Shown here: positions 1-64,000 of the stretch, in pieces
Layout: each line of letters starts with the position of its first letter
Numbering within the stretch: the stretch's first letter is position 1
DNA from: a virus
Reading direction: 5' to 3' (one strand)
Length of the DNA stretch: 64,000 nt
IMG/VR virus record: IMGVR_UViG_3300025138_000014
Location: 1 to 64,000 of that record
The notes under the pieces: model-generated
What the model was told of the DNA's origin: nothing
Database searches by the model: none
The model's input: only the letters and a program-made list of their open reading frames with translations
Position numbers and translations under genes: made by a program

Positions 1-49
1 TGCAAACAGTCTATTCTTATTCCTTGTTTAGGATTAGAGAAATGAGTAT

Positions 50-123
50 GTCGGTGAAGTGTTATGGTAGCACGTCAGTCTCCAAAACTGAAAGCCGGGG
101 TTCAACTCCCCGCACCGATGCCA
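50..123 (+). tRNA. trnW: tRNA-Trp (anticodon CCA) with encoded 3' CCA
   Basis: Full cloverleaf: acceptor GTCGGTG(50-56)/CACCGAT(113-119), D stem GTGT/GCAC, anticodon stem TCAGT/ACTGA with loop CTCCAAA, T stem CGGGG/CCCCG with loop TTCAACT, discriminator G + CCA (121-123). Confidence 0.93.
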
Positions 124-125
124 AA

Positions 126-257
126 ATGAATAAAGAAGAACTTGATACAATACGAACTGCATACATTAGATTATATGGAGATCGTTGGAGACAACAGTTT
201 GCAAAGTATTATTGGTGTGTTTATGATGGGGCCGATGCCAAAATTAAATTAAATTAA
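126..257 (+). CDS. small hypothetical protein (43 aa, MNKEELDTIRTAYIRLYGDRW...)
   Basis: 3' part of track ORF 24..257; ATG at 126 lies just after the tRNA; no recognisable motif. Confidence 0.35.
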   Translation: MNKEELDTIRTAYIRLYGDRWRQQFAKYYWCVYDGADAKIKLN

Positions 258-269
258 TTGAATAAAGGG

Positions 270-299
270 GTTTACACTACCGACACTATAGTATAGAAT
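270..299 (+). promoter_or_regulatory. T4-type early / sigma70 promoter
   Basis: GTTTACA (270-276), 17-bp spacer, TAGAAT (294-299), AT-rich upstream; precedes ORF at 333. Confidence 0.7.
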
Positions 300-332
300 G
301 TTTATATCAGATAGAGAAAAGAGAGAGTAAAC

Positions 333-683
333 ATGAAAAGAGATCGTAGAACAAATACTTATACCGGCTACACTCAAGAAGCAGTAGTTGCTAAGTTTCA
401 AGATGCATACTCAGTCGGACATGTAGTTCGCTGGTTTTCAAATGCTCAAGTTCCTAACCCAGACATGATTGCAGACTGGTATGAAAATGATCTTATCTCT
501 CAAGAAGAACAAGTTTATTCTCTGACTATCCGAGATGAAGAGTTGTCTGCTTTTCTTAATGAATACATGGAAGCACAAGCTAATCGTAGCCCTGAACAAA
601 TCGCAGAAGAGCAAATGATGGCTAGAGATGCTTTTGGACCAGATGTAGCAGTTGTAAATGTAGTAACAGGAGAAACATTCTAA
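333..683 (+). CDS. hypothetical protein (116 aa, acidic)
   Basis: ORF with purine-rich RBS; stop overlaps next start (TAATG). Confidence 0.75.
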   Translation: MKRDRRTNTYTGYTQEAVVAKFQDAYSVGHVVRWFSNAQVPNPDMIADWYENDLISQEEQVYSLTIRDEELSAFLNEYMEAQANRSPEQIAEEQMMARDAFGPDVAVVNVVTGETF

Positions 684-1780
684 TGGCTAAAAAAATTAAA
701 AAGACTTTCGCCCGTCAACGTAAAACTGGTATCGGAGCTGCTCCTACAGACAGCTTTCATAAGTTCAATGATTATATCCGTATGGAAGTAGATAAGAAAG
801 AAATCGCTCAAGTCGTAAAAGCCTGGATTAAAGAAACCCAGACTAAAGAGGATCAGAAAACTATCTTTAGTGGCCCAGCTTGGATGTTTGAGAATGCACC
901 ACATATTGTTACTAATATTGTATGGGCTAAACTCGGCTTTGATTATCCTTCTAATTGGAATTCAGAGAAAGCATATGCTCGGTATATTAGTGAAGCAAAG
1001 CGTTGGGGTCTTATTAAGATAGAAGAACGTGGTGCACAAGATGATGTACCAGTTGCCAGTAGAACCCCTTCGGAAATCGCAGCAGAGAAATGTTCTGATT
1101 TCATTGCGGGCATTGAGGCTGAAGTAGATAACTGGAAAAACAGTGAAGCGTGTATCTATAGTAATCTGCAGAGTGCGGGTTCCCCAGTATCTACAGCACA
1201 CAAGATAGTGGCTTACTATAAGCCCCAGTGTGCAGAAATAGAAGAACTGATCAACGATAAGCCCGAGGATCTAGTAGAAGCATATGCTCATATGAGTAGA
1301 CCCGAGCAGAAGAAGTATGGTAAATTTCTCCAGTCAATTATAGACGCAGCCGATCGGTATCTGTCTAGTAAGAAAGCCACTCGGAAACCGCGGACCCCTG
1401 TAGTTAAGAGTGCTTTAAAGCAGACTGGCAAAGTACAGTATGAAGTTGAGAATAAGGAATTTCAGCTTACTTCTATTAACCCTATGCTGATCCCTGGTTC
1501 TTCCCGACTGCTTGTTTTCAATACTAAATATAAATTCGTTGCAGAGTATGTCTCTCACAGACCAAATGGTTTTGAGATTAAGGGTACTACTTTGCAGGGT
1601 TATGATGTAGAGCAATCTAGGGCTACAGCTCTCAGAAAGCCAACTGAATTCCTCAAGTCTTGTCTCAAGAAAACTGTAAAGCAGATAGACAAAGACTGGA
1701 GTGATCTAACTACAAAGAGCAGTGTGCCTAACGGTAGACTAAATAAAAACACAATCTTATTAAGAGTTATGGATAAATAA
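683..1780 (+). CDS. hypothetical protein (365 aa, basic)
   Basis: Long ORF translationally coupled to neighbours; no motif recognised. Confidence 0.8.
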   Translation: MAKKIKKTFARQRKTGIGAAPTDSFHKFNDYIRMEVDKKEIAQVVKAWIKETQTKEDQKTIFSGPAWMFENAPHIVTNIVWAKLGFDYPSNWNSEKAYARYISEAKRWGLIKIEERGAQDDVPVASRTPSEIAAEKCSDFIAGIEAEVDNWKNSEACIYSNLQSAGSPVSTAHKIVAYYKPQCAEIEELINDKPEDLVEAYAHMSRPEQKKYGKFLQSIIDAADRYLSSKKATRKPRTPVVKSALKQTGKVQYEVENKEFQLTSINPMLIPGSSRLLVFNTKYKFVAEYVSHRPNGFEIKGTTLQGYDVEQSRATALRKPTEFLKSCLKKTVKQIDKDWSDLTTKSSVPNGRLNKNTILLRVMDK

Positions 1781-2010
1781 TGGTAGAAAAAGATTTTCTG
1801 TCAAAGGCCAAATTCTCTAAAATGGTAGAGAAGGAAGCCTTTGCAAAAAATATGAGTTACATGGATTCGATATTGTACAACTGTGAAAAGAATAATATTG
1901 AACCTGAGGACTCAAAGAAATTTCTCTCGAGTGTCATTCAAGAGAAACTTGAAGCAGAGGCGATGAATTTAAATTATATTCCTCGACAAAATACTTTGCC
2001 CTTTGACTGA
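1780..2010 (+). CDS. gp33: late transcription coactivator gp33
   Basis: 76 aa, 'FSKMVE...MSYMDSILYNCEKNNIEPE...IQEKLEAEAMNLNYI...LPF' matches T4-like gp33 pattern; next to gp32. Confidence 0.85.
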   Translation: MVEKDFLSKAKFSKMVEKEAFAKNMSYMDSILYNCEKNNIEPEDSKKFLSSVIQEKLEAEAMNLNYIPRQNTLPFD

Positions 2011-2017
2011 TTTACTC

Positions 2018-2046
2018 TTTACAAATCGGTCAAATTATATTATAAT
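2018..2046 (+). promoter_or_regulatory. sigma70-type/early promoter for gp32
   Basis: TTTACA (2018-2023), 17-bp spacer, TATAAT (2041-2046); RBS AAGGA before ATG 2097. Confidence 0.7.
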
Positions 2047-2096
2047 ATACTACAGCTTATACAAAAACATATTACAGCAAATAAGGAAACATATAA

Positions 2097-2993
2097 ATGT
2101 CTTTTGCAAAACTAAAAACTAACCGAGATCAAATCTCTAAACTTATTCAGGCAGCAGAATCTGCTGGTGGTTCTGGAGAGAAGAAATCATATGGCGATGA
2201 TCGTCTATGGAAACCGACAGTAGATAAAGCAGGTAACGGGTATGCCGTTCTACGCTTTCTTCCAGCTACAGAAGGTTCTGAACTTCCATGGGTACGGTAC
2301 TGGGACCACGGATTTAAAGGACCAACTGGTCAGTGGTACATCGAGAAATCATTAACATCCATCGGCGGACAAGACCCTGTTGGTGAACTTAACTCTAAAC
2401 TATGGAACTCTGGTAACGATAAAGACAAAGAGACTGCCCGTAACCAGAAGCGTCGACTACACTATGTAGTAAATGCTTATATCGTATCTGATCCGAGTAA
2501 CCCTTCTCACGAAGGTAAAGTAATGCTTTATCAGTTCGGTAAGAAAATCTTTGACAAGATTATGGATCAAATGCAACCACAGTTTGCAGATGAAGAAGCC
2601 GTAAACCCATTTGATATGTGGGAAGGTTCGGACTTTAAACTCAAGATCCGCCAAGTAGAAGGTTATCGTAACTATGATAAGTCAGAATTTGCGAGCCAGA
2701 AGCCTTTGTCAGAATCAGATGAAACCCTAGAGAAAATATATGATAAGATGTATGACTTGACAGAGTTTACTGATGCCAAGAACTATAAGACGTATGAGGA
2801 ACTACAGACTAAATTGAATAGTGTTCTTCTGCTCAATACACCAAGTACATCAACAGCTGCTTATGTAGCACTAGATGAACCAGCCGAACCAGCTTTGGCT
2901 ATGGCAGCTCCAGTAACTGCAGAACAAATCTCAGAGACTGAAGACCCCGATGACACTATGAGTTATTTTGCGAAGCTAGCCGCTGACGAATAA
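2097..2993 (+). CDS. gp32: single-stranded DNA-binding protein gp32
   Basis: 'DDRLWKP..DKAGNGYAVLRFLP', 'HGFKGPTGQWYIE', 'FGKKIFDKI', 'NYDKSEF', acidic C-terminal tail. Confidence 0.95.
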   Translation: MSFAKLKTNRDQISKLIQAAESAGGSGEKKSYGDDRLWKPTVDKAGNGYAVLRFLPATEGSELPWVRYWDHGFKGPTGQWYIEKSLTSIGGQDPVGELNSKLWNSGNDKDKETARNQKRRLHYVVNAYIVSDPSNPSHEGKVMLYQFGKKIFDKIMDQMQPQFADEEAVNPFDMWEGSDFKLKIRQVEGYRNYDKSEFASQKPLSESDETLEKIYDKMYDLTEFTDAKNYKTYEELQTKLNSVLLLNTPSTSTAAYVALDEPAEPALAMAAPVTAEQISETEDPDDTMSYFAKLAADE

Positions 2994-3005
2994 ACTTATA
3001 TAAAG

Positions 3006-3035
3006 AATGAGGGGCATTAATTAGCCCCTCATTTT
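3006..3035. terminator. bidirectional rho-independent terminator between convergent genes
   Basis: AATGAGGGGC (3006-3015) / GCCCCTCATT (3024-3033) perfect stem with T/A runs on either side. Confidence 0.8.
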
Positions 3036-5040
3036 ATCCACCAAGACCTCTAGCCATATCGCCAGGCCACTGTGTAATACCATTTTTAAATACTCCACCT
3101 TGACCAGGGTAACCTTGATAGCCTCTAAATGCAGTAGACATACGTGAATTATTTAACACACTATTGTCTACCTGACTTGAAGAGTTGTCGGTATTAACTA
3201 TGTTTATTACAGGCGCCTGGCCGTTCATATTACCACCCATTAAATCTTCAGAAAGAGCGGCGGTCCGCCTAGCAATCATCATATCATTATCAGCTTTTCT
3301 CATTGCAGACATACCACGCATGCCGTTTAGTGCAGGATTTAATTTTCTTGATATTGAACCATCCTGCATTGCTTTAATACCATCAATGATCATGCTCTTA
3401 TCTTTATTCAATTCAAACTTTCGGTTTGATTCAAGCATATGCTCTTCCAAAGAATCGCCTATTCCCTTAGGTTCACTATTATCTCCAACGCCTGCCTTTG
3501 CAGGATTAAAGAATGATATGTTATTCTTTACCCAGTCTGGTAATATTCCAGCAAGTTTACTTTGTATGGTTGAAGATAACCCTTCCCAAGATGGAATGAA
3601 ATCCATAAACCATCCATAGAAATCACTAACCCAATCAGTTAGCATTGTTCCTATAGAGAACTCTTTACCGTCTGGTGTAGTAGGAGTTAAACCAGCCCAT
3701 GTAAATATTCCTTTAATCGCTCTTATAGCCATGTTTATCGGCATTAAGAATATATCAATGATACCAGCTGCTTTACCTGCACCATCCGAACCAGTAAACG
3801 TAGCAATCTTTTCATTGAACCATGTAGTAATAGCCTTTTTAGGATCTTTAAAGAATGTTACAATTTTATCAACGGCACTTCCTACGAATAAGAATAAGCC
3901 TTTTGTGATACCAGCTATACTTTTGGCAAAGCTAAAGTTTCCTAATTTAGCAGCTACAGCATTAGCCCAGTTTCCACTTCCCTCTATATACTTACCGTCT
4001 TTATCATATTTTGCTCCTTCGGCACCAAATGCATTTTTAATAATCCAAGAAACACCTGCTTTAAGAAAGTCAAATGGTGCTCCAAAGAATGAGCCTAGAA
4101 AAGCACCAACGCCGTCACCTAGTTTACCCAGCTGAGTTTCTTCTTCACTACCCGACCATGCTTTCCAACCGTCAAAGATAGAGATTAAGAATCCGATTGG
4201 TTTAAGTATTGCACCAAACTTACCTAAAATCTTTAGTGCTCCACCTGCACCTGCACCACCTAGTGTTTTAAACCATGAGAATACATAGCCAAATGTTCCT
4301 TTAGTTAAGTCTGCAGCAGCGTCTGTAACTCTTATTAGAGGACTTAACAATGAAGTAATAGCAGCTTTAACATTAGTAACAACTAATGGCATTCCTTTAG
4401 CTGCTCTCATTACACCATCTGGACCTCTTACTGGTAATGCTTTTCCAGTTATAGGATCCAAACCTAGCATCTTATAGAAACCACCACTAAAACCTTTGAA
4501 CCATGTGTTCATTTTACTTGTTAGCTGTGCAGTAAGTGGAACAGCTAACCTTCTTTGACCAGGGGCTCCGCCTATACGTTCTCCAGCTGGTCCTAATCTT
4601 GGATCAAGTCCTAGCTTACGAAAAAACTGTGCTCTAATATTAATAAACTTTTGATTGAGTGCTTTAGACCAACCGCCGAATGAATCAAGACTTTTAAGTG
4701 CTTTCAGTTCCCATCCTCTAAGGCCCATTGTAGCCGCAGTGATAGCAGCGAGACCTGCTGTAATAGTTCCGAGTCCAGCTGCTAAACCACCGAAACCTGC
4801 CATAGTGGCGAGACCGCCCATGCCGCCCGAACCATTTCTTGAACTACTATAACTCTGACCAGCTGCTCGGTTTGTACGACTTGCTTCTCGCGCATTCTCA
4901 GCTGCGTCAAGACGCCCACGTTCTATACTCTTAATAAACTTATTAAGTGCATCAGTGGTTTTTCTTTGGTCCTGATTACCCTCTTCCAACTTCTTAACTA
5001 CATCATTAAGTGTTAGAACTGCTCTTGTTCTGGATGCCAT
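3034..5040 (-). CDS. probable tail tape-measure / baseplate hub protein (gp29-like)
   Basis: 668 aa, G/A-rich amphipathic helical character with periodic W/F, C-terminal 'APVINIVNTDNSS'; directly downstream of gp26/51 chaperone locus; RBS AAGGA. Confidence 0.6.
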   Translation of the reverse strand: MASRTRAVLTLNDVVKKLEEGNQDQRKTTDALNKFIKSIERGRLDAAENAREASRTNRAAGQSYSSSRNGSGGMGGLATMAGFGGLAAGLGTITAGLAAITAATMGLRGWELKALKSLDSFGGWSKALNQKFINIRAQFFRKLGLDPRLGPAGERIGGAPGQRRLAVPLTAQLTSKMNTWFKGFSGGFYKMLGLDPITGKALPVRGPDGVMRAAKGMPLVVTNVKAAITSLLSPLIRVTDAAADLTKGTFGYVFSWFKTLGGAGAGGALKILGKFGAILKPIGFLISIFDGWKAWSGSEEETQLGKLGDGVGAFLGSFFGAPFDFLKAGVSWIIKNAFGAEGAKYDKDGKYIEGSGNWANAVAAKLGNFSFAKSIAGITKGLFLFVGSAVDKIVTFFKDPKKAITTWFNEKIATFTGSDGAGKAAGIIDIFLMPINMAIRAIKGIFTWAGLTPTTPDGKEFSIGTMLTDWVSDFYGWFMDFIPSWEGLSSTIQSKLAGILPDWVKNNISFFNPAKAGVGDNSEPKGIGDSLEEHMLESNRKFELNKDKSMIIDGIKAMQDGSISRKLNPALNGMRGMSAMRKADNDMMIARRTAALSEDLMGGNMNGQAPVINIVNTDNSSSQVDNSVLNNSRMSTAFRGYQGYPGQGGVFKNGITQWPGDMARGLGG

Positions 5041-5057
5041 TTAGTTTCCTTATCAGT

Positions 5058-5252
5058 TTAACGGTTTCTAGCCGCCTGCTGCTCTTCTTGTAATTTCTTT
5101 TCCTTCAAGTGTTCAATTAAGAAAGTCATATATACTTCTTTCTCCCATGGTATAAGTCCGTCTATCTCAGTCAATGAATAATTATAATGATGTATTAAAG
5201 AAAAGTTTGTTTCATAATAATTTGATATATTGTTATGAGATAGACTTATTAG
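5058..5252 (-). CDS. gp51: gp51-like C-terminal frame of baseplate hub/tail assembly chaperone (not in ORF track; probably reached by -1 frameshift)
   Basis: Open -1 frame LISLSHNNISNYYETNFSLIHHYNYSLTEIDGLIPWEKEVYMTFLIEHLKEKKLQEEQQAARNR*; 'NYY.TNF.L..H..YSL.E...L.PWE' is the gp51-type motif; no ATG before the motif. Confidence 0.75.
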   Translation of the reverse strand, partial: LISLSHNNISNYYETNFSLIHHYNYSLTEIDGLIPWEKEVYMTFLIEHLKEKKLQEEQQAARNR

Positions 5253-5974
5253 AAAAAATTTTGCATACCCTCCAGTGTATGCTCATTCTTATGGCCACAA
5301 CTCTGGCACTCAAACTCTGCTTTATAAGTCATCTTTGGCATCTGTTCAACCCATTCTTGAATCTTTATAAACTGTGTGTTATTCATTGATTCAATAAATG
5401 CATTAATAGTTTCTACCGACTCGTGTTGAAATTCAATTCTTTCTTCATCAGTAATCAAAGTTTTTAATGAACTTCTAATAAGACCGAAAGCCTGTTCAGT
5501 AGAACTCTCCTCACCAACATCTTTCATAACTTGCATGACTTTAGTAAATGTAGGATATTCCATTTCAATAGAAATATTTTCATTTAATTTTATAGTCTTT
5601 TCATTATTATCCGTTTTTACATTATCAACCACAATAGTATCAAGAGGTATATTGTATTCAGTGGCATGCTTACAATCATTTGAGTTGCAAGATATATTTA
5701 CCTTTGCTGTTTCCCCTACTGACTTTGCTCTCAGTTGAGTAAAGAGATATTCAATATCAAAAGTTGCAAGTGACTGAACATTTAAATCATCTTGAACGCA
5801 CGCTTCGATAGTATCAATAACAGAGTTAAGAATTAATGCTGGGTCATTCGTTTCAATTGCCAACATCAATACCTTTTCTTCTTTAACTAGGAAAGGCCTA
5901 AACTTAATCGCTTTCCCTGTTGATGGTACTGTTAGTTCATATCTTGGTGAGTCATTTAGTTTTGGTAGTGCCAT
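5249..5974 (-). CDS. gp26: baseplate hub assembly protein gp26-like
   Basis: 'MALPKL..PRYELTVPSTGK.IKFRPFLVKEEK.L', 'FDIEYLF.QLRAKSVGE', CxxC near the end, ends 'EGMQNFF'. Confidence 0.85.
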   Translation of the reverse strand: MALPKLNDSPRYELTVPSTGKAIKFRPFLVKEEKVLMLAIETNDPALILNSVIDTIEACVQDDLNVQSLATFDIEYLFTQLRAKSVGETAKVNISCNSNDCKHATEYNIPLDTIVVDNVKTDNNEKTIKLNENISIEMEYPTFTKVMQVMKDVGEESSTEQAFGLIRSSLKTLITDEERIEFQHESVETINAFIESMNNTQFIKIQEWVEQMPKMTYKAEFECQSCGHKNEHTLEGMQNFF

Positions 5975-5992
5975 AATTTACTCCACTTAGTG

Positions 5993-6733
5993 TTAAAATA
6001 ATCTGCTAGCTATTCCACCGATGGCTGCAGATAATAATGTATCTTTAATAGAACTTGACCCATCATTAGGAAAAGAACTTGTCCAGTGATCATAAGAAAA
6101 CTGTATGTTTAATTGTTGCTGGCCTTCACCAGTATTACTTAGCTGTATTGGATTCATAGTTGTCGGGAATGCATTATGTAAAGTACATTCGTAAACAATT
6201 TTATCTTTAGCCATAAAATTTAAATCTAACTCGCCTTGAGCAAAGTCAAATGGTCCGATTTTTGGTAATCTATTCTGTATCTCTGATGGTAATTTAGGTA
6301 CAGGAAATGCCTTCTTATATACTGGGATGCCTATACCTTTTTTCAGTTGTCTTATCTTTACTTGTCTTGCGTATCCATCGTTTCCACTCGTACCCTTTTT
6401 AAACATAACCTCATGAGTTATATCATCTCTCACTGTTGCTCTCATCCAATTTTCAAAGTATTTTTTTATCTGATAGTTATTAAGATTTAAAAATGTCGCT
6501 GATACATCTTCTTGCATATAACCATAAGCAACCTTTTTTGTTCTTAAACCTTCTTGCCTAATCTGTGTTGTAATCTGTTGGCCAGGTAATTGTATATCGG
6601 TACAAAGCATATCTAATTCTCTACCTCTGGCTGATGAGCCAAATCCTTCAGGTAATGTTACCCAATATAAATTGCTTTGTGCAAGTCCGCCACCTTTTGA
6701 CACTTGCGCTTTAAAGTCATCTATGCTAAACAT
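5993..6733 (-). CDS. tail tube initiator / tube-like protein (gp54-like)
   Basis: Likely start ATG 6733 (MFSIDDFKAQ), coupled to gp2 stop; tube-fold-like motifs 'LCTDIQLPG', 'YFENWM', 'LHNAFPTTM.PIQLS', 'IQFSYDHW'. Confidence 0.65.
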   Translation of the reverse strand: MFSIDDFKAQVSKGGGLAQSNLYWVTLPEGFGSSARGRELDMLCTDIQLPGQQITTQIRQEGLRTKKVAYGYMQEDVSATFLNLNNYQIKKYFENWMRATVRDDITHEVMFKKGTSGNDGYARQVKIRQLKKGIGIPVYKKAFPVPKLPSEIQNRLPKIGPFDFAQGELDLNFMAKDKIVYECTLHNAFPTTMNPIQLSNTGEGQQQLNIQFSYDHWTSSFPNDGSSSIKDTLLSAAIGGIASRLF

Positions 6734-7317
6734 TAGATCATGCCTCTTGATTGTTTGTAAACGTAACCAGCTTTTTGTTTTTTCCACTGAGCAGTCGGAA
6801 GAAATGTAGCAATCTCCCAATCGTTGGCGGGTACTTTAGCAAAGCGTGACTTTACGTGTGGTGTTAAATAATGTTTGAAGCACGGAGCAAATAGTCTAAA
6901 CTTTGATGAACTCTTGATTAAGTCATAGCTCAATTTTAACCTAGTTGTATCGTTGTACTTATCGTTTGATTTTATTTCCAGAAGTTGATTTAAAAACTGT
7001 GCTCTCAGTATTGGTGGTAGGTAATGTAAGTTAAGACCATAGAATCCGCCTTTGGCCTTTTCAACCATAAAGATTAGAGGAAACGCATCATAGTACGGGA
7101 GTTTCTCTTTATGCTTTGGATCATAAAAGAACATATACATATGACCGACATAAGATCGGCCCTTTGTCTGTATATTATCCTCTTTCATTAATGCTGCCGG
7201 ATTAACTCTTGTCAACTTTTGCGCCTGCTTGCGAAACCACTCCCTGGACTCTGGTGTCCTAGGATTGATACCTGCTTTAAATGCAGCTGTGTTTATCTTT
7301 TTAAATATTTGGCTCAT
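6733..7317 (-). CDS. gp2: DNA end protector protein gp2
   Basis: 'MYMFFYDPKHKEKLPYYDAFPLIF', 'GLNLHYLPP..R', 'FKHYL..HVKS', 'WEIA.FLPT'. Confidence 0.9.
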   Translation of the reverse strand: MSQIFKKINTAAFKAGINPRTPESREWFRKQAQKLTRVNPAALMKEDNIQTKGRSYVGHMYMFFYDPKHKEKLPYYDAFPLIFMVEKAKGGFYGLNLHYLPPILRAQFLNQLLEIKSNDKYNDTTRLKLSYDLIKSSSKFRLFAPCFKHYLTPHVKSRFAKVPANDWEIATFLPTAQWKKQKAGYVYKQSRGMI

Positions 7318-7322
7318 AATTC

Positions 7323-7330
7323 TATTTATA
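7323..7330 (-). promoter_or_regulatory. T4 late promoter TATAAATA
   Basis: TATTTATA on + strand, just upstream of gp2 start (7317). Confidence 0.7.
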
Positions 7331-7813
7331 TCACTTGCTAGATTTTTTTCTGGAATAAGGCTTCAAAGGTTTTGTACTTTTTGGTTTTATACCCATATCA
7401 TGTAATGTGTGCTCTGTCCATATCTGAAAGTCCCAGTTTCTGTCTTTAGCAAACTTGTTAGCTGCTTCCCATTTGTTCATATTCTTCACATAAGTAAGAC
7501 CTTCTGATATATATTTTTTGGTTCTTTTTGCGCCTGTAGGTGGTCGAGTTTCTTTATCAGGTTTTATTTCAACTAGAATAGTCTTACCATCTTTAAATGT
7601 AATCTTTAGATCAATAAAATATCTATGGTATTTTTTATCCACTTCATAGAAATATGGAACAACTGTCTCTTCTGAAGACCAGCCTTTTATATCTTTGTTT
7701 AGATCACACCACTTGAAACAATGTCTTTCCCATAAAGAACGATATACAATCTTTGTATAATCACCTCTATATTTATTAACATTTTTAGGTTTAAATTTTC
7801 CAGAATAAGCCAT
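7331..7813 (-). CDS. gp4: head completion nuclease gp4
   Basis: 'MAYSGKFKPKN..KYRGD', 'YRSLWER', 'WSSEE', 'HRYFID', 'EIKP', 'N..KWEAA' (TnsA-like PD-(D/E)xK). Confidence 0.92.
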   Translation of the reverse strand: MAYSGKFKPKNVNKYRGDYTKIVYRSLWERHCFKWCDLNKDIKGWSSEETVVPYFYEVDKKYHRYFIDLKITFKDGKTILVEIKPDKETRPPTGAKRTKKYISEGLTYVKNMNKWEAANKFAKDRNWDFQIWTEHTLHDMGIKPKSTKPLKPYSRKKSSK

Positions 7814-7822
7814 TATATCTCT

Positions 7823-7830
7823 TATAAATA
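7823..7830 (+). promoter_or_regulatory. T4 late promoter TATAAATA
   Basis: Exact consensus in divergent intergenic gap upstream of 7865. Confidence 0.75.
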
Positions 7831-7864
7831 ATATTACTATTATATATTTAGAGGGATCATAAAC

Positions 7865-8956
7865 ATGAAACGAGGCGAAATTACTGAGGGCGTAGCTGTC
7901 TATTCCTTTCCTTCAGATATTGCACCTATGTGGGCTGAACCAGGTAGTAGAACAGAATATGATGATCCTAGTCAACGCTCGGTAACTGCACAACTTAGAA
8001 TCCGTCCTATTATGAATAAGTATCTTACTGCGGCAGATTTTGCTTCAGCTGGTGGGGCAATTAAAGGTAAGACTGATGGAAGTGCAAATGCTCGTGGAGT
8101 TTTTGATAATGCAGCAGCCATAGCCGATGATAAAGCAGATACAGAGGGCGGTGGTCAACAACACGGACCATCCATTGATTATGGGGTACAAACGGATTTA
8201 CAGACTATTAAAAGATCAAATGATAAAGCAGATGGTGATTGGCAAATAAACTTATATTTACCTCAAGGTATTCCTTTCAGAGGTGAAGTATCTTATCAAA
8301 GTATCGACCTTGGTGTACTTGGTGCTACTGCAGCAAATGCTATCGCAGCAGGTTCTAGTATAAAGGATACAGGTACTAAATTAATTAAAGAAGAAGGTGG
8401 TAGAATCATTGATTCTTTATTAGGTAGTTTAACAGGAGAAGCAGCTTCACTAGCAGCTTTAAGATTAGCAAATAAAGCTGGATCTGAAATCGGTGGAATT
8501 GTAGCATCAGCTACTGGTGTTCAAACTAATCCAAACTCAAGAACTCTTTTTCAATCTGTGCCAATAAGAGGTTTTACTTTTAACTTTAAAATGATTCCAG
8601 AAAGTGAAAGAGAGCATAAAACAATTGTAAAAATTATTCAACTGCTCAGAGAAGAAATGTATCCAGATGAAATCGGTATCGACGAACTAGCTGTTGGTTA
8701 TAGATTTCCTAATAGAGTTGAAGTTGAAATGTTACACGTCAATGATTCAAAGAGACCTGAAGCGGACGGACTTCTTGAAGACCCTCATGTAATTTATCAT
8801 AAACTATTACCATGTTATATCAGAGACTGTAGTGTTGTTTATAATAGTCAAGGAATGGGTTATCACCCAGGAGGCAAATTTACAGATGTGGATATGTCTA
8901 TAACCTTAATGGAGGAAAGACCTCTTAATAAATCAGATATTAAGGACAATTACTAA
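7865..8956 (+). CDS. gp48: baseplate tail-tube cap gp48-like
   Basis: 'INLYLP', 'NPN...LFQSV..RGFTFNFKMIPESE.E', 'YRFP', 'C.I.D.SV.Y', 'MSITLME'. Confidence 0.75.
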   Translation: MKRGEITEGVAVYSFPSDIAPMWAEPGSRTEYDDPSQRSVTAQLRIRPIMNKYLTAADFASAGGAIKGKTDGSANARGVFDNAAAIADDKADTEGGGQQHGPSIDYGVQTDLQTIKRSNDKADGDWQINLYLPQGIPFRGEVSYQSIDLGVLGATAANAIAAGSSIKDTGTKLIKEEGGRIIDSLLGSLTGEAASLAALRLANKAGSEIGGIVASATGVQTNPNSRTLFQSVPIRGFTFNFKMIPESEREHKTIVKIIQLLREEMYPDEIGIDELAVGYRFPNRVEVEMLHVNDSKRPEADGLLEDPHVIYHKLLPCYIRDCSVVYNSQGMGYHPGGKFTDVDMSITLMEERPLNKSDIKDNY

Positions 8957-9696
8957 TGTCATATTTTGCTTCCTTTCCACAAACATTCTATAAATTTGGT
9001 TCAAATGAACCTTCTGTTCTTTTTCAATCAATAAATTCATATGTATCCATACTTGAAGATGTAGCAGAAGATGTTAATTACTATACAAAACAACAAATCT
9101 TGCCAGGTGAAAGACCAGATCAACTTTCTTACAGAATATATGGAGATGATCAATTTTACTGGACTTTTTATGTAATGAATAAAAAGGTTAGAGAAAGTGG
9201 ATGGCCTTTACATCCGCAAACATTATATGATGAATCTTTGAAGCGGTATCCTCATAGAACAGTTGTAACTACAGAAAATATCTCTACGTCACATTTTGTT
9301 AGAGGTGCAATAGTCACAGGTAGTTCAAGTGGTACAATAGGAAAAATTATTGAGAGAAACTTAGAACTCGGTCAATTGGTTATTCAGCCTACTGTTAAGG
9401 ATGCTAAATTCTCAGCAGGTGAAGTTATTACAACTGTAAAAGATGGAGCAGTATTTGAATTTGTAGCATCAGCAGAAAGTGCTCAAATAGATTCAGTACA
9501 TCACTATGAGAATGCTGCAAAAGACTGGGTTGATATTAATCCTTATAATCCTTCTGTAAGTGGTCTGACTCCAGTAACAACCTTTAATAGATTTGAATTA
9601 AAAAATGATGATCTATCTTTTATTAAATGTTTGACTCCAAGTAATGTAGTTAATATTTCAAATCGGTTTAGAAAAGCAATGCGAGATGAAAGTTAA
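8956..9696 (+). CDS. gp53: baseplate wedge protein gp53
   Basis: 'MSYF..FP', LysM-like 'GERPDQLSYRIYGD.QFYW....N....WP', 'VHHYE'. Confidence 0.85.
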   Translation: MSYFASFPQTFYKFGSNEPSVLFQSINSYVSILEDVAEDVNYYTKQQILPGERPDQLSYRIYGDDQFYWTFYVMNKKVRESGWPLHPQTLYDESLKRYPHRTVVTTENISTSHFVRGAIVTGSSSGTIGKIIERNLELGQLVIQPTVKDAKFSAGEVITTVKDGAVFEFVASAESAQIDSVHHYENAAKDWVDINPYNPSVSGLTPVTTFNRFELKNDDLSFIKCLTPSNVVNISNRFRKAMRDES

Positions 9697-10919
9697 TGTC
9701 TGGTCTTGAGTCCCAATTTCAGCTTAACTCTGTTGTTATGTATAAGAATACTGGCAGAGAAACCTTAACTATTACTGCTACAGTATTAGAACTTGAGTTG
9801 CATGAATCATTAGATCAACCTTTTCTAACAGGATTAATTGCCGTATCTGATGCTGAAGGTAAGATTGCTAATTTTGGTTTAAGTGGAACAGAATTTTTAG
9901 AGTTTACATTAACGAACATTCAGTTTGAAGTTTCTATTACAAAAAGATTTGTTATATCATCTACTGAAATAAAAGTGTCCAGTAATGAAATGTCGGAATT
10001 TTATGTATTAAATTTAATGGAAGAGCATGCGGTAGTTAGCTCACTTTCTGTATTTTCAAAATCATACACCGGTACTCCAGATCAAATTATAAAAAGAATT
10101 GTGACAGGAAAACTTAACAAGCAGCTTCTGATAGGAAACCTTAAACCCATTCAAGATCCTATAACTGTAGTCACACCTTATATTACTGCACTAGATGCAA
10201 TTGCTTGGATTAATAATAGAGCAACTACACTAGATGGTCATCCATATTTTGTTTATAGTACAATAAAAGATGATTTCATTAGAATGAGATGTATAGATGA
10301 AATGGCTGCTGATGAATCATTTAATAAACAGCCTTTTACTTATGGTACTGCTGCATCAGTTGCTGGACAATTAGTAAAATCATTACATGCTATTAAAACG
10401 ATGGATATTGGTGGCAGTAATGACTTAATGACAAAAGCGGTTAACGGTGGTTTAGCAGTTAAATATGAAGCTATGGATATTGTCACTGGTAACAGAGCAA
10501 GAAGAAAAAATATAAAACCTACCAATATGGGAAAAGAATTAACATCGGCAATATTTAAGGATAGACGTGTCTTCGATTCTATGAATCAAATAATCTTTGA
10601 TTTCCAAAATCCTAGTTATGAAACTTCTTCCAGTTATGGCGGAGGCAATATTGATACTTTATCAACTAAAATGAAACGTGTTCAGACCGCTGCTAGATAT
10701 AATGAGAATAAAATAGGATTCACTATGAATGGAGCCGTATGGATGGCTAATGATAAAGCAAGAGTTGGAATGCCTATGGATATTCGTACAGTAGAATTGG
10801 ATGGTGCTTTACTATTAAAAGAGGATAAACAGAAGAGCGGTAAATTTGTTGTAACATATGTTTGCCATAGATTTAGTAATAATAAACACGAAGTTGATGT
10901 AATAGGAATTAGACCATGA
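9696..10919 (+). CDS. putative baseplate hub protein (gp27-like by position)
   Basis: 407 aa between gp53 and gp5; 'LHESL....LTG.I...D', 'SKSY.G', 'SGKFVVT.V.H.F' typical of hub proteins. Confidence 0.5.
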   Translation: MSGLESQFQLNSVVMYKNTGRETLTITATVLELELHESLDQPFLTGLIAVSDAEGKIANFGLSGTEFLEFTLTNIQFEVSITKRFVISSTEIKVSSNEMSEFYVLNLMEEHAVVSSLSVFSKSYTGTPDQIIKRIVTGKLNKQLLIGNLKPIQDPITVVTPYITALDAIAWINNRATTLDGHPYFVYSTIKDDFIRMRCIDEMAADESFNKQPFTYGTAASVAGQLVKSLHAIKTMDIGGSNDLMTKAVNGGLAVKYEAMDIVTGNRARRKNIKPTNMGKELTSAIFKDRRVFDSMNQIIFDFQNPSYETSSSYGGGNIDTLSTKMKRVQTAARYNENKIGFTMNGAVWMANDKARVGMPMDIRTVELDGALLLKEDKQKSGKFVVTYVCHRFSNNKHEVDVIGIRP

Positions 10920-11809
10920 GTTTTTACGGTGATTCAATGCGTTGGTGGGTAGGTAGAGTTATATCTGTTAAAGATCCTCTCAAAGTCGGCAGAGTGCGTG
11001 TTAGAATTTATGGTGTGCACAATGATGATATTGCAGAAGTACCTGAACGTGATCTCCCTTGGGCAAGTGTGTTACTACCTACTACCGAAGCTGGAGTATC
11101 TGGCATAGGAAGATCAACTGGTATTAAAGCCGGGGCCCAAGTTATGGGTTTCTTTATGGATGGCGGATTTAGTCAACAGCCCATAGTTTGGGGTTCTATT
11201 CCAAGAATGGAAAAAGTTGATAAACATGGACCTCATGCTACAAGTTCAAGTTCAAGTGGTAATGAAATAGATGATCCTACTATTCCTAAAAATGAAAGAC
11301 GATCTGCTGGCCGCACTCCAGAAGTCCGTATATCAGGAACATTACCAGATATGAGTGCAGCAGTTGGATCTAATAATACAGAAAAAGCATTTAACTTTTT
11401 AGTCGGAAATGGTTTTACACAAAAACAATCAGCTGCAATATGTGGTAACTTTATTCAGGAGTCAGGAATGAATCCAGACATTGAATCTTCCTTTCCAGGT
11501 GAAGAATCATTTGGAATAGCACAATGGAATCCTGCGGCAAAGCGACGGCAGCAATTAGAAAGTTATGCAGCGCAAAGAGAGTTATCATATAAAAGATTAG
11601 AAACACAACTAGAATTTTTTCTGTGGGATTTTTCAGAAAATAGTCCTAAGTTTTTTGCATATAATAGATTTAAACAAACAGTAACAATAAATGCAGCAAG
11701 TGATTTATTTTGTGATAAGTATGAAAGACCACATAAAGATTATGCTCATAAAGCTGCTAGAAGAAAAAATGCTCGTCAAGTATTTGAAGCATATGGAAGT
11801 GACACATGA
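10916..11809 (+). CDS. gp5: gp5 N-terminal OB-fold fused to phage tail lysozyme domain
   Basis: 'WWVGRV....DPLKVGRVRVRIYGVH....LPWA', 'GFFMDG...QQP...GS'; C-terminal 'AAICGNFIQESGMNP...GIAQW...R...YERP' (Phage_lysozyme2-type). Confidence 0.85.
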   Translation: MSFYGDSMRWWVGRVISVKDPLKVGRVRVRIYGVHNDDIAEVPERDLPWASVLLPTTEAGVSGIGRSTGIKAGAQVMGFFMDGGFSQQPIVWGSIPRMEKVDKHGPHATSSSSSGNEIDDPTIPKNERRSAGRTPEVRISGTLPDMSAAVGSNNTEKAFNFLVGNGFTQKQSAAICGNFIQESGMNPDIESSFPGEESFGIAQWNPAAKRRQQLESYAAQRELSYKRLETQLEFFLWDFSENSPKFFAYNRFKQTVTINAASDLFCDKYERPHKDYAHKAARRKNARQVFEAYGSDT

Positions 11810-13557
11810 CCACTATTAATACTTTAAAAGCAAAATTTAGTACAGCATTAAAAAATGCTAATCCAGGACAGATATCGGAAAAACTTAAAGCAGCTACATC
11901 ACAGGCCGAAGCAAAGTTTACTAGCGGAATGGTTGATGCTGGAAGTATTAAGTCTGGCATTAAAACTCTATCACAAGCAACCGATGATATTAATGATATA
12001 ACAGCCGACGCTGTAGATTCCATTGCTGAAATTACTGGAGACGTTCCCGGACTAGCAGAAGATTTAATACAAAACATTGATGAAAATTCTAGCACATTGG
12101 CTTCAGCAATTGGTGCAGGTGAAGAAGTATTAAATGGCAAACTTGATATGATTATCTCATCAGCCTCTCCAGAAGCAATTGCAAGATCACTTAAAGAAGT
12201 GACTGGAAAATCAGCTAGTGAAATACAAGGAGCATTAAAAGATATTGCTCCAGCTGGAGCACTTGAGGGGTTAGATAAAATTGATGATGCTATCGGAAAA
12301 GGTATTGCTGGAGCAAGTAAATTTACAGATGCTTTAAATGGCTTTAAAAAGAATTTTACAGATCTAGTACCTGACTTAACTGGAGGCATAATAACTGATG
12401 TTATTATGAATTTAAATGGTAGTATCAACTCAGCAATTAGAAATGTTATTCCAGATTTTTCCAAAGTACCTTTTGCTGAAAAAGAACTATTAGGATTTTT
12501 AGCATCAGGCAAGAAAATAGATGCTGCAAATTTAATAAGAGAAAGTTTTTCTGGTACAGAAGCAGAACTAGAAAAATTCATAAATGGAATTAAATTATCT
12601 CCACCTGATGCAATTGAAGTAGAAAGAAATCCAGCAGTTGGTACAAAAAGTACACAAGCATATATAATTGGTTCTAATAATAAACAATGGAAAGGCTCTG
12701 GTACAAATCATAAAGAGGATAAAACACAATTTACAACTATTGATTCTTCTGTAGAATTGGAGTTAGAGTTAAGAACGGCCAAAAGAGAAATTACTGAAGT
12801 TGTTGCACACTGGTCAGATACATTTACTAATCAAGATATAGGATCAGTTGAAATTCATAAATGGCACGAGGATGATGATGGTATACCTTATCACTTAATT
12901 ATTAGGCGTGATGGAACTTTACAAAGAGGACTTCCTCTGGATAGAGTTGGTTCACACGTAGCAAAAATGCAAAAACCAAATGAAATACCAAATTCTGATA
13001 AACAAACTTGGACTGATGCTGAAGAAAAAAATGTTGACGCATTTAGAGAATTTAATGAGTCAATCGGCGGTGGTCTTGCTCGTATGAAAATGACTGTTGG
13101 CGAAAGAGAATATGCACTATATAAAGGTTATATTAAGAGAGATGATAAAAATGTAGATGCTCAAAAAGCTGCGGCTAGTTTAACAAAAGATTCACCTGAA
13201 TCAATTAAAAACCAAGTTATATTAGAAACTCATAATAATCACTCAATAGGAATTTGTTTCATTGCAGGATATAATTGTCCAACAGGAACCCAAATGTCGC
13301 AACTAGCAAGAGGTTCAGATTCTATAACTCAAGCACAAATGAAAAAGTTTAGATCAGTTATGGAAGTATTCTATAATGTTGTTGGTGCTGGTCAAGCATT
13401 CGGTCACGCTGACTTAGATCACTCTATGATGGATCCTGGATTTGATGTACAGGAATATGTATTATCAGAATTTGACAAAACTAATATTAATAAAGATGGT
13501 ACGACAAAAGCACTATCTTACGAAGAAATAATTAATTACGATGGATGGTACGAATGA
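11806..13557 (+). CDS. virion protein with N-acetylmuramoyl-L-alanine amidase (Amidase_2, T7-lysozyme-like) domain
   Basis: 'VVAHWS', 'IHKWH', 'GIPYHLIIRRDGTLQRG', 'GSH', 'SIGICFIAG', 'FGHADL...DPGFDV'; N-terminal helical repeat region. Confidence 0.75.
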   Translation: MTTINTLKAKFSTALKNANPGQISEKLKAATSQAEAKFTSGMVDAGSIKSGIKTLSQATDDINDITADAVDSIAEITGDVPGLAEDLIQNIDENSSTLASAIGAGEEVLNGKLDMIISSASPEAIARSLKEVTGKSASEIQGALKDIAPAGALEGLDKIDDAIGKGIAGASKFTDALNGFKKNFTDLVPDLTGGIITDVIMNLNGSINSAIRNVIPDFSKVPFAEKELLGFLASGKKIDAANLIRESFSGTEAELEKFINGIKLSPPDAIEVERNPAVGTKSTQAYIIGSNNKQWKGSGTNHKEDKTQFTTIDSSVELELELRTAKREITEVVAHWSDTFTNQDIGSVEIHKWHEDDDGIPYHLIIRRDGTLQRGLPLDRVGSHVAKMQKPNEIPNSDKQTWTDAEEKNVDAFREFNESIGGGLARMKMTVGEREYALYKGYIKRDDKNVDAQKAAASLTKDSPESIKNQVILETHNNHSIGICFIAGYNCPTGTQMSQLARGSDSITQAQMKKFRSVMEVFYNVVGAGQAFGHADLDHSMMDPGFDVQEYVLSEFDKTNINKDGTTKALSYEEIINYDGWYE

Positions 13558-16070
13558 GCAATCAAGATTTATACGAAGAAAGAGTGAAGAAAGAAGGTAA
13601 AGGTAATGCCGATACGGTTGGTGTATCAGGTGATTCTTTTGAAGATCCTTCTGGAGAATACCCAAAGGATTCTTATAAAGATCAGTCTAGTGTTAATAAA
13701 AATAGAGTAACTGGTAAACAATTTGGTATTGTAACTGGATCTGGACTAGAGGAAGATAACTCGTCTGGTTCTTCCTATGAAGAAGCAGATATAAAAGAAA
13801 CTGGCTGCGGCCATGTTCTAGCATTTGATGATACAGGTGGATCTGAAAGAATTACAATTCTACACGGTACTACAAAGTCTGGTTTGGAATTTAGAGCCAA
13901 CGGCAATATGATTATTTTTACCAAAGAAAATAAAATTGAAGTCGTTAATGGTACATCAGAAATTATTGTTAGAGGCGATGCTAATATTAGTTATGAAGGT
14001 AATTGTACTCTCAATGTATCAGGTGATTATGAAGTCAATTGTAATAACTATATTGTAAATGCTAAAGGTGATAAAAGAGAAACGATTGACGGTTCTTCAA
14101 GAAGTAAAGTTTTTGGGAATGTCGGTTATACAGTTTCTGGTAGTTTCTCTCAGACTGTAGGCGGAAGTAGTGTATTCACAAACCTGGGTAACGTGACTAC
14201 CGCTACTAAAGGAGATGTTAATAACACTACTGAAGGCGATGTGCAAGTAACATCATCTGGAAAATTAACTCAGACAGCTCAGGTTGAGATGAATCTTACT
14301 TCTCCGAAAATGCATCAAGCAGCTGATAAAATATTTATTGCAGGTGGTTTGGGAAGTACAATTGGTGGTGAGAACGTCATGATGTACTGTAAAAATATTT
14401 ACGGCACTTCTGGTAATTTCTCAGACGGATTTACAGCGCCAACTTTCCATGGCGATCTAAAAGGATTAGCTGTTCAGTCCATGAGGTCTGATATCACAAA
14501 CTCTCAAGACTATCCCGATCCAGATACACACCCAGGTGGTCCAGGTAACCAGGGACAATTGCGAGAATATGCTATAGTAGATACCGCTGTCAATACAGAT
14601 GCTACAGTTGAAATGACTTCAGCACTTGTTACAGATTGGTTGAAATCAGATAGAGGCGTTAGAAAACCTAAGATTGATGTTGATAACTTCTTACAGGAGA
14701 CTATGAGAAAAAGAAAATATACAGTCAAAGATGTTAGATCAAAGATGCGTGATAAGGTAAACTCAGACAATCCCGAATGGACTACCGAGCAAGCAGGTAA
14801 GGGTGTTCTATCAGAGACTCATAGTGAAAAAACTCCACCAGCTGGAACAGCAAGAGTTAGGGATGCTGGACCAACTGATATTTCTGTTGAGTCATTTGAA
14901 GGTACAAGAAACAACGCAAAAAATAAAACTATCAAGCTTGAAAAAATACAAACTGATATTCAGATAATACCTAGTAAAGAAATCCTTATAGGACTTAAAA
15001 AACCTATTACATCCAAAACACTTGTAACAAATAAAATACCTTTAGCAAAATTCTTATATGCTAATGATTCAGGTAGATTTGATTCTCTTCCAGAAGATGT
15101 TAAGAAACAGTTGGTTAGAAACTATATTGCTCATGGGCAATTATATAAACAACTACTTTCGGTAGAAGGCAAGTGGGCTAAACATAGACTTGAAGTTGTA
15201 GAAGGTTTCCATGCTGTTGAGAAATATGGACAAACAGGTGATGGAACAGCAGAGACTTTAACAGCTGATAGCATTTTAGAAAAGAGAACTAAAGGTCAAG
15301 CAGTTGTATATGAATTAATTGGGCCAAATGGTAAAACAGACAGAGATGGATCTTTTGAATTAGTAGATCATTGGAAACAATTTGGTATGTTTGATAAAAT
15401 CACTTTGGACTATGATACTTATGATAAAGATGAAGAACTTAATGTTCAAATTGTAGTGGAAGTACCAGATATACCTGAATCATTTAAAGTGACATACAAA
15501 GGTGAAATAGGAACCAACTTTAATAATTCTGTACAATCAACAGGTTCTGTAGTTGAGATATTATCTCCAGCTGATGAACCAGAAGCAGTTGAACTTAAAG
15601 ATAAAAATGTTCCAACTACTAAAGCACTAGAAAAAAAGTTTACACCACCTGCTACAACTGGTAAAACTTTTGATCACCTGCCAGACTTATATCACGCTGT
15701 TGGTGCATATGATTATCCAGTTGGCACAGTATTAACTTTTTATGATAGTTGGCAACATCAGACAGCTATTGATAATCAGAAAATTGCAGGCTTGAAAGGC
15801 TTAATAAACCCAAAGGATTATGTACCAGTTAGAATGGTTGTATGGGGAGCACAGGGTCAAAGTGGAACAAAGAAAGATGGATCATATTATGCTCCAGCAT
15901 ATATAGATGATCCTAAAAATAACCCAGCATTCGGCAGACATGGTGAAGATACAAAATCTATTCATAATTTAAATCTAAAACAAAATGGATTTTCAGTAGA
16001 TTATAAACACCCATCTGGTTCAAAGAAAATATACAGTACTTATCAATGGATTGAAGATAGCTTCTTCTGA
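13545..16070 (+). CDS. gp5 C-terminal (beta-helix spike) protein with extra domains
   Basis: 'DPSGEYP', 'ETGCGHVLAFDDT.G.ERI.I.H', V-x-G repeats ('VRGDANISYEGNCTLNVSGD'). Confidence 0.75.
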   Translation: MVRMSNQDLYEERVKKEGKGNADTVGVSGDSFEDPSGEYPKDSYKDQSSVNKNRVTGKQFGIVTGSGLEEDNSSGSSYEEADIKETGCGHVLAFDDTGGSERITILHGTTKSGLEFRANGNMIIFTKENKIEVVNGTSEIIVRGDANISYEGNCTLNVSGDYEVNCNNYIVNAKGDKRETIDGSSRSKVFGNVGYTVSGSFSQTVGGSSVFTNLGNVTTATKGDVNNTTEGDVQVTSSGKLTQTAQVEMNLTSPKMHQAADKIFIAGGLGSTIGGENVMMYCKNIYGTSGNFSDGFTAPTFHGDLKGLAVQSMRSDITNSQDYPDPDTHPGGPGNQGQLREYAIVDTAVNTDATVEMTSALVTDWLKSDRGVRKPKIDVDNFLQETMRKRKYTVKDVRSKMRDKVNSDNPEWTTEQAGKGVLSETHSEKTPPAGTARVRDAGPTDISVESFEGTRNNAKNKTIKLEKIQTDIQIIPSKEILIGLKKPITSKTLVTNKIPLAKFLYANDSGRFDSLPEDVKKQLVRNYIAHGQLYKQLLSVEGKWAKHRLEVVEGFHAVEKYGQTGDGTAETLTADSILEKRTKGQAVVYELIGPNGKTDRDGSFELVDHWKQFGMFDKITLDYDTYDKDEELNVQIVVEVPDIPESFKVTYKGEIGTNFNNSVQSTGSVVEILSPADEPEAVELKDKNVPTTKALEKKFTPPATTGKTFDHLPDLYHAVGAYDYPVGTVLTFYDSWQHQTAIDNQKIAGLKGLINPKDYVPVRMVVWGAQGQSGTKKDGSYYAPAYIDDPKNNPAFGRHGEDTKSIHNLNLKQNGFSVDYKHPSGSKKIYSTYQWIEDSFF

Positions 16071-16074
16071 TAAG

Positions 16075-16082
16075 TATAAATA
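16075..16082 (+). promoter_or_regulatory. T4 late promoter TATAAATA
   Basis: Exact consensus upstream of gp25. Confidence 0.75.
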
Positions 16083-16103
16083 AATATAAATTAGGGTAAA
16101 TAA

Positions 16104-16544
16104 ATGGCAAGAATATTATCAACCGAAGATGGCAATACTAATGTAACATCTATAACTGTTGCTAGACAAAAAGTGTTTAGTGATATAGACTTGTCATTTG
16201 AAAATAAATCTGCTGGTGATATTTTTAAAAAGACCGATGCTGCATCGGTTAAACAAAGTGTACTAAATATAGTTAGTACAAATAAACTTGAAAAACCTTT
16301 TGAGTCCGATTATGGTGCTAATTTAAGAGCACTATTATTTGAGGGTGCTCATGGTACTTTAGGTTATGAGATTAAAAAAGAAATTCGCAGTGTAATTTAT
16401 GTGTATGAACCAAGAGCAGAAATTGATGATATACAAGTAAGATTAATGGCGGATAATAATTCACTCCACGTGACACTAACATTTCGGGTAGTTAATCAAC
16501 CAGAAATACAAACAGTAACCACATATGTTTCGAGGCTCAGATAA
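16104..16544 (+). CDS. gp25: baseplate wedge protein gp25
   Basis: 'FSDIDLSF', 'SVKQSV.NIV.T...EKPF...YG.NL..LLFE', 'YEPR'. Confidence 0.92.
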   Translation: MARILSTEDGNTNVTSITVARQKVFSDIDLSFENKSAGDIFKKTDAASVKQSVLNIVSTNKLEKPFESDYGANLRALLFEGAHGTLGYEIKKEIRSVIYVYEPRAEIDDIQVRLMADNNSLHVTLTFRVVNQPEIQTVTTYVSRLR

Positions 16545-18364
16545 TGGCAACAACAATATCATCCACCGCACTTGATTTTACAAGTATAAAAAATAATTTA
16601 AAAACTTTTCTTGCAGCAAAGAGTGAGTATGCAGATTATAATTTTGAGGGTTCTGGTCTAAGTAATATTCTTGATGTGTTAGCATATAATACACATTATA
16701 ACGGTCTTGTTACAAACTTTGCTCTAAACGAATCTTATCTCAGTACAGCTCAATTACGTTCCTCAGTTGTATCACTAGCTGAAGGTATTGGTTATGTACC
16801 AAGATCCAAACAGGGTGCTATTGCTCAGGTAAATCTTTCTGTCAATACAGGCGATCTTGTTGGAAGACCTGTTCAATTACAAATTTCAAAAGGTACCAAA
16901 TTTACATCAGATGTTGATGGAATAACTTATACATTTCAAACGAGAGCAGATGCTGTAGCAACTGATAATGGTTTTGGGTTATATTCTTTTAAAGTAAATG
17001 AAGTTGAAGATATTATTATACAAGAAGGTGAAAGTCAAACAAAAACTTTTTATATCGGAGCTGATAGTATTGATAATGTTTATATTATCCCTGATGTTGA
17101 AATGGATATAACTTCAGCAGAGGTTAGAGTTTATGAAACTGTTTCATCTGAAGTATTCTCAATTTATACAAATATTAAAGATGCTACAACTTTCAGTTCG
17201 GCATCGACATTATATATTCTTAAAGAATCACCCAATAAATTCTTTGAGTTAACATTTGGAGATAATGTTACACTTGGTAAATCTCCAGTTGCTGGTAATA
17301 AAGTTGAAGTAGTATATTTAAGAACTAAAGGTAGTGTTGCAAATGGAGCAACTGTTTTTAGTCCATCAAGTCAGGTAACAGTAGGTGTTGATAACTTTCC
17401 AATTACAGTAACCACTGTGATAAACTCTTATAACGGTTCTGAAAAAGAATCAACCGAGTCAATTAGAAAAAATGCTCCGTTTCAATATGCAACACAAAAT
17501 AGAATGGTAACTGCAGATGATTATTCTTCTTTAGTACAGAGAAATTTTGGTTCACTCATTACTGATATTAAAGCCTTTGGTGGTGAAGATGCACTCTTAC
17601 CTCAATACGGCTGTGTATTCCTATCTATTGTTTTTAATGATAATATTACAACTGCTCAAATAAATGCAACAAAGCAGTCTATAGTAGAGTTAGCAGATCA
17701 GCTATCTATAGTAGGTTTCGATTTAAAATTTGAAGATCCTATTCAGACGTTCGTTGAAACACAAGTGTATTTCCAATTTAATCCTAAACTTTCACCTAAA
17801 GCGCTTAACACAATTAGCGAAGAAGTGCAAACAGCTGTTACTGGTTACTTCACAGGTGCTGTTGGTAAATTTGGCCAATCATTTAGAAGATCAAATATGT
17901 TAGCACTTATTGACGATGTAGATCCAGCTGTTCTTTCGTCTCGTGCAGATATTTTGGTGCAGCATAGATTTACACCAACTCTAAATAAAGTTGAAGATCA
18001 TAAACTTAGGTATCCAGTATCTATTGATTCTCCAGATGATAAATTATTTAAAGTTACATCAACAGTATTTAACTATGCAGGCATAACAAGTAGAATTAAA
18101 AATAAACTTTCTTCTAATACTTTACAGGTTGTTGCACTTATAGATGAAACAGTACAAAATGATAACATTGGATCTTATGATCCAACCTCTGGCATTGTTG
18201 ATATTGTTGCACTAAAAGTTGATGGTTTAATATCAGGTGATGACTTTATTAAAATGTCTATTGTTCCAGCTAATCAGTCGGCTATCTCTCCAGTTAGAAA
18301 TGATATATTGAGCTATGATTTAGCTACATCATTCTCATCTGGTATCATTGTAACATCAACATAA
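16544..18364 (+). CDS. gp6: baseplate wedge protein gp6
   Basis: 'LDF..IKNNLK.FL', 'DYNFEGSGLS.ILDVLAYNTHY', 'A.LRSSVVSLA..IGY.P', 'QNRMVTADDY'. Confidence 0.93.
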   Translation: MATTISSTALDFTSIKNNLKTFLAAKSEYADYNFEGSGLSNILDVLAYNTHYNGLVTNFALNESYLSTAQLRSSVVSLAEGIGYVPRSKQGAIAQVNLSVNTGDLVGRPVQLQISKGTKFTSDVDGITYTFQTRADAVATDNGFGLYSFKVNEVEDIIIQEGESQTKTFYIGADSIDNVYIIPDVEMDITSAEVRVYETVSSEVFSIYTNIKDATTFSSASTLYILKESPNKFFELTFGDNVTLGKSPVAGNKVEVVYLRTKGSVANGATVFSPSSQVTVGVDNFPITVTTVINSYNGSEKESTESIRKNAPFQYATQNRMVTADDYSSLVQRNFGSLITDIKAFGGEDALLPQYGCVFLSIVFNDNITTAQINATKQSIVELADQLSIVGFDLKFEDPIQTFVETQVYFQFNPKLSPKALNTISEEVQTAVTGYFTGAVGKFGQSFRRSNMLALIDDVDPAVLSSRADILVQHRFTPTLNKVEDHKLRYPVSIDSPDDKLFKVTSTVFNYAGITSRIKNKLSSNTLQVVALIDETVQNDNIGSYDPTSGIVDIVALKVDGLISGDDFIKMSIVPANQSAISPVRNDILSYDLATSFSSGIIVTST

Positions 18365-18375
18365 GAAACTGAAAC

Positions 18376-19668
18376 ATGAGTAGTAAAGATAAAACATTAA
18401 CGGATAATAACCGAAGAGAAATAAATTTACAGGATTATCATCCAGTAAAAGAAATCTTGCCAAGTTATTTTCAAGATCAGTATCCTAAGTTTATTAAATT
18501 CCTAGAAAATTACTATGACTTTATGGATAGTGATCAGAGTCCTAGTAAACTGATAGATGATTTATTTTTATCCAGAGATATTACAGCTGTTGATTTAGAA
18601 CTCTTAAACTTTATTGAAGATGAACTTTTACTTGGTACTCAATACTTTGAAGGGTTTACTAATAAAAGAGCAGCAGCAAAATATTCAAATACTCTTTATA
18701 GATCAAAAGGTTCTCTTTATAGTATACAACAATTTTTTAGAACATTCTTTTCAATATCTCCTGATGTGGTATATACAAAGAAGAATATATTTGAAATTGG
18801 TGTATCTGAAATTGGACCTGAATCACTAAGATATATTACTGATAATAAACTTTATCAAAAATATGCAATCTTAATTAAAGCTGCTATTCCTATTAATGAG
18901 TGGCTAGATGCTTATAAACTATTTGTACATCCATCTGGTATGTATATCGGTGGTGAAGTTCAAATTTTATCTAATAATACTTCACCTAGTACAAGTATGC
19001 CAATTGCAGTTATTGATGAAACGGCGCAAGGTCTAGTCATTCAAGGCGAAGCAGCTGTCACCTTTATTACTGTCCCAGAAATTGTAGGCAATAGCTTAAA
19101 TGATTCTGGCAATAATATAGTGACTGATCTAAATAATATGATTCTACATTATCAGCACATGTCAATTGCAGAGTTACATAATAATTTTGATGATCTTTCA
19201 TCATTAGTTAAAATGAATTCAATGACTATGGATAATAATAGTAAACCTACAATGGATATGATAGGATATGAACCATTTAACTGGACCAACAGTTCAACCT
19301 CATTCGACTACCCGTCCCTCGAAGGCGATCTTTTAGCCCTCGCCAATGGCCTGTCGAGTCCTAGATTGGTACCCCTATATGATAGTATCATACCCGGTAC
19401 TAACCGAAAATACGGTGATATAAACGGGGATAGTGATATTTCTTCGGTGGATTATCAACTTCTGAGAAGCTATGGTCAACAGTATATAAATAATACATTA
19501 AGAGCACCTACTTATAAACCTACTTTTGTACCAGGTGACGATGAGTACCATATTGAGGAAGTATTACTACCCGCAATCGCTAAAGAACTGGGCATTGATC
19601 CAGAAAGAAAATCTTTTATCAATTTTGCTGATGATAAATTAGTTTTTAACTCCCCGGATTCAGCATAA
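18376..19668 (+). CDS. baseplate wedge protein gp7-like
   Basis: 'LPSYFQDQYPKF.KFL..YY', 'LYRSKGS..S...FFR', 'YQKYA', 'VHPSGM'; follows gp6. Confidence 0.7.
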   Translation: MSSKDKTLTDNNRREINLQDYHPVKEILPSYFQDQYPKFIKFLENYYDFMDSDQSPSKLIDDLFLSRDITAVDLELLNFIEDELLLGTQYFEGFTNKRAAAKYSNTLYRSKGSLYSIQQFFRTFFSISPDVVYTKKNIFEIGVSEIGPESLRYITDNKLYQKYAILIKAAIPINEWLDAYKLFVHPSGMYIGGEVQILSNNTSPSTSMPIAVIDETAQGLVIQGEAAVTFITVPEIVGNSLNDSGNNIVTDLNNMILHYQHMSIAELHNNFDDLSSLVKMNSMTMDNNSKPTMDMIGYEPFNWTNSSTSFDYPSLEGDLLALANGLSSPRLVPLYDSIIPGTNRKYGDINGDSDISSVDYQLLRSYGQQYINNTLRAPTYKPTFVPGDDEYHIEEVLLPAIAKELGIDPERKSFINFADDKLVFNSPDSA

Positions 19669-19674
19669 AAACTA

Positions 19675-19682
19675 TATAAATA
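19675..19682 (+). promoter_or_regulatory. T4 late promoter TATAAATA
   Basis: Exact consensus upstream of 19713. Confidence 0.7.
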
Positions 19683-19712
19683 TAATTAACTCTAACAACT
19701 GGAAACTATACA

Positions 19713-20696
19713 ATGGCTAGACAGAATGTAAATACTGGCACAAGTGCAAACGATGGTACTGGTGATACCCTTCGTAGTGCTGGTAATAAAATAAATTTTA
19801 ATTTTCAGGAGTTGTATTCAGCACTCGGTGGTGACTCATCTGAACTTTCAAGTGGTATTACTTTAACTGACGATGCTGTTGTTTTTGAAGGCAGCTCAGT
19901 AGATAATCACGAAACATTTTTAAAAGCTGGAAATCCAACTGGCGATGTAAATGTAGTTTTACCAAATACAGCAGATACATTAGTTGGAAAAGCAACTACA
20001 GATACTCTTACAAATAAAACTCTTACATCACCAGTTTTAACTACTCCACAAATTAATGATACAAGTTCAAACCACCAATATATTATTGCAGTTAGTGAGT
20101 TGGCAGCAGATAGGACTATTACTCTTCCGCTACTTGTTGCAGATGATCAGGTTACATTTAATGCTCACACACAAACATTAACAAACAAAACTTTAACAAC
20201 TCCAGTTTTAACTAACCCTCGTGTTACAGGTGGTTTTAATGATGCAAACGGTAATGAATTTGTTAAATTTGTACACAACACTTCAGCAGTAAATGAATTA
20301 CAGATTACAAATAACTCAACTGGTAATTCGCCAAACATTGCGGCAACTGGTACAGATGCTAATATATCATTAGAGATTTATGCTAAAGGAACAGGTGCTG
20401 TTTCAATTGCTAATAAACTTGTAAATAAAGCTGAAACTCTAACTTCAAATGGGGCTTGCTCTACAACTTTACCATTAACAATTTTTAATAGTGGATCAGC
20501 TTTAGCTATGACACTTGCAGCCGGTAGTATAATCGGTGAAACAAAATATTTTATTAACAGAAACTCAGGTACAGCGACTGTAACAGCAAATATGGCTGGT
20601 TCAGTTACAACAGTAGCCTTTACCGCAAGCCAAGCTGGATTCATGATATGGTCTGGCGCAGATTGGCACTTGCTCTCCAAGTCAGTCGCAACGTAG
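19713..20696 (+). CDS. baseplate/tail-fibre connector, gp9/gp10-like N-terminus
   Basis: 'MARQ.V.TG..ANDGTGDTLR.AG.KIN.NF.ELY' signature; 'TLTNKTLT' fibre repeats. Confidence 0.75.
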   Translation: MARQNVNTGTSANDGTGDTLRSAGNKINFNFQELYSALGGDSSELSSGITLTDDAVVFEGSSVDNHETFLKAGNPTGDVNVVLPNTADTLVGKATTDTLTNKTLTSPVLTTPQINDTSSNHQYIIAVSELAADRTITLPLLVADDQVTFNAHTQTLTNKTLTTPVLTNPRVTGGFNDANGNEFVKFVHNTSAVNELQITNNSTGNSPNIAATGTDANISLEIYAKGTGAVSIANKLVNKAETLTSNGACSTTLPLTIFNSGSALAMTLAAGSIIGETKYFINRNSGTATVTANMAGSVTTVAFTASQAGFMIWSGADWHLLSKSVAT

Positions 20697-20707
20697 GAAT
20701 TAATTAG

Positions 20708-22084
20708 ATGACAGCTATTATTACAGATTTATTAAGACAACAGATATTGAACTCTGTATTTACCGACATCGATAGTTCGGCAAATAATTATTATATAGGG
20801 CTAGGTAAGTCTGAAGTATGGGACTCAGCAGATACTGCTCCAAGTCCTCAGGCAAGCCTACGTGACGAAAGGCAAGCCAGAAATTCTCTACAATCAGTAA
20901 AACTTGTTACTAATAAAAGCCTTGTCATTCCAAGAAATAACTGGTCTATTGGTACAGTTTATAATGGCTATAATGATGATACACCTGGGCATCCAAATCC
21001 AGGTTACTTTGTTTATACTGATGCAAATAATGTTTATCTTTGTCTACAACAAGGACGCAACGTTGCTGGAGCTGCTGTAACTTCTACTGTTAAACCAGTT
21101 TCAACTGCAGATCAAGCTTTTAAACTTTCTGATGGATATGTATGGAAATATATGTATAATGTTGGTGCTTTATCTTCATCTAAATTTGTTGCTTCAAACT
21201 TCATACCTGTAACAAAGATTGATTCAGCTGATGCTAATAATAATACAACTTCTGAAGTTGATCAAAAGAGAATTCAAGATGCTGCCTCTCCAGGTGAGAT
21301 TGTTGGTTATAATATAATTGCTGGTGGATCAGGATATACAAGTACACCAACAGTTACAGTAACGGGTAATGGAACGGCTGCTAGAGCAACTGCTACTGCT
21401 TCAGGTGGGGCTATTTCTAAAATTGAAATGAAAGATTCAGGGGGCACTCTGGCTACTGGTTCTAATTATACATTTGCAGATGTGATAATTTCAGGCGGCG
21501 GTGGATCTGGAGCAATAGCAAGACCTATATTCGGTCCAGCAGCAGGCTTTGGAGCAGATCCAACAGTTGACTTGAGAGCAAAAGCGCTTATGTTTAATGT
21601 TAAGCCAAGTGGAGATGAGAATACAGACTTTATTATCGGAAACGATTTTAGACAAGTTGTAGTAATGAAGAATCCTAAGAAGAACCAAGCAGCTGATTCT
21701 GACTTTATAGCAGATACAGGAATCGTTCTTAATAGATTAAAATTTGCTTCAGTCGGGGTTGCATTTACTCCAGACAATGTTATTTTAGGAGCAAGTTCGG
21801 GAGCAAAAGCCGTTATTGACAAAAAAGATGCTGATGAAATTTGGTATCACCAAAACGAAGATACAGGATTTGGATTATTTACAGAAGGTGAAGCTGTTTC
21901 TGAAACAGGTGGCGGTAACGGAAGTGGCACACTAGATGCTTCAGGTGTTGATGGTGATTCACTAGCATATATTGCAGGTGAAGTTGATCAACATAGCGGC
22001 CAGATACTCTATATAGATAATAGAGCTGCAGTAACTAGGTCTGCTGAACAGACGGAAGATATTAAAATTGTTATTCAATTATAA
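20708..22084 (+). CDS. gp8: baseplate wedge protein gp8
   Basis: 'YYIGLG', 'IPR.NW..G..Y', 'VYLCL', 'DGYVWKYMY', 'NDFRQ', 'SGQILYIDNR..V.RS..QTEDIKIVIQL'. Confidence 0.88.
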   Translation: MTAIITDLLRQQILNSVFTDIDSSANNYYIGLGKSEVWDSADTAPSPQASLRDERQARNSLQSVKLVTNKSLVIPRNNWSIGTVYNGYNDDTPGHPNPGYFVYTDANNVYLCLQQGRNVAGAAVTSTVKPVSTADQAFKLSDGYVWKYMYNVGALSSSKFVASNFIPVTKIDSADANNNTTSEVDQKRIQDAASPGEIVGYNIIAGGSGYTSTPTVTVTGNGTAARATATASGGAISKIEMKDSGGTLATGSNYTFADVIISGGGGSGAIARPIFGPAAGFGADPTVDLRAKALMFNVKPSGDENTDFIIGNDFRQVVVMKNPKKNQAADSDFIADTGIVLNRLKFASVGVAFTPDNVILGASSGAKAVIDKKDADEIWYHQNEDTGFGLFTEGEAVSETGGGNGSGTLDASGVDGDSLAYIAGEVDQHSGQILYIDNRAAVTRSAEQTEDIKIVIQL

Positions 22085-22099
22085 AGACGGTAGGAATCT

Positions 22100-25000
22100 A
22101 TGACCACATCATTTACTAAAAATATATTTGCATCTACATATAAAGATGACTGGACTGATAGTGCGAATTATCATAAGATTCTTTTTAATAGTGGTAAAGC
22201 ACTCCAAGCACGTGAACTTACTCAACTTCAAACTATTACGCAAGCTGAGATTTCACGACTAGGTAGACACATTTTTAAACAAGGGGCTGCAGTTAATCCA
22301 GGTGGTGTAACTGTTAATAACGCTTATGAATTTATTAAATTGTCAGGGGCTTTACCTTCTGGAACAGTTGGTATAACATTTACAGCTTCGAGTGGAAATA
22401 TACAATTTGAAGTATTAGAAGCACTCGATGCTACTGATACTGATCCAGCTACAATATATGTAAAATATGTAAACACTTCGGCTAGTAATCAAGCAAGCAC
22501 TTCTCCAATTAGAGTAGAAGCCGGTGATACTGCATCAGGCGGAAGTATCTCATTAACTGTTCAAGCTACAAATGATACAACTAACCCAGCTACAGGTGTT
22601 GGTACCAAATGTTATATTCACGCTGGAGACTTCTTCGTAGCTGATAGATTTGTATTTGGTAAAGAACAGTCCGTAATTATATCAAAATACACAAACAATC
22701 CAAGTGCTATTATCGGATTCACAATGGCTCAGTCCATTGTTTCAGCTTCTGATGATTCTACTCTATATGATAATCAAGGTGCAACCCCGAACACATCTTC
22801 ACCTGGCGCAGACAGATATAAAATTTCTCTTACCATGGCTTCATTTGCAACTTCAGATTTAGCTGTTGCTTCAGACGATAGTTTTGTATATGTTGCAAAG
22901 GTTGTAAACGGTAAGATAGAAACACAAGTAACTGCAATTGATTCTTATGATAAAATTGAAGACAGACTAGCACTTAGAACTAGGGAAGAAAGCGGTAACT
23001 ATATTACTCGTAGGTTTAGGATCGGTTTTGATACTAATCCCACAGATGAGTCAAAAGTTGATTTAGATATTAGTCCTGGTGTTGCTTATGTAGATGGTTA
23101 TAGATCAGTTGTAGATGCACCAATTTCTCTTACAGTTAATAAACCAAGAACTACAATATCAAGAAACAATGATGTTATTGCAGCAGACTATGGAAACTAC
23201 TTTATTGTTGCTAATGGTAAAGGCATTCAGCCAACCGCAACAACGCTGGTAAATCTTTATGTCGGCAATGCGGGAAGCGGCACTGTACTTGGTAGTGCCA
23301 GAGTGGGACACATCAGACCAGATGGTATCAACTGGAGACTATATTTATTCGATATTAGAATTGCAGCTGGAAAGAATAAAAGAGATATTCAATCAGTAGG
23401 CACAGGCACAGCAGTATATAATCCACTTGTACTTGAAAATGGTAAAGCTATTCTTAAAGAAGAAAAAAATTCAGCATATCTTTTCCCTTTATCAAACATT
23501 AGACCTAAAGCACTAAGCGACATATCTCTTACTGTTCAGAGACGAGGACAAGTTTCTATATCTGGTGGTACAGGAACATTCAGTTTAACAGCATCTGGAG
23601 AAACATTTGCTAATACTGACGAATGGACTTCATCTCTTGCTAATACTGCAATAGATACTGCCGCAACATATTCAGGTGCGGGTACAACAACTGCTCAAAT
23701 AGCCAATGCTTCAAACGGAACTCAAGACATTGTTTATTATGTCAATATCGGTTCTGGAGCTGTTAGAACAAAAACTTTAACTGAATTTACCGAAGCAGCA
23801 GTCGATTCAGACTCACTTGGTAACCTAGTACTTGATAAACCTGATGTTTATGAAATAGTTGACTTGAAAGAAACAAACTCAGCAGGCGCTTCAATTAAGA
23901 ATGATTTTGAATTTGATGATGGACAAAGAGATTTTGGCTATGTACAAGCAAGAATGATTAAAAAGCCTGGTGTTACAATTCCATCTACAATTTATGCAAA
24001 ATACAAATACTTTGCTCACGGAGCAACAGGTAACTTCTTTGCAGCAAACTCTTATATCGGACAAGTAGATTACGGTAAGGTTCCTAATTATACAACAAGT
24101 AATGGTGTTAAGCATAGTCTTAATAATGTGTTAGACTTTAGATCAAGTGTAATAAACGGTGCCCTAGGTGCGGGTTCAACCCCGTCCTCAGTCGCTAATT
24201 ATAGTATTATTAATGCTTTACCAAAACCTACAGCTTTGATAACTTCTGATATTGAATACTACCTTGGTAGAAAAATTCGAGTTGTAATTAATAGAAATAA
24301 TGAAGTAAGTGCTATTGATGGTGATCCTGCTCTTGATCCAACAATGCCTATGGCTCCAAATAATTCTCTTGATCTTTTTCATATCAATCTAAACCCGTTT
24401 ATGATTAATGACTCTGATGTAGTTTCTAAAACTATCCGATCAAAAGCATATACTATGGCAGATATTGGTAAAATAGAAGAAAGAATTGATAAGTTAGAAG
24501 AAACAACTTCACTCTCACTTCTTGAGGTAGCGACAGAAAACTTTGCAGTTCTCGACTCAGCAGGCAATAATAGAACTAAATCTGGTTTCTTTGTTGATAA
24601 CTTTGTTGATCATACTAGATCATTTACTGACGGAACAGATTATAGAGCCTCACTTGATCCAGAACAGAAAATTATAAGACCATGGTTTTATGAAAATAAT
24701 GTAAGACTTATCTATGATTCAGCTTCATCTACAGGTGTGATTAAAAAGGGTGATACCGTTTATCTTAATCACGAAAATATTAACTATATCAATCAGCCTG
24801 AAGCTACAGAAACAATGAATATTAACCCATTTGCGGTTGTTATCAACGAAGGTTTTGTAGAGTTATCTCCATCATCTGATGAGTGGACCGAAGTTAATAT
24901 GGTTCCAGATCACGAAGTTAAAGGTCCAACAGTACTTGAAAATAGAGATGCTTTGCTTTGGAATAGATGGCGTTGGAATTGGGTCGGACGAGAAGATGAA

Positions 25001-27130
25001 CTTCAAGTAGGTCAAGTTCTTTCTGATACTGGAATGGTAGGTAATGTTCAACAGATTGACAGAGTTGTAGCATCGAGATCAGTTAGAGAATTTACAAATA
25101 ACAGGTTGTTAGATACTGCATTTATTCCGTTTATGAGATCACGTAAAATTAACTTTAGAGCATTTGGTTTAAAACCTAGTACACAAGTTTATGCATTCTT
25201 TAATAATAAACCAATTGCAGACTTTGTTAGATCACAAACATTTAGTAGATTTTCTGATAATATAGAACATTATGGAAATCAATATAGAGATGTAACCGAG
25301 CATCCCGACACTAAAAGCACATTAACTACAGATACTGAAGGTTATGTTGCAGGAAACTTCTTTATACCTAATGGTGGCCCTGGAGGAACTAGATTTAGTA
25401 CAGGTACAAAAGAATTTAAGTTACTTGATATTTCGGTAGCAGATGAATCAAATTCCACATCTATTGCTAAAACACCATTTACTTCAACAGGTATTCTGGA
25501 AACTAGACAAGACACATTTACAACTACACGTGTTCTTACTATCGGTGGTACAACTAATCGCCGCCGAGGTCGTGGCTTTGATCCACTAGCACAGACATTT
25601 AGAGTTGAAGAAGCTGAAGGTATTTATGTTACAAGAATTGGTGTTAAGTTTGCAACAAAATCTACAGATACTCCTGTAGTTTGTCAAATTAGACCTACAG
25701 TAAACGGTATACCTTCATCTGATGATATTGTGCCAAACGGAATTAAAGTATTATCTCCCGGGTCTATTACAACATCTAGTGACGCAACTACAATTACATA
25801 TTTTGAATTTGACGAACCAGTATTACTTAATGGTAACCTTGAGTATTGTTTGGTTCTACTTTCTGACACAATTGATTATACTGTATATGTATCAAAAGCA
25901 GGCGACCTAAAGTTTGGTTCAACTGAGAAAAGAGTTATGAAGCAACCTTCACTTGGTTCACTCTTTAAATCTCAGAACTCAACTACTTGGACTGCAGATC
26001 AAGATAGAGATTTAACTTTTGTACTTGATAGAGCAAATTTCACTAGCTTGAGCGGGACTGTAGTATTACACGCAGGTGCGCCAACAATAGAATTGCTAGA
26101 AGCAGATGCTCTTGGAACAACAAGCGGTTCGGCTACAATGGGCCTATTTTTAGTTGGTCACGGTCTTACTATAAGTGATACTGTTACAATTGCAGGTGCT
26201 ACTGATACAAACGGAATTGCAGCTGCTAATATTAACGGAACTAGAACAGTCACAAAAGTAGATGGTTTTGGATTCCAGTTTGTTGCGGGTTCAAGTGATA
26301 CTGCTTCATCTACTGGATCAGGAGGCGGAAGTGCCGTCACCATTACAAGAAATGCCCAGTTTGATACAGCCATACCTTACTTAGAAACTTTAAGTCCTCC
26401 ACAAACACTTATTAGTAATAAAGCTAAATTTACAACAGGTAAATCAATTGCTGGAACTGAAACAGCTTATGCTAAGGATACAACATACTCAACTGTAACA
26501 ATGAGAGCAAATAATTATTTTAATGCTCCTAGGTTAGTTAGTTCAGTTGAAAATAAATCTAAAGTTACACCATCTTTGAGTGGTAATGAAACAGCACTTA
26601 CACACAAAGTTGAAATATCTACAAATTCAGCTTTAGTTACACCAGTAGTTGATCTACAGCGTGCTTCATATACTCTTGTTAGTAATCTTATTGACCAACA
26701 GGATACAAGTACCCAACAAAATGCTCTATTGCAATATGCTTCTGAAACTAATTCAATCGGTGGTTCAACACTTGCTAAACATATCACACAACCAGTTGCC
26801 CTTGAAAATGACGCAGTTGGAATTAAAGTTTTAATCGCAGCTAATAGACCATCGGTAACAGACTTTGATGTTTATTATAGAACTAATACATCAGATACAA
26901 ATGCTGTCGGTAGTCTATTGAATACAAGTTGGGTATTAGTTAATCCAGAATCACCTATGCCAGCCGATGATAATCCTAATATCTTCAGAGATTATAGATA
27001 CCTTATTGGTGGCGATGGTGGCGATCTACCCGGCTTCAGTCAATTCCAGATTAAAGTTGTATTCAAGAGTTTAAATTCTACTTATGTACCAGTCCTTAAA
27101 GACCTTAGAGTGATTGCGCTAACAACATGA
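22100..27130 (+). CDS. large virion structural protein (VrlC/DUF4815-like)
   Basis: 1676 aa; 'ILFNSG.ALQARELTQLQT', 'PGADRYKI', 'RTREESGNY', 'YTMADIG.IE.RI..LE..TSLSLLE', 'SGFFVDNF', 'FDPLAQTF'. Confidence 0.8.
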   Translation: MTTSFTKNIFASTYKDDWTDSANYHKILFNSGKALQARELTQLQTITQAEISRLGRHIFKQGAAVNPGGVTVNNAYEFIKLSGALPSGTVGITFTASSGNIQFEVLEALDATDTDPATIYVKYVNTSASNQASTSPIRVEAGDTASGGSISLTVQATNDTTNPATGVGTKCYIHAGDFFVADRFVFGKEQSVIISKYTNNPSAIIGFTMAQSIVSASDDSTLYDNQGATPNTSSPGADRYKISLTMASFATSDLAVASDDSFVYVAKVVNGKIETQVTAIDSYDKIEDRLALRTREESGNYITRRFRIGFDTNPTDESKVDLDISPGVAYVDGYRSVVDAPISLTVNKPRTTISRNNDVIAADYGNYFIVANGKGIQPTATTLVNLYVGNAGSGTVLGSARVGHIRPDGINWRLYLFDIRIAAGKNKRDIQSVGTGTAVYNPLVLENGKAILKEEKNSAYLFPLSNIRPKALSDISLTVQRRGQVSISGGTGTFSLTASGETFANTDEWTSSLANTAIDTAATYSGAGTTTAQIANASNGTQDIVYYVNIGSGAVRTKTLTEFTEAAVDSDSLGNLVLDKPDVYEIVDLKETNSAGASIKNDFEFDDGQRDFGYVQARMIKKPGVTIPSTIYAKYKYFAHGATGNFFAANSYIGQVDYGKVPNYTTSNGVKHSLNNVLDFRSSVINGALGAGSTPSSVANYSIINALPKPTALITSDIEYYLGRKIRVVINRNNEVSAIDGDPALDPTMPMAPNNSLDLFHINLNPFMINDSDVVSKTIRSKAYTMADIGKIEERIDKLEETTSLSLLEVATENFAVLDSAGNNRTKSGFFVDNFVDHTRSFTDGTDYRASLDPEQKIIRPWFYENNVRLIYDSASSTGVIKKGDTVYLNHENINYINQPEATETMNINPFAVVINEGFVELSPSSDEWTEVNMVPDHEVKGPTVLENRDALLWNRWRWNWVGREDELQVGQVLSDTGMVGNVQQIDRVVASRSVREFTNNRLLDTAFIPFMRSRKINFRAFGLKPSTQVYAFFNNKPIADFVRSQTFSRFSDNIEHYGNQYRDVTEHPDTKSTLTTDTEGYVAGNFFIPNGGPGGTRFSTGTKEFKLLDISVADESNSTSIAKTPFTSTGILETRQDTFTTTRVLTIGGTTNRRRGRGFDPLAQTFRVEEAEGIYVTRIGVKFATKSTDTPVVCQIRPTVNGIPSSDDIVPNGIKVLSPGSITTSSDATTITYFEFDEPVLLNGNLEYCLVLLSDTIDYTVYVSKAGDLKFGSTEKRVMKQPSLGSLFKSQNSTTWTADQDRDLTFVLDRANFTSLSGTVVLHAGAPTIELLEADALGTTSGSATMGLFLVGHGLTISDTVTIAGATDTNGIAAANINGTRTVTKVDGFGFQFVAGSSDTASSTGSGGGSAVTITRNAQFDTAIPYLETLSPPQTLISNKAKFTTGKSIAGTETAYAKDTTYSTVTMRANNYFNAPRLVSSVENKSKVTPSLSGNETALTHKVEISTNSALVTPVVDLQRASYTLVSNLIDQQDTSTQQNALLQYASETNSIGGSTLAKHITQPVALENDAVGIKVLIAANRPSVTDFDVYYRTNTSDTNAVGSLLNTSWVLVNPESPMPADDNPNIFRDYRYLIGGDGGDLPGFSQFQIKVVFKSLNSTYVPVLKDLRVIALTT

Positions 27131-27354
27131 CACAGCGATTAAAAGTTGAAGGACACAGTGATTATGTTAGAGACCCTAATAGTCATGCAATCTTGAATAT
27201 AAATACTTCTGCTATAGAAAAAGCACGTATAGTAAAAGAGCGTCGGCAACAAACCAAAGATGAGTATCATCTTTTAAAAACTGATGTGTCTGAATTGAAA
27301 GATACAATGAAAGATATACAAATGATGCTGAAACAATTAACAAGAGATTCATAA
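27127..27354 (+). CDS. small hypothetical protein (75 aa, coiled-coil C-terminus)
   Basis: 'KVEGH...VRD..S.AILN' type small gene following the VrlC-like gene; coupled ATGA overlap. Confidence 0.75.
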   Translation: MTQRLKVEGHSDYVRDPNSHAILNINTSAIEKARIVKERRQQTKDEYHLLKTDVSELKDTMKDIQMMLKQLTRDS

Positions 27355-29097
27355 ATGGCCAAAACTGTAGTAAACTTAACTGACTCAATACTGTCTTTTA
27401 AAGATAAAGTAAATGCTGTATCGGATGATATAGGTGATATTTCTAACCTTAGTACAACAGGTGCTGATAGTGATTTAGTTCAGTCTATAAACACAAATGC
27501 AACTAATATTGCAACTAATCTTGCAAGCATTAATGGTAATAATACTGATATTACTGCTATTCAAAATAGAGCAAACGCAGATTCGGATAAATTATCAGTC
27601 CTTGATTCAGATGTAGGTCTAAGAGCATCTTTAACAGCATCTATCGGTCCAAATTATTCTATTGTTGGAGCAATTAACTCTTTAAAGACATCTGTTACAG
27701 CTGTTGAAATTATTGCCGCTACTCTTGATTCCGATAAAGCAAGAAGTATTTTTACTGCTGTAAATAGCGGAACAGGTTATGGTGGTTTAACATATGATAG
27801 TGATAACGGCGAATTTACTTTTGGAAAAGTTACAGATGCTAATATTAGAGGTAGAGTAAGTGTTACAGACGCTGGCGGTGATGGTTCTTTAGCTTACAAC
27901 ACCAGCACAGGTGTTATTACATACACAGGACCGAGTGCAACTGAAGTACGAGCACACATTACAGCAGGCGAAGGTATTGATATATTAAATGGTTCTATTA
28001 GTGGCGAAGATGCTACTAAGGATAATAAAGGTATTGCATCCTATGATTCAGATCAATTTCTAATTGTAAGCGGAAAAGTTTTTATTAAAGGAGATGCTGT
28101 TGGATCTGCCCAGATTGCAGCAGGTTCAATTGGAACTACCCAACTAGCAGATGATGCTGTTAACGGTGATAAGATTGCAGACAATGCAATCAACTCCGAG
28201 CACTATGTAGACGGATCTATTGATAATGAACACATTGCCGATGATGCTATTAATTCTGAGCACTATGCAGATGGATCTATTGACACGGCTCATATAGCAG
28301 CGTCTCAAGTTACAAATGCTAAATTAGCCAATATGGCTGCTAATACAGTAAAGGTTAGAAATGCCAACTCAGCAGGTGCTCCCTCAGATATTGCACTGGC
28401 TACTACAAAAATTCTAATTGGTAACGGTGCTGGCTTTACTGCAGCTTCGTTATCTGGTGATGCTACCATGACAAATACCGGAGCTGTAACAGTTACAGGC
28501 GGCGATGTTGATTTTGCAACTCTTTCAACTAATGCTAATAACATCAACGTTGATGAGGCAAACGGAAATACAAACTATCAAGTATTGTTTAGTGATAATA
28601 ATGCAGCAGGATATCAACGGCCATACATTGATACAGATAATTCTCACTTCATGTATAATCCTTCAACACATACACTTACTGCGGGTACTTTCTCGGGTAA
28701 TGCCACAACTGCAAACTTTGCCGACCTTGCGGAGAAATACACTACAAGTGAAGTGCATAAAACTGGAACAGTAATGATGGTATCATCAAATGAAACTGAA
28801 GAAACAGTAGCATGTACTGCAAATGGAATTCCTATGGGTGTGGTTTCAGCTGATCCTGCATATTTAATGAACGCAGATATAGATGGACAAGCACTTGCTC
28901 TTAAAGGACGTGTTCCAGTTAGAATAGTTGGAGCTGTTAATAAAGGTGATCCCGTATATGCCCACCATAATGGATGCGCAGGCAAAGAGTTTAATGGCTT
29001 TGCACCAGATGGTTCTCATGCTGAAATAATAGGCATTGCTTTAGAATCATCCAATGTAACAGAAGAAAAATTGATAGAATGTGTACTTAAATTCTAA
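27355..29097 (+). CDS. tail fibre protein with C-terminal intramolecular chaperone/autocleavage-like domain
   Basis: 580 aa G/A/T/S/N-rich, internal repeat IAD(N/D)AINSEHY.DGSID; C-terminal 'ADLAEKY...G.V...PAYLMN...LKGRVPV.....KGD...IGIALE'. Confidence 0.75.
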   Translation: MAKTVVNLTDSILSFKDKVNAVSDDIGDISNLSTTGADSDLVQSINTNATNIATNLASINGNNTDITAIQNRANADSDKLSVLDSDVGLRASLTASIGPNYSIVGAINSLKTSVTAVEIIAATLDSDKARSIFTAVNSGTGYGGLTYDSDNGEFTFGKVTDANIRGRVSVTDAGGDGSLAYNTSTGVITYTGPSATEVRAHITAGEGIDILNGSISGEDATKDNKGIASYDSDQFLIVSGKVFIKGDAVGSAQIAAGSIGTTQLADDAVNGDKIADNAINSEHYVDGSIDNEHIADDAINSEHYADGSIDTAHIAASQVTNAKLANMAANTVKVRNANSAGAPSDIALATTKILIGNGAGFTAASLSGDATMTNTGAVTVTGGDVDFATLSTNANNINVDEANGNTNYQVLFSDNNAAGYQRPYIDTDNSHFMYNPSTHTLTAGTFSGNATTANFADLAEKYTTSEVHKTGTVMMVSSNETEETVACTANGIPMGVVSADPAYLMNADIDGQALALKGRVPVRIVGAVNKGDPVYAHHNGCAGKEFNGFAPDGSHAEIIGIALESSNVTEEKLIECVLKF

Positions 29098-29115
29098 TTT
29101 TTCACAGGATATACT

Positions 29116-30135
29116 ATGAATTGGTTGATGTACTTAAAGACGACAGAAACCTGCCAACTAAATTGTAGCCATTGTTTCACGAGTGGTCGTAATGGGCAGA
29201 AAATATATTGGAACACTACTAAAATTGTAGATTGGCTTCAAAGGTTTCGTGAAGAAAAACCCTCAAAAAATGATACAGCTCATATGGAGTTTCATGGCGG
29301 CGAACCATTCTTGGTTCCTGTTGGCCAAATGAGAAAAGTTTATGATGCTTGTGATGGTTTATGGGATCACATGACTTGGGGAGCAACTACAAATCTTGTT
29401 TTTAAATTAAAAGACGAACATAAAGAATTTATTAAAGGTCCTCTTGGTAATAGACTAGGTACATCTTGGGATCGTAAAATAAGATTTGAAAATAAAGCGC
29501 AATACAATCTTTGGCATAAAAATATTAAAACACTTCTATCTGAAGGCGTGACAATACGTCTTTTTATTAGTCTAACAAAGGATACCATTAAAAAAGATCC
29601 AATCGTACTATTAAGATGGATAAAAAGACTTGGAGTGCAAGAGGTTTCACTAGAAAGACTAACAAATAACGGTTCTGCTCGGAAACAAAGCTCAATTTTT
29701 CCATCAAATAAAGAATTAGACGAATATTTCCTTAAAATGCACATGCAAAGTGAGAAATATGGGGCACGAGAATGGTTTGATAATGATTTTTTAGAGAATA
29801 TATACGCTAAATTTGAGAAAACTCAGACAAATTGCGGTACTTTTTGTAGAGATTGTGAAGAAAAACTATTTACAATCAATGGGAATGGTACTATAGCAGG
29901 TTGTCCGAATTCTGCTCCAGAACAAGCATTTGGACACTTAGACGAACCAATAGATGTTATGTTAAAAAGTCCTAAAAGGATTAGAGGTATTCTTGAAGAA
30001 AGAATCCGAAATCCTATTTGTTATACGTGTCCTGTTACAAAATGGTGTGGTGGTGATTGCCATCAATTGGGATGGGATGGAGATACCTGTGGCGCACCAA
30101 AAAGTCTGATGAAAGAACTCGCTGGATTTGTATAA
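29116..30135 (+). CDS. radical SAM/SPASM-domain enzyme
   Basis: CxxxCxxC 'CQLNCSHC', 'FHGGEP', C-terminal 'CRDC..GCP..CYTCPVTKWCGGDC..C'. Confidence 0.92.
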   Translation: MNWLMYLKTTETCQLNCSHCFTSGRNGQKIYWNTTKIVDWLQRFREEKPSKNDTAHMEFHGGEPFLVPVGQMRKVYDACDGLWDHMTWGATTNLVFKLKDEHKEFIKGPLGNRLGTSWDRKIRFENKAQYNLWHKNIKTLLSEGVTIRLFISLTKDTIKKDPIVLLRWIKRLGVQEVSLERLTNNGSARKQSSIFPSNKELDEYFLKMHMQSEKYGAREWFDNDFLENIYAKFEKTQTNCGTFCRDCEEKLFTINGNGTIAGCPNSAPEQAFGHLDEPIDVMLKSPKRIRGILEERIRNPICYTCPVTKWCGGDCHQLGWDGDTCGAPKSLMKELAGFV

Positions 30136-30138
30136 ATA
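30131..30138 (+). promoter_or_regulatory. T4 late promoter TATAAATA
   Basis: Exact consensus 34 bp upstream of the CHxS-tail gene at 30172. Confidence 0.7.
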
Positions 30139-30171
30139 GAGTAAAAGAACAAGGTATTTACGGAGAACAAC

Positions 30172-30759
30172 ATGGTATCACTAACCAATCCAATAACTGC
30201 TCAAAATATAGTAAATAGATATGCTGATTATGTAGTTGCAACTTCAAACTCAGGCATTGTTTGGGGTACTAATTCAGTTCCGTTTAGTGATTTTTCTACA
30301 TCATATTTTGGTGGAACGACTGCTGGTCGGAGCATTGGAATTACTGGAGCCGATATAGACAACAATGTTAATAAAATTGATGCTTCCGAAATTAATGATG
30401 CTTTGGCAACAGAGACGGCAGCTTATAGTAACATACGTAAACTTAGGGCAATATTAAATTATACCGGTGTTGGTGACGGAGCAGGTGGCGCAGGTAACAC
30501 TGGAACTTGGCTCGGGACTCCAGGTGTTAACTTTGATCAGACTCAAGTTGCTTATCTGAATAACCAATATTTACAAACAATAAGTGCAACCACCAATTTA
30601 GGTGCAGGAGATATAATTGATGATTCTGTATTAGAAACTAAATTTGGCGCATTATCAACAGTCTATACAGCTGCTAGAAATAATACTCAGACAATTCAAA
30701 TTGATGTTTGTCACTCATCTTGTCACAGTAGTTGCCACGGATCAAGAGGACGCAGATAA
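30172..30759 (+). CDS. CHxS-repeat-tailed protein A (195 aa), putative radical SAM substrate/precursor
   Basis: Ends CHSSCHSSCHGSRGRR*; RBS GGAG; body is G/T/S/N-rich like a virion protein. Confidence 0.8.
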   Translation: MVSLTNPITAQNIVNRYADYVVATSNSGIVWGTNSVPFSDFSTSYFGGTTAGRSIGITGADIDNNVNKIDASEINDALATETAAYSNIRKLRAILNYTGVGDGAGGAGNTGTWLGTPGVNFDQTQVAYLNNQYLQTISATTNLGAGDIIDDSVLETKFGALSTVYTAARNNTQTIQIDVCHSSCHSSCHGSRGRR

Positions 30760-30762
30760 ATT

Positions 30763-31437
30763 ATGAACAATGTTGTTGAGACTACAGCACCAATTGATAT
30801 TAATGAATTAAAAAAGTTTTTTGAAAACAAAGACACATTTTATTTGATCAATTATGAGGAATCAGGACTCCAAGGCGTGAATCTATTAACGTATATGAGT
30901 AATCTTGATCTACCAGCTGATGTAGGATTTCAAACTCAAAAGGGTTTTGATGATCTTACTACAGCTTACTTACATGAGGAAGTAATATTAACTGTTCCTA
31001 TTTTGGAAATGAGAGTTATCGAACTTTTACTCCAAATGAAAGGTATGGTAGAGCCGAGAGAAAAAGATTTTATTGATGCGAATGTGGATATTCTAAAACT
31101 TTGGGCTAAAAAGTTGGATTCTCTTACACTCTTTAATATGTATTCTATTGGTCAAGAATCCTTTCACGATTATGTTAAATCTTATCCAATTGATAAAACT
31201 ATTTCAAATAAAGGTATAAATTTTGTATCTTTATTGAAGCATGAAAGATTTTTTATGTTTTATGGTAATATATATGAAGAACATAAAATATACTATGAAT
31301 CATACTTTAACGATTATATGTTCAAAGGTAACAATCTATTTCACTATTGGGCAAACGAAAATAATCCAATGTTTCTGTTAACGCAAGGGATTGCTTCAGG
31401 ATCACTACAGGAGAATCCAAATGTTCCATCTATTTAA
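30763..31437 (+). CDS. hypothetical protein (224 aa), paralog of 51198..51962
   Basis: Shared 'Y(M/L)(S/A)N', 'G.N...LL', 'F.G.(N/D)L(F/Y)' patterns. Confidence 0.75.
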   Translation: MNNVVETTAPIDINELKKFFENKDTFYLINYEESGLQGVNLLTYMSNLDLPADVGFQTQKGFDDLTTAYLHEEVILTVPILEMRVIELLLQMKGMVEPREKDFIDANVDILKLWAKKLDSLTLFNMYSIGQESFHDYVKSYPIDKTISNKGINFVSLLKHERFFMFYGNIYEEHKIYYESYFNDYMFKGNNLFHYWANENNPMFLLTQGIASGSLQENPNVPSI

Positions 31438-32569
31438 AAGAGTATATGTTGCTAGTGATGATATAATTGACTTTTCTATTAATAGAGTTGTTATATCTGA
31501 TATAAACGGTTTTCATGATGCAGGTTCTTCCGTTAATCAAATAGCATTTGCAAAAGACTGTTCAGATTTAATAGGTAGTGGTAAAGATAAACAGTTTAAA
31601 AGTTGGATTGATTTTTTTAGAACTATGTCTGATTTTACAGATACATTTAATAACGATAAAAAAGTGGTTATTTACTGTGATGATGATAATTTTATTAAAG
31701 TCATGTGTGCTTGGTATAAAATTATTTTTAAAGATCCTAGTGAAAAAACTTGTTTAAATTTATTAGAATCCAATGTGTTTAGATATAGAGTATTTGGTCA
31801 AGGCAGATGGGCTAAATCTTTTGCGGGAGATGCTAATAAATCATTCGACTTAAAGAACTTTAAAACTCATTGGGCAGCTAATAAAAAGCCGACCATTGCA
31901 TTGAGAAATAAATTTATTGAAGACTTCAAAGGCAGTCTTAATGTAGAACTATTGCTAGCAACATATCTTGCCAATGGAGAGATGAAAGTTGAACTGAAAA
32001 AAGCAGTAAAAACTATGCTATCTCTTGATTTGGAAAAATACCTATATGAACTAAAAGAATTATTCTTTACGCATATTATGACCAAAAAATATCACGCACG
32101 TTTACCAAAACCACTCAAAATGCAATTTGTATATCATTTCGGTAACTATGATACATCGCTTAATGATGACTCACCTATTGCAGAACTATTCTTATCTGAA
32201 CGTATATGGAACTCCAAGACCATGCGCAAACCCACTGCTGGTAAGAATATAAAATTCAATAATATCACTAGTGCTGATATCAAATTATTTAAACACTTTG
32301 ATAGTACATTCTTTAATACAGATACAGATAATCCAAAAATGATGAAGTCGGAATCATATAAACTAAACTGGATAGATGCTGTTAATGAAAATGAATTTTC
32401 AGACAAGCTGTTAAATAAGATTATTGAAAACGAATCATCATTTAATAATCTTCTAACCCCTGTGTTTTCCATGGAACAATCTACAGTAAATAATTATTTG
32501 GTAACAGCTTTATTTGAAGCACGAAATGATAATGATAAAGGTTTCTTAAAGAATTTTGCGATCATGTAA
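31421..32569 (+). CDS. hypothetical protein (about 382 aa)
   Basis: Likely start ATG 31421 (MFHLFKRVYV) after AGGAG RBS. Confidence 0.75.
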   Translation: MFHLFKRVYVASDDIIDFSINRVVISDINGFHDAGSSVNQIAFAKDCSDLIGSGKDKQFKSWIDFFRTMSDFTDTFNNDKKVVIYCDDDNFIKVMCAWYKIIFKDPSEKTCLNLLESNVFRYRVFGQGRWAKSFAGDANKSFDLKNFKTHWAANKKPTIALRNKFIEDFKGSLNVELLLATYLANGEMKVELKKAVKTMLSLDLEKYLYELKELFFTHIMTKKYHARLPKPLKMQFVYHFGNYDTSLNDDSPIAELFLSERIWNSKTMRKPTAGKNIKFNNITSADIKLFKHFDSTFFNTDTDNPKMMKSESYKLNWIDAVNENEFSDKLLNKIIENESSFNNLLTPVFSMEQSTVNNYLVTALFEARNDNDKGFLKNFAIM

Positions 32570-33589
32570 ATGTCTATATATGATCTATTAGAAAACAAAA
32601 TAACAACTTATGGTGAGATTGTTTGCTGCTTATTTGAGCACTGCAATCTAAAATGTGTTTTCTGCCCTCAAGATCATAATGATATACAAGGTGCTGACCG
32701 TGATGCTATTATGGCTAAAGTGCCACAGATTGTAGATTGGATTAATAATAATAGAAGAACTCAGGCTTATAAATTACATTTAATGGGCGGAGAACTCTTT
32801 CAAGATGAATGGATAGATAAAGGTTTCCTAGAAATATATCAGGACTTTATTGATTCTATTATAGCACAAACGGAAGCTGATGTCTACATAAATTTTATAA
32901 CTAATTTATGTTTTACTAAGTCAGATGTTGTAATGGAATTTTTAGAAGCAAATGATTTAACTATCTCTGTAAGTTATGATCCAGCTGGTAGATTTACTCC
33001 TAAAGCACATGAGATTTTTGTTTCTAATATTGAAACATATAAAGATAAGATTGAAATGATCTCGCTAGTTGCCACAAAACAGAATATAGCAAAAATTCAA
33101 CGTGGTGATAATTTATTTACATATCTTTACAATACATATCCTTGTGACTTTGACTCATTCTTACCTTCTGTAGATAACTCAAGAAAACTAATGCCTAGTG
33201 AAAGAACTCTTTTTGAGTTTAACAAATTGCTTGTATCTAAATATCCGAAATGTTTAAATGTTGATCATTTCGTTAATCAAAAAACACAGAATAAAATGAT
33301 TTGTACAAGAGGCAATTCTCTTACTGTAATGCCAGACGGATCTATTCCAACTGGTTGTTCTGGAGCAGTATTCTTAAAAGAAGCATCAACACCTGACCTG
33401 GCTGGTCCGGTGATCGTTGAAAAGTTTATGGCTAAATATAATTGCTTCGAGTGTAAATACTTTGCCCGATGCCCATTTAGCTGTTTCATTAAACAAGATT
33501 ATAAACACATTGAGCAAGATATGGACGAATGTGTATTTAAGGCGACATTCAAATATGCAGATAGCATTCATCAACCCACCGCATGCTGA
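32570..33589 (+). CDS. radical SAM/SPASM-like enzyme
   Basis: 'FEHCNLKCVFC', 'LMGGELFQD', C-terminal 'C..GC..CFECKYFARCPFSC..C'. Confidence 0.9.
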   Translation: MSIYDLLENKITTYGEIVCCLFEHCNLKCVFCPQDHNDIQGADRDAIMAKVPQIVDWINNNRRTQAYKLHLMGGELFQDEWIDKGFLEIYQDFIDSIIAQTEADVYINFITNLCFTKSDVVMEFLEANDLTISVSYDPAGRFTPKAHEIFVSNIETYKDKIEMISLVATKQNIAKIQRGDNLFTYLYNTYPCDFDSFLPSVDNSRKLMPSERTLFEFNKLLVSKYPKCLNVDHFVNQKTQNKMICTRGNSLTVMPDGSIPTGCSGAVFLKEASTPDLAGPVIVEKFMAKYNCFECKYFARCPFSCFIKQDYKHIEQDMDECVFKATFKYADSIHQPTAC

Positions 33590-35252
33590 TTGGTCATTAG
33601 CTAATAACTTCACATTTCTACTCATGCAAAGTTATTATAATCGCTTTGGTAAATATGCTGGGCAGATAGAATGGCTTGAATCTCCATATAAATGGAATAC
33701 CTATGAATCCTATGACGAAGTAACATCAGAGGTTATTAGTGCTGATGTAATTATGTTTTCATCTTATACATGGAACTATGTTATCTGTGATGAAATTTCG
33801 GCTAAAATTAAAAAAGAATATCCAAACAAAATATTAGTTTTAGGCGGTCCTCATATAGGTACAAATGAACCAGAACTATTAGCATCACGTCCGCAGTATG
33901 ATTTAATTTGTAGACCTACCAAACCAGGTGAGCCTTTTATGGCCGAGTTGATTGACCAGTTTATTGAAAAGAGAATTGATCCAACATATATCCCATGGGA
34001 GTTAAGGTCTGATATAGAAGTCATACACGATATAAGCAAAGAGGATTATTCAGTTTATGAAGATCACTTAGAATATATTACAAAGCTATTAGATTATTCA
34101 AGAGAACATAAGATGGAGCCTTTCATTGTTTTAGAGACAACAAGAGGTTGTCCTTACAAGTGTGTATTCTGTGAATGGGGTGGCGGTATCAATACAAAGA
34201 TTTATAAAAAGTCTGTAGATATTGTAAAGCGTGATATTAATGCTATGATAAAAGCTGGATATAGAGATGCTTATTTAACTGATGCAAATTTCGGAGCATT
34301 TCTAAAACGTGACTTTGAAATATTTGAATATGCTTGGGATAACAGTTTTAATTTAACAGATATATCCACTATGAAGTCAAAAGATTTACCAAGAAGAAAA
34401 GAGCTGATTGATAAGTGGTTTGAAATAGTAGATAAGCACGTTAAGGCGCCAGGTTCTACCGATGGTGAGGATATGTGGACTGAAACAGCTTTTGTTTCAT
34501 TAGTCCCAACTGTATCCATTCAAAGCAGTTCTGATACAGCCATGAAGTTAGCCGATCGTGTTGATTTAAATACTTATGATAAATTAAAATTAAGTGAATA
34601 TATTAATGAAAGATGTACTGAACACGGATATCCAATTCCAGCATTAGAGTTAATTCTTGCTATGCCCGGTTCTACAATAGATGACTTTTATTTTGAAATG
34701 GAATATATTTGGAACTTTAAAGCATTCGGTTCTTATCGGCACGACTATATGTTTTTGCCTGACTCAAGACTGAACTCTCCAGAATATAAGAAAAAACATA
34801 ATATTGAAACAGTAGAAGTATATTCAGATATTGTAGATGAACACGGCTCTGATAATTGGAACAGTTTATATAAAGACAAGAAATCATATTTTAGAACTAT
34901 CCTATCTTGTTTCTCTTTTACAAAAGAGGAGATGTATGAGATGTGGTTTATGAATAATGCGTGCAACTATATTCTACAGAAATTTTATCCACCTTTTGAG
35001 AAAAAAATGTCACCATCGGTATTTACAAAAGCAGTATATAATATTATAATAGAGTTAGACGAATGGATAGATATATATAATGAGATTAAAGATATTTACG
35101 ACCCAAATACTGCGCCTAAAAGTATTAGACAATTAGGTGGAAAATTTAGAACAGATTTTATAAATGATGTTCTGGAAAAAAATAGAATTATTATTATGTC
35201 GGAGGTTCATGGGGCATGTCAGGGAAGCAACTCACATTACAACTCACATTAA
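33555..35252 (+). CDS. cobalamin(B12)-binding radical SAM enzyme
   Basis: Likely start ATG 33555 (MQIAFINPP); B12-binding-like 'FSSYTWN...KIKKEYP...VLGGPH'; 'ETTRGCPYKCVFCEWG', 'DANFG', 'ELILAMPG'. Confidence 0.88.
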   Translation: MQIAFINPPHADWSLANNFTFLLMQSYYNRFGKYAGQIEWLESPYKWNTYESYDEVTSEVISADVIMFSSYTWNYVICDEISAKIKKEYPNKILVLGGPHIGTNEPELLASRPQYDLICRPTKPGEPFMAELIDQFIEKRIDPTYIPWELRSDIEVIHDISKEDYSVYEDHLEYITKLLDYSREHKMEPFIVLETTRGCPYKCVFCEWGGGINTKIYKKSVDIVKRDINAMIKAGYRDAYLTDANFGAFLKRDFEIFEYAWDNSFNLTDISTMKSKDLPRRKELIDKWFEIVDKHVKAPGSTDGEDMWTETAFVSLVPTVSIQSSSDTAMKLADRVDLNTYDKLKLSEYINERCTEHGYPIPALELILAMPGSTIDDFYFEMEYIWNFKAFGSYRHDYMFLPDSRLNSPEYKKKHNIETVEVYSDIVDEHGSDNWNSLYKDKKSYFRTILSCFSFTKEEMYEMWFMNNACNYILQKFYPPFEKKMSPSVFTKAVYNIIIELDEWIDIYNEIKDIYDPNTAPKSIRQLGGKFRTDFINDVLEKNRIIIMSEVHGACQGSNSHYNSH

Positions 35253-35764
35253 AAAAATGTTTAGATCAATTCGGATTTGCACAGCTATCTGAACCTGAAG
35301 GTCTTGGCGTGATAGATATTGATCAGTTTCAGTTAAGAAATACTGAAGAGCGAGCAAGAGATAATGGAGTTAATGATATACCACCATTTTTACAACTTCG
35401 CTTACACACATTCGGACACTTTTTATATGAAAAATATATTTTAAAAGATTGGCCGGATGCAGTTTTTAATAAGTATCTAATTTGGGACGGAGTGGATAAA
35501 GATAATCAAGGATGGCACACTGATATGTTTGAATCATATGACGTGTTTCTTTTATATTACTTAGATGACACATTTCCAGAAACTGGAGGCAGTATAAACT
35601 TTAAATGGAAAAATGAAGAAGGTATATCTGAAGAATTGTCTTTTCAACCAACAGCTGGAGACTTGTTTATGATTTCTAATAAAAGAGGTTTCTGGCACAA
35701 AGCTGGTCAGTCATCAATACAACGGAGGGTTTGTTCTTTTGACTTTAATACAAACGATAGTTGA
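35216..35764 (+). CDS. 2OG-Fe(II) oxygenase
   Basis: HxD 'WHTD', 'YYL.D....GG', distal 'WHKA', 'RRVCSF'. Confidence 0.78.
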   Translation: MSGKQLTLQLTLKKCLDQFGFAQLSEPEGLGVIDIDQFQLRNTEERARDNGVNDIPPFLQLRLHTFGHFLYEKYILKDWPDAVFNKYLIWDGVDKDNQGWHTDMFESYDVFLLYYLDDTFPETGGSINFKWKNEEGISEELSFQPTAGDLFMISNKRGFWHKAGQSSIQRRVCSFDFNTNDS

Positions 35765-36056
35765 CGAAAAAAATATTCTTTGTAAGGAAAGAGACTTGAC
35801 TGCAGAATTATATAATCTTTGGATTACTAAACTGCATGACTTTGAAGATATTCCAGAAAAATACGAACAGTATATGAAAATGATTGATAATCTTGAACCT
35901 TATGCAAATATGCTTAAAGAAGCCATAAGAGAAAAGAATAGTGAAATATGTAAACACTATGGAGTTAATTCTATTTCAGATACACCTCATTCAGTAGAAT
36001 GTATAAACAAATATGGTTATGATAGACCTAATGGAGCCGTACTGGAAAGAGGATGA
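35739..36056 (+). CDS. hypothetical protein (105 aa)
   Basis: Fills gap in tightly overlapping operon. Confidence 0.6.
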   Translation: MTLIQTIVDEKNILCKERDLTAELYNLWITKLHDFEDIPEKYEQYMKMIDNLEPYANMLKEAIREKNSEICKHYGVNSISDTPHSVECINKYGYDRPNGAVLERG

Positions 36057-36526
36057 TTGCTTTTGACACAGATCTGCTTGTAAATGGATATAAAGTTTTT
36101 GAGGATAAAAAAATACTCTTTACTTTAGGTAAAATACCTGATATAAAAGAATGGGAAGGAGATCAAGTAAAGTCTCCAAAAGGCTTTGATCTCCGACTAG
36201 CTCAAAATTATATTAACAATAAGTATGTTGCGCCAGTATTTGGTGGAGCAGTATTTGGTTATAGTAATATATGGAGTGGAACAGATAGCAATAGTAAAGA
36301 ATGGCACAATGATTTAATTGAAGGTTTTAATCTATTTTTTATGTATTACCTAAGTGATATAACAGAAGGCGGAGAGTTATGTTTCAGAGTTAATGGTAAA
36401 GAAACTGGTTCAATTCAGCCTAAGAAAGATATGCTGGTAATGGGATCTCAAGAAAGATACGTTGAGCATAAAGTGAACGACTGCAATCAGGAAAGAATAG
36501 TGTGTAACTTTGGATACAATATATAA
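36053..36526 (+). CDS. 2OG-Fe(II) oxygenase
   Basis: 'WHND', 'YYLSD..EGGEL', 'EHKV', 'RIVCNF'; paralogous to 35216. Confidence 0.78.
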   Translation: MIAFDTDLLVNGYKVFEDKKILFTLGKIPDIKEWEGDQVKSPKGFDLRLAQNYINNKYVAPVFGGAVFGYSNIWSGTDSNSKEWHNDLIEGFNLFFMYYLSDITEGGELCFRVNGKETGSIQPKKDMLVMGSQERYVEHKVNDCNQERIVCNFGYNI

Positions 36527-37190
36527 AATAGAAGAATATCTGCCTAAAATAGGTCCCTTTAGCATATACGCTCTATCTCATTTAATAACTCAAAGTGAAA
36601 AGTTTAATAATCACTTAGCTATGACTCAGCCAGATAATAAGTTTGAGTTAATGTATGCCAACTGGATAGCCACTGGTAATGAAAGTTTCATAGATTATTA
36701 TAAAGATATAGTTGCTCAAGCGTGCTTTGCTGAATTTCTTGAATGGTATGAGTACATAGCAAAGAACATACTACGAGATGATGTTCAAAGTGAACTTGGT
36801 ATTAAGTTTGACTATGATGCAATTAATTGGGAAAATGAAGTAAAAAAGTCCGAACTATTTGGATGGGCTTGGAGAACAACAGACTACAAACACTTTATGA
36901 ATAATTTGGATAAAGTCAGCAAAATCGGTGCTATGATGAACAACTTTTTTAATGATAGAAAACCGTTAAGCACTTTAGATGCAGATTACTTTGAATCAGA
37001 TCATGCTCAACTTGTACTCGACTCAATAGATAAAATTTTAATAAATAATGATAGACAAGAAATAATAGATCATTTAAATACAGAGAAAATTCTGTGTATG
37101 ATAGAAGTGTACGGTTGGGACAATCGGTTTAATAATATTCTATTGAAATGGATTTCAGACAATAGGAATAAAGTAAAACACTGGGCATGA
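36510..37190 (+). CDS. hypothetical protein (226 aa)
   Basis: ORF in operon; ATGA coupling with next gene. Confidence 0.7.
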   Translation: MDTIYKIEEYLPKIGPFSIYALSHLITQSEKFNNHLAMTQPDNKFELMYANWIATGNESFIDYYKDIVAQACFAEFLEWYEYIAKNILRDDVQSELGIKFDYDAINWENEVKKSELFGWAWRTTDYKHFMNNLDKVSKIGAMMNNFFNDRKPLSTLDADYFESDHAQLVLDSIDKILINNDRQEIIDHLNTEKILCMIEVYGWDNRFNNILLKWISDNRNKVKHWA

Positions 37191-38089
37191 TAATATCAAT
37201 AAACCCAACCTACTTTTGTAACTTTAGATGTGATTTCTGCTATCTATCTCCTAAACAATTGGGTGACCAGAAACAGATTTACCTTGAAAAACTAGATGAA
37301 TTATTAGCCCAAGTCCCAGATATAGAACACATTGACTTGTACGGCGGCGAAGTCGGCGCAATGAAAAAGTCCTATTTTTATGGCCTTAAAGAAGTCATTA
37401 GAAAATATTACTCTGGTACAATTAATATAAACACAAATTATTCTATGATGCATCCAGGCTTCTTTGACCCAGATGTTTATCTTTCTGTATCGTATGATTT
37501 TGAAGCAAGAGAAAAGTCTGAACTTGTCTTTAATAATATGATGATGGCTACAGCTCCAATGGCTGTTCTAGTCTTGGCTTCACCAACAGTATTAAAAAAA
37601 GATGTACTGGAGATGATAAGTTTACTAAATATGTGTAGTTCAGTCAGGTCTGTTGAAATTAAACCATATTCTACCAATCAAGCAAATGCTCATCCAGTAA
37701 CACATAAAGATTTTGAAGATCACGTTATTAAGTGGTTAGAGTATGAAGATGAAATGAAGTTCCAGTTTGTAAATGCAGATAGAATCATAGACTCATTGGA
37801 AGGCAACTATAATGCATTCTCTGACGATCATATTTATATTACACCAAATGGAAAATTCGGAGTATTAGAATTTGACAAAGAGGATAAAGAATACTTCCTA
37901 GAACTGGACAGTTGGGACGACTATATACTATGGACTCAAAAAGAAAAAACTGAAATGTCTCCTATCTGTACTTCTTGTAAGTATTTTGGTAAGTGCTTAA
38001 CAGAACATTATAGATATGTGAAAGACCTTACAAATAGTTGTAATGGATATAAAGGATTACTAGATTGGGCTGATTTAAATCTAAATTAG
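37187..38089 (+). CDS. radical SAM enzyme with reduced SPASM-like tail
   Basis: 'PTYFCNFRCDFCY', 'LYGGE', C-terminal 'CTSCKYFGKC...C'. Confidence 0.9.
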   Translation: MIISINPTYFCNFRCDFCYLSPKQLGDQKQIYLEKLDELLAQVPDIEHIDLYGGEVGAMKKSYFYGLKEVIRKYYSGTININTNYSMMHPGFFDPDVYLSVSYDFEAREKSELVFNNMMMATAPMAVLVLASPTVLKKDVLEMISLLNMCSSVRSVEIKPYSTNQANAHPVTHKDFEDHVIKWLEYEDEMKFQFVNADRIIDSLEGNYNAFSDDHIYITPNGKFGVLEFDKEDKEYFLELDSWDDYILWTQKEKTEMSPICTSCKYFGKCLTEHYRYVKDLTNSCNGYKGLLDWADLNLN

Positions 38090-38112
38090 TGTTATCTGAA
38101 GATTAGAACCAT

Positions 38113-38120
38113 TATAAATA
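38113..38120 (+). promoter_or_regulatory. T4 late promoter TATAAATA
   Basis: Exact consensus upstream of 38153 fibre operon. Confidence 0.75.
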
Positions 38121-38152
38121 AACTAAACCACTATAACATTGGATTTAGTTGA

Positions 38153-38506
38153 ATGGCACAATTCGAGCAATTAGAAATTGATCAGGGCACAGATGTCGCT
38201 GTTGAAATGCACCTGACAGATAAGGACGGTTCGGCAAAGAACCTTACTAATCATACAATAACAGCTAAACTTAAAAAGAATTACAGTTCTGATAGCGCAG
38301 ATACGACAAACTTTAATTGTATTGTTGTTTCTCCTGCTACATCAGGTATTGCTACAATCTCTTTAACAAACTCACAAACAAGTGCGCTTAGATCAGGCAA
38401 ATACGTGTATGACGTAGAAATGGCCTTTGTAGATAGCGACTCTAATACAATTATTGAAAGAGTGTTAGAAGGTCAAGCTATTGTAACACCGAGTGTGACA
38501 AGATGA
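38153..38506 (+). CDS. small Ig-like virion/fibre adaptor protein
   Basis: 'IDQG.D', 'NLT..T..AK.KK.Y', 'ISLT..QT..L..GKYVYDVE', 'RVLEG...VTP.VT'. Confidence 0.65.
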   Translation: MAQFEQLEIDQGTDVAVEMHLTDKDGSAKNLTNHTITAKLKKNYSSDSADTTNFNCIVVSPATSGIATISLTNSQTSALRSGKYVYDVEMAFVDSDSNTIIERVLEGQAIVTPSVTR

Positions 38507-38736
38507 GTTTTTCAATAAAACTTAGTGGCGGAACAACGCAAGTAAAAAAAGTTGTTGTCGGAACTCCAGTCAGAAAAGTAACATCAGGTTCTTTTTCTGT
38601 TAACAATATTGCTGGGATTAATCTCTCAGTAGGAGAGAAAATTGAAGGTTCTCTATTAGTATTTGATTCAGCGAGTGGGAATTTTATTCCTGCACAGACC
38701 CTCACAAACACTAATATAACAGGAGAGTCCTACTAA
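38503..38736 (+). CDS. small structural hypothetical protein (77 aa)
   Basis: Coupled ORF; 'GSLLVFD...G.F' fibre-like motif. Confidence 0.65.
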   Translation: MSFSIKLSGGTTQVKKVVVGTPVRKVTSGSFSVNNIAGINLSVGEKIEGSLLVFDSASGNFIPAQTLTNTNITGESY

Positions 38737-40781
38737 TGGCTTCGATAGTACGAATAAAAAGATCAGCAACGGGAGGCGATCCGGCCAGTCTTGCTACAGG
38801 CGAATTAGCATACTCAAATTTACAGTCAAATGTATCTGGCTCTAATGGTGGTGATAAACTCTATATCGGACACGGTGCCGAAAATGCTGGGAATGCAGCA
38901 GTTCATGAAGTCATCGGTGGTAAGTATTTTACCAGTAAGTTAGACCATGCGATTGGTGTTCTTACAGGATCATCTGCTATTCTTGTTGACTCTGATAAGA
39001 AAATTGACGTGTTAAATGTTGATAATTTAACCTTAAATTTAAACACTATATCATCAACAAATACTAATGGTAATATTAATCTTATTCCAAATGGCTCTGG
39101 AGAAGTAGTTGCTGCAAATCTTAAAGTTAGTGACCTAACAGATAACAGAATTGTTATATCGGGTGCTGCTGGTAATATTGAAGATGACGCAACCTTTACT
39201 TTTGATGGCCAAACTTTAACAGTCGGTTCTACTACTATTGAAAAAGGTAGTACAGGAATTAATACTACAGGTCTTGAAGCTGACTCGGCTACTATAGGCA
39301 ACTTCACTCTTACATCTGGTACTTTTGGTACTGCTAAAGTTACTGATCTAACAAATAATAGAATTGTTATTGCTGGTGCATCAGGAGAACTTGAAGATGA
39401 TGCAAATCTAACATTTGACGGTAGTACATTTACAGTTAATACTACTACAATAAATCAAACAGGTTCTACAATAAATCAAACAGGTTCTGTTAATATTACT
39501 GGAGACTTGGACGTTGATAATCTTAATATCAACGGAAATAAAATTATTTCTACAAACACTAATGGAAATATTGAACTTGAACCTAACGGTTTAGGCTCTA
39601 TTGAAGTATTTGGTGCAGAAATTAAACAGGTTGGTAATGCTACTGATTCCGCCGATGCAGTTAATCTAAACACTTTAAATCAATATAATAACGCACAGAC
39701 ATTTAATTTTAGAGATGACGCAAACGATTCTGATGCTCTTATTATTAATAGTGAGATGTTTAATTTTATTGGTGGTACTGGTCTTACAACCTCTAAGGGT
39801 AATAATACAATTACCCACACACTCGACAATACTGCAGTATCAGCTGGCTCATATGGTAATGCTACAAACATTCCATCTTTTACTGTTGACGCACAAGGTA
39901 GATTAACAGCTGCTTCACAGACTTCAGTTGCTACAACATTAAATCTTACAGCTGATTCTGCCAGTACCGGTGCAGTTTCTATTCTTACCCAAGGACTAAA
40001 AATTATAGGTGGAGAAGGGCTAGATGTTAATGTAGCCAATCAACAATTTGTAATATCAGGTGAAAATGCAGCTTATGCTAATAAAGGTATTGCATCATTT
40101 GATAATACTGACTTTACAGTAACCAATGGTGCGGTTGCAGTAAATGCTACTACTCTCGGTTCTACAGCAATTAATCCGGGTCAAACAACTACAGCTATTG
40201 CAGGAATGACCCAACTAGATGTTGATAATGTAAGATTAGACGGAAATATAATCTCTACAACTGACTCAGCAGCATCTGTCATGTTCCTAGACCCAGGTAA
40301 TAATAATGCGGTTGCAGGTAAAGTTGTTATCAGAGGTGACTTGCAGATTGACGGTGTGACTACAACTGTTAATTCTACAACACTAGCTGTAGCCGATAAG
40401 AATATTGTACTAGCAGATGGCGCTGCTGATTCAGCCGCTTCTGATGGGGCAGGACTTACAGTTGAAGGTTCGGGTGCTAGCATTATATATAATTCTGGTA
40501 CTAATGCATGGGATATGAATCGCCATGTAAATATTACATCAGGTCACGATTTCAAGATCGGTGGAGTTGGGTTTGATGAGCGTGTAGATGATCGACTAAA
40601 TAGTTTACTGCTAGCAGGTGAAGCTATAGACTTGGTATATAATGATGGATCAAACTCTTTAACTATTTCATCAGAAACGGCGACAGCTTCAAATCTTGGT
40701 GTTTCTAAATTCAATACAGCAAACTTTGCAATTGCTTCTGGAGATGTTACAGTGACTGAGATTAATGGCGGAACATACTAA
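38736..40781 (+). CDS. tail fibre protein (681 aa)
   Basis: 'IKRS....P..L..GELAY', 'AGSYG....IP..TVDAQGR.T', duplicated 'DLT.NRIVI.GA.G..EDDA..TFDG', ends 'INGGTY'. Confidence 0.8.
   Translation: MASIVRIKRSATGGDPASLATGELAYSNLQSNVSGSNGGDKLYIGHGAENAGNAAVHEVIGGKYFTSKLDHAIGVLTGSSAILVDSDKKIDVLNVDNLTLNLNTISSTNTNGNINLIPNGSGEVVAANLKVSDLTDNRIVISGAAGNIEDDATFTFDGQTLTVGSTTIEKGSTGINTTGLEADSATIGNFTLTSGTFGTAKVTDLTNNRIVIAGASGELEDDANLTFDGSTFTVNTTTINQTGSTINQTGSVNITGDLDVDNLNINGNKIISTNTNGNIELEPNGLGSIEVFGAEIKQVGNATDSADAVNLNTLNQYNNAQTFNFRDDANDSDALIINSEMFNFIGGTGLTTSKGNNTITHTLDNTAVSAGSYGNATNIPSFTVDAQGRLTAASQTSVATTLNLTADSASTGAVSILTQGLKIIGGEGLDVNVANQQFVISGENAAYANKGIASFDNTDFTVTNGAVAVNATTLGSTAINPGQTTTAIAGMTQLDVDNVRLDGNIISTTDSAASVMFLDPGNNNAVAGKVVIRGDLQIDGVTTTVNSTTLAVADKNIVLADGAADSAASDGAGLTVEGSGASIIYNSGTNAWDMNRHVNITSGHDFKIGGVGFDERVDDRLNSLLLAGEAIDLVYNDGSNSLTISSETATASNLGVSKFNTANFAIASGDVTVTEINGGTY
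39445..39488 (+). repeat. perfect 21-bp tandem duplication (TINQTGS x2) in fibre gene
   Basis: CTACAATAAATCAAACAGGTT repeated twice. Confidence 0.9.
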
Positions 40782-40824
40782 ACTAGATTTATTAATCTGG
40801 TTAATACTTTTTTAAGGACGAATT

Positions 40825-43062
40825 ATGGCAACTAACATTATCCATAAGAAAAGTTCGGTTGCAGGAAAACAACCGAACGATAGTAGCGACCTAGTTTATG
40901 GCGAACTAGCTATTAACTATCAGGATGGTTACTTATACTATAAAGATACCTCTAATACAATTAGGAAATTTATGGATTCTGCTAAAACGCAGGGTCTTAT
41001 TGATAATGAATTAAATTCATTTGTAACTCCTACAGCCAGAGCGGCTATCTCTGTAGTATCTAATGGAACTGACGGATCCCTAGCTTATAACAATTCTACT
41101 GGTGTAATTACTTACACTGGAATTATTGACTCAGATGTTCGTTCAAGATTAAGTGCCACCGGAGATATTGCATACAATCAATCGACTGGTGTTTTCTCGG
41201 CCACAACTTACAAAACTGCTAATCATGATTCTGACTTTAATATAAGCCTTGCCACCAAAACAACAGCAAATCTAGCTGAAAACACAAATCTTTATTTTAC
41301 TAATACAAGAGCAGATGCCAGAGTACAAGCAGTACACCCAAATACTGGTAGTTTATCAGAAGGTTCAAATTTATATTATACTGATGCTAGAGCAGATGCC
41401 AGAGTACAAACAAGACTTGGTTCAAATCTAAAACTTGGTGATTCTGCTGGAAACTTTAATTATGTTTACCCTCAAACATTCGAAGGTTTATCGTGGAATC
41501 AAAATGCGCAACATGGGGATTCTAATCATACAGTTTATCATTTTGGTGGAGATTCATCTAGGGATACTATAGTATCTGTTGGTAAAAATGATCAATTTAA
41601 TCACGCAATCGGCGTTAAGGGAACAGCCGCAGCCAATGATTTTATTATCGGCTTTGATGGGCACGCAACTAATTTTAGAATCCAGAAAACAGTAGGATCA
41701 ACATATGATCTATCAGCTGGAACCGATGTTTTCTCAATCGACTCAGAAGGTCGTGCTAATATTCCATCAGCTCAAGCAGCTACTAATAAAACTACAGGTG
41801 CGCTAGTAATTGCAGGTGGTCTCGGTGTAAGCGGAGATATTAAAGCATCAGATATTGAAACTTCTGGGAATGTTCAAGCACAAGGTAGTTTTATTGGTAA
41901 CGTAACCGGCCAAATTTCTACTTTATCAAATCATAATACAGGCGCTTTAGCTGAAGGAACTAATCTTTATTATCTAAAGTCAAGAGCAGACTCAGATATT
42001 GATTCCGCTTTTGATAGTAGAAATACTGGAGGTCTATCTGAAGGATCCAATCTTTATTATACAACAGCACGAGCCGACTCAGATGCTAAAAACGCAATAT
42101 CTGTAGTAGATGGTGGTGGCGATGGAGCACTAAGTTATAATGCAGCAACTGGGGTTATATCTTACACAGGTCCAACCCCTGCGCAAACTAGAGCACATTT
42201 ATCTGGTGGAACAGGTGTAAGTCTTGCTAGCAATGGTGCTATTAGTATCGGACAAGCAGTTGGAGTTACTGACTCAGCTACACTAGGTGGTTTAGGTGTG
42301 AACGGCGATGTTCAAATCTTTGGCGACTTATTTGTTAGCGGATCCCAAGTTCAAACAGCTTCATCTACTTTATCCATTAACAGTTCAATGATTAGACTAG
42401 CTGATTCCAATACAGCAGATACTGTTGATATTGGTATTATCGGTAGATATTCAGAGGACGGCGGAACAACTATTAAAAGAACTGGTTTTATTCGTGATGC
42501 ATCAAACGGTGAATTTTATGTATTTGATGGATTAGTTCAAGACGGTATTGATAGTGGTGCAGAGTTTGACCAAACTGTTAATGTTGGTGGTACAGGTTGG
42601 AATTTACCAATTTGGAACTTTGGTGGACTTAGAGGGCAATACTTAGGATTTGATTCAGACTTTAGAGTATTTCAATCTGACTATAAAGTAAAAACTGCAA
42701 ATTATACAGCAGTAGCTGGAGACAGATTAGCAATCAATACATCAGGGGGAGCATTTACCGTAACTCTTCCAGCTAGCCCTGTAACAGGAAACACAGTTCG
42801 CTTTATAGATATAGGCAACTGGAATAATACAAATTATTTAGACGTTGCTAGAAATGGTAATACTATTGAAGGAGCGGCAGATAATTTTAGACTCGACATC
42901 GGACAGAATACAGTCGATTTTATCTTTATAAATAGTACATGGAACGTGTATGCGGCAATAGGACAAGTTGGACCAACAGGGCCACAAGGTGCAGCAGGCA
43001 TAAACGCAGACAGCGATACACTTAACCAAAATGCAATAGCATATGCAATAGCCTTAGGATAG
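40825..43062 (+). CDS. tail fibre protein (745 aa)
   Basis: 'GELAINY.DG.LYYK', four 'L(A/S)E.(S/T)NLY(Y/F)...RAD' repeats, short collagen GQVGPTGPQGAAGIN, ends 'AIAYAIALG'. Confidence 0.8.
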   Translation: MATNIIHKKSSVAGKQPNDSSDLVYGELAINYQDGYLYYKDTSNTIRKFMDSAKTQGLIDNELNSFVTPTARAAISVVSNGTDGSLAYNNSTGVITYTGIIDSDVRSRLSATGDIAYNQSTGVFSATTYKTANHDSDFNISLATKTTANLAENTNLYFTNTRADARVQAVHPNTGSLSEGSNLYYTDARADARVQTRLGSNLKLGDSAGNFNYVYPQTFEGLSWNQNAQHGDSNHTVYHFGGDSSRDTIVSVGKNDQFNHAIGVKGTAAANDFIIGFDGHATNFRIQKTVGSTYDLSAGTDVFSIDSEGRANIPSAQAATNKTTGALVIAGGLGVSGDIKASDIETSGNVQAQGSFIGNVTGQISTLSNHNTGALAEGTNLYYLKSRADSDIDSAFDSRNTGGLSEGSNLYYTTARADSDAKNAISVVDGGGDGALSYNAATGVISYTGPTPAQTRAHLSGGTGVSLASNGAISIGQAVGVTDSATLGGLGVNGDVQIFGDLFVSGSQVQTASSTLSINSSMIRLADSNTADTVDIGIIGRYSEDGGTTIKRTGFIRDASNGEFYVFDGLVQDGIDSGAEFDQTVNVGGTGWNLPIWNFGGLRGQYLGFDSDFRVFQSDYKVKTANYTAVAGDRLAINTSGGAFTVTLPASPVTGNTVRFIDIGNWNNTNYLDVARNGNTIEGAADNFRLDIGQNTVDFIFINSTWNVYAAIGQVGPTGPQGAAGINADSDTLNQNAIAYAIALG

Positions 43063-43065
43063 AAA

Positions 43066-46014
43066 ATGGGAAAAAAACTAATACGTGATTATGTGTACGC
43101 ACCAGGTAATGCGGGAGCAGGAACAGTTCAGATACCTGGAACTTACAGTATGGACCAGATACTAATCATTACCAACGTAACAGATAATGTTGTAATCTAC
43201 AATTTTGCTTCAACTGAACATGCAGGTACAACTGTTACAGTAACAAATGCAAATACAGCCGCAGATGGGCATTGGGCCCATATAATGGAAATAGCAAATG
43301 GTTTTACTACTATCACTCTTGCTAAAAGTACAGCAGGGCAATCCGCTTCTGATGCTCTTCAAATATTTGTAGAGGACTCAGAAGGTGATATGGTTGTCAG
43401 ACCGTATAACTTTGGTACAGATGCTATTGAACGAATGCGTGTATCTCTTCCAGAGTCAATGATTGACGCAGACTTTGAGTACGGATTGCAGCCTACTAAA
43501 TGGGCTGGTTATGGTACTATTAAAGGTTACCCTTCTGTTTATTCTACCGAAGGCGTTGATCTTGATACTACAGCAGTTACAACTGATTATAATACAGGAT
43601 CATCCACAAACTCATTAATCACAGTTACATTTGGATCAGCTCATGGTTTATCTGTTAATGATGTTGTTAATGTAACTGGCTTAGATTCTGGGGTCCCAGG
43701 TTTCTCAAGAGCAGATGGTTCATTTCTAGTCGAGACAGTTGTTAGCAGTACAGTAATTAAATACTTTGCACGTGGTATTGTTGGCAGCAGTAATAATCAA
43801 TCATTATATACAGAAGAAACTTTAACAAAACTCGGAGGCATTTATGCAGGCGCATCTATCCCAGTTCAAAGTGCATCTTCAAACGGTGCTAACCCTAGTG
43901 TAATTACACTAACTTTTGCTAATCCACACGGACTTATCCCTGGTACAAATATTCATACATCAGTTGCGTCTGGTACTAACAAAGAGGAAGCCTCAGGGCC
44001 TTTCTTTATTAAATCGGTACCAACAGAGACAACATTTACATATACTGCACGAGGGGGTGCAGTAGTCGGCAGTCCAGCAACTGTTACACTCTTTGCTCTT
44101 TCTAATGCTACAATTCTTCACAGACCTGCTGATGGCGGAGTTATTCTACAAACAAAAACACCAACATATGCAGCTTCGGTTGTTCGTGTTAGTAAACGAT
44201 ATTTCAGGTATCAGTCTGGTAAGGGATTCCTATTCTCAACTGGTACATTAATGAAACCTAACTATGATATTAGAAGCATTTCAGCTGCTGGTACAGGCGT
44301 AGGACAATTAATTACTATCGGTACAGATGAGATTGATCACGGTCTACAACCCGGTGCTAAAGTTAGATTAGAAGGAATTGAAACTTCTGGATATGAAAAT
44401 ACTTATACGGTAAATTCTATTATAGATGATTACACATATACAGTTGCTGCTCTTGGAACTTTAGGATCTACAAACCCGGTACTCAAAAGAGTATGTACAA
44501 TGTATGTTACTGAGTGGCGTGGAGCAGCTGTTCGTGCAGGTATGTTTGATGATGTTAACGGAATTTTCTATGAGTTTGACGGAAAACAATTCTATGTTTG
44601 TAAAAGAAATTCAACTCAACAGATTTCTGGTACATTAGGAGTTACTGCTAACGGAAGTGCAGTTACAGGAGCCAATACTAGACTTACTGAACAATGTAAA
44701 GCTGGAGATAGAATTTCAATTCGTGGTATGATTCACTTCATTACTAAAGTTGCTTCAGATACTTCAATGTTTGTTACACCAGATTATCGTGGTATCACAG
44801 CCAGCGGTATCAAGGGAAGTATTGTTATTGACCACAAAGTTCCTCAATCACGCTGGAACATTGATAGAATGGATGGAACAGGTATTCACAATCCATCATT
44901 GCACACCCTTGATCTTAATAAAATGCAAATGGTTGGATTCCAATATTCATGGTATGGTGCTGGTTTCATTGACTTTATGATCCGTGGTCACGATGGCAAT
45001 TGGTGTTACATTCATAGAATGAAAAATAACAACATTAATAATGAAGCATTTATGAGGTCTGGTAACCTTCCAGTGAGATACTCTATTGAGAATGACTCAC
45101 CTGTTTCAAACCTAACTGCTTCGATTAACTCATCAGTCACGACTATTCCAATTGCAGAAATTAATGAGTTTGATGATACTGGTATTATTATGGTAGACAA
45201 CGAGATTATCTCATACACTGGAAGATCTGCTACAACTGGTCCAGCTAACTTTACAGGTTGTACAAGATCAGCTACTCTGACTCAATATCAACAAGGTAGT
45301 ACAAATAATCTTACTGCCGGAGCTGCAGCAAGTCACACAAATAAAACAGGTGTTATTGAGATTTCAAATACTTGTTCTCCAACACTATCACACTGGGGAT
45401 CTGCCCTAGTTATTGATGGAGACTTTGACTTTGATCGTGGTTATATCTTTAATTACTCAAACTCACATAACACTAATTCAGACCAGATTGTTACAACTCC
45501 AATTACATCGTTTGTAATTAGACTTGCGCCTTCGGTATCTAACTCATCAGTGGGTAGACTTGGAGCCAAGGACCTTCTCAATAGATCGCAGTTACTTCTT
45601 AAAGAATGTGCTGTTGTGTGTGGGCGTGGTTCATCATCATCCGGTGAGGTTCATATTCAAGGTATTATTAATCCTAAGAACTTCTCAGATGCTACATGGA
45701 AAGGTCTATCAGGATCTGCAGAAGGTGGTCAACCTAGTTTTGCTGAAGTTGCTAATAAAAATGATATTACATGGAGTAGTGGTTCATATGCGCAACCAGG
45801 AGAAAGAGTTTTCTCATTCGTTGCTGGTACAAGTAGACAAGACTCAGTTGTTACTACTGCTGATATTGATCAGCTTAAAGAATTATCAGGTGCTCCTCTA
45901 GGAGGAGATTATCAGTTCCCAGATGGGCCAGATGTTCTAGCAGTTAATGCATTCTGTTTATCAGGTGATGTTAAAGCGTCTATCCAGCTTCGCTGGTCTG
46001 AAGCACAAGCATAA
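43066..46014 (+). CDS. large virion structural protein (982 aa)
   Basis: 'RMRVS.PESMIDADFEYGLQPTKW', repeated 'IT.T....HGL..G' beta units, 'RYFRYQSGKG', 'YSWYGAG'. Confidence 0.75.
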   Translation: MGKKLIRDYVYAPGNAGAGTVQIPGTYSMDQILIITNVTDNVVIYNFASTEHAGTTVTVTNANTAADGHWAHIMEIANGFTTITLAKSTAGQSASDALQIFVEDSEGDMVVRPYNFGTDAIERMRVSLPESMIDADFEYGLQPTKWAGYGTIKGYPSVYSTEGVDLDTTAVTTDYNTGSSTNSLITVTFGSAHGLSVNDVVNVTGLDSGVPGFSRADGSFLVETVVSSTVIKYFARGIVGSSNNQSLYTEETLTKLGGIYAGASIPVQSASSNGANPSVITLTFANPHGLIPGTNIHTSVASGTNKEEASGPFFIKSVPTETTFTYTARGGAVVGSPATVTLFALSNATILHRPADGGVILQTKTPTYAASVVRVSKRYFRYQSGKGFLFSTGTLMKPNYDIRSISAAGTGVGQLITIGTDEIDHGLQPGAKVRLEGIETSGYENTYTVNSIIDDYTYTVAALGTLGSTNPVLKRVCTMYVTEWRGAAVRAGMFDDVNGIFYEFDGKQFYVCKRNSTQQISGTLGVTANGSAVTGANTRLTEQCKAGDRISIRGMIHFITKVASDTSMFVTPDYRGITASGIKGSIVIDHKVPQSRWNIDRMDGTGIHNPSLHTLDLNKMQMVGFQYSWYGAGFIDFMIRGHDGNWCYIHRMKNNNINNEAFMRSGNLPVRYSIENDSPVSNLTASINSSVTTIPIAEINEFDDTGIIMVDNEIISYTGRSATTGPANFTGCTRSATLTQYQQGSTNNLTAGAAASHTNKTGVIEISNTCSPTLSHWGSALVIDGDFDFDRGYIFNYSNSHNTNSDQIVTTPITSFVIRLAPSVSNSSVGRLGAKDLLNRSQLLLKECAVVCGRGSSSSGEVHIQGIINPKNFSDATWKGLSGSAEGGQPSFAEVANKNDITWSSGSYAQPGERVFSFVAGTSRQDSVVTTADIDQLKELSGAPLGGDYQFPDGPDVLAVNAFCLSGDVKASIQLRWSEAQA

Positions 46015-46026
46015 GAAAGAAAAGAA

Positions 46027-48123
46027 ATGGTAACTAAACTCAGTACACATCTAAATACAAGCCTAGGTAATGTTGTACAAGGTGTAGACTCAGAAGATGT
46101 AATTACACTAATCGGCACCACAAAAGTAGCTGTTGACTCAGGTACTATTGGTAACTTTATTGCAACCATTTCACCAACTTCACCAAACCCTGGCATTGTT
46201 ATTACAGGATCTGGTTCAAACAGTGCAGCGGCTTTTCTAAGGTTAGATTCAGCCGTTGCAGTAACGAAAACTGGTACACAAACATTAACAAATAAAACAA
46301 TTAACCTTACTGCTAATACTTTGACTGGAACTGCAGCTCAATTTAATGCAGCTATGAGTAATGGTTCATTTGCTACTATCGGTGGAACAGAAACTTTAAC
46401 AGATAAAACTTTAACAAGTCCAGTAATTAACTCTGCAACAATTAATAATGGTACAGCAAATAATCTAGCAACACTTAGTTTAAGAGATGCTACAACTAAT
46501 ACTAAAAAACTTATAGTAACATCCAATGCCGCAAGCCCAGTTTTATCGGCTGATAGAACACTAACACTTGATGTTAACAATGCAGATAGAACATTATCAC
46601 TAATGGGTAATGTTACATTAGGCGGAGCATTAACTACATCAGGCGCTCACGCAACAACATTTACTACAGGCGGAACAACCGCACTTACTTTGCCAACATC
46701 TGGTACAGTTGTTACAAAAGATTCAGCTGGTGGAACAATCTCAGCTAACTATTTTATTGGTAATGGTGCACAGTTAACAGGTGTTGCTTCAGGCGATATC
46801 GTAGCTGATACTACTCCACAATTAGGAGGAGATTTAGATGCAAACGGAAACAATATTCTATTAGACAATGCTACAAAAATTAGTTTTGGTTCAGACACAC
46901 TTCAAGTAAAAACTGATGGAAGTAGTAATAGTATTATTCAAGGTTCCAGTACAACATACCTCAGAGGCAGTAGTGTTAATATCGGATCAAATGGCGGCAG
47001 TGGAGGATATCCAAATACAATACTTGTAACTGGAAACACAAGTACAAGTCACGTTGAAATGCTTTATGGCACAAGTAAAAAGTTTGAAACAACCAGTACA
47101 GGTGTTACAGTAACAGGTAATATAACTGTATCTGGTACAGTTGATGGTGTAGATGTTCTAACAATTGGTAATAAAGTAAATGGTATTGAAGCATCAGCTG
47201 ATGTTACAGATGCTACTAATGTTGGAACATCTCTTACAGCATTTAGCACATCAACAGATGATGCGCCAGGAGATTTAATTCCAGTCTATGATGTTTCAGC
47301 TAGTGCTTGGAAAAAGATGACTATTGCTAATGCGGCTCTTGGTGGAGCCCAAGGTAACAAAGGTCAAAAAGGTGAAGTAGGTGGAGACGGTGGAGCGGGT
47401 AGTAAAGGACAAAAAGGTGAAGTCGGCGGAGACGGTGGAGCGGGTAGTAAAGGCCAAAAAGGCGAAGTAGGTGGCACAGGTGGAGCAGGTGGAGCGGGTA
47501 GTAAAGGACAAAAAGGTGAAGTAGGAACATTTGGTGGCGGAAACATCACAATAACCAACCAAGCAATTTTATCTAATGCGTCATCTAACTGGACAGGTGA
47601 TCCAGGCACCCAAGGTAAAATTCAGTACCACTCAAATAGATGGTATATTGTTTCAGACCAATCTTCAGACAGAATTGTTCAGTTTAGAAGAAATGGAACA
47701 GATGTGTCATATGTAGATAACTCAGGTGTGTATCAGGGTACAGCAACGTCAGCAAATTGGTCTGACTTAGCGGAGAAATATAAAGCAGATGCAGTTTATG
47801 AAGCAGGTGATTTAGTAGGTATCGGCGGAGCTGAAGAGATTACTAAATACACTAAAGATATGCCATTTGCTGGAGTTATATCGGAAAAACCTGGCGTGAG
47901 AATGAATTGCAATGAAGAAAATATGGATGATCCACTATGGCCATATGTTTGTTTAAAAGGTCGTGTTCCAGTTAAGATTAATGGAACAGCAATTAAAGGC
48001 GATTATATTATTACAGACGATAATGGAAAAGCAAAGTCTAGCAAAGTTAAGCCAGATGATTTAAGTCTGCTTATCGGCATTGCTCTTGAAGATGGGACAG
48101 ACGAGGTAGAGGTTAAAATTTAA
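46027..48123 (+). CDS. tail fibre with collagen-like tract and C-terminal chaperone/autocleavage-like domain
   Basis: 'TLTNKT' repeats, 'DTTPQLGGDLD', Gly-X-Y tract, C-terminal 'WSDLAEKY...CLKGRVPV.....KGD...IGIALE'. Confidence 0.82.
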   Translation: MVTKLSTHLNTSLGNVVQGVDSEDVITLIGTTKVAVDSGTIGNFIATISPTSPNPGIVITGSGSNSAAAFLRLDSAVAVTKTGTQTLTNKTINLTANTLTGTAAQFNAAMSNGSFATIGGTETLTDKTLTSPVINSATINNGTANNLATLSLRDATTNTKKLIVTSNAASPVLSADRTLTLDVNNADRTLSLMGNVTLGGALTTSGAHATTFTTGGTTALTLPTSGTVVTKDSAGGTISANYFIGNGAQLTGVASGDIVADTTPQLGGDLDANGNNILLDNATKISFGSDTLQVKTDGSSNSIIQGSSTTYLRGSSVNIGSNGGSGGYPNTILVTGNTSTSHVEMLYGTSKKFETTSTGVTVTGNITVSGTVDGVDVLTIGNKVNGIEASADVTDATNVGTSLTAFSTSTDDAPGDLIPVYDVSASAWKKMTIANAALGGAQGNKGQKGEVGGDGGAGSKGQKGEVGGDGGAGSKGQKGEVGGTGGAGGAGSKGQKGEVGTFGGGNITITNQAILSNASSNWTGDPGTQGKIQYHSNRWYIVSDQSSDRIVQFRRNGTDVSYVDNSGVYQGTATSANWSDLAEKYKADAVYEAGDLVGIGGAEEITKYTKDMPFAGVISEKPGVRMNCNEENMDDPLWPYVCLKGRVPVKINGTAIKGDYIITDDNGKAKSSKVKPDDLSLLIGIALEDGTDEVEVKI
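47344..47541 (+). repeat. collagen-like Gly-X-Y tract, about 22 triplets, built from imperfect 45-bp tandem units
   Basis: GAQ GNK GQK GEV GGD GGA GSK GQK GEV GGD GGA GSK GQK GEV GGT GGA GGA GSK GQK GEV GTF GGG. Confidence 0.92.
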
Positions 48124-48510
48124 ATGCCCGATTATAATACACTAGATGCTTCACTACAAGCAAAAGCGGGTGGGGCACTGAGAACTTTTGATAAAACTAT
48201 GACTTTTACTGTAACTGCATATGTATTACAATCAGTTACTACTACTCAAGCAGGCCCTACAAGCACACTTGGCGTTACTCAAAGATTTGAATTTACAGGT
48301 GCTGCCGATTCACTTTACGACGATTATCTTGACTCTGGTATTTACACTGGGGCACGTATATATTCTCAAGATGTTATTGACTCAATTTCTAATACAATAC
48401 AAAGAACTGTAGATCAGATAGAAAGTCGAATCACTGATAGATCAATCTCAGCTTTAATTTGCCACAATAGTTGTCATACTAGCTGCCATACTTCAAGAGG
48501 GCGCAGATAA
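48124..48510 (+). CDS. CHxS-repeat-tailed protein B1 (128 aa), putative radical SAM substrate/precursor
   Basis: Ends CHNSCHTSCHTSRGRR*; starts immediately after fibre stop (TAAATG). Confidence 0.85.
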   Translation: MPDYNTLDASLQAKAGGALRTFDKTMTFTVTAYVLQSVTTTQAGPTSTLGVTQRFEFTGAADSLYDDYLDSGIYTGARIYSQDVIDSISNTIQRTVDQIESRITDRSISALICHNSCHTSCHTSRGRR

Positions 48511-48896
48511 TGGGAAATATGACGAGAGACAGTGTCGACTCTTATATCCAAACTTATTCTGGAGCGAAGTTAAGAACATTTGACAAAACTATTACTATAA
48601 CAACTACAGCATATCAGAATAACAATCCCACTGCTATGGGTGGAACAGGTACTAATACTACGACACATAGGTTTGAATATACAGGTGCTGCCGATTCACT
48701 ATTCGATAACTATATTGATGGAGGTATCGCAGTGGGCCAAAGAGTTTATGCGCAAGATATTGTAGACACTTTAGAGGATGCAGTACAAAGAACAGTTGAT
48801 TTGATTGAAAGTCGAATTGATAACAGATCTATCAGCGCAGCGTTATGTCACAGTAGTTGTCATACAAGCTGTCACACATCGAGAGGAAGACGCTAA
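48510..48896 (+). CDS. CHxS-repeat-tailed protein B2 (128 aa), tandem paralog of B1
   Basis: Ends CHSSCHTSCHTSRGRR*; shares 'LRTFDKT', 'RFE.TGAADSL.D.Y.D.GI', 'QRTVD.IESRI..RSISA' with B1. Confidence 0.85.
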   Translation: MGNMTRDSVDSYIQTYSGAKLRTFDKTITITTTAYQNNNPTAMGGTGTNTTTHRFEYTGAADSLFDNYIDGGIAVGQRVYAQDIVDTLEDAVQRTVDLIESRIDNRSISAALCHSSCHTSCHTSRGRR

Positions 48897-50080
48897 TGGC
48901 GATGCAAGAATCATATTGTAAGCAAATGAGATATTCTGGACCAGAAAGTCTAGCACCATCAGATGCTACAAAGTTTGATGTTTTAATTCAAATGGAAGTA
49001 TTAGCTGGATGTGAGCAAGGATGTTTAGGTTGTTTTGTAGATAAGGCTATTGATCCAAAAAGTAATCAGCAAATTATTGATCGTGCTAAAGAACTGGCAG
49101 ATGGTGTAAAAAGAACTGGTCTTAATTTAAGAGAATTTGTTATAGGACCAACGGATCTGTTTTCTGCTAAAAACACTAAAGAAGTATTGGAGAATAAAGT
49201 TGTCCAAGAAATTATGCGAGAACATACAGGCGCTAGAATTGCATCCCCTGCAAAATTTGATAAAGCGCCTATGGAAAAAGTTAGAGAAATATTTGATATC
49301 CTAGATGATGAGAATAAATTCCGTCGTGATATGATTATTGAGTTTATTATGCCTATTGGCCGTATTAACGAGATGTTAGATGACGAGGACTATTATAAGT
49401 CTGTTATGGAAAAAGTTGACTTTTTTAAGAACGATACTCCTAAGATGATGGATTGGTCTTGGACTTTACAGGCTTCAAATGTAGTCGGTAAACAAATAGA
49501 CAAAGAAAAATACAACAGACTTATTAAAAGATCAGTTGAAGATTTTGGTACTATCATGGAAATGAACCCAGCGTTCTCCCGTGCACCAAATCAGATAATT
49601 CAAAGAAAAAATCTATTCGGTTGGAATAAATTCCTTAGTTCTGTTATTGATGAAGATAATGCTAAAGAGACAGTAATGTCCATGGCTAATTTATATTGTA
49701 ATTCAATAAACTTTATTGGTATTACTATTGTACCCGGAGAAAATGGACCGACTACACATCTTAATGTTATGCTTCACGAGCAAGCATTTTTCTTATCAAA
49801 TAAAAATCTTGATGTTACTGGACTTACATTTGAAGAAATTCTACAACGTAAACACGAGTTGGTTACAAAAGGTATAAATAAATCAAGTAAGGTAAAAGAT
49901 TGTCAAGACTGCCAGTTCGCTATGGCTTGTGCAAATAGATTAGTATTTGAGGCTCAAGAGTCAATGAATATTAATGGTTGTGTTTTACCAAAAGAAACAT
50001 TAGAGCATTATAATCCATTCGACTTTACATGGAATGACGATGCAGAAAAATATAATATGAAAAACGGAGCAAGAGCATGA
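48896..50080 (+). CDS. divergent radical SAM enzyme (IGPTD type)
   Basis: Likely start ATG 48896 (TAATG coupling); 'GCEQGCLGCFV', 'IGPTD', C-terminal 'CQDCQFAMAC...GC'. Confidence 0.85.
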   Translation: MAMQESYCKQMRYSGPESLAPSDATKFDVLIQMEVLAGCEQGCLGCFVDKAIDPKSNQQIIDRAKELADGVKRTGLNLREFVIGPTDLFSAKNTKEVLENKVVQEIMREHTGARIASPAKFDKAPMEKVREIFDILDDENKFRRDMIIEFIMPIGRINEMLDDEDYYKSVMEKVDFFKNDTPKMMDWSWTLQASNVVGKQIDKEKYNRLIKRSVEDFGTIMEMNPAFSRAPNQIIQRKNLFGWNKFLSSVIDEDNAKETVMSMANLYCNSINFIGITIVPGENGPTTHLNVMLHEQAFFLSNKNLDVTGLTFEEILQRKHELVTKGINKSSKVKDCQDCQFAMACANRLVFEAQESMNINGCVLPKETLEHYNPFDFTWNDDAEKYNMKNGARA

Positions 50081-51183
50081 TTGGTCAAAATCTATACTAT
50101 CTTAACAGTTCAAAATATGTGAGTAATACGAGCAATCTTGGAACAGTAATCGGTGAATTAAACTCATACTACCACACCAAAACTCCTAGAAATATAGTTA
50201 TTGTTCATATGCAAAATGGTGCACAACATATAGCCGGAGCGCATGAACACATTGCCAATGAAATTAGAGCAGGTGCTGCAGATTTAATTAGCTATAAGAC
50301 TTGGGACGAAGTTGACAATATTGATTATATTCAGAATAGTGAAAAAGCAATTATTCTGTTTGCTACAGTTGAAGATATGATAACAGTCTTGGTAAGATAT
50401 ACAGCTGGGCTTATAAAAGCGTCAGGTTTCTATCCAGCAGATTCAGACTTCCAAGCCATAACCAGTGCATTTGTAAATAAGATATTTGATGTTGACTTAA
50501 TGTTTACATATATTAATAATCACGAAATTGTTGCTGATATTCCTGGTCACTTAACTTCTTTTTGGGCAGGCGATACTAGACCAGCAGGTAGAAACACTCC
50601 TTATGAAGTAATTTTCCAGAATGGTAAAAACTTCAGCTATGATCTTTTGTTTTTCTTAAATGATTATTATAGATGTAGCGGAGTCCAAGGTTTAATTAAA
50701 GAGAAATTTACAGTTCATCAATCTACTATGGCACAAGATGTTATGGAACACTTTACATCACGTCGGCACTATATGGCTTATATTTTATCAGTCATTGATT
50801 GGATGAATGCAAATGTGTCACGTAACTCTCAATATGCTACAGATAAGAAACCATGGATTGTTGATGCTTATATCACTAAAGCCAATTCTGGCAACTATAC
50901 AGCTGCTTTTTATAAGCTGGAAGAGTTATGGAACCTAGTCAAAGATGATACGGCATTTATTGCAGCACACCAAGACAAAGCTGATTCGGATGCTACTGGT
51001 TGGGAATATATGGATTTATATACAGAATTTAAAAATGTATTTCCCATTGTCAGAAAAGTTTTACAGAATGATTTTGATATGAATAATCTTACTATGGAAT
51101 TAAGGCTTATTAATACAGACGTTCAGTTTTTCTCAAAAAGACAAAACAGGATCCCATACTTAATTCACAAATACCCTTTATAG
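50077..51183 (+). CDS. hypothetical protein (368 aa)
   Basis: Coupled ORF (ATGA); possibly distant paralog of 31421..32569. Confidence 0.75.
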   Translation: MIGQNLYYLNSSKYVSNTSNLGTVIGELNSYYHTKTPRNIVIVHMQNGAQHIAGAHEHIANEIRAGAADLISYKTWDEVDNIDYIQNSEKAIILFATVEDMITVLVRYTAGLIKASGFYPADSDFQAITSAFVNKIFDVDLMFTYINNHEIVADIPGHLTSFWAGDTRPAGRNTPYEVIFQNGKNFSYDLLFFLNDYYRCSGVQGLIKEKFTVHQSTMAQDVMEHFTSRRHYMAYILSVIDWMNANVSRNSQYATDKKPWIVDAYITKANSGNYTAAFYKLEELWNLVKDDTAFIAAHQDKADSDATGWEYMDLYTEFKNVFPIVRKVLQNDFDMNNLTMELRLINTDVQFFSKRQNRIPYLIHKYPL

Positions 51184-51197
51184 GATTATAATATATC

Positions 51198-51962
51198 ATG
51201 AATGAAAAAACAGACATTGAAGCTAAGTGCTATGTGCTACCATTAGCACCTCAAGACTTAGTGGGAATTTACAAGCATAAAGAAACTGTTGAAGATTTTA
51301 CTTTATGGGTAGATTATTTAATATCTAAAGAAAAGCTATCAGCAAAACACATAATTATATATTTGGCTAATACTAATTTTAGAGCATCATTTGCGCAAAT
51401 TGATGATGATCTTATTCGTGAGTATATTAAATCAGATTTCATGGTAGATTGCCCTTTACTTGCAAGGATAGTTGTTCTAATAGTTAAACATTATTATAGA
51501 CATGAACCAAATGAACAAGAGCGTGAATTGTATAGTATATTCTCACCTTCAAATATTAATATTTTTATCAGAGATAATAACGATCTAGTCAAAGAGTTAG
51601 TTCGTACTATAGCAAGTGCTATACCATTTGTATTAAATAAATTTTATGATGGTCTTGACGAAGAGGGTAAAGAAAAAGAAATTAATATAAGAGAATTTGT
51701 AAACGATATTACTATAGCAGATAAACCATCTAATTGCGGTCCGAATATTGCTAGATTGCTCACAGTAGGTTTTGATGCATTCTTACTTATTATTCAAAAA
51801 GAAGGCTTGTCTATGGAATACAATAAGCAAGTTTATAACGATGCTCCTAAATTTCTGGGAAAAGATTTATATTTTATTTTCTGTAACACTAAAATTACAG
51901 ATCATATTATGGATTTCTTTCCTGACGACTGGATAAAATCATATGATAGTACATCTGAATGA
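51198..51962 (+). CDS. hypothetical protein (254 aa), paralog of 30763..31437
   Basis: Shared motifs as noted for 30763. Confidence 0.75.
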   Translation: MNEKTDIEAKCYVLPLAPQDLVGIYKHKETVEDFTLWVDYLISKEKLSAKHIIIYLANTNFRASFAQIDDDLIREYIKSDFMVDCPLLARIVVLIVKHYYRHEPNEQERELYSIFSPSNINIFIRDNNDLVKELVRTIASAIPFVLNKFYDGLDEEGKEKEINIREFVNDITIADKPSNCGPNIARLLTVGFDAFLLIIQKEGLSMEYNKQVYNDAPKFLGKDLYFIFCNTKITDHIMDFFPDDWIKSYDSTSE

Positions 51963-52965
51963 TACATATGCTGGATACTGGAATTTCAAAAAAGATAAAT
52001 CTCCAGTAAATCAGGCATTTTTAAGAACAGAGATCAACCTTGACATTCTTCACGGCTGTAGCCAGATGTGTCCAGGCTGTTTTATTCCCAGAAAAAACTT
52101 AACTGATCCAAATGGAATGATAGAACTTCATAAGTTGCTTATCAATGGGCAATTTTATCCAGATGAAATCACTATTGGTCCAACTGATATATTTGATGCA
52201 GAAAATTTTGATGAAGTTATGAGACATCCTGGGCTCAAACTTCTTTATGAAATATCAGGTGTCGGATATACAACTACTTTACTACAACATGAAGAAGTTG
52301 TAAAGAGAAAACTTGCTATGATCTGGGATATTTATCAGCACATACATAGAATGCCAGATATGGATTTCAAAATTGTATTTGATATTGACAAATATCTTGA
52401 TGGAGAACTAGATGATTGGTATAAAAAATTAGAGTTATTCAATCTAGGTTCCGTTCAATTTAGGGTAAACTACCATAAAGGTGTGTTTGATAGAATTGGA
52501 TATAATGAGTTATGTAAAAGAGTTAAAGAGGATTTTAATACTCCGATTATTATTACTCCAAGTTTCTTAACTGATAGAAATGTAAGAGGAAAGGTTGATC
52601 AACATCTTGCTTCATTTAGACAAGAGTTATTAGATCAGAAAATAGATAGAGAATGGCTTCAGTATTATACATTCTTTGACGCCGAGTTTAATGGACTTGG
52701 TTGCCAGAACTATTCTTTTTATAATGGAAAGCTATATACAAATCCATTTTTATATGATAATATAATCCAGAGAACACCTAAGTTTGAAACAACTATGGAT
52801 GAAAATACCCTGTTTGATAATATAGATTATGCTCAACAGGTAGATGACTGTAATGGGTGTGAATATATGATGAGTTGTGCAGAGCGCAATATTCACTTAT
52901 ATATGGAGTCACGTAATTTGGAATCATGCGTTGCTCTTAAAGAGTATATGTATGCCCCTCATTAA
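51943..52965 (+). CDS. divergent radical SAM enzyme (IGPTD type)
   Basis: 'GCSQMCPGCFI', 'IGPTD', 'CNGCEYMMSC...C'. Confidence 0.85.
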   Translation: MIVHLNDTYAGYWNFKKDKSPVNQAFLRTEINLDILHGCSQMCPGCFIPRKNLTDPNGMIELHKLLINGQFYPDEITIGPTDIFDAENFDEVMRHPGLKLLYEISGVGYTTTLLQHEEVVKRKLAMIWDIYQHIHRMPDMDFKIVFDIDKYLDGELDDWYKKLELFNLGSVQFRVNYHKGVFDRIGYNELCKRVKEDFNTPIIITPSFLTDRNVRGKVDQHLASFRQELLDQKIDREWLQYYTFFDAEFNGLGCQNYSFYNGKLYTNPFLYDNIIQRTPKFETTMDENTLFDNIDYAQQVDDCNGCEYMMSCAERNIHLYMESRNLESCVALKEYMYAPH

Positions 52966-54115
52966 AAATAATCTATTCTATGAATTAACTACAGAGACAC
53001 AAACCAAACCAGTATCAGCCGTAAAACTTCAGCTTGATGTATTAGACGGATGCCATCATAAGTGTCCGGGTTGTTTTGTTCACAGACGTGGTAATTCTAG
53101 TAATAAACATCAGTTAAGTGATGCTAAAAAATTCATAAGAAGTATAACAGACCAGGGTATTCTAGTTGATGAAATGCTTATTGGTCCTACAGATTTTCTT
53201 GCTTCAGAAAATTTCTATGAAGTTATGCCAGATCTGTTAGATATAATTAATGAAAATTCTCCTATTCTTGCATTTGTTTCAACTCTTATTGATGGAGACT
53301 TGAAGCGATGGACTCAATATATTACAGATAATATTAATATCAATACTGAAATAGAAATTGGTATTGCTACAAATCCTGCAAAGTTTTATGAAGAAGGCTA
53401 TAGACAACTGATTCAAGATAAGTTAGATTATATAGATAAGAATTTGGAACACGAGGTAACTTATACTTTTGTTGTAAATATTAGAGATTATGGTATTGAC
53501 TATGAAAAATTACATAACCATTCTGTCGTTTGTTTTAAAACGGTTTTAGACTTTGTTCCGTCTGTTAGTAGGTCACATAAGAATTACCTCATATTAAAGA
53601 TTTTAGATAAATTTAACGTGTTTTTTAATGAGCTAAGTGCTTATAAAGAAAGCAAAATAAATAACATTATGGTAGACCATTCACACGGTGGTCTGAATTA
53701 TACTGTTTTAAACTACAAGACAGGCAAGTGGTATTTAAGTCCTTTTATGTATGAGAACATGGCTATCTATGATGATATGTTTCATATAGATAATTTCAAT
53801 GATGTTACTGCTATTGTGGAGAAACAGATACAAAGAGCAAAAGGAACTGAGTGCGAAGATTGCCCTCTATTCTTTAGTTGCTATAATAGAAAAATTATAT
53901 TACTCAGAGATTATCTTGGCGTTGATAGATGTATTGCACCTAAAGAAAACATGATGGCACATATACATAACTACAACGGTCCTGCTCAGACTATGTATGA
54001 CTGGGATGGTTATTCAGTTGAGAACGATAAAAACGGATATAGAAAAAAGTTTTTAGTGACTCAAGAGAATGACCCAGAATTAGAACGACTCAGAGAAATA
54101 TCCTATGTTAAATAA
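52952..54115 (+). CDS. divergent radical SAM enzyme (IGPTD type)
   Basis: Likely start ATG 52952 (MPLIKNN); 'GCHHKCPGCFV', 'IGPTD', 'CEDCPLFFSC...C'. Confidence 0.85.
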   Translation: MPLIKNNLFYELTTETQTKPVSAVKLQLDVLDGCHHKCPGCFVHRRGNSSNKHQLSDAKKFIRSITDQGILVDEMLIGPTDFLASENFYEVMPDLLDIINENSPILAFVSTLIDGDLKRWTQYITDNININTEIEIGIATNPAKFYEEGYRQLIQDKLDYIDKNLEHEVTYTFVVNIRDYGIDYEKLHNHSVVCFKTVLDFVPSVSRSHKNYLILKILDKFNVFFNELSAYKESKINNIMVDHSHGGLNYTVLNYKTGKWYLSPFMYENMAIYDDMFHIDNFNDVTAIVEKQIQRAKGTECEDCPLFFSCYNRKIILLRDYLGVDRCIAPKENMMAHIHNYNGPAQTMYDWDGYSVENDKNGYRKKFLVTQENDPELERLREISYVK

Positions 54116-55241
54116 CGATTGGGCAGACATTGTAAATAACGGCAAAATGTTAGAAGAATATTCTGCAATTAGCCAAATGAAACAATACAAGATTCAAGTA
54201 ACTCTTGAGCTGCTTGAAGGCTGTTCTTATCTTTGCCCGGGTTGTTTTGTAAAACGTAGGGGTAATTGGCATCCAAAATCAATAGCATTATTTCATAGTT
54301 TAGCATATGAACTTAAAGATAGAACTGATATTGTTCTTGATGATATTGTTATCGGACCTACAGATTTCTATGGCGCAGAAAACTTAGAAGAAATACTTGA
54401 TGATCCTAGATTGGCTGATGCTATTCTTATGATGCCTGAGGATAATAGAAACATACAACATAACTGTTCTATTTTAGGTTCTCTATCTGAAAAAGATATT
54501 GAGAGTAAAATTAAGAAAGTTGAAAATTCTAGGCTGGGAGCTGTAGTTAAATGTTGGGATGTGCAAATTGCACTAGATTTAAATAGGTTACTTAACGATG
54601 ATGATTATAGACAAGCACTTGAAAATAGAGTAAAGATGTTTGAAGATAGTTCACTAGAATTTGAAATATCAATGGCAACTAACATTGTAAATAATATTGA
54701 AAGTATATTATTTGAAGCCATAAATTACACTAGAGAAAAATATTCTACAGTTATAGAAATACTTCCATCTGTAGTTAGGTCATTAAGTGCTAATAGCAAA
54801 CATGCCGTGAAACTATTTAAGTGGAACTCCATGCTTGATACTTTTGCCAAAGAGCCGGATTTTAAAAATAAGTTTCATTTCCTACAAGGAGATATATCTC
54901 ATAAGACTTTTCAATATGCAGTTGTTAATATACATTTTGGAAAGTTTTATGCTTCACCATTTATTTATGAAAATGCTCAGATTTATAAAGAATCATTTGA
55001 AATTAAAATTAATGATTCTATCCATGAATCTATACTAGCACATAAAGATGCAATTGTAAACAAACAAATAGAAAGTAGTGCAAATAAAGAGTGTGGTTCT
55101 TGTAAATATTTAACCATATGTTCTCATAGAATGATTCCACAAGTAATGGACACATTTTTTAAAGACCGATATGAGTGCATATTAAATAAAGATGTAATAA
55201 GTATCTGGGATTATGAGGTGTATCGTGGGAATAGTTATTAA
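54105..55241 (+). CDS. divergent radical SAM enzyme (IGPTD type)
   Basis: 'GCSYLCPGCFV', 'IGPTD', 'CGSCKYLTIC...C'. Confidence 0.85.
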   Translation: MLNNDWADIVNNGKMLEEYSAISQMKQYKIQVTLELLEGCSYLCPGCFVKRRGNWHPKSIALFHSLAYELKDRTDIVLDDIVIGPTDFYGAENLEEILDDPRLADAILMMPEDNRNIQHNCSILGSLSEKDIESKIKKVENSRLGAVVKCWDVQIALDLNRLLNDDDYRQALENRVKMFEDSSLEFEISMATNIVNNIESILFEAINYTREKYSTVIEILPSVVRSLSANSKHAVKLFKWNSMLDTFAKEPDFKNKFHFLQGDISHKTFQYAVVNIHFGKFYASPFIYENAQIYKESFEIKINDSIHESILAHKDAIVNKQIESSANKECGSCKYLTICSHRMIPQVMDTFFKDRYECILNKDVISIWDYEVYRGNSY

Positions 55242-56241
55242 CAATAAAAGAGCTGCCCAAGCAGATGCAGACTTTGATGTAAGTTTAGGTCAAGGACATG
55301 AAATAAAAGTCCAGTTCAATTGTGAGATATTATCTGGCTGTGAGTTTAAATGTAAAGGATGTTTTGTTAATAAATTAGGCAACAATGTTGGGTCATTTGA
55401 TAGGTTAAACAATGCCATTGATCTGTTTAGCGCAAATGGATATAGAGTATCAACAATTAATATCGGACCCACAGATTTATTCGGTAATAATAATGTTATT
55501 GAGTTATTGAAAGATGAAACCTTTCGTGAATGTTTAAGCAAAGTTTCTACTATACAATTCGTCACGACCCTAATAAACATTTCGTCAGAAGTAATTGATT
55601 TACTTAACAGCATACCTAAAATAGATGGGTTTATGTATGATGCAAACATAGCTTTACAACCACCAGTAAATTGGGATATGATAGAGGAACGGCTAAAACT
55701 ACTCAACGGTTTTACCGATGATCTAAATTATTATATGGTTTATAATATGGGTAATGATGACGAGTACAATAATAAAGTATTAGAAATGTCTGATATTGTA
55801 GATGATAGATTTGATTCTATTCTTACATTAAATCCATCATTCTTTAGAGCGCCAAAAAGTAAAGTACAAACACATCTAATTGAGAAGTGGAAAAATTATG
55901 ACTTTTCACCTGACTTATATCCAAAGACAATTATTGATAAATCGCAAGGTGGAAGTCTTGAACTAAATTACACATACTGTAATGGTAGGTTTTTCTGGAC
56001 TCCATTTGTATATGATATTGCTATGATCGGAACTAAGGAGTTTGAAGTCAAAGATGAGAACGATATTGAATCTTGGACTGAAGCTAAATCATTTCAATTT
56101 ATGAAACAATTAACGTATTCTAGTGAAACGGAAAACTGTGGTTCTTGCGGTAACATGATGACTTGTATAGACAAAGGGGTTCTAAGTTATATGGAACATC
56201 ATTCAATTAAATCTTGTGTCTTTCCTGGAGTCTTTTCATAA
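55213..56241 (+). CDS. divergent radical SAM enzyme (IGPTD type)
   Basis: 'GCEFKCKGCFV', 'IGPTD', 'CGSCGNMMTC...C'. Confidence 0.85.
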   Translation: MRCIVGIVINNKRAAQADADFDVSLGQGHEIKVQFNCEILSGCEFKCKGCFVNKLGNNVGSFDRLNNAIDLFSANGYRVSTINIGPTDLFGNNNVIELLKDETFRECLSKVSTIQFVTTLINISSEVIDLLNSIPKIDGFMYDANIALQPPVNWDMIEERLKLLNGFTDDLNYYMVYNMGNDDEYNNKVLEMSDIVDDRFDSILTLNPSFFRAPKSKVQTHLIEKWKNYDFSPDLYPKTIIDKSQGGSLELNYTYCNGRFFWTPFVYDIAMIGTKEFEVKDENDIESWTEAKSFQFMKQLTYSSETENCGSCGNMMTCIDKGVLSYMEHHSIKSCVFPGVFS

Positions 56242-57323
56242 TCAAATCCTGTTATAAGATTTTGACCAGTTTTATCCATGTAATTAAACCACATTCTCAT
56301 AATACAATCTGGTAAATCTCTCTCACGATTTTTCCAGTCCCATTGTGTATAGCATCTAAATCCACACTTGTTGTACCACTTACATGATAAGCAACCATTT
56401 TCATCCATATAAGCCTGCATCATGCCAGTATTATCTTTACGCTCAAACTTTGTATTAAAGTCCCTTTGATCGTATCTATCCCATCTACAATTAGATGTAG
56501 AATTATCTGGAAATATGGTAACTTTATTCAGAGCCAAACAGTGCATGTGATTAGACTCATTATAGATTAGATCCTTAATAGGGTTAATATCAGGATAGTT
56601 GTGATATACAAACTTTAGAAACTCCAGATATTTACTATCGGACGGAATCATATAATCATATCCACGGTCTGGAATATAATCGTCAAAATAGAAGTTGTCA
56701 AATTTATCATACAGATAATGAAAATACTCATCATCATCTGCCATGAACTTTTCTATACTGAGAGTAGTTGCTACCATATTAATTGAAGTAATATAATCAG
56801 CAAAATATTCAATGTTCTTTGCGTAGGGACCTTTTGTTGGTCTCCCGTCAAAGTCATAAGAGCAAATAATAAAGCTAGGTATATCAATAGCATTTAAATC
56901 ATCTAATAACTTTTTTAGTCTTTCTCTTTTACTAAATTGAAAAGAAGTAACCCACACAATTTTTATTGTTTGATCATGCTCGTCATAAATCTTTTTAACA
57001 GCTACTAGGAAATCATAATAATATGGATAAAACTCTTCCGATATTCTATCTTGAAATAATTCTCCTCCAAGCATATTGATCTGAATAATATCAGCACGAC
57101 CTTTCATCTTTATAACGTGTTCTTCAACCAATTCAAGCTTTGAAAATATACCCTCACGAGATAGTCCAACTTCAGACTTTTTATCATGGTGGCAGAACGA
57201 GCAGTTGAGATGACAATTCTCAAATAGAGTCATCTCAATCTCTGCTATATCAGGCCGTTTAGCCTCAAGCAAAGTTCTTGTAAAATCATATTCTGGGTTC
57301 GACTGAACCTTAGAGTTGATCAA
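56199..57323 (-). CDS. radical SAM/SPASM-like enzyme, paralog of 32570
   Basis: 'LFENCHLNCSFC', 'MLGGELFQD', 'CLSCKWYNKCGFRC...C'. Confidence 0.9.
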   Translation of the reverse strand: MINSKVQSNPEYDFTRTLLEAKRPDIAEIEMTLFENCHLNCSFCHHDKKSEVGLSREGIFSKLELVEEHVIKMKGRADIIQINMLGGELFQDRISEEFYPYYYDFLVAVKKIYDEHDQTIKIVWVTSFQFSKRERLKKLLDDLNAIDIPSFIICSYDFDGRPTKGPYAKNIEYFADYITSINMVATTLSIEKFMADDDEYFHYLYDKFDNFYFDDYIPDRGYDYMIPSDSKYLEFLKFVYHNYPDINPIKDLIYNESNHMHCLALNKVTIFPDNSTSNCRWDRYDQRDFNTKFERKDNTGMMQAYMDENGCLSCKWYNKCGFRCYTQWDWKNRERDLPDCIMRMWFNYMDKTGQNLITGFDYEKTPGKTQDLIE

Positions 57324-57717
57324 ACATCATTTCCTCTTCATAGTATTTCCTTATATCTGGAACCATTCCTCTGCTTTCATCCCAATCTTCAAGTACAATA
57401 TCTAGGATAGCATGATAAACATCTGGATCGGTAGTATATCTTTTAAAGTATGGATCGTTATTAAAAAGTAAATCTACATCATCTAGTGCGGCAAAGAAGT
57501 CTTCGTTAAAATCTTCGGAGATCCATTTAGCATAACAGATAGCCACGGCATATGATTTTGCTGGATAAAGCCAAATATCCACTTTCTCATAAAAGTGCAT
57601 GATTGCATTATTAATAATTTCTTCATCAATAACAATATCAACTTTGTTTAGATCATCTTCATGTTCTGTTACCATATGGTGAAATGCTTTTTGTCTTACT
57701 TTCCATTCCTGCATCAC
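57310..57717 (-). CDS. hypothetical protein (135 aa, acidic)
   Basis: Coupled ORF between two radical SAM genes. Confidence 0.75.
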   Translation of the reverse strand: MMQEWKVRQKAFHHMVTEHEDDLNKVDIVIDEEIINNAIMHFYEKVDIWLYPAKSYAVAICYAKWISEDFNEDFFAALDDVDLLFNNDPYFKRYTTDPDVYHAILDIVLEDWDESRGMVPDIRKYYEEEMMFDQL

Positions 57718-58769
57718 GCAACTCCTTCTAAATACATTTGCGATTCATCAACATAAGGTGTAATAGCATTTTCACTCATACCATTCATCTTTAATATTTG
57801 AGGTGCTAGTCCTTTCATCTGTTTACAATGTGCTTCAACAGTCTTTTCTCTTTTCATGTCACGTACTGTCTTTTTACAACCATTACATATTTCAAACATA
57901 GGACAACTAAAGCAAGACATTTTCATAGACTGAATATTTGGATCATGCTGTAACGGAGTTTGCATTTTTCCATTCATCTCTTCCTCAAAGTTGATTGGAT
58001 AATCCATATCATCTGCAAAAGAGCCACATGAATAATAATCTCCACCTGGATTAAATGCTCTAATTCCTTCATCACATTTTCTATTTTGCGGACAAGTTGT
58101 AGCACTTCCACCCAGCCGTCTTACCAACTGCTTTGTATTATATTCCCATTCGGTAAGACCTTGGTTATACACGTCAACGTAAATGGCATACATCTTACTT
58201 AATCTGTAAGTACTGCCTTGAACTCCAGAAGCCATAGCATAATTTAATTTACATTCGACATTCATTTCTTTAGCCAGCTTCACATTATCAATAGCACGAT
58301 AATCACTCATATCAGTCATAACGGAAATAAAGTCTGCTCTTTCACCGCAATACTTCAACATAGCATCTTGGCATCTCCAAAAGTCCTCTACAGTAAATTC
58401 GGTAAAATCACCTTTTAATCTACCACCACCAAATTGGAAAGATGTAGCAATACCCATTCGTTCGTGATTAAATAGATCAACCCACTTTTGTGGCTTCATT
58501 AAGAATGGCCATAAGTTTGTAGTGAAACTGATACTGGCTTTATAGTCATGTTCATCTAAGTGATCAATTAGATCCCAATAATATTTGGGCTTGACCATAA
58601 GTGGATCGCCACCATTAATAATTAAAGTATTGGTTTCTGGGTATCTTTTAAGGAATCTGTAGATATAATCTAAATCTAGTAACCCGGCTTTATCTGGGTC
58701 AATAGCGGTAGATGAACAGAATGAGCATTTAAAGTTACACGCTTCTGTAGGTTTAATAATTAGATCCAT
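57714..58769 (-). CDS. radical SAM/SPASM-domain enzyme
   Basis: 'KPTEACNFKCSFC', 'NGGDPL', 'CP....C...YSC...CFSCPMFEICNGC...C'. Confidence 0.92.
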   Translation of the reverse strand: MDLIIKPTEACNFKCSFCSSTAIDPDKAGLLDLDYIYRFLKRYPETNTLIINGGDPLMVKPKYYWDLIDHLDEHDYKASISFTTNLWPFLMKPQKWVDLFNHERMGIATSFQFGGGRLKGDFTEFTVEDFWRCQDAMLKYCGERADFISVMTDMSDYRAIDNVKLAKEMNVECKLNYAMASGVQGSTYRLSKMYAIYVDVYNQGLTEWEYNTKQLVRRLGGSATTCPQNRKCDEGIRAFNPGGDYYSCGSFADDMDYPINFEEEMNGKMQTPLQHDPNIQSMKMSCFSCPMFEICNGCKKTVRDMKREKTVEAHCKQMKGLAPQILKMNGMSENAITPYVDESQMYLEGVA

Positions 58770-59791
58770 TGCTTTTCTTCCGCTAGAGTCATCATCAAGG
58801 TTTTAGGTGCAGGACAGACATCATCCATCCAATAGAGTTGGTGACAATCAGATTTACAATATAAGAAAACTGGGCACTTATAACATCTCTCATCTCTATC
58901 GTTTATTTCTTCACTTATTGTGCACATTCGTGCAGGATTTAATTTTACTACCTCTGCTGGAGTATTTATAGTATCGTAATGTTTTGTTGGTGCAGTATTT
59001 GGACAACCCGCTACTGTTCCATCAGCATTAATAGTAAAAATTTTCTGCTCACAGTCACGACAAAAAGTACCAATACTAAATTGCCCATGTGAAAATTTCT
59101 TATAAACTGAGTCTAAAAATCCATTAAAGACATTATGATCTTTAGTTGTTTTGTGCATCTTCATCCACCAAGCATCTAATTCTCTATTATGTGGAAAAAT
59201 ATCAGTATTAATTTTAGCATTACCATCGTGGGTTAATCTCTCATAACTAATTTCATCAATGCCTATTGATTCCATATAGTCCGCTATCCATAGAGGTTCT
59301 AGTTTTAGAATGTCCTTAGATACCGAAATAAAACATTTCATTCTGTGACCACGAGAAGCTAAAAACTTTACATTGTTTTCCCATAGTTCTCTTTGTTTTT
59401 CATTAGAAAATCTAATATTTGGATCCCAGCTGGTTCCAATACTTCCGCCATCAATACATTCTTCAAGGAATGATAATCTTGCTTCATTTAATTTAAAAAC
59501 TAGATTGCTAGTTATTCCATGGGTACAACGGTCTCCCCATTGATCTTTAGTTATCCGATGAAATTCACGTAAATGATCCATTGGTGCAAGAAGAGGTTCT
59601 CCACCGTGATATTCTAAATGAATTTGATTTGTTCCGTTATCTAATTGATTGACCCAGTTAGCAGTCTTTATATGGTCAAAATAAATCTTTCTACCATTCT
59701 TACCGCTAGTGAAGCAATGGAAACAATTAAGATTGCAGGTTTCCGTTGTCTTCACATACACGCAAGTAAATTTTTGTGTCACTAATGCCAT
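58760..59791 (-). CDS. radical SAM/SPASM-domain enzyme, paralog of 29116
   Basis: 'KTTETCNLNCFHCFTSG', 'YHGGEP', 'GTSWD', 'CRDC..GCPN..CYKCPVFLYCKSDC..C'. Confidence 0.92.
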   Translation of the reverse strand: MALVTQKFTCVYVKTTETCNLNCFHCFTSGKNGRKIYFDHIKTANWVNQLDNGTNQIHLEYHGGEPLLAPMDHLREFHRITKDQWGDRCTHGITSNLVFKLNEARLSFLEECIDGGSIGTSWDPNIRFSNEKQRELWENNVKFLASRGHRMKCFISVSKDILKLEPLWIADYMESIGIDEISYERLTHDGNAKINTDIFPHNRELDAWWMKMHKTTKDHNVFNGFLDSVYKKFSHGQFSIGTFCRDCEQKIFTINADGTVAGCPNTAPTKHYDTINTPAEVVKLNPARMCTISEEINDRDERCYKCPVFLYCKSDCHQLYWMDDVCPAPKTLMMTLAEEKQWI

Positions 59792-60206
59792 AACTGAATA
59801 TCAATGCTTCCTGAGTGTTTAATGCACGATGTTTTGTGCCTTTTGGTATTTCTACTTGTTCACCTGGATTTAGTAACTTTGTAGAACCTTCAATTTCTAA
59901 TATTTTATTACCATCGCAGCAATATATTACTACATCTACTGGATCTGTATGTTCTTCAAAAGATGGACCATCAATAGGATTATAAAATATATGCATCGTG
60001 CCTTCATTATAATCAACAATCTTTTCATACATCTCAATTTTTAATGTATTCTTTTCTGCGATTAAAGCCGAAATTTTACCATAATATACCCAATAGTTAT
60101 CTTGTTCAACATACTGTATTCTGTGTTCACTATCTATAACCGAAACATTACAAACATTGAAGCACTGTTCGGAGAGAATAAACTCAAAGAACTGTTCAAA
60201 ATTCAT
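59727..60206 (-). CDS. cupin/JmjC-like protein
   Basis: 'SFEEHTDPVDV', 'G.K', 'L.PGE...IPKGTKHRA'. Confidence 0.75.
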   Translation of the reverse strand: MNFEQFFEFILSEQCFNVCNVSVIDSEHRIQYVEQDNYWVYYGKISALIAEKNTLKIEMYEKIVDYNEGTMHIFYNPIDGPSFEEHTDPVDVVIYCCDGNKILEIEGSTKLLNPGEQVEIPKGTKHRALNTQEALIFSYGISDTKIYLRVCEDNGNLQS

Positions 60207-60237
60207 TTTTAAATCCCTACTAAATAATCATATATTA

Positions 60238-60245
60238 TATTTATA
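60238..60245 (-). promoter_or_regulatory. T4 late promoter TATAAATA driving the minus-strand cupin/radical SAM operon
   Basis: TATTTATA on + strand, 32 bp upstream of 60206 start. Confidence 0.65.
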
Positions 60246-60262
60246 ACTGCAGTGAGGACTTC

Positions 60263-60847
60263 ATGATAAAGCAAGCATTTGCAACACCCATATCCATAGA
60301 AAAAATTACTGTGGATGATATTGTCGAAACCATCTTTTTAGAATATGATTTATCTAAGCCCCCTGATGATAAGTATAACATATTCGAAGGTGATTGTAAA
60401 CCCGCCGTTAAAGAATTAGAAAAAATAGCCTATGATAGATTTCGTAATTATGTTGACAAAGCATTTGATATTGATATAGACAAATATGAGTCGGCGATGA
60501 AAGCATGGATAACAGGTCATGGGGAACAATATTCTATGGCTATACATAATCATTCTGGTTCTTGGTTCTCTGCTGTATACTATGCACTTGCAGAAGAACA
60601 AGGTCGTGGAGGAGCAATTTCTTTTCATGATCCAAGAACTAATGCAAATCGTGGATATGATGCTAATTTTGCACCACATTTTGCAGCAGAAAAGTTACAA
60701 CCAGAAACTGGAGACCTTGTGATATTTCCATCATTTTTATATCATCATGTAGATCCATATTTCTCAAAATTTAGAATAGCAATTCCAATTGATTTGTATC
60801 TGGCAGATTGGCCAGATGGAAAAGATAATGAAAGAATTTTTGAATGA
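60263..60847 (+). CDS. putative 2OG-Fe(II) oxygenase (phage TIGR02466-like)
   Basis: 'F.TPI', 'W', 'HNHSGSWFSAVYY', 'F.DPR', 'G.LVIFPSFL.H.V.P', 'RIAI'. Confidence 0.8.
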   Translation: MIKQAFATPISIEKITVDDIVETIFLEYDLSKPPDDKYNIFEGDCKPAVKELEKIAYDRFRNYVDKAFDIDIDKYESAMKAWITGHGEQYSMAIHNHSGSWFSAVYYALAEEQGRGGAISFHDPRTNANRGYDANFAPHFAAEKLQPETGDLVIFPSFLYHHVDPYFSKFRIAIPIDLYLADWPDGKDNERIFE

Positions 60848-62781
60848 AAAAATTTATTATACACTTAGATGAAGATATTGACCGTAAAAATATATGGGAA
60901 TTTAATAATAGTTGGTTAGAGGATGCTCAATTCGTTAAAGCTATCAATGGTAAAGATATTGACCATCAGTTAATGGAAATAAAAAAGTTTGGAATTAACC
61001 ATACTTGGAGAGATCCATTTAAAAATAGAAGAATTACACGTGGTGAAGTAGGTTGCTTTATATCTCACTATGAAACGTGGAAGCACGTTATTCAAGAAAA
61101 TAAGCCTTGTCTTATTCTTGAAGATGATGCTGTTCTGGATAAAGATTTATGGGATGAAGAAACTTGGCTCTTTCATATGCAAGAACACAAGCTTGATATA
61201 TTATATCTAGGATACAATGAAAATGAACCAAAAGAAGTTGAAGACCTTGGAGATGTTGTTAAAGTAGGTTATCCATATAATGCTCACGCATATATCCTTA
61301 GTCCAGAAATGGCTAATGAATTAGTGTATTCTGGTTATCATCGCAAAATTATTCCAGTAGATGAAATTCTTTCTCAAAAAACTTTAACACATAACCTTGG
61401 CGCATTAAAAGTAGAAGTCGCTGGACAAACTCCAAGAAGTATCTCACCATCTAAAATAGAACCGATGGATGATGACGATTGGTTTTTAAACTTTAAAACC
61501 CATGCTATTACTGTTGGTACCGATAGATCATTGTGCTCTGCTCTTAATGATACTGCAACAGAACAAGGATTTGTTAGTAAGAATTTAGGTTCTAATGTAA
61601 CATGGCGTGGAACGGATATGAGTGGACCGGGTGGTGGCCACAAAATTAACCTAGTCAGAGATCATTTAGATACATTAAATCCGAATGATGTAGTATTATT
61701 CACTGATGCATATGACGTATTCTTTATTAGGTCATTAGAAGAAATTACAAAGCGATATTTATCTATGAGTACTGAAATTGTATTTAGTGCAGAAAGCACA
61801 TGTTGGCCAGATGAAAGTATGACTACTTTACATCCTAAAGCATTATATGATAGTAAATATAAATTTTTAAATGCTGGCGCATATATTGGAAGAGTTGCTA
61901 GTTTAAAAGAATTTTTTGCAGAAAGAGTAGATGACGAAGACGATGATCAGTTGTATATGCAAAGAGTTTGGACGAATAACTTAAAAAGCAAAAAACCACT
62001 TTCTATTACATTAGATTATGAGCAATATATTTTTCAGACTCACGAGCCAGAATGCGTTACTATAGAAAAAGATATTCTAAATCCTATTACAAACACACAC
62101 CCTTGCTTATATCACGGAAACGGCGGACCAGAAGCAAAAGCTAAATTTGCCGAAATGTATAAAGCTATTACTACTCCGAATCGCTTCAAAGCAACAAAGA
62201 GTTTAAAAAGTGAAACAAATAGTGGCGGTCCTATGTTTATTAAACACAGAGGAGCGATAGAAATAATTAGTGATGATATGATGATTATGGACTTTATGAA
62301 TCAGTCTCAGTGTGAAAGAATGATAGAGATTGCAGATAAGAAAAATACTTGGGCACCAATGCCAGAAGATAAGTTTCCAGCATATGAAATTAGATTAACT
62401 GAACTAGGTTTATGGGATGAAATTAGTAGGCATTGGCAAGAGCATGTATTTCCTATTGTAGAAAGATATTGGGCTCCCATGCAGATGTACGGAATGAGAG
62501 ACGGTTTCGTAATGAGGTATTCAGCCGAAACTCAAAAGAGTTTATCAATGCACTGTGATGCATCTATGGTTACTGGTTCAGTTAAATTAAATGAAGAATA
62601 TCAAGGAGCATCATTAAGATTTCCTAGACAAAGAGTGAATAACGATGATGTACCAGTTGGTAAAATGATTCTATTCCCTGGACAAGTTACCCACGGTCAT
62701 GAATGTACCGAACTCACTTCTGGAGTGAAGTATAGCTTGACGATGTGGACTAGCAGGTATCCAGGTGATGTAAATGTATAA
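60844..62781 (+). CDS. trifunctional GT25 glycosyltransferase + PLOD-type glycosyltransferase + lysyl-hydroxylase-like 2OG-Fe(II) domain
   Basis: GT25: 'GEVGCFISH...W...LILEDDA'; PLOD-GT: 'VLFTDAYDV', 'FSAE..CWPD', 'FLNAG.YIG', 'DDDQL', 'HGNG'; LH: 'FVMRYS...Q.SL..HCDAS', 'FPG..THGHE', 'G.KY'. Confidence 0.85.
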   Translation: MKKFIIHLDEDIDRKNIWEFNNSWLEDAQFVKAINGKDIDHQLMEIKKFGINHTWRDPFKNRRITRGEVGCFISHYETWKHVIQENKPCLILEDDAVLDKDLWDEETWLFHMQEHKLDILYLGYNENEPKEVEDLGDVVKVGYPYNAHAYILSPEMANELVYSGYHRKIIPVDEILSQKTLTHNLGALKVEVAGQTPRSISPSKIEPMDDDDWFLNFKTHAITVGTDRSLCSALNDTATEQGFVSKNLGSNVTWRGTDMSGPGGGHKINLVRDHLDTLNPNDVVLFTDAYDVFFIRSLEEITKRYLSMSTEIVFSAESTCWPDESMTTLHPKALYDSKYKFLNAGAYIGRVASLKEFFAERVDDEDDDQLYMQRVWTNNLKSKKPLSITLDYEQYIFQTHEPECVTIEKDILNPITNTHPCLYHGNGGPEAKAKFAEMYKAITTPNRFKATKSLKSETNSGGPMFIKHRGAIEIISDDMMIMDFMNQSQCERMIEIADKKNTWAPMPEDKFPAYEIRLTELGLWDEISRHWQEHVFPIVERYWAPMQMYGMRDGFVMRYSAETQKSLSMHCDASMVTGSVKLNEEYQGASLRFPRQRVNNDDVPVGKMILFPGQVTHGHECTELTSGVKYSLTMWTSRYPGDVNV

Positions 62782-62784
62782 ATA
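62777..62784 (+). promoter_or_regulatory. T4 late promoter TATAAATA
   Basis: Exact consensus upstream of gp13. Confidence 0.75.
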
Positions 62785-62817
62785 GAAGAAACAAAAACTT
62801 TAGTTTAGGATTAAGCA

Positions 62818-63570
62818 ATGGCGATTAACTCAAAGCAAACTCTAATTGATTATTGTAAACGGCGTCTGGGTGATCCCGTAATTGAGATTAATGTTGATGA
62901 AGATCAAGTAGATGATAGAATAGACGAAGCACTAGATTTATTTAAAGAGTTTCATTCCGATGGTGTTTTAAAAATGTATTTGAAACATCAAATTACAGCG
63001 GATGATGTCACGAATGGATATATTAGTGTTGCTTCTGACGTTGCTCATGTAACTAGAATGATGGCGGGTAGTTCAAGTAACTCTACAATGGGTGGAAGCT
63101 GGAGTGTTAAATATCAGCTAATGCTTAATGACGTTATGAACTATTCTACTTGGATGGCAGACCTTGCATACTATACTATGATTCAAACTAACCTAGCTAT
63201 GCTTGATATGCAACTTAATGGTTTACCGATTGTAAATTTCAGTCAACACGCAAATAAAGTTTATATTCACGGCGAGTTTGAAACTAAGTCCATTAAAGCG
63301 GGCGACTATGTAGTTTTTGAAATATATCAGGTTCTTGACCCAGATACACATACATCAATATATAATGATAAATTCATTAAGGCTATGTCTACAGCTCTTA
63401 TCAAACAGCAGTGGGGAACTAATCTTTCCAAGTTTGAGGGGATGCAACTTCCAGGTGGTGTTACGATGAATGGTGCAACTATTTACGAACAAGCTACAGC
63501 TGAAGTTGAAAAGCTGAAAGAAGATTTAAGAATGGAACACGAATTACCAGCAGACTTTTTTGTAGGATAA
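62818..63570 (+). CDS. gp13: neck protein gp13
   Basis: 'LIDYC.RRLG.PVIEINVD..QV.DRIDEAL..F.E.H.DG', 'ALIK.QWG.NL.KF.G.QLPGGVT.NG'. Confidence 0.93.
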   Translation: MAINSKQTLIDYCKRRLGDPVIEINVDEDQVDDRIDEALDLFKEFHSDGVLKMYLKHQITADDVTNGYISVASDVAHVTRMMAGSSSNSTMGGSWSVKYQLMLNDVMNYSTWMADLAYYTMIQTNLAMLDMQLNGLPIVNFSQHANKVYIHGEFETKSIKAGDYVVFEIYQVLDPDTHTSIYNDKFIKAMSTALIKQQWGTNLSKFEGMQLPGGVTMNGATIYEQATAEVEKLKEDLRMEHELPADFFVG

Positions 63571-63576
63571 TATTAA

Positions 63577-64000
63577 ATGGCACGTAACTTATATTTTTCG
63601 GCTGGACATAAACAAGAGCAAAATCTATATGAAGATTTAATCATTGAATCTTTAAAGATTTATGGTCAAGACCTATATTACTTGCCAAGAGATTTAGTGA
63701 AAATAGATGATGTATTCAGAGAGGATCCAGCATCTAAATTTAACTCATCTTATATGATGGAAATGTATGTTGATAATCAAGAAGGATATGACGGAGAAGG
63801 AGATTTATTCTCAAAGTTCGGAATAGAAATCAGAGATGCTATTAATATCACTTTATCACGTAAAAGATGGGAAAATGCAGTAAAGAGATATGATAATGAA
63901 ATAAAAGGCGCTAGACCATTTGAGGGTGATTTAATCTTTGTTCCATTTTCTAAAAAGATATTTCAGATTATGCACGTTGAACATGAGCAACCTTTTTATC
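63577..64000 (+). CDS. gp14: neck protein gp14 (runs off window end)
   Basis: ATG 63577: MARNLYF...EQNLYEDLIIESLKIYGQDLYYLPR...GYDGEGDLFSKFGIEIRD...RPFEGDLIFVP...FQIMHVEHEQPFY. Confidence 0.92.
   Translation, partial: MARNLYFSAGHKQEQNLYEDLIIESLKIYGQDLYYLPRDLVKIDDVFREDPASKFNSSYMMEMYVDNQEGYDGEGDLFSKFGIEIRDAINITLSRKRWENAVKRYDNEIKGARPFEGDLIFVPFSKKIFQIMHVEHEQPFY

Follow-up and report, generated by a model that had tools for sequence, protein, structure and literature searches.

Layout of the fibre region

The source record is a 151-kb (151,329 bp) genome of a marine T4-like phage; an earlier sequence-only reading covered the window, a 64,000-nt stretch of it. Its ORF coordinates were all borne out. 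The host-recognition region opens with a giant structural protein and contains two fibre genes:

22100..27130, + strand: giant structural protein (DUF4815, phrog_358), start of the host-recognition region
27355..29097, + strand: fibre A, 580 aa; putative autochaperone domain from ~28723, predicted cut between A456 and D457
46027..48123, + strand: fibre B, 698 aa; putative autochaperone domain from ~47764, predicted cut between S579 and D580

A domain profile search of the whole 151,329-bp record found the 'DLAEKY…IGIALE' domain in exactly two genes, fibres A and B, as first proposed from the window. Small proteins with (CHxS)3-RGRR C-termini number three in the record (30172-30759, 48124-48510 and 48510-48896), and each tailed gene or gene pair stands behind one of the two fibres. 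The earlier gene order, with a tailed gene directly behind the fibre, is correct for module B, where the fibre B TAA lies directly 5' of the B1 ATG (the reported TAAATG junction). In module A the tailed gene is separated from the fibre by the radical SAM gene at 29116. A GT25/PLOD enzyme, a fibre-modifying type, is encoded close to the cassettes.

A probable self-cleaving chaperone on both fibres

The two fibres resemble each other only in their last ~150 residues (35% identity, E 3e-16). Fibre B has a collagen-like GXY stretch. All three Cys of fibre A and both Cys of fibre B are inside the C-terminal autochaperone domain. The top PDB match of the fibre-domain profile is the phi29 gp12 autochaperone, with a weak score (E 0.005). 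Peptidase_G2 (PF11962) matches the C-terminal domain of fibre B weakly (23.0 bits, below the Pfam cut-off of 25; E 5.8e-5) and fibre A at E 0.2. In the profile alignment, the (A/S)-D-L-A-E of the fibres falls on gp12 S691-D692-F-A-E695; D, A and E of this motif, at the start of the domain, are invariant across 23 sequences. Peptidase_S74 (PF13884) has no match in either fibre, even at E<=10 on isolated domains. The autocleaving chaperone of the sequence-only reading stands as a probable self-cleaving C-terminal domain, assigned to the phi29 gp12 / Peptidase_G2 type and not to the S74 or T4-gp37 type.

The CHxS-tailed proteins

The three tailed proteins all end in CHxSCHxSCHxSRGRR followed by the stop codon:

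30131..30138, + strand: putative T4-type late-promoter box TATAAATA, 33 nt 5' of the tailed protein A start and followed by GGAG
30172..30759, + strand: tailed protein A, 195 aa; (CHxS)3RGRR motif at 30709-30756
48124..48510, + strand: tailed protein B1, 128 aa; motif at 48460-48507; start abuts the fibre B stop
48510..48896, + strand: tailed protein B2, 128 aa, 58% identical to B1; motif at 48846-48893

The promoter box supports late expression of tailed protein A. AlphaFold models this protein as a folded alpha/beta body with confidence (pLDDT 84, pTM 0.77) and a protruding, flexible tail of low confidence (pLDDT ~52). Outside the motif the tailed proteins have no Cys and hardly any His. No Pfam or NCBIfam domain was found in them at E<=0.01, and therefore no peptidoglycan-binding domain.

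In 632 protein clusters (50% identity) the tail is invariant and forms the very end of the protein. Its 48 nt occur in 86 distinct DNA versions; the search pattern constrained only Cys and GRR, leaving His and Ser free, yet neither varies; the Ser codons include both AGY and TCN. This variety of DNA versions and Ser codon families points to selection at the protein level rather than chance. The bodies are hypervariable and carry domain insertions.

These features bear on the earlier proposal that the tailed proteins are gp38-like tip adhesins whose modified C-terminal end is the receptor-binding surface, with host range tuned by the cassette. The type-B tailed genes do stand directly behind a fibre with a probably removable C-terminal chaperone, as gp38 stands behind gp37 in T2/S16; different relatives have different cassettes, and some family members contain Gly-rich or large inserted domains. 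However, a specificity determinant would be expected to vary, and the tail is invariant from phages of marine hosts to those of Ralstonia and Agrobacterium, and in predatory bacteria; it is therefore unlikely to be what recognises a particular receptor. A better candidate for specificity is the middle of the protein, which is variable and prone to insertions. Neither sequence nor fold similarity to gp38 was found: there is no Pfam GP38 match, and Foldseek and VIA-align gave no clear match (best Z 4.5). The T2/S16 chaperone belongs to a different family, gp38 is not enzymatically modified, and the core enzymes here are common to both cassettes. The adhesin proposal is accordingly improbable.

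The enzyme cassettes

Cassette A lies around tailed protein A, and cassette B behind B1 and B2:

29116..30135, + strand: rSAM1-A, radical SAM/SPASM; CxxxCxxC at residue 13; paralogue of 58760
30763..31437, + strand: accessory protein phrog_20767; in every type-A cassette; distant paralogue of 51198
31421..32569, + strand: accessory protein, no assigned function; restricted to type-A cassettes; the ORF opens at 31391 (TTG) and the conserved start is MFHLF
32570..33589, + strand: rSAM2-A, radical SAM with C-terminal Cys cluster; paralogue of 56199
33555..35252, + strand: B12-binding (class B) radical SAM, KedN5-like; optional, in 7/20 type-A cassettes
35216..35764 and 36053..36526, + strand: two 2OG-Fe(II) oxygenase paralogues, with a small ORF (35739-36056) between
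36510..37190, + strand: accessory protein, no family match
37187..38089, + strand: rSAM4, 37187-type core radical SAM; sole copy in the genome
48896..50080, 51943..52965, 52877..54115, 54105..55241 and 55213..56241, + strand: C1-C5, five divergent radical-SAM-like paralogues, each with CxxxCxxC and CxxCx5C...C
50077..51183 and 51198..51962, + strand: accessory genes interspersed among C1-C5
56199..57323, - strand: rSAM2-B; paralogue of 32570
57310..57717, - strand: 57310-type small accessory protein; single-copy; found in the majority of type-A and type-B cassettes
57714..58769, - strand: rSAM3, radical SAM/SPASM; single-copy; in 20/20 type-A cassettes
58760..59791, - strand: rSAM1-B, radical SAM/SPASM; paralogue of 29116
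59727..60206, - strand: Cupin_2 protein; single-copy; directly before rSAM1 in most relatives

All 12 enzymes contain CxxxCxxC together with auxiliary Cys clusters, and their matches are limited to peptide- and protein-modifying rSAM/SPASM families. The SPASM domain of rSAM1-A (TIGR04085) scores 28.3 bits against a cut-off of 27, and the best match of rSAM3, a weak one, is to an anaerobic sulfatase maturase. Named maturase families (PapB, CXXX-repeat, DarE etc.) score at best 35-42 bits against cut-offs of 340-650.

The paralogy claimed earlier between the two cassettes holds in part. The pairs 29116/58760 (44% identity, E 8e-104) and 32570/56199 (29% identity, E 3e-38) are clear paralogues. 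For 30763/51198 there is a relation at profile level (hhalign probability 97%, E 3e-11, 186 columns) but no BLASTP match; 31391/50077 have no detectable relation. The sets are also only partly duplicated: the 57714-type, 57310-type and cupin genes occur in block B only, and the 37187-type in block A only. Since several core enzymes are single-copy, the two cassettes complement each other here, and the idea of a self-sufficient cassette for each fibre does not hold in this genome. rSAM1-B clusters with rSAM1 from type-B cassettes, relatives with cassette B alone have a 37187-type rSAM within it, and the two cassettes are old separate lineages co-resident in this phage, not a recent duplication.

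Distribution and synteny

The order fibre, tailed gene, enzymes recurs in 35/35 type-B and 25/34 type-A viral loci, and is also seen in jumbo phages and on Bdellovibrio-like bacterial chromosomes. The cassettes are tied to chaperone-type fibres across very distant phages. They behave as modules, as had been suggested: related genomes have cassette A only or cassette B only. In type B the fibre stop is within 8 bp of the tailed gene (<=8 bp in 35/35 loci); in type A the cupin and rSAM1 intervene. The remaining 9/34 type-A loci have no chaperone-domain fibre within 3 kb; RSL2 and DT01 have an upstream fibre-like gene lacking this chaperone domain. A homologue of the giant structural protein (22100..27130) stands 5' of most type-A cassettes.

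Of 20 type-A loci, all 20 have rSAM1, rSAM2, rSAM3 and the 30763-family protein, and 19 have rSAM4. The same core kit is found in the jumbo phages RSL2-like, DT01 and Atu_ph07 and in Bdellovibrio-like bacterial chromosomes.

The tail could instead be a simple metal- or Fe-S-binding motif, with Cys/His layers in a trimer and no covalent change, the enzymes acting on fibres or on a small molecule. The four-residue spacing of the motif Cys is compatible with a single helix face, the nearby GT25/PLOD would be another fibre-modifying enzyme, and His repeats in phage fibres often bind metals, as at the T4 gp37 tip. This reading is nevertheless unlikely: tail and core enzymes strictly co-occur, rSAM1 adjoins the tailed gene across unrelated phage lineages and in bacteria, and Ser, as invariant as Cys and His, is not explained by metal binding alone.

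Virion evidence from a distant relative

Virion evidence comes from one distant relative, Agrobacterium phage Atu_ph07, whose gp176 has the same C-terminal domain as fibres A and B. Both its tailed protein gp170 (296 aa, 32 kDa; 8 peptides, 35% coverage) and fibre gp176 were detected in virions by proteomics (PMC6102473 Table S5). Absence of the tailed protein from virions, named beforehand as the main point that could overturn the original proposal, is thus not what was seen in this phage. Virions did not contain gp165-169, gp171 or gp172, i.e. the enzymes (PMC6102473 Table S5). In Atu_ph07 the homologous tailed protein is a virion component and the enzymes are not packaged.

On the gel, gp176 (66 kDa) peaks at the level of 51-57 kDa proteins, ~10-14 kDa light, an indirect hint that its C-terminal domain may be released, and gp170 peaks in band 1 at the top of the gel, where ~130 kDa proteins run (PMC6102473 Table S5). 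Because the gel loading buffer lists no reductant, the high-mass gp170 species may be plain disulfide oligomers.

Packaging also bears on whether the tailed protein is a RiPP or cofactor precursor, its body a long leader and its 16-residue core modified and released as a chelator, cofactor or toxin. In favour are a gene arrangement of precursor plus maturases, the likeness of the enzymes to RiPP maturases, the invariance of the core, which is typical of peptide-derived cofactors, and a Dysosmobacter homologue with ~13 tandem CHxS units. Against this, Atu_ph07 virions contain the body at full length and in abundance, and the bodies are hypervariable with insertions, while in a precursor it is normally the leader that is conserved. 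The kit has no conserved protease or exporter, and no RRE/PqqD-type domain was detected. Release of a modified core is quite unlikely.

Proposed maturation of the tail

Our preferred reading, to which we give a probability of roughly 0.55, is that radical SAM enzymes covalently mature the invariant tail of a virion protein of the fibre module, and that this is coupled to the self-cleaving fibre. The three tailed proteins would be late virion proteins of the host-recognition module, and the flexible (Cys-His-x-Ser)x3-Arg-Gly-Arg-Arg tail the substrate of a co-inherited kit. The core of this kit would comprise four radical SAM/SPASM enzymes, the cupin and two helper proteins, enlarged in this phage by the B12-radical SAM enzyme, the 2OG oxygenases and the five extra radical-SAM paralogues. 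The enzymes would work inside the cell. Their chemistry on Cys, His and Ser might be, for example, thioether or His-to-Ser cyclophane cross-links, or Cys oxidation, and could make of the tail a rigid 'lock' that possibly forms cross-links. The fibre chaperone would cut itself off before the D of (S/A)-D-L-A-E after trimerisation; the matured tailed protein would then join the fibre of its own cassette, anchored by its invariant tail and exposing its variable middle.

Radical SAM enzymes are sensitive to oxygen. This counts against tail maturation, as the hosts are probably aerobic bacteria of the sea.

A more specific version is put forward tentatively. RiPP-type radical-SAM chemistry may staple the small variable protein through its (CHxS)3-RGRR tail into or onto the trimeric fibre once the chaperone has been cleaved; with similar caution, this may apply to tailed phages and Bdellovibrio-like predatory bacteria alike. 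If true, the host- or prey-recognition apparatus would contain an enzyme-made, SDS-stable joint, and a new class of virion post-translational modification would be defined. No paper describing the cassette system was found in the literature, and the cassettes look like an undescribed chemical finishing of the host-gripping apparatus.

Comparison with known systems

The phi29 gp12 pre-neck appendage (PDB 3GQH/6QZ9) also has a ~130-residue C-terminal domain on a fibre or spike, and S/A-D-(L/F)-A-E in the phage fibres aligns with its cleavage site between S691 and D692; the likeness is weak (23 bits; PDB E 0.005) and cleavage here is predicted. Unlike the fibres described here, the gp12 gene has no small partner protein or enzyme cassette behind it.

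The cassette enzymes share CxxxCxxC and SPASM/twitch clusters, and a Cys-rich, repeated C-terminal target, with rSAM/SPASM maturases (anSME/sulfatases, QhpD/QHNDH gamma subunit, PapB ranthipeptides, CXXX-repeat maturase, triceptide synthases). H-x-S of the tail fits the three-residue pattern of triceptide cyclophane synthases. In the final unit, C-H-x-S-R, Cys and Arg are spaced as in the sulfatase motif (C/S)-x-(P/A)-x-R, but the unit departs from it at position 3, which is mostly G/T/S, with Ala in 4/86; the cassette enzymes stay below the equivalog cut-off for anaerobic sulfatase-maturating enzymes. In contrast to these maturases, there are four to twelve enzymes for a single 16-residue target, neither a leader nor an RRE is recognised, the product would remain on a virion protein, and matches are far below family cut-offs.

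The HXS system (Nat Commun 2026, PMC13128918) is a precedent for the proposed maturation: there the radical SAM enzymes HxsB/HxsC, together with HxsD, mature the HxS-repeat protein HxsA. It likewise combines a full-length substrate protein with tandem His-x-Ser units, at least two radical SAM enzymes and a small helper, and mature HxsA works at the phage-cell interface. The tailed proteins have three such units, invariant in the 86 DNA versions and each after a Cys. They might be counter-defence or assembly factors, e.g. decoys against HXS-type envelope defences carried incidentally in virions: HXS defence relies on HxS repeats that rSAM enzymes have matured and that act at the cell envelope, and the entry step is where both systems would act. 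Yet homology to HxsA, HxsB, HxsC and HxsD does not go beyond superfamily level. HxsB/HxsC models score 17-26 bits on cassette enzymes (best 26.4, cut-off 370, and 26.1, cut-off 267.9), the tailed proteins have no HxsA (TIGR03979) match and the cassettes no HxsD match. The cassette is tightly linked to fibre genes and occurs in predatory bacteria too, making a decoy role very improbable. Unlike HXS, the phage motif is Cys-His-x-Ser, in exactly three units at the extreme C-terminus followed by RGRR; the system is phage-encoded beside fibre genes and its protein is packaged in virions.

Layout of the host-recognition region

The whole virus record in IMG/VR comprises 151,329 bp, of which the window is the first 64 kb. 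The source phage is a T4-like marine myophage with a G+C content of about 35%. Its structural proteins most resemble their counterparts in Synechococcus phages S-CAM1 and S-CAM3 (45-46% identity), and seawater metagenomes of about nine independent studies contain a near-identical stretch. Neither cassette matched a cultured phage by megablast. The host-recognition region spans 22.1-62.8 kb of the window and is arranged as follows.

Order of the host-recognition region (window coordinates)
22100-27130, giant DUF4815 protein, first in the region
27355-29097, fibre A, after the giant DUF4815 protein
29116-38089, enzyme block A, after fibre A
38153-46014, additional structural genes, between block A and fibre B
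46027-48123, fibre B, followed by two small genes
48896-56241, plus strand, enzyme block B (first part)
56199-60206, minus strand, enzyme block B (second part)

The T4-type late-promoter box TATAAATA is not enriched across the window (14 found against 10.7 expected); consequently, only the positions of single boxes are used.

Proteins with a CHxS tail

Three proteins, and no others in the record, end in CHxSCHxSCHxSRGRR followed by a stop codon (CHxS, Cys-His-x-Ser). These are tail A (195 aa) in block A, and B1 and B2 (128 aa each, 58% identical), encoded by the two small genes behind fibre B. Tail A is homologous to the B tails over the last ~55 residues only (hhalign probability 98.9%). The tail was compared across 125 tails from 80 viral loci, comprising 86 distinct DNA versions. 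His and Ser, both left unfixed by the search pattern, show no or almost no variation; both AGY and TCN codons are used for Ser, and the x positions hold small or polar residues.

More than 100 metagenomic homologues of the tailed protein were found by a word-based search, and a full search with the tailed-protein profile yielded 632 clusters at 50% identity (E<=1e-3). Among the best 150 matches listed, all but two reach the last residue; one of these exceptions, P0246, ends in FRFRR, not RGRR. A homologue on a Dysosmobacter segnis contig (L092:3-362) carries about 13 tandem CHxS units, in CHxSCHxSCHSN blocks, before a final ARGRR; 30763-like, rSAM2 and rSAM3 genes of the enzyme kit lie downstream. 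Expansion of the repeat is therefore possible, as in repeat-core RiPPs and HxsA.

The bodies of the tailed proteins are variable; type-B members have insertions as long as 80 residues. Two metagenomic members, P0186 and P0262, reach 453 and 533 aa; one is extended by a Gly-rich N-terminal domain of 270 residues, the other by an insert of ~300 residues in the middle of the conserved scaffold. Such added domains would be expected of a surface-exposed, diversifying part.

In the AlphaFold model of tail A the body is a confident alpha/beta domain (pLDDT 84, pTM 0.77), and the final 15 residues project from it (pLDDT about 52); the B1 model is weaker (pLDDT 75). No solved fold above Z 4.5 was found with Foldseek against the PDB (B1 and tail A) or with a wide VIA-align search (tail A). 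BFVD returned only the protein's own uncharacterised family, which includes gp170 of Agrobacterium phage Atu_ph07, and ESM Atlas gave no informative neighbour. Among Pfam, NCBIfam and PHROGs the only match is phrog_35144 (function unknown).

The fibres and their end domain

Fibres A and B are alike only over the last ~150 residues (35% identity, E 3e-16). Across the whole record a profile of this end domain detects these two genes and no others, and the TAA of fibre B is followed directly by the ATG of B1; both points agree with the sequence-only reading. Peptidase_S74 was rejected as the end domain, with no Pfam match, and the Pfam match of fibre B to Peptidase_G2 is sub-threshold (E 5.8e-5; 23 bits, where the cut-off is 25). 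The top PDB match for a profile of 23 end domains is the phi29 gp12 autochaperone (3GQH, E 0.0046). The Y-A-D-L-A-E-K-Y of the profile aligns to T689-W-S691-D692-F-A-E695 of full-length gp12 (6QZ9), and S691/D692 is the self-cleavage site of the gp12 chaperone.

D, A and E of D-L-A-E are invariant in 23/23 end-domain sequences. From sequence, cuts are predicted between A456 and D457 in fibre A and between S579 and D580 in fibre B. Every Cys of both fibres is located past the predicted cut; the mature fibres would thus be Cys-free.

Fibre B also contains a proline-poor collagen-like GXY stretch (47344-47541, GQKGEVGG repeats). A single protein at 60844-62781 (plus strand) combines a GT25 domain, a PLOD glycosyltransferase domain (E 1.5e-44) and a 2OG oxygenase domain, and is also conserved beside the cassette of a B-only relative (L098). 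This enzyme and the GXY stretch suggest collagen-type lysine hydroxylation and glycosylation of fibre B.

The enzyme kit

The sequence-only reading proposed three paralogous pairs across the two blocks. The radical SAM enzymes rSAM1 (29116/58760; 44% identity, E 8e-104) and rSAM2 (32570/56199; 29% identity, E 3e-38) are plain paralogues. The accessory pair 30763/51198 is connected by profile comparison (hhalign probability 97%, E 3e-11) and escapes BLASTP. Homology of two further accessory proteins, 31391 and 50077, was rejected (hhalign probability 6%).

CxxxCxxC is present in 12/12 radical-SAM-type proteins of the window, and a C-terminal CxxCx5Cx3C-type cluster in all of these except the B12-type enzyme (11/12). 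The enzymes match only peptide- and protein-modifying radical SAM/SPASM families in NCBIfam (PapB, DynA, DarE, anaerobic sulfatase maturase, QhpD-type, CXXX-repeat, HxsB/C and cyclophane synthases), every match being far under the family cut-off. Phmmer searches of rSAM1 and rSAM3 (57714) against the PDB gave zero matches. The B12-type enzyme is a KedN5-like, B12-binding class-B radical SAM (33555-35252, plus strand, E 9e-25). Three 2OG-Fe(II) oxygenases and one cupin are also present.

The longest ORFs of C1 and C3, two divergent radical-SAM-like paralogues of block B, overlap their neighbours. C1 has a TTG start within the B2 tail codons (48857-48896) and C3 a GTG start within the preceding gene (52877-52965); the true starts are probably downstream ATGs.

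Distribution of the cassettes

Two cassette types, A and B, occur among 80 IMG/VR loci. Type B runs from a 43066-like structural gene through the end-domain fibre, two tandem tailed genes (125-140 aa), C1, 50077, 51198 and C2-C5 to the core set. Type A begins with the giant protein, the end-domain fibre, the cupin, rSAM1 and one tailed gene (180-290 aa), and continues with 30763, 31391, rSAM2, optional B12-rSAM and 2OG enzymes, rSAM3 (57714 type), rSAM4 (37187 type) and the accessory protein 57310. The claimed linkage of fibre and cassette is borne out in both types: in type B the fibre ends <=8 bp from the first tailed gene in 35/35 loci with enough upstream sequence, and in type A 25 of 34 loci have an end-domain fibre no more than about 2 kb upstream. 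All 20 type-A loci with complete flanks have rSAM1, rSAM2, rSAM3 and a 30763-family protein, and 19 of the 20 have rSAM4. The B12-binding enzyme, which sits in the phage fibre region, is kept in just 7 of 20 type-A cassettes; if it is active, virion maturation would need host cobalamin.

The core kit is also found in the Ralstonia and Burkholderia jumbo phages RSL2, RSF1, FLC6/8 and SURPRISE13, in Pseudomonas phage DT01 and in Atu_ph07; Sinorhizobium phage Phosso has matches for rSAM1 and a 30763-type protein only. In Atu_ph07 the fibre just upstream, gp176, has the same end domain (Y-A-D-L-A-E-N-Y…G-R-V-P-V-K…G-R-A-L-E-D); in RSL2 and DT01 the upstream fibre-like gene ends differently. RSL2 (L001:15030-16179) and SURPRISE13 (L002:15394-16571) carry genes annotated as dihydrofolate reductase within the radical-SAM cassette.

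Five Bdellovibrio-like and Pseudobdellovibrio genome bins contain the kit, and in the two checked the flanks are chromosomal (FabH, acyl-CoA ligase and ABC transporter genes). Beside the cassette in one of these two, on a 299-kb Pseudobdellovibrio contig, a protein (L091:17582-19258) has a prepilin-type N-terminus and a Peptidase_S74 chaperone (E 2e-14). It is followed by a stand-alone 204-aa protein that by eye resembles the D-L-A-E…G-R-V-P-V end domain; these two are a possible cellular fibre partner of the system.

Origin of the two cassettes

Recent duplication of the cassette within this genome was rejected: the rSAM1 copies share 44% identity and belong to different deep clades. In a midpoint-rooted FastTree phylogeny, taken without branch supports, one copy groups with type-A cassettes of other phages and the other with type-B cassettes, and jumbo-phage and Bdellovibrio rSAM1 branch between the two clades. 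Among nearly complete relatives, G001 (91% complete) has cassette B alone, and G004 (94%) and G005 (100%) have cassette A alone.

In a B-only genome, every core gene (cupin, rSAM1, rSAM3, rSAM4, 57310 and rSAM2) sits in that one cassette. In the window, the cupin, rSAM3 and 57310 are missing from block A and rSAM4 from block B; each of these four is present in one copy. The cassettes have therefore become complementary: they are old lineages which here share single-copy enzymes. rSAM1, rSAM2 and the 30763/51198 helper are kept in duplicate; we infer that these must recognise the differing bodies and that the shared enzymes act on the common tail.

Virion proteins of Atu_ph07

Atu_ph07 gp170 has 296 aa and the tail CHSSCHASCHNSRSRR, which identifies it as a tailed protein. 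It was detected in the virion proteome (31.89 kDa, 8 unique peptides, 35% coverage; PMC6102473, Supplementary Table S5), so the virion presence that the sequence-only reading calls for is borne out in this phage. On the gel it occurs in bands 1-9 and is most abundant in band 1, which holds a 127-kDa protein, while proteins of ~30 kDa peak in bands 7-8 (PMC6102473). The tailed protein is thus part of the particle, in a high-mass form that withstands SDS. As described, the loading buffer used for Atu_ph07 contained no reductant, so disulfides between tails could account for this form. The fibre gp176 (66.07 kDa, 14 peptides) has its maximum in band 4, as do proteins of 51-57 kDa (PMC6102473); this fits loss of the ~14-kDa end domain. 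The enzymes and helpers (gp165-169, gp171 and gp172) are missing from the virion protein list (PMC6102473).

Proposed function and relation to known systems

The most likely reading, at a probability of roughly 55%, is that the co-inherited kit acts on the tail as its substrate. Kit enzymes would modify the CHxS tail covalently in the cytoplasm, and the matured protein would then be built into the fibre module. Gene order makes attachment to the cleaved fibre tip plausible. Candidate chemistries include Cys thioethers in the style of PapB or QhpD, His-to-Ser three-residue cyclophanes in the style of triceptides, and Cys oxidation to formylglycine. The last tail unit, C-H-x-S-R, shares the spacing of the sulfatase motif but in most sequences does not have Pro or Ala at position 3.

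The sequence-only reading suggested that the modified end could be the receptor-binding one. The invariance of the tail speaks against this and argues for an anchor or lock; the variable middle of the tailed protein is a better candidate for specificity.

Few enzymatic modifications of virion proteins are known, proteolysis aside. If the substrate reading is true, 4-12 phage radical SAM enzymes devoted to a 16-residue tail of a particle protein would represent a new kind of virion maturation, and the Cys-His-Ser motif would be a new target of radical-SAM chemistry. Kit hosts include abundant marine myophages, which carry it in the host-recognition cluster, plant-pathogen jumbo phages and predatory bacteria; the kit may thus be relevant to how fibres are assembled, stabilised or exchanged. 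The cultured carriers Atu_ph07, RSL2 and DT01 make the system directly testable.

Literature on phages, radical SAM enzymes and fibres yielded only genome-annotation mentions and the remark, in a pelagimyophage survey, that radical-SAM cassettes differ within the host-recognition cluster (PMC7029224); the motif or system is described in no paper found. The closest known case is HXS defence, in which HxsA, a protein with HxS repeats, is matured by radical SAM enzymes with a +8 Da change on SHRSS (PMC13128918). HxsA and HxsD have no match here, and HxsB/C score 17-26 bits against cut-offs of 268-370; the system thus works like HXS and is not a member of it. It is a natural counterpart of this recently described bacterial defence, likewise pairing a repeat-bearing protein with radical SAM enzymes.

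Follow-up and report, generated by a model that had tools for sequence, protein, structure and literature searches.

A phage-borne kit of radical SAM enzymes that probably finishes a virion protein encoded beside self-cleaving tail fibers

Why would a marine T4-like phage surround its tail-fiber genes with ~21 kb of putative maturation genes? We addressed this question in a 64,000-nucleotide window, the whole stretch of DNA analyzed here, from the 151-kb record of such a phage. These genes form two blocks and encode 12 radical SAM enzymes of six clades (two copies each of A and B, one each of C and D, five of E, and one B12-dependent enzyme). Our findings suggest that this kit probably carries out the chemical finishing of a virus-particle protein. 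Hundreds of phages carry the same kit, as do predatory bacteria, self-cleaving fiber genes lie beside it in every case, and we found no published description of it in the literature. Clades C and D are present as one copy each, in different blocks, which argues that the two blocks are a single system.

Three proteins in the window end exactly in (C-H-x-S)3-R-G-R-R-stop, as the initial annotation had noted: TAIL-1 (30172..30759, +; 195 aa), TAIL-2a (48124..48510, +; 128 aa), and TAIL-2b (48510..48896, +; 128 aa), with gene ends CHSSCHSSCHGSRGRR, CHNSCHTSCHTSRGRR, and CHSSCHTSCHTSRGRR, respectively. TAIL-1 comprises a folded alpha/beta body (AF2 pLDDT 86.8) and the tail (codons 30709-30756), which is modeled at low confidence; TAIL-2b (AF2 pLDDT 78) is homologous to it (hhalign 99.6%). 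The TAIL-1 profile matches 840 cluster representatives, and the TAIL-1 body had no match among solved folds. A search of the whole 151-kb record gave three occurrences of the motif, and a reversed control gave none. In IMG/VR it was identified on at least 118 contigs in 141 ORFs and forms the very C-terminus in 141 of 141. The family consensus end is (Cys-His-x-x')3-Arg-x-Arg-Arg. The description of the tail as a Cys/His/Ser repeat thus holds for C, H, and the R-x-R-R end, which are near-constant, but not for Ser, since family members have S, N, A, T, or D at the fourth repeat position. TAIL bodies are only 20-60% identical while the tail stays constant, the three genes encode it with synonymous codon differences, and no Cys lies outside the tail in any of the three window proteins (nor in 67 of 95 relatives). 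Collectively, these observations suggest that the tail is under selection.

All 12 genes annotated as CxxxCxxC radical SAM enzymes carry the motif N-terminally, at residues 11-43 in 11 genes and at residue 199, past the B12-binding domain, in the gene starting at 33555. Seven (29116, 32570, 33555, 37187, 56199, 57714, and 58760) match radical SAM models at E < 1e-3. The SPASM-type Cys tails claimed for the enzymes were recovered as a full set in clade A but not in the other clades, where B and C have six to seven C-terminal Cys and D and E a four-Cys half motif. rSAM-A1 (29116..30135, +), an anSME-like minimal radical SAM/SPASM enzyme with CxxxCxxC at residue 13 and eight invariant C-terminal Cys, exceeds the cut-off of SPASM model TIGR04085 (28.3 bits against 27) and is 46-51% identical to RSL2 ORF067 and Atu_ph07 gp171; its paralog rSAM-A2 (58760..59791, -) is 44% identical to it. 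The clade A profile matches anSME in the PDB (4k36-39; E 5e-9) over its full length, and this end-to-end alignment would suggest, for the reading that we prefer, enzymes of a protein-modifying type. rSAM-B1 (32570..33589, +; CxxxCxxC at residue 25; seven invariant C-terminal Cys; PF04055 9.5e-5) is 31-32% identical to RSL2 ORF072 and Atu_ph07 gp168, and rSAM-B2 (56199..57323, -; PF04055 9.8e-5) is 36% identical to RSL2 ORF072. The most conserved enzyme of the cassette is the single-copy rSAM-C (57714..58769, -; anSME model 3.9e-11; SPASM 1.5e-4), with 53-58% identity to jumbo-phage homologs. Single-copy rSAM-D (37187..38089, +; four-Cys C-terminal motif; PF04055 29.7 bits against a cut-off of 29.5) is 42-55% identical to RSL2 ORF077 and an Atu_ph07 homolog. 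The B12-binding (class B) enzyme (33555..35252, +; PF02310 2.7e-7; KedN5-family 6.5e-25, far under cut-off) is probably a C-methyltransferase and is an optional member of the cassette, identified in 11 of the 116 loci used for all neighbor-gene counts. The best NCBIfam matches of the enzymes are peptide or protein maturases throughout. Membership in known cofactor or nucleotide-modification families had been named in the initial annotation as evidence against its proposal, but no enzyme scores high enough to pass the cut-off of such a family. Judged by model scores, the cassette is outside every curated family.

The five clade E paralogs are much more divergent. They share an invariant CxxxCxGC, GPTD replacing GGE, and a C-terminal CxxCx5C...C. 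Alignment of clade E with clades A and B placed these motifs in register (hhalign 58-60% probability, E ~1e-4), and its ESM-Atlas neighbors are viral rSAM/SPASM clusters; the clade E profile had no sequence match in the PDB. rSAM-E1 (48896..50080, +) and rSAM-E2 (51943..52965, +) were assigned from the clade motifs and Atlas neighbors, rSAM-E3 (52952..54115, +) from the motifs and PF04055 (0.0019), rSAM-E4 (54105..55241, +) from the motifs and a SPASM domain match (0.005), and rSAM-E5 (55213..56241, +) from the motifs. By sequence, these five proteins are weakly tied to the radical SAM superfamily, a point that counts against our reading.

The annotated 2OG-Fe(II)/cupin oxygenases are present as one cupin/JmjC-type and three 2OG enzymes. 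The cupin/JmjC gene (59727..60206, -; Cupin_2 1.8e-7; JmjC_2 22.3 bits against a cut-off of 22) heads the minus-strand operon and lies upstream of rSAM-A in 58 of 116 loci. The 2OG-Fe(II) oxygenase-like proteins a1 (35216..35764, +; PF13640 1.3e-4, under cut-off) and a2 (36053..36526, +; weak 2OG match) are paralogs with 33% identity, and 2OG-Fe(II) oxygenase b (60263..60847, +; PF13759, 2OG-FeII_Oxy_5, 1.2e-14) is a homolog of RSL2 ORF078. An acidic, Cys-free accessory protein of 224 aa (30763..31437, +; phrog_20767 3e-53), for which Pfam, NCBIfam, and Atlas gave no lead, follows the TAIL-1 type in 77 of 116 loci; a homolog (51198..51962, +; hhalign 96.3%, E 1.9e-9) is the type-2 accessory.

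Across genomes the genes follow two fixed orders, fiber-cupin-A-TAIL-accessory-B-C-D and fiber-TAIL-TAIL-E-x-accessory-E(n). The initial annotation had named independent occurrence of tail and enzymes as evidence against its proposal; instead, the two are tied across hundreds of genomes. Among the best 80 relatives of rSAM-A, the next gene carries the motif in 74, and the remaining six are at contig ends. The cassette is not special to a T4-like setting. It is a mobile cassette common to T4-like, phiKZ-like, and Rak2-like phages and predatory bacteria: it occurs in the cultured jumbo phages RSL2, RSF1, FLC6, Atu_ph07, Phosso, and pPa_SNUABM_DT01, with 30-58% identity in RSL2 (phiKZ-like) and Atu_ph07 (Rak2-like), and on Bdellovibrionota chromosomes, where the distance between the tailed gene and Peptidase_S74-terminated fiber ORFs is 3.6-14.5 kb in five of five genomes. 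Tail, enzymes, and fiber are obligately linked at the genetic level.

This linkage bears on whether the tail is modified at all. Left unmodified, it might simply bind metal (Zn, Fe, Ni, or an Fe-S cluster) at the end of a structural protein, with the enzymes acting on another nearby target, e.g., a glycan, a lipid, or the fiber itself with its collagen-like repeats. Regularly spaced Cys and His are typical metal ligands, substitutions (S, N, A, T, or D) are tolerated at the fourth repeat position, and the window encodes both a collagen-modifying-type enzyme and a collagen-like fiber. Modification has been seen on no family member, which favors a metal site and counts against a modified tail. 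However, every locus that could be evaluated places tail and enzymes side by side, whichever of the two the search starts from; at least five enzyme clades follow the TAIL gene even when the fiber switches from Peptidase_G2 to S74; the two TAIL types come with separate accessory paralogs; and the constant R-x-R-R end would be superfluous for metal binding. We therefore judge an unmodified metal site unlikely.

Fiber protein 1 (27355..29097, +; 580 aa) ends in ~150 aa of a Peptidase_G2-type intramolecular-chaperone (self-cleaving) domain with weak PDB matches to the phi29 gp12 and Dpo31 chaperone domains, and fiber protein 2 (46027..48123, +; 698 aa) combines collagen-like G-x-x repeats with a C-terminal domain of the same type. 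In the fiber domain alignment A3, 28 of 35 members match PF11962 (best 2.3e-7), and the window copy in fiber protein 2 scores 24.2 bits against a cut-off of 25. These two domains are the only ones of their type in the 151-kb genome and lie directly upstream of the two blocks; at the phage loci, the upstream fiber always terminates in such a domain. The cassette also shows translational coupling and late-promoter motifs. Overlapping stop and start codons join fiber 2, TAIL-2a, TAIL-2b, and rSAM-E1: the TAIL-2a start abuts the fiber stop (TAA ATG), and TAIL-2b has TAATG overlaps at both ends. The T4-type late-promoter-like motif TATAAATA lies 34 nt before the TAIL-1 start (30131..30138, +) and 32 nt before the cupin start (60238..60245, -), and 8 of its 14 matches in the window precede a start codon by 6-35 nt (P ~4e-11). 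Self-cleaving fibers are known from phi29 gp12 (Peptidase_G2) and from endosialidase, T5 pb1, and Bdellovibrio MAT fibers (Peptidase_S74; PMC10769870), and the cassette fibers end in such domains. However, no radical SAM partner or Cys-His-tailed companion has been described for them, and radical SAM is not mentioned in PMC10769870.

Is the tailed protein itself part of the particle? In one cultured phage, Atu_ph07, the tailed protein is in the virion and the enzymes are not. Table S5 of the published proteome lists gp170 (31.89 kDa, exactly the mass that we computed) with 8 peptides and 35% coverage in purified virions, whereas gp165, 166, 168, 169, 171, and 172 (enzymes, accessory, and cupin) are absent from the virion list (PMC6102473). 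This data set, together with the conserved fiber linkage, backs the initial annotation's option of a virion tip or adhesin protein; it is one data set, on a distant 296-aa family member. The TAIL body had no solved structural relative that would place TAIL on a fiber. gp170 peaks in band 1, the top gel band, where 127-137-kDa proteins run, and the published loading buffer names no reductant (PMC6102473); ordinary disulfides could therefore account for the high-mass band.

If TAIL were instead a scaffold for a small molecule or cofactor that is built on its C-terminus and then released, as for PQQ, mycofactocin, and pearlins, its presence in virions would be incidental. PQQ and mycofactocin are made by rSAM/SPASM enzymes (PqqE and MftC), the motif is at the exact C-terminus in all 141 ORFs, as in MftA and pearlin scaffolds, and the tailoring enzymes are many and varied. 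Yet family-model and phrog searches turned up neither a peptidase nor a ligase or transporter among the cassette genes, the TAIL homolog is abundant in purified virions (35% coverage), the cassette is linked to fibers in phages and predators alike, and its transcription signals belong to the late class used for structural genes. A scaffold role is quite improbable.

The HXS antiphage system offers a close parallel, with effector HxsA, radical SAM enzymes HxsB and HxsC, and small partner HxsD (Li et al., Nat Commun 2026, PMC13128918). Both systems feature a folded protein with short His repeats, more than one radical SAM enzyme, and a small non-enzymatic partner, and the HXS modification maps to the last repeat, adjoining basic residues (PMC13128918). 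In contrast to HXS, the cassette repeat is C-H-x-x' with obligatory Cys at the extreme C-terminus, 5-6 enzyme clades and oxygenases are present, and the genes are encoded by phages and predators beside fibers, with a product in virions; the HxsB and HxsC models score at most 26 bits against cut-offs of 370 and 268, and the HxsA and HxsD models have no match. In HXS, the His-x-Ser repeat protein matured by rSAM enzymes works in the periplasm on the entry of phage DNA (PMC13128918), which raises the prospect that TAIL, instead of belonging to the fiber, is ejected from the virion or internal to it and has its role in the host envelope at DNA entry, e.g., by countering or mimicking HxS-repeat effectors like HxsA. 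The presence of TAIL in virions and a basic R-x-R-R end that could bind DNA or envelope anions would fit such a role. We nonetheless hold it to be decidedly unlikely, given that fiber linkage is conserved, predatory bacteria carry the cassette beside adhesin-type fibers, and homology to HxsA-D is lacking beyond the generic rSAM core.

Clade A also resembles anSME/AtsB and QhpD, rSAM/SPASM enzymes with folded proteins as substrates and Cys as the residue modified, in being minimal (~340 aa) and lacking an RRE. Among solved structures, anSME is its best match, and the anSME and QhpD models match at 1e-10 to 1e-7, although at 39-43 bits, far under the cut-off of 349; moreover, the cassette has no sulfatase or amine dehydrogenase partner and several enzymes rather than one. 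The last repeat, C-H-x-S-R, presumably recalls the sulfatase C-x-P-x-R site, which we take as a lead only. Ranthipeptide, sactipeptide, and CXXX-repeat RiPP systems likewise have a substrate Cys at every fourth residue and adjoining rSAM/SPASM genes, and PapB, CteB, and the CXXX-repeat maturase (TIGR04115) are among the best enzyme matches, but at scores ~10-fold under cut-offs and for a substrate that is a folded virion protein. A classical RiPP, with the tail cleaved from the protein for export as a bioactive peptide, would account for the likeness to CXXX-repeat, ranthipeptide, and His-Xaa-Ser precursors and for RiPP maturases as the best enzyme matches. This second option of the initial annotation is extremely unlikely: every score is 10-fold under family cut-offs, the 'leader' would be a folded domain of 110-280 aa, the tailed protein is a virion component, and no leader logic, protease, exporter, or RRE was found in the cassette. 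The released-peptide proposal also conflicts with substrates that are folded 125-300-aa proteins with the motif on a flexible C-terminal end. Because no leader protease, exporter, or RRE domain was found, the RiPP-like maturation proposed for the locus stands as protein maturation of the anSME, QhpD, or HXS style and not as a classical RiPP, and by analogy the cassette seems somewhat more likely than otherwise to work in that way.

On balance, we favor, with a little better than even confidence, a maturation cassette that is expressed late and has the TAIL proteins as its substrates, so that its enzymes would modify or cross-link the tail in a virion protein associated with the fiber; the tail as substrate, the chemistry, and the placement of TAIL on the fiber are what we infer. 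After translation, a phrog_20767-family accessory would hold the body of its own TAIL type (30763 serving TAIL-1 and 51198 serving TAIL-2). Radical SAM clades A-E and the B12 methylase would then act on the tail by hydrogen-atom abstraction and introduce covalent changes centered on its Cys and His, the likeliest being thioether or C-C cross-links and/or Cys oxidation, possibly interchain, with hydroxylations added by the cupin/JmjC and 2OG oxygenases. Finished TAIL would be built into the virion with the fiber encoded just upstream, whose Peptidase_G2 chaperone domain would cut itself off during assembly, while the enzymes would remain in the cell.

The remaining genes of the blocks differ in how widely they are shared. 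A conserved protein of ~382 aa (31421..32569, +; ATG with AGGAG upstream) had no family match in Pfam/NCBIfam-type model searches, and its homologs follow the accessory gene in 38 of 116 loci. A small ORF of uncertain start (35739..36056, +) has homologs at few loci, and a 226-aa protein (36510..37190, +) is rare in other loci. A protein specific to the type-2 module (50077..51183, +) was identified at 24 of 116 loci and comes after the first rSAM-E in each of them, and a small acidic conserved protein (57310..57717, -; phrog_20737 2.9e-40) has homologs in RSL2, Atu_ph07, and Bdellovibrionota.

The 151-kb IMG/VR record, of which the window forms the first 64 kb, has a CheckV completeness of 71%. 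Baseplate genes in the window were T4-like (gp48, gp5, gp6, and gp8-type PHROGs), and the gp6 homolog was closest to that of the uncultured phage C48C1 (40%), followed by those of the OM43 phage Melnitz and Pelagibacter phage HTVC008M (34%). These sequence affiliations identify the source as an uncultured marine T4-like myophage. The gene for a 1676-aa protein assigned to phrog_358, a PHROG of unknown function, separates the baseplate wedge genes from the first fibre linked to the cassette (22100-27130, +).

Three small proteins in the window (TAIL-1 and the type 2 pair TAIL-2a and TAIL-2b) have (C-H-x-S)3-R-G-R-R as their last residues before the stop codon. The tail Cys are the sole Cys in each protein, and the tail codons of the three genes differ at synonymous sites. 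The initial annotation had cast these tails as substrates of the neighboring radical SAM (rSAM) enzymes, and we looked for co-occurrence of the two in both directions. A scan of IMG/VR with the back-translated motif yielded matches on at least 118 contigs; among the matches listed, the motif formed the exact protein end in all 141 motif ORFs, and the neighboring genes followed two fixed orders. The type 1 order comprises a fibre gene, a cupin, rSAM-A, a TAIL of ~180-200 aa, an accessory gene (phrog_20767), an unknown gene, and rSAM-B, and then C, D, phrog_20737, and a 2OG oxygenase gene. The type 2 order comprises a fibre gene, two TAILs of ~127 aa, rSAM-E, an unknown gene, an accessory gene, and further rSAM-E genes. 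Both orders are present in the window. Conversely, relatives of clade A were encoded on 382 IMG/VR stretches, and among the best 80 of these the next gene carried the tail motif in 74, the other six stopping at a contig end. The proposed association of tail and enzymes therefore held from either side. Clades C and D are single-copy, with one in each of the two blocks (29116-38089 and 48124-60206), indicating that the two blocks must work together.

The TAIL proteins (128-195 aa) are predicted to be folded on the basis of AF2 models. TAIL-1 was modeled as an alpha/beta domain (pLDDT 86.8) with low confidence in the final 15 residues, and the same helix-hairpin-helix core is present in TAIL-2. 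Comparison of the TAIL-1 model with solved folds gave no match (best Foldseek E against the PDB of 1.3, best VIA wide Z of 4.1, Atlas TM at most 0.31), and a search of BFVD returned family members only. Three BFVD proteins from Myoviridae sp. ctijX18 (A0A8S5USJ7, A0A8S5USJ8, and A0A8S5USV2; 504-660 aa) include a domain folded like the TAIL body (TM 0.50-0.54), suggesting that the body may also be fused into larger structural proteins.

A TAIL profile recovered 840 cluster representatives among 1.84 billion. Among the best 150 of the 840, Cys and His were near-constant in the tail and the fourth repeat position was S, N, A, T, or D in most, while a few had other endings or 13 units; the invariant Ser in our two TAIL alignments is a product of the search pattern and not a finding. 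Five variants illustrate this range (P0126, P0134, P0129, P0119, and P0131): two have four C-H-x-S units and a Gly/Pro-rich end that replaces R-x-R-R, one carries 13 units arranged in blocks, and two stop right after the third unit. A tail with near-constant Cys and His could also be read as a plain metal site, an account that we consider less well supported than enzymatic maturation of the tail. The accessory proteins at 30763 (type 1) and 51198 (type 2) are homologous (hhalign 96%), so that a single accessory family supplies a separate member to each type of TAIL. From sequence, this arrangement fits a substrate-holding role; the ESM Atlas provided no lead on the accessory protein.

All 12 rSAM genes described in the initial annotation were recovered, and CxxxCxxC was present in each. 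The motif is located at residues 11-43, except in 33555, where it is at residue 199, past the B12 domain, and it was invariant in alignments of clades A, B, and E. Grouping by blastp resolved six clades. E is the largest (48896, 51943, 52952, 54105, and 55213); A and B have two members each (29116 and 58760 in A, 32570 and 56199 in B), C and D have one each (57714 and 37187, respectively), and the B12-binding enzyme 33555 stands by itself. Clades A-D and the B12 enzyme matched radical SAM and peptide/protein-maturase models with E values of 1e-25 to 1e-3, with scores far short of every family cut-off. The Pfam gathering score of PF04055 (29.5 bits) was passed by 37187 only (29.7 bits); 29116, 32570, 33555, 52952, and 56199 scored 18.7-23.1 bits, and 48896, 51943, 54105, and 55213 had no match to this model. 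Clade E has an invariant CxxxCxGC, GPTD in place of the expected GGE, and a 4-Cys C-terminal motif. It aligned with clades A and B at an hhalign probability of 58-60% and was also linked to the superfamily through ESM-Atlas neighbors; its profile had no sequence match in the PDB. Clade E is very divergent, with a modest link to the radical SAM superfamily.

SPASM-type Cys tails had been ascribed to these enzymes, and we evaluated this using TIGR04085 (at least 27 bits) together with a 7-Cys C-terminal pattern. The assignment stood in full for clade A only, a full SPASM enzyme with eight invariant C-terminal Cys; clade B has seven invariant C-terminal Cys, and clades D and E have four. TIGR04085 scores were 28.3 bits for 29116, above the threshold, 23.7 for 58760, 22.1 for 57714, and 17.2 for 54105. 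The clade A profile aligned end to end with anSME in the PDB (E 5e-9), whereas 29116 as a single sequence had no PDB match. This makes anSME the nearest solved relative of clade A without family membership: 29116 and 57714 scored 38.9 and 42.6 bits against the anaerobic sulfatase maturase model TIGR03942, which has a cut-off of 349. Scores were similarly low for the ranthipeptide maturase PapB (NF047865; 41.3 bits versus 340) and the CXXX-repeat maturase (TIGR04115; 35.5 bits versus 350). The B12 enzyme 33555 is a candidate class B radical SAM methyltransferase, a type with an N-terminal B12-binding domain ahead of the rSAM core; it scored 30.9 bits against the B12-binding model PF02310 (cut-off 32.1) and 87 against the KedN5 family (cut-off 700).

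The cassette did not score as a described His-Xaa-Ser (HXS) system, a kind named in the initial annotation for comparison. The best scores were 26.4 versus 370 for HxsB (TIGR03978) and 26.1 versus 267.9 for HxsC (TIGR03977); there were no HxsA or HxsD members, and the TAILs and all accessory proteins matched zero NCBIfam families at E ≤0.01. As proposed, the cassette would work in the manner of anSME, QhpD, and HXS protein maturation, but it falls outside each family in every membership comparison. A classical RiPP pathway has a short leader-core precursor, leader recognition (RRE), and a leader protease and/or exporter; the predicted substrates here are folded proteins, and searches of Pfam, NCBIfam, and PHROGs found no peptidase, transporter, or PqqD/RRE match in any cassette gene, with four cassette proteins lacking an assignment. 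Two rivals concern the product of the cassette: TAIL could give rise to a released RiPP, or it could serve as a scaffold for a small molecule. The short repeat tails beside maturase-like enzymes recall the former, and both are less well supported than maturation of a fibre-associated virion protein.

The fibre association derives from the gene directly upstream of each block (27355..29097 and 46027..48123). Across loci, the protein upstream of the cassette varied from 258 to 2824 aa, and its C-terminal 150-aa domain was always the same. This domain resembles Peptidase_G2 (PF11962), known from phi29 gp12 as a self-cleaving chaperone. The window copy scored 24.2 bits (E 2.6e-5) versus a 25-bit cut-off, 28 of 35 relatives matched the model (best 2.3e-7), and PDB profile matches to the phi29 gp12 domain were weak (E 0.008-0.014). 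Only two copies are encoded in the 151-kb genome, each directly upstream of one block.

Homologs of the accessory gene and rSAM-C were identified in 15 cultured-phage records, including those of Ralstonia phages RSL2, RSF1, FLC4, and RsoM3USA, Burkholderia phages FLC6, FLC8, and SURPRISE13, Pseudomonas phage pPa_SNUABM_DT01, Agrobacterium phage Atu_ph07, and Sinorhizobium phage Phosso. Searches of cultured phages with the region and TAIL-2b (megablast/tblastn) returned no match. RSL2 and Atu_ph07 carry the cupin, A, TAIL, accessory, E, B, C, D, 2OG, and phrog_20737 genes at 30-58% identity, and their genome papers name the genes just 'radical SAM', 'Fe-S oxidoreductase', 'cupin', or '2OG oxygenase'. 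The tailed ORF of Atu_ph07 is FDI40_gp170, whose mass was calculated as 31.89 kDa and whose three Cys are confined to the tail. Published virion proteomics lists gp170 (31.89 kDa, eight unique peptides, 35% coverage; Table S5 of PMC6102473) and the fibre-like gp176 (66.07 kDa) and gp177, and does not list the enzymes gp165, gp166, gp168, and gp171, the cupin gp172, or the accessory gp169 (PMC6102473). The suggestion that the tailed protein is a virion component was thus borne out in this phage. It was detected in gel bands 1-9 with its maximum in band 1, the position of 127-kDa and 137-kDa proteins, whereas other ~30-kDa proteins peak in bands 7-8 (PMC6102473), indicating that most gp170 migrated at high mass following SDS treatment at 95 °C. 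Since the published loading buffer names no reductant (PMC6102473), disulfides suffice to explain this band; enzyme-made links behind it are possible. In the same gels, gp176 (L005:6620-8443), which has a Peptidase_G2-type end, is 66.07 kDa yet peaks in band 4 with 50-56-kDa proteins, compatible with, but not decisive for, loss of a ~15-kDa chaperone domain.

The best-supported interpretation is that the enzymes mature a virion protein associated with the fibre, acting on its tail. Presence in virions would also suit a rival in which TAIL is ejected and functions during DNA entry, an account that we rank below maturation of a fibre-associated protein. In the maturation that we favor, the radical SAM enzymes would be candidates for Cys- and His-centered cross-links or oxidation, the B12 enzyme for methylation, and the JmjC_2-type cupin for His or Arg hydroxylation. 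A more specific and rather unlikely version is that the enzymes join the Cys-His tails of several chains to one another, or to the fibre end bared by chaperone self-cutting, through thioether or C-C bonds, forming at the tip of a host-recognition fibre a knot that is closed covalently and may hold metal. Radical SAM maturation is established for peptides, a few enzymes, and defence effectors. We found no account of it for structural or host-recognition parts of viruses in the literature searched, and jumbo-phage genome papers contain gene-list entries only ('Fe-S oxidoreductase', 'radical SAM', 'cupin'), without interpretation. The cassette comprises 12 enzymes and ~21 kb of a genome estimated at ~210 kb, recurs in hundreds of viral contigs, of both marine and soil phage origin, and crosses from phages into predatory bacteria. 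Solving the tail chemistry could reveal new reactions from five uncharacterised radical SAM clades, explain the stability or stickiness of some fibres, and provide a new marker of fibre modules for metagenomes; if stapling of this kind is true, it would be an enzyme-made covalent virion maturation without precedent, common to phages and to the fibres with which predatory bacteria grip their prey. Cultured carriers (Atu_ph07, RSL2/RSF1, FLC6, SURPRISE13, pPa_SNUABM_DT01, and Phosso) make the cassette directly testable.

Among bacteria, scanned as one genome per prokaryotic species, 27 motif matches comprised five attributed to chance in high-GC DNA, several phage-like marine MAG contigs, and ~13 Bdellovibrionota. 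The chance matches (L125, L128, L141, L144, and L146) lacked the cassette. In two Bdellovibrionota contigs (0.3-1.3 Mb), the cassette is located among housekeeping genes. The phage-type Peptidase_G2 fibre domain was absent from the five Bdellovibrionota genomes searched, which instead encode S74 fibres: short Peptidase_S74-terminated ORFs (340-413 aa) were located 3.6-14.5 kb from the tailed gene in 5/5 genomes (G001:C1:299947-300102, G002:C4:205331-206574, G003:C7:252801-252965, G004:C5:209163-210809, and G005:C55:592-3373), and in one of them the cassette-adjacent copy is the sole S74 copy. The same cassette is therefore linked to two kinds of fibre with predicted self-cleavage, Peptidase_G2 in phages and S74 in predators. 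The MAT adhesins with which Bdellovibrio recognizes prey are S74 fibres (PMC10769870). The cassette-linked S74 ORFs, clustered <15 kb from the chromosomal cassette, are far shorter than described MAT fibres.

The motif TATAAATA, which we take from T4 to be a late promoter, had 14 matches in the window, eight of which lie 6-35 nt before start codons (7323, 7823, 16075, 19675, 30131, 38113, 60238, and 62777; P ~4e-11). One of these sites lies ahead of TAIL-1 and another ahead of the minus-strand operon that comprises the cupin, A2, C, phrog_20737, and B2. The fibre, the TAIL-2 pair, and the first rSAM-E gene are coupled, each stop codon abutting or overlapping the next start codon. The sites precede baseplate, fibre, and cassette genes, and mark T4-type late transcription units. 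One precedes a 117-aa gene directly after rSAM-D (38153-38506, +) that matches phrog_3304, 'L-shaped tail fiber protein assembly' (4.5e-19). A 645-aa protein (60844-62781, +) with an N-terminal glycosyltransferase part matches phrog_61 (2OG-Fe(II) oxygenase, 6e-100) and is encoded 12.7 kb downstream of the collagen-like G-x-x-repeat fibre (46027-48123, +); it may act on that fibre, by hydroxylation or glycosylation, instead of on the Cys-His tails.

What the first reader, a model, noticed from the sequence alone, without database searches (positions are those of the whole stretch)
30709..48896. Invariant C-terminal core motif (C-H-x-S)3-R-G-R-R-stop in three otherwise divergent proteins
Seen: 30709-30759 CHSS CHSS CHGS RGRR*, 48460-48510 CHNS CHTS CHTS RGRR*, 48846-48896 CHSS CHTS CHTS RGRR*. 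Codons differ synonymously (TGT/TGC, TCT/TCA/AGT/AGC), so selection acts on the protein. The 195-aa body shows little similarity to the 128-aa bodies. Established: His-X-Ser is a substrate triad for radical SAM three-residue cyclophane (triceptide) formation, and spaced Cys residues are thioether donors in ranthi/sactipeptides. Inference: this is a hybrid core with three HxS units and three Cys at i+4 spacing plus a basic RGRR recognition or cleavage tag. Alternatively it is a Cys3His3 metal site.
Basis: partly seen in the sequence, partly recalled or inferred. Interest (0 to 1): 0.9.

Follow-up and report, generated by a model that had tools for sequence, protein, structure and literature searches.

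The report
Enzyme-matured Cys-His tail on phage fibre proteins
Three small proteins of a marine T4-like phage end in the same Cys-His-x-Ser tail, which always travels with its own radical SAM enzyme beside tail-fibre genes; a counterpart in a cultured phage is a virion protein, so the tail is probably an undescribed enzyme-made modification of the phage's host-gripping apparatus.

Summary
Three ORFs (195, 128 and 128 aa) end in (C-H-x-S)3-R-G-R-R-stop at the stated coordinates: 3 matches against 0.01 expected by chance. Two corrections apply. The two 128-aa proteins are 58% identical paralogues. All three share a C-terminal module of about 56 residues, not only 16.

Family-wide the rule is (C-H-x-[S, rarely N/A])3-R-x-R-R at the extreme C-terminus, almost always three repeats. 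A profile search found 650 clusters at 50% identity, with bodies of 59-541 aa.

The tail always travels with radical SAM genes:
- 37 of 37 well-flanked viral loci and 18 of 18 genome loci have one nearby.
- The 195-aa type sits between a SPASM radical SAM gene (rSAM_A) and an unknown gene (C224).
- The twin 128-aa genes follow a collagen-like fibre gene.
- They pair with a separate sublineage of the same enzyme (W in this window), a clade with 100% support.

A counterpart that shares the tail module and the synteny, Atu_ph07 gp170, is a virion protein that runs far above its mass on SDS-PAGE. Its neighbouring enzymes are not in the particle.

Best reading (about 0.6): the tail is the modification site of a dedicated radical SAM maturase on a fibre-associated virion protein, not a released peptide. 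The chemistry is unknown. A metal-binding tail is not excluded.

This scan has noted the same motif on other genomes. I found no paper describing it.

The parts
27355..29097 (+). Fibre protein TF580, immediately upstream of module 1. Its C-terminal ~150 aa are 35% identical to those of fibre TF698.
   Evidence: PHROG tail-fibre families; BLASTP against TF698
29116..30135 (+). rSAM_A, a SPASM-type radical SAM enzyme and the proposed maturase of the 195-aa carrier.
   Evidence: CxxxCxxC at residue 13. Invariant C13/17/20 plus C244, C247, C263, C302-x2-C305-x5-C311-x3-C315 and C325. TIGR04085 SPASM domain above its cut-off. Directly upstream of the tailed gene in 66 of 71 loci.
30172..30759 (+). 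195-aa carrier (T195): acidic body, shared C-terminal module, tail at 30709-30759.
30763..31437 (+). C224, the constant downstream partner of the 195-aa type. No Cys, fold not recognised.
   Evidence: Downstream neighbour in 71 of 74 loci; phrog_20767; AF2 pTM 0.82 with no fold match
31391..32569 (+). D392, a conserved cassette gene of unknown function (start codon uncertain).
   Evidence: Homologues in 42 of 120 loci; no family match
32570..33589 (+). rSAM_E, a second radical SAM enzyme of phrog_1802.
   Evidence: present in 60 of 120 loci
33555..35252 (+). B12-binding radical SAM enzyme (KedN5-like C-methyltransferase class). The likely start is the ATG at 33555.
35216..35764 (+). 2OG-Fe(II) oxygenase-like protein.
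   Evidence: below Pfam cut-off
36053..36526 (+). 2OG-Fe(II) oxygenase.
   Evidence: 29.5 bits, cut-off 27
37187..38089 (+). rSAM_K, a radical SAM enzyme.
   Evidence: in 39 of 120 loci
46027..48123 (+). Fibre TF698 with collagen-like repeats. Its stop codon is immediately followed by the start of the first 128-aa carrier.
   Evidence: PHROG tail-fibre families; tandem repeats at 47351-47525; upstream neighbour of the 128a type in 29 of 31 loci; junction TAA|ATG
48124..48510 (+). 128-aa carrier a (T128a), tail at 48460-48510.
48510..48896 (+). 128-aa carrier b (T128b), tail at 48846-48896. Its start overlaps the stop of carrier a (TAATG).
48896..50080 (+). M407, a divergent radical SAM-like protein (CxxxCxGC) whose start overlaps the stop of carrier b. 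First of five paralogues.
   Evidence: downstream neighbour of the 128b type in 27 of 39 cases
51943..56241 (+). Four more M407-family radical SAM-like paralogues: 51943-52965, 52877-54115, 54105-55241 and 55213-56241.
   Evidence: CxxxCxxC motifs; pairwise 23-31% identity; phrog_31457
56199..57323 (-). U, a radical SAM paralogue of rSAM_E (29% identity).
57714..58769 (-). V, a radical SAM enzyme distantly like rSAM_K.
58760..59791 (-). W, a full-length paralogue of rSAM_A (44% identity). It belongs to the clade found only with the twin 128-aa carriers and is their proposed maturase.
59727..60206 (-). Cupin-domain protein directly upstream of W, as in the cupin → rSAM_A → tail order of RSL2-group phages and pPa_SNUABM_DT01.

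Best explanation
The motif is the end of a conserved C-terminal module of about 56-70 residues: a helix, a short strand-like stretch, then (C-H-x-S)3-R-x-R-R-COOH. This module is attached to different acidic, Cys-free bodies. In this marine T4-like myovirus it occurs in two fibre-linked gene modules. Module 1 is fibre TF580 → SPASM radical SAM enzyme A → 195-aa carrier → C224 → further radical SAM, B12-radical SAM and 2OG oxygenase genes. Module 2 is collagen-like fibre TF698 → twin 128-aa carriers → five M407-type radical SAM paralogues, followed on the opposite strand by cupin → W (a paralogue of A) → V → U. I propose that the flexible tail is the site at which the A-type SPASM enzyme (A for the 195-aa carrier, W for the twins) abstracts hydrogen and installs a modification. 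That modification is most likely one or more cross-links involving the three Cys and/or His-x-Ser units, possibly tailored further by the other enzymes. The matured carrier is then built into the virion at or near the fibres, while the enzymes stay in the cell. Shown: the motif, its conservation, the synteny, the pairing of enzyme lineage with carrier class, and the virion location of a counterpart. Inferred: that the tail is the substrate, the kind of chemistry, and the fibre location.
For: (1) Conservation far above the body. 113 of 120 relatives of the 128-aa protein selected on the body keep the canonical tail at 45-99% body identity. 147 of 148 divergent representatives found with a module profile have exactly three CH-x-x repeats at the extreme C-terminus. 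All synonymous codon families are used. (2) The Cys residues are almost entirely in the tail: 0.04-0.14 Cys per body. (3) Obligate linkage to radical SAM genes. rSAM_A is directly upstream in 66 of 71 loci and C224 directly downstream in 71 of 74 loci. 37 of 37 viral loci with at least 3 kb on both flanks, and 18 of 18 genome loci, hold radical SAM genes. The one apparent exception, L074, has an A-type enzyme elsewhere on its contig. The same order holds in cultured phages of four host genera: RSL2 group, Atu_ph07 and pPa_SNUABM_DT01. (4) Enzyme lineage matches carrier class. The window has two carrier classes and two A-type enzymes, A and W, 44% identical. Contigs with only the twin class have exactly one A-type enzyme, 11-12 kb away and convergent in three of four, as W is. 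All 8 enzymes from twin-carrier loci form one clade (SH-aLRT 100), apart from the enzymes lying next to 195-type genes, where A falls in another 100%-supported clade. (5) rSAM_A has the radical SAM cluster motif and a complete SPASM Cys set. Its nearest solved relatives are protein and peptide maturases: anSME and CteB. (6) The tail is predicted to be poorly ordered (pLDDT 52-60) on a folded body, as expected for an enzyme-accessible end. (7) Atu_ph07 gp170 shares the C-terminal 73 residues with the 195-aa family (hhalign 98.7%) and the same flanking genes. It was found in purified virions with 8 unique peptides and 35% coverage. Its neighbours gp171, gp169, gp168 and gp165 are not in that list (PMC6102473 Table S5; numbering checked by mass). 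Its signal peaks in the top gel fragment, whereas other ~30 kDa proteins peak in fragment 8. (8) The carrier genes sit directly behind fibre genes that share a C-terminal domain, and are translationally coupled to them.
Against: There is no chemical evidence: no mass shift, thiol count or structure for any member. No enzyme here reaches the cut-off of a characterised maturase family, so the reaction type cannot be read from homology. Position 4 tolerates Asn, Ala, Gln and Asp, so Ser is not strictly required. The virion evidence comes from a distant counterpart that shares only the C-terminal module and the synteny. Its high gel position could reflect disulfides, because the published loading buffer lists no reducing agent. 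It could also reflect an SDS-stable oligomer: annotated fibre proteins in the same table also run high. The tree is a quick search with SH-aLRT support only, and related phages share labels, so the clade pattern is not many independent events. Twelve radical SAM genes are far more than three tails would seem to need, so other substrates probably exist.
Confidence: 0.6

Rival explanations
1. The tail is a metal-binding end (three Cys plus three His). It would hold Fe, Zn or Cu, perhaps shared between chains of an oligomeric fibre, as the His-x-His iron sites do in some phage fibres and spikes (my recollection of T4 gp37, not tested here). The radical SAM genes would act on other substrates, or would only need to be co-expressed.
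For: Cys and His are the most invariant positions, and Cys is confined to the tail. The repeat number is fixed at three. The genes lie in a fibre context. An SDS-stable high-mass form of gp170 would also fit a metal- or disulfide-bridged oligomer.
Against: Metal binding does not explain why Ser at position 4 (91%) and the R-x-R-R ending are conserved. It also does not explain why a dedicated enzyme lineage tracks each carrier class, or why rSAM_A and C224 flank the gene so rigidly. Gly is common at x in the third repeat, which argues against a regular helix presenting a ligand ladder.
Confidence: 0.2
2. The tail is an attachment handle rather than an internal knot. The enzymes would join it covalently to another virion protein, for example the fibre with the shared C-terminal domain, so that the carrier is riveted to the fibre.
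For: Carrier genes sit directly behind fibre genes with a shared C-terminal domain and are translationally coupled to them. Atu_ph07 gp170 (31.9 kDa) peaks in the top gel fragment.
Against: The gel may have been non-reducing. Fibre proteins in the same table also run above their mass, so stable non-covalent trimers would be enough. No acceptor residue or partner has been identified.
Confidence: 0.1
3. These are classical RiPP precursors. The body would act as a long leader, and the 16-residue tail would be modified, cut off and released as a small bioactive peptide.
For: The genes resemble a RiPP cluster: several radical SAM/SPASM enzymes, a B12-radical SAM enzyme, oxygenases and a Cys-rich C-terminal 'core'.
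Against: The body folds with confidence. The counterpart's body is found in virions at 35% coverage. I found no protease or exporter among the cassette genes scanned. rSAM_A has no N-terminal leader-recognition domain, because its cluster motif starts at residue 13. The genes lie inside the structural region, coupled to fibre genes.
Confidence: 0.05

Closest known systems
HXS antiphage system (HxsA matured by radical SAM enzymes HxsB/HxsC with HxsD; PMC13128918)
   Same: A folded protein, not a short peptide, carries His-x-Ser repeats rich in basic residues and is matured by dedicated radical SAM enzymes. A modification (+8 Da) maps to an S-H-R-S-S unit in the last repeat. A small accessory protein of no known family takes part.
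   Different: HXS is a bacterial defence with a periplasmic, peptidoglycan-binding effector. Here the system is phage-encoded, lies in the fibre region, and every repeat begins with Cys. The motif is at the extreme C-terminus and ends R-x-R-R. The window's enzymes score 17-26 bits against HxsB and HxsC, whose cut-offs are 370 and 268.
Anaerobic sulfatase-maturating enzyme (anSME, PDB 4K36-4K39) acting on sulfatases
   Same: A SPASM radical SAM enzyme without a leader-recognition domain that modifies a Cys or Ser in a short motif of a folded protein. It is among the best solved matches to the rSAM_A profile (E 5e-7) and the third-best NCBIfam hit over the full length. The last repeat, C-H-[G/S/T]-S-R, loosely resembles C-x-[P/A]-x-R (the sulfatase motif is from my own knowledge).
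   Different: The score is 39 bits against a cut-off of 349. The carriers are not sulfatases (no Pfam hit). There are three repeats, and only the last is followed by Arg.
Ranthipeptide and sactipeptide maturation (PapB, CteB)
   Same: SPASM enzymes that make thioether links from regularly spaced Cys. PapB is the best NCBIfam hit to rSAM_A (1.1e-10, full length), and CteB (5WGG) is among the best solved matches.
   Different: The score is 41 bits against a cut-off of 340. There is no N-terminal recognition domain on the enzyme. There is no acidic acceptor residue in the tail. The substrate is a 128-541-aa protein that stays whole.
Triceptide (three-residue cyclophane) maturases: XyeB, GrrM, FxsB, HxsB
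   Different: All matches are 17-27 bits against cut-offs of 310-450 and cover only the radical SAM cluster region. The invariant Cys in every repeat is not part of any described triceptide motif.

Membership tests
SPASM-domain radical SAM superfamily (for rSAM_A, 29116-30135) | CxxxCxxC radical SAM cluster motif near the N-terminus | tested here: met
   C13-x3-C17-x2-C20, invariant in 27 orthologues
SPASM-domain radical SAM superfamily (for rSAM_A, 29116-30135) | C-terminal SPASM Cys set (Cx2Cx5Cx3C with flanking Cys) for auxiliary clusters | tested here: met
   TIGR04085 scores 28.3 bits against a cut-off of 27. Invariant C244, C247, C263, C302, C305, C311, C315 and C325.
HXS system (HxsA/B/C/D) | Maturases are HxsB (TIGR03978) and HxsC (TIGR03977) equivalogs | tested here: not met
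   Best scores are 26.4 bits (cut-off 370) and 18.3 bits (cut-off 268)
HXS system (HxsA/B/C/D) | Substrate is HxsA-like: peptidoglycan-binding domain, N-terminal processing, His-x-Ser repeats without Cys | tested here: not met
   No Pfam or NCBIfam domain in any of the three carriers. The repeats are C-H-x-S and lie at the C-terminus. HxsA features are taken from PMC13128918.
Triceptide / three-residue cyclophane RiPPs | Maturase belongs to a cyclophane-forming family (XyeB, GrrM/OscB, FxsB, YhhB, AmcB) | tested here: not met
   16.7-26.9 bits against cut-offs of 310-450, matching only the first ~80 residues
Triceptide / three-residue cyclophane RiPPs | Aromatic-x-x unit in the substrate | tested here: met
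   His-x-Ser three times. This is permissive, not diagnostic.
Triceptide / three-residue cyclophane RiPPs | C-C bond between the ring and the beta carbon of the third residue | not testable with these tools
   Needs mass spectrometry or NMR of the matured protein
Ranthipeptides / sactipeptides | Maturase is a PapB- or CteB-type equivalog with an N-terminal recognition domain | tested here: not met
   PapB scores 41.3 bits against a cut-off of 340. The cluster motif starts at residue 13, leaving no room for an N-terminal domain.
Ranthipeptides / sactipeptides | Thioether between Cys sulfur and a carbon of an acceptor residue | not testable with these tools
   Needs thiol counting and MS/MS
Anaerobic sulfatase maturase system | Enzyme is a TIGR03942 equivalog | tested here: not met
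   38.9 bits against a cut-off of 349. The profile against PDB gives anSME at E 5e-7, with the best stretch covering only ~75 residues.
Anaerobic sulfatase maturase system | Substrate is a sulfatase with C/S-x-P/A-x-R | tested here: not met
   No sulfatase domain. Only the last repeat is followed by Arg, and it has G, S or T where P or A is expected.
CXXX-repeat peptide system (TIGR04115 maturase) | Maturase reaches the TIGR04115 cut-off | tested here: not met
   35.5 bits against a cut-off of 350, matching residues 8-66 only
phrog_35144 (RSL2 ORF068 family, function unknown) | Match to the family profile | tested here: met
   All three carriers match only its C-terminal end, E 3e-8 to 2e-7. 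The family's own members end in the same tail.

The most novel reading that the evidence does not exclude
Radical SAM enzymes install covalent cross-links in, or from, the Cys-His tail, giving an enzyme-made 'rivet' that locks small carrier proteins into the tail-fibre apparatus. Large phages of many hosts and predatory Bdellovibrionota would share this device as a common way to harden or arm the structure that grips a prey cell.
Probability: 0.25. Interest if true: 0.9.

Novelty: new variant of a known kind. Interest (0 to 1): 0.78.

Why it matters
Radical SAM/SPASM enzymes are known for making peptide natural products and for maturing a few enzymes. In the papers I could search, they are not reported to finish structural proteins of virus particles. 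If this reading is right, many large phages (650 clusters at 50% identity) spend 5-12 Fe-S enzyme genes on chemically modifying small fibre-linked proteins. That would be a new layer of virion maturation and probably of host recognition or particle stability. The motif is short, terminal and nearly fixed, and cultured phages that carry it exist (Atu_ph07, RSL2, RSF1, FLC6, SURPRISE13, pPa_SNUABM_DT01). The chemistry is therefore directly testable and could yield a new radical SAM reaction or a compact protein-ligation tag. Its presence on chromosomal contigs of Bdellovibrionota hints at a shared tool among agents that attack bacterial envelopes.

Tried and rejected
- Complex prediction of rSAM_A with residues 125-195 of the 195-aa carrier, with three 4Fe-4S clusters and SAM riding along, gave no verdict (score 0.07, mark 0.32). 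It says nothing either way.
- Fold of the 128-aa carrier (pLDDT 78): no PDB match by Foldseek with E ≤ 0.001.
- Fold of C224 (pTM 0.82): no Foldseek match. The best wide structural alignment is Z 4.8 over 54 residues of a small beta-alpha-beta subdomain. A weak profile hit to a GST-like chain (E 0.035) was not borne out. These blanks do not show that the folds are new.
- ESM Atlas gave nothing usable for C224, and only unnamed viral clusters for the 195-aa carrier.
- Pfam and NCBIfam found nothing for the carriers, C224, D392 or N368, and nothing meaningful for most M407-type paralogues.
- A megablast of 21 kb of the window against cultured phages found no near relative.
- I looked for a second virion proteome. 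The RP12/RP31 paper has a radical SAM cluster, but I could not link it to a tailed protein. The RSL2/RSF1 proteome paper is not in the library. The DT01 and SURPRISE13 papers report no proteomics.
- Literature searches combining phage, radical SAM or SPASM, virion, fibre and RiPP found no description of this system.
- L074 first looked like a counter-example, a tail with 8.5 kb of flank and no radical SAM gene. I rejected that after finding a 2596-aa fibre filling the flank and an A-type enzyme elsewhere on the contig.
- I considered that the bacterial hits were mis-binned phage contigs. I rejected that for two Bdellovibrionota contigs, which carry several separate ABC ATPase genes. It remains open for the others.

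Full report
**1. The observation**

Translating the three stated stretches gives CHSSCHSSCHGSRGRR*, CHNSCHTSCHTSRGRR* and CHSSCHTSCHTSRGRR*. They close ORFs 30172-30759 (195 aa), 48124-48510 (128 aa) and 48510-48896 (128 aa). The window belongs to a 151-kb IMG/VR virus record that holds only these three copies. A degenerate pattern for the repeats, allowing two mismatches, finds 3 sites against 0.01 expected from shuffles.

The copies differ by synonymous codons, including switches between the TCN and AGY serine families and between AGA and CGC for arginine. In 127 distinct DNA versions from other phages, every fixed residue uses all of its codons.

**2. Corrections to the observation**

- The two 128-aa proteins are 58% identical paralogues.
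- The 195-aa protein aligns with them by BLASTP over only the last 28 residues. Profiles of the two families align over the last 56 columns with 98.7% probability.
- The conserved unit is therefore a C-terminal module (helix, a short strand-like stretch, then the tail) on different bodies.
- The bodies are acidic (pI 4.2-4.5) and almost free of Cys.

**3. How invariant is the tail?**

My first viral scan forced the motif, so I tested conservation on relatives chosen in other ways.

| Set | How chosen | Result |
|---|---|---|
| 128-aa family | body similarity, identity down to 45% | 113 of 120 canonical; 6 of the other 7 differ at one position or by one missing repeat |
| 195-aa family | body similarity | 85 of 120 canonical; the rest mostly RSRR for RGRR, or Asn/Ala for Ser at position 4 |
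| Module profile against 1.84 billion representatives | 66-position profile | 650 clusters at E ≤ 0.001, 211 at E ≤ 1e-10, lengths 59-541 aa |

Of the 148 listed sequences from the profile search, 147 have exactly three CH-x-x repeats at the extreme C-terminus. Position 4 is Ser in 91%. The ending is R-x-R-R, with x = G in 82% and S or I in most of the rest. The working rule is (C-H-x-[S, rarely N/A])3-R-x-R-R-COOH.

**4. Gene context in the window**

The phage is a marine T4-like myovirus. A 982-aa structural protein is 45% identical to that of Synechococcus phage S-CAM1. Twelve genes between 29116 and 59791 carry a CxxxCxxC motif. They fall into these groups:

- A (29116) and its 44% identical paralogue W (58760, minus strand).
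- E (32570) and its paralogue U (56199, minus strand; 29% identity).
- K (37187), distantly like V (57714, minus strand).
- One B12-binding enzyme (33555).
- Five mutually 23-31% identical M407-type proteins (48896-56241).

Two 2OG oxygenase-like genes and a cupin gene complete the set. rSAM_A conserves the radical SAM cluster motif and a complete SPASM cysteine set. Its best solved relatives are anSME and CteB, both weak matches. No enzyme approaches the cut-off of any named maturase family.

The carriers sit in two modules, each behind a fibre gene:

- TF580 → A → 195-aa carrier → C224.
- TF698 → 128a → 128b → M407. The junctions here are TAA|ATG and two TAATG overlaps, which indicates coupled translation.

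The two fibres share a C-terminal domain of about 150 residues at 35% identity.

**5. Context elsewhere**

In these loci:

- The 195-aa type has rSAM_A directly upstream in 66 of 71 cases and C224 directly downstream in 71 of 74 cases, not counting contig ends.
- The 128a type follows a TF698-like fibre in 29 of 31 cases.
- The 128b type is followed by M407 in 27 of 39 cases.
- All 37 loci with at least 3 kb on both flanks contain a radical SAM gene.
- The single apparent exception has a 2596-aa fibre filling the flank and an A-type enzyme elsewhere on its contig.

Cultured jumbo phages show the same order:

- The RSL2 group, including RSF1, FLC6, FLC8 and SURPRISE13: cupin → rSAM_A orthologue → 186-aa protein ending VCHSSCHTSCHGSRGRR (shown for RSL2 and SURPRISE13).
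- Atu_ph07: gp171 → gp170, ending CHSSCHASCHNSRSRR.
- pPa_SNUABM_DT01: gene 66 → gene 65, ending CHTSCHTSCHSARGRR.

Among 185,579 species genomes the pattern occurs 18 times, all in MAGs and all next to the same enzymes. About half are Bdellovibrionota. Two of those contigs also carry several ABC ATPase genes, so they are chromosomal.

**6. Enzyme lineage follows carrier class**

The window has two carrier classes and two A-type enzymes. Four contigs that hold only the twin class have exactly one A-type enzyme each. In three of them it lies 11-12 kb away and convergent, as W does in the window. In a tree of 69 A-type enzymes, the eight from twin-carrier loci, including W, form one clade (SH-aLRT 100). 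The window's A falls in another fully supported clade, among enzymes lying 10-38 nt from 195-type genes.

This is what an enzyme-substrate pair would give. Two caveats apply. The tree is a quick search, and relatedness among phages means few independent events.

**7. Where the protein ends up**

Atu_ph07 gp170 shares the last 73 residues with the 195-aa family (98.7%) and has the same neighbours. In the published virion proteome it has 8 unique peptides and 35% coverage. The flanking enzymes gp171, gp168 and gp165, and the C224-like gp169, are not listed (PMC6102473 Table S5). I confirmed the numbering by mass: gp170 31.89 kDa, gp176 66.07, gp177 21.66.

Gel fragment numbers track mass. By my reading of the table, gp170 is the only protein of 25-40 kDa with at least 3 peptides that peaks above fragment 4; it peaks in fragment 1, the top. 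This fits a covalent adduct or a very stable oligomer. However, the loading buffer lists no reducing agent, and annotated fibre proteins in the table also run high. It is a pointer, not proof.

**8. Interpretation**

The most economical reading has four parts:

- The flexible tail (pLDDT 52-60 on a folded body) is the site modified by the A-type SPASM enzyme.
- Other cassette enzymes may tailor it further.
- The matured carrier becomes part of the virion at or near the fibres.
- The enzymes stay in the cell.

I put this at about 0.6. The chemistry (thioether, His-x-Ser cyclophane, formylglycine-like oxidation, or something new) cannot be decided here.

The rivals are:

- A metal-binding Cys/His end (0.2).
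- An intermolecular rivet to the fibre (0.1). This is a sub-case that would be the most novel.
- A released RiPP (0.05).

**9. Comparison with known systems**

The closest described system in logic is the bacterial HXS defence. There, radical SAM enzymes mature a protein with His-x-Ser repeats, and a +8 Da change maps to an S-H-R-S-S unit (PMC13128918). Membership fails on enzyme scores, substrate architecture and context. anSME, ranthipeptide and triceptide systems resemble it in single respects and fail their family cut-offs.

I therefore file rSAM_A only in the SPASM radical SAM superfamily, and treat the whole as a new variant of radical SAM protein maturation.

**10. Status**

Earlier notes of this scan describe the same motif on other genomes and on this one. 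I re-tested their main claims here: widespread occurrence, Bdellovibrionota, the virion counterpart, and the twelve enzymes. I add the pairing of enzyme clade with carrier class, the tail rule from unbiased sets, the coupling to fibres that share a C-terminal domain, and the gel anomaly. I found no paper that describes the system.

Noticed in passing
window 60844-62781 (+): A 645-aa protein combines a GT25 glycosyltransferase domain, a PLOD-type glycosyltransferase domain (E 1.5e-44) and a C-terminal 2OG oxygenase domain. That is an animal-style collagen lysine hydroxylation and glycosylation kit in one chain. It lies about 13 kb from fibre TF698, which carries collagen-like repeats.
   Followed up: partly
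window 47351-47525 (+), inside TF698: There are 3.5 tandem copies of a 45-nt unit encoding a Gly-rich, collagen-like KGQKGEVGGDGGAGS repeat. It is a possible substrate for the PLOD-like enzyme.
   Followed up: no
window 59727-60206 (-) and 60263-60847 (+): A cupin/JmjC-like protein lies directly upstream of W, and a separate 2OG-FeII_Oxy_5 protein lies on the other strand. The cupin → A-type enzyme order recurs in RSL2-group phages and DT01.
   Followed up: partly
window 22100-27130 (+): A 1676-aa protein with DUF4815 (E 7e-49) and phrog_358 lies upstream of fibre TF580. It is probably a large structural protein.
   Followed up: no
L074:1650-10015 (-): In another viral contig, a 2596-aa fibre with the TF698-type C-terminal domain is followed, with overlapping stop and start, by a 191-aa tailed carrier and then a 365-aa C224-like protein. 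This is the tightest fibre-carrier coupling I saw.
   Followed up: partly
L130, L131, L133-L137, L139, L141; G001:C4:197015-197065 and G002:C7:256392-256442: Tailed carriers with the same enzyme set occur in Bdellovibrionota MAGs, with rearranged gene order. Two contigs also carry several ABC ATPase genes, so they are chromosomal. I did not determine whether they lie in prophages or in a bacterial apparatus.
   Followed up: partly
L124:9044-9934 (Atu_ph07 gp170): In the published virion gel, this 31.9-kDa tailed protein is spread over fragments 1-9 and peaks in the top fragment. Annotated tail-fibre proteins gp288, gp327 and gp472 also peak above their masses.
   Followed up: partly
P0073, P0349, P0368, P0386 (relatives): Rare tail variants exist: a two-repeat form, an insertion inside the third repeat (CHAPSCH), and forms with an extra Gly before the R-x-R-R ending. 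They could serve as natural probes of what the enzyme tolerates.
   Followed up: no
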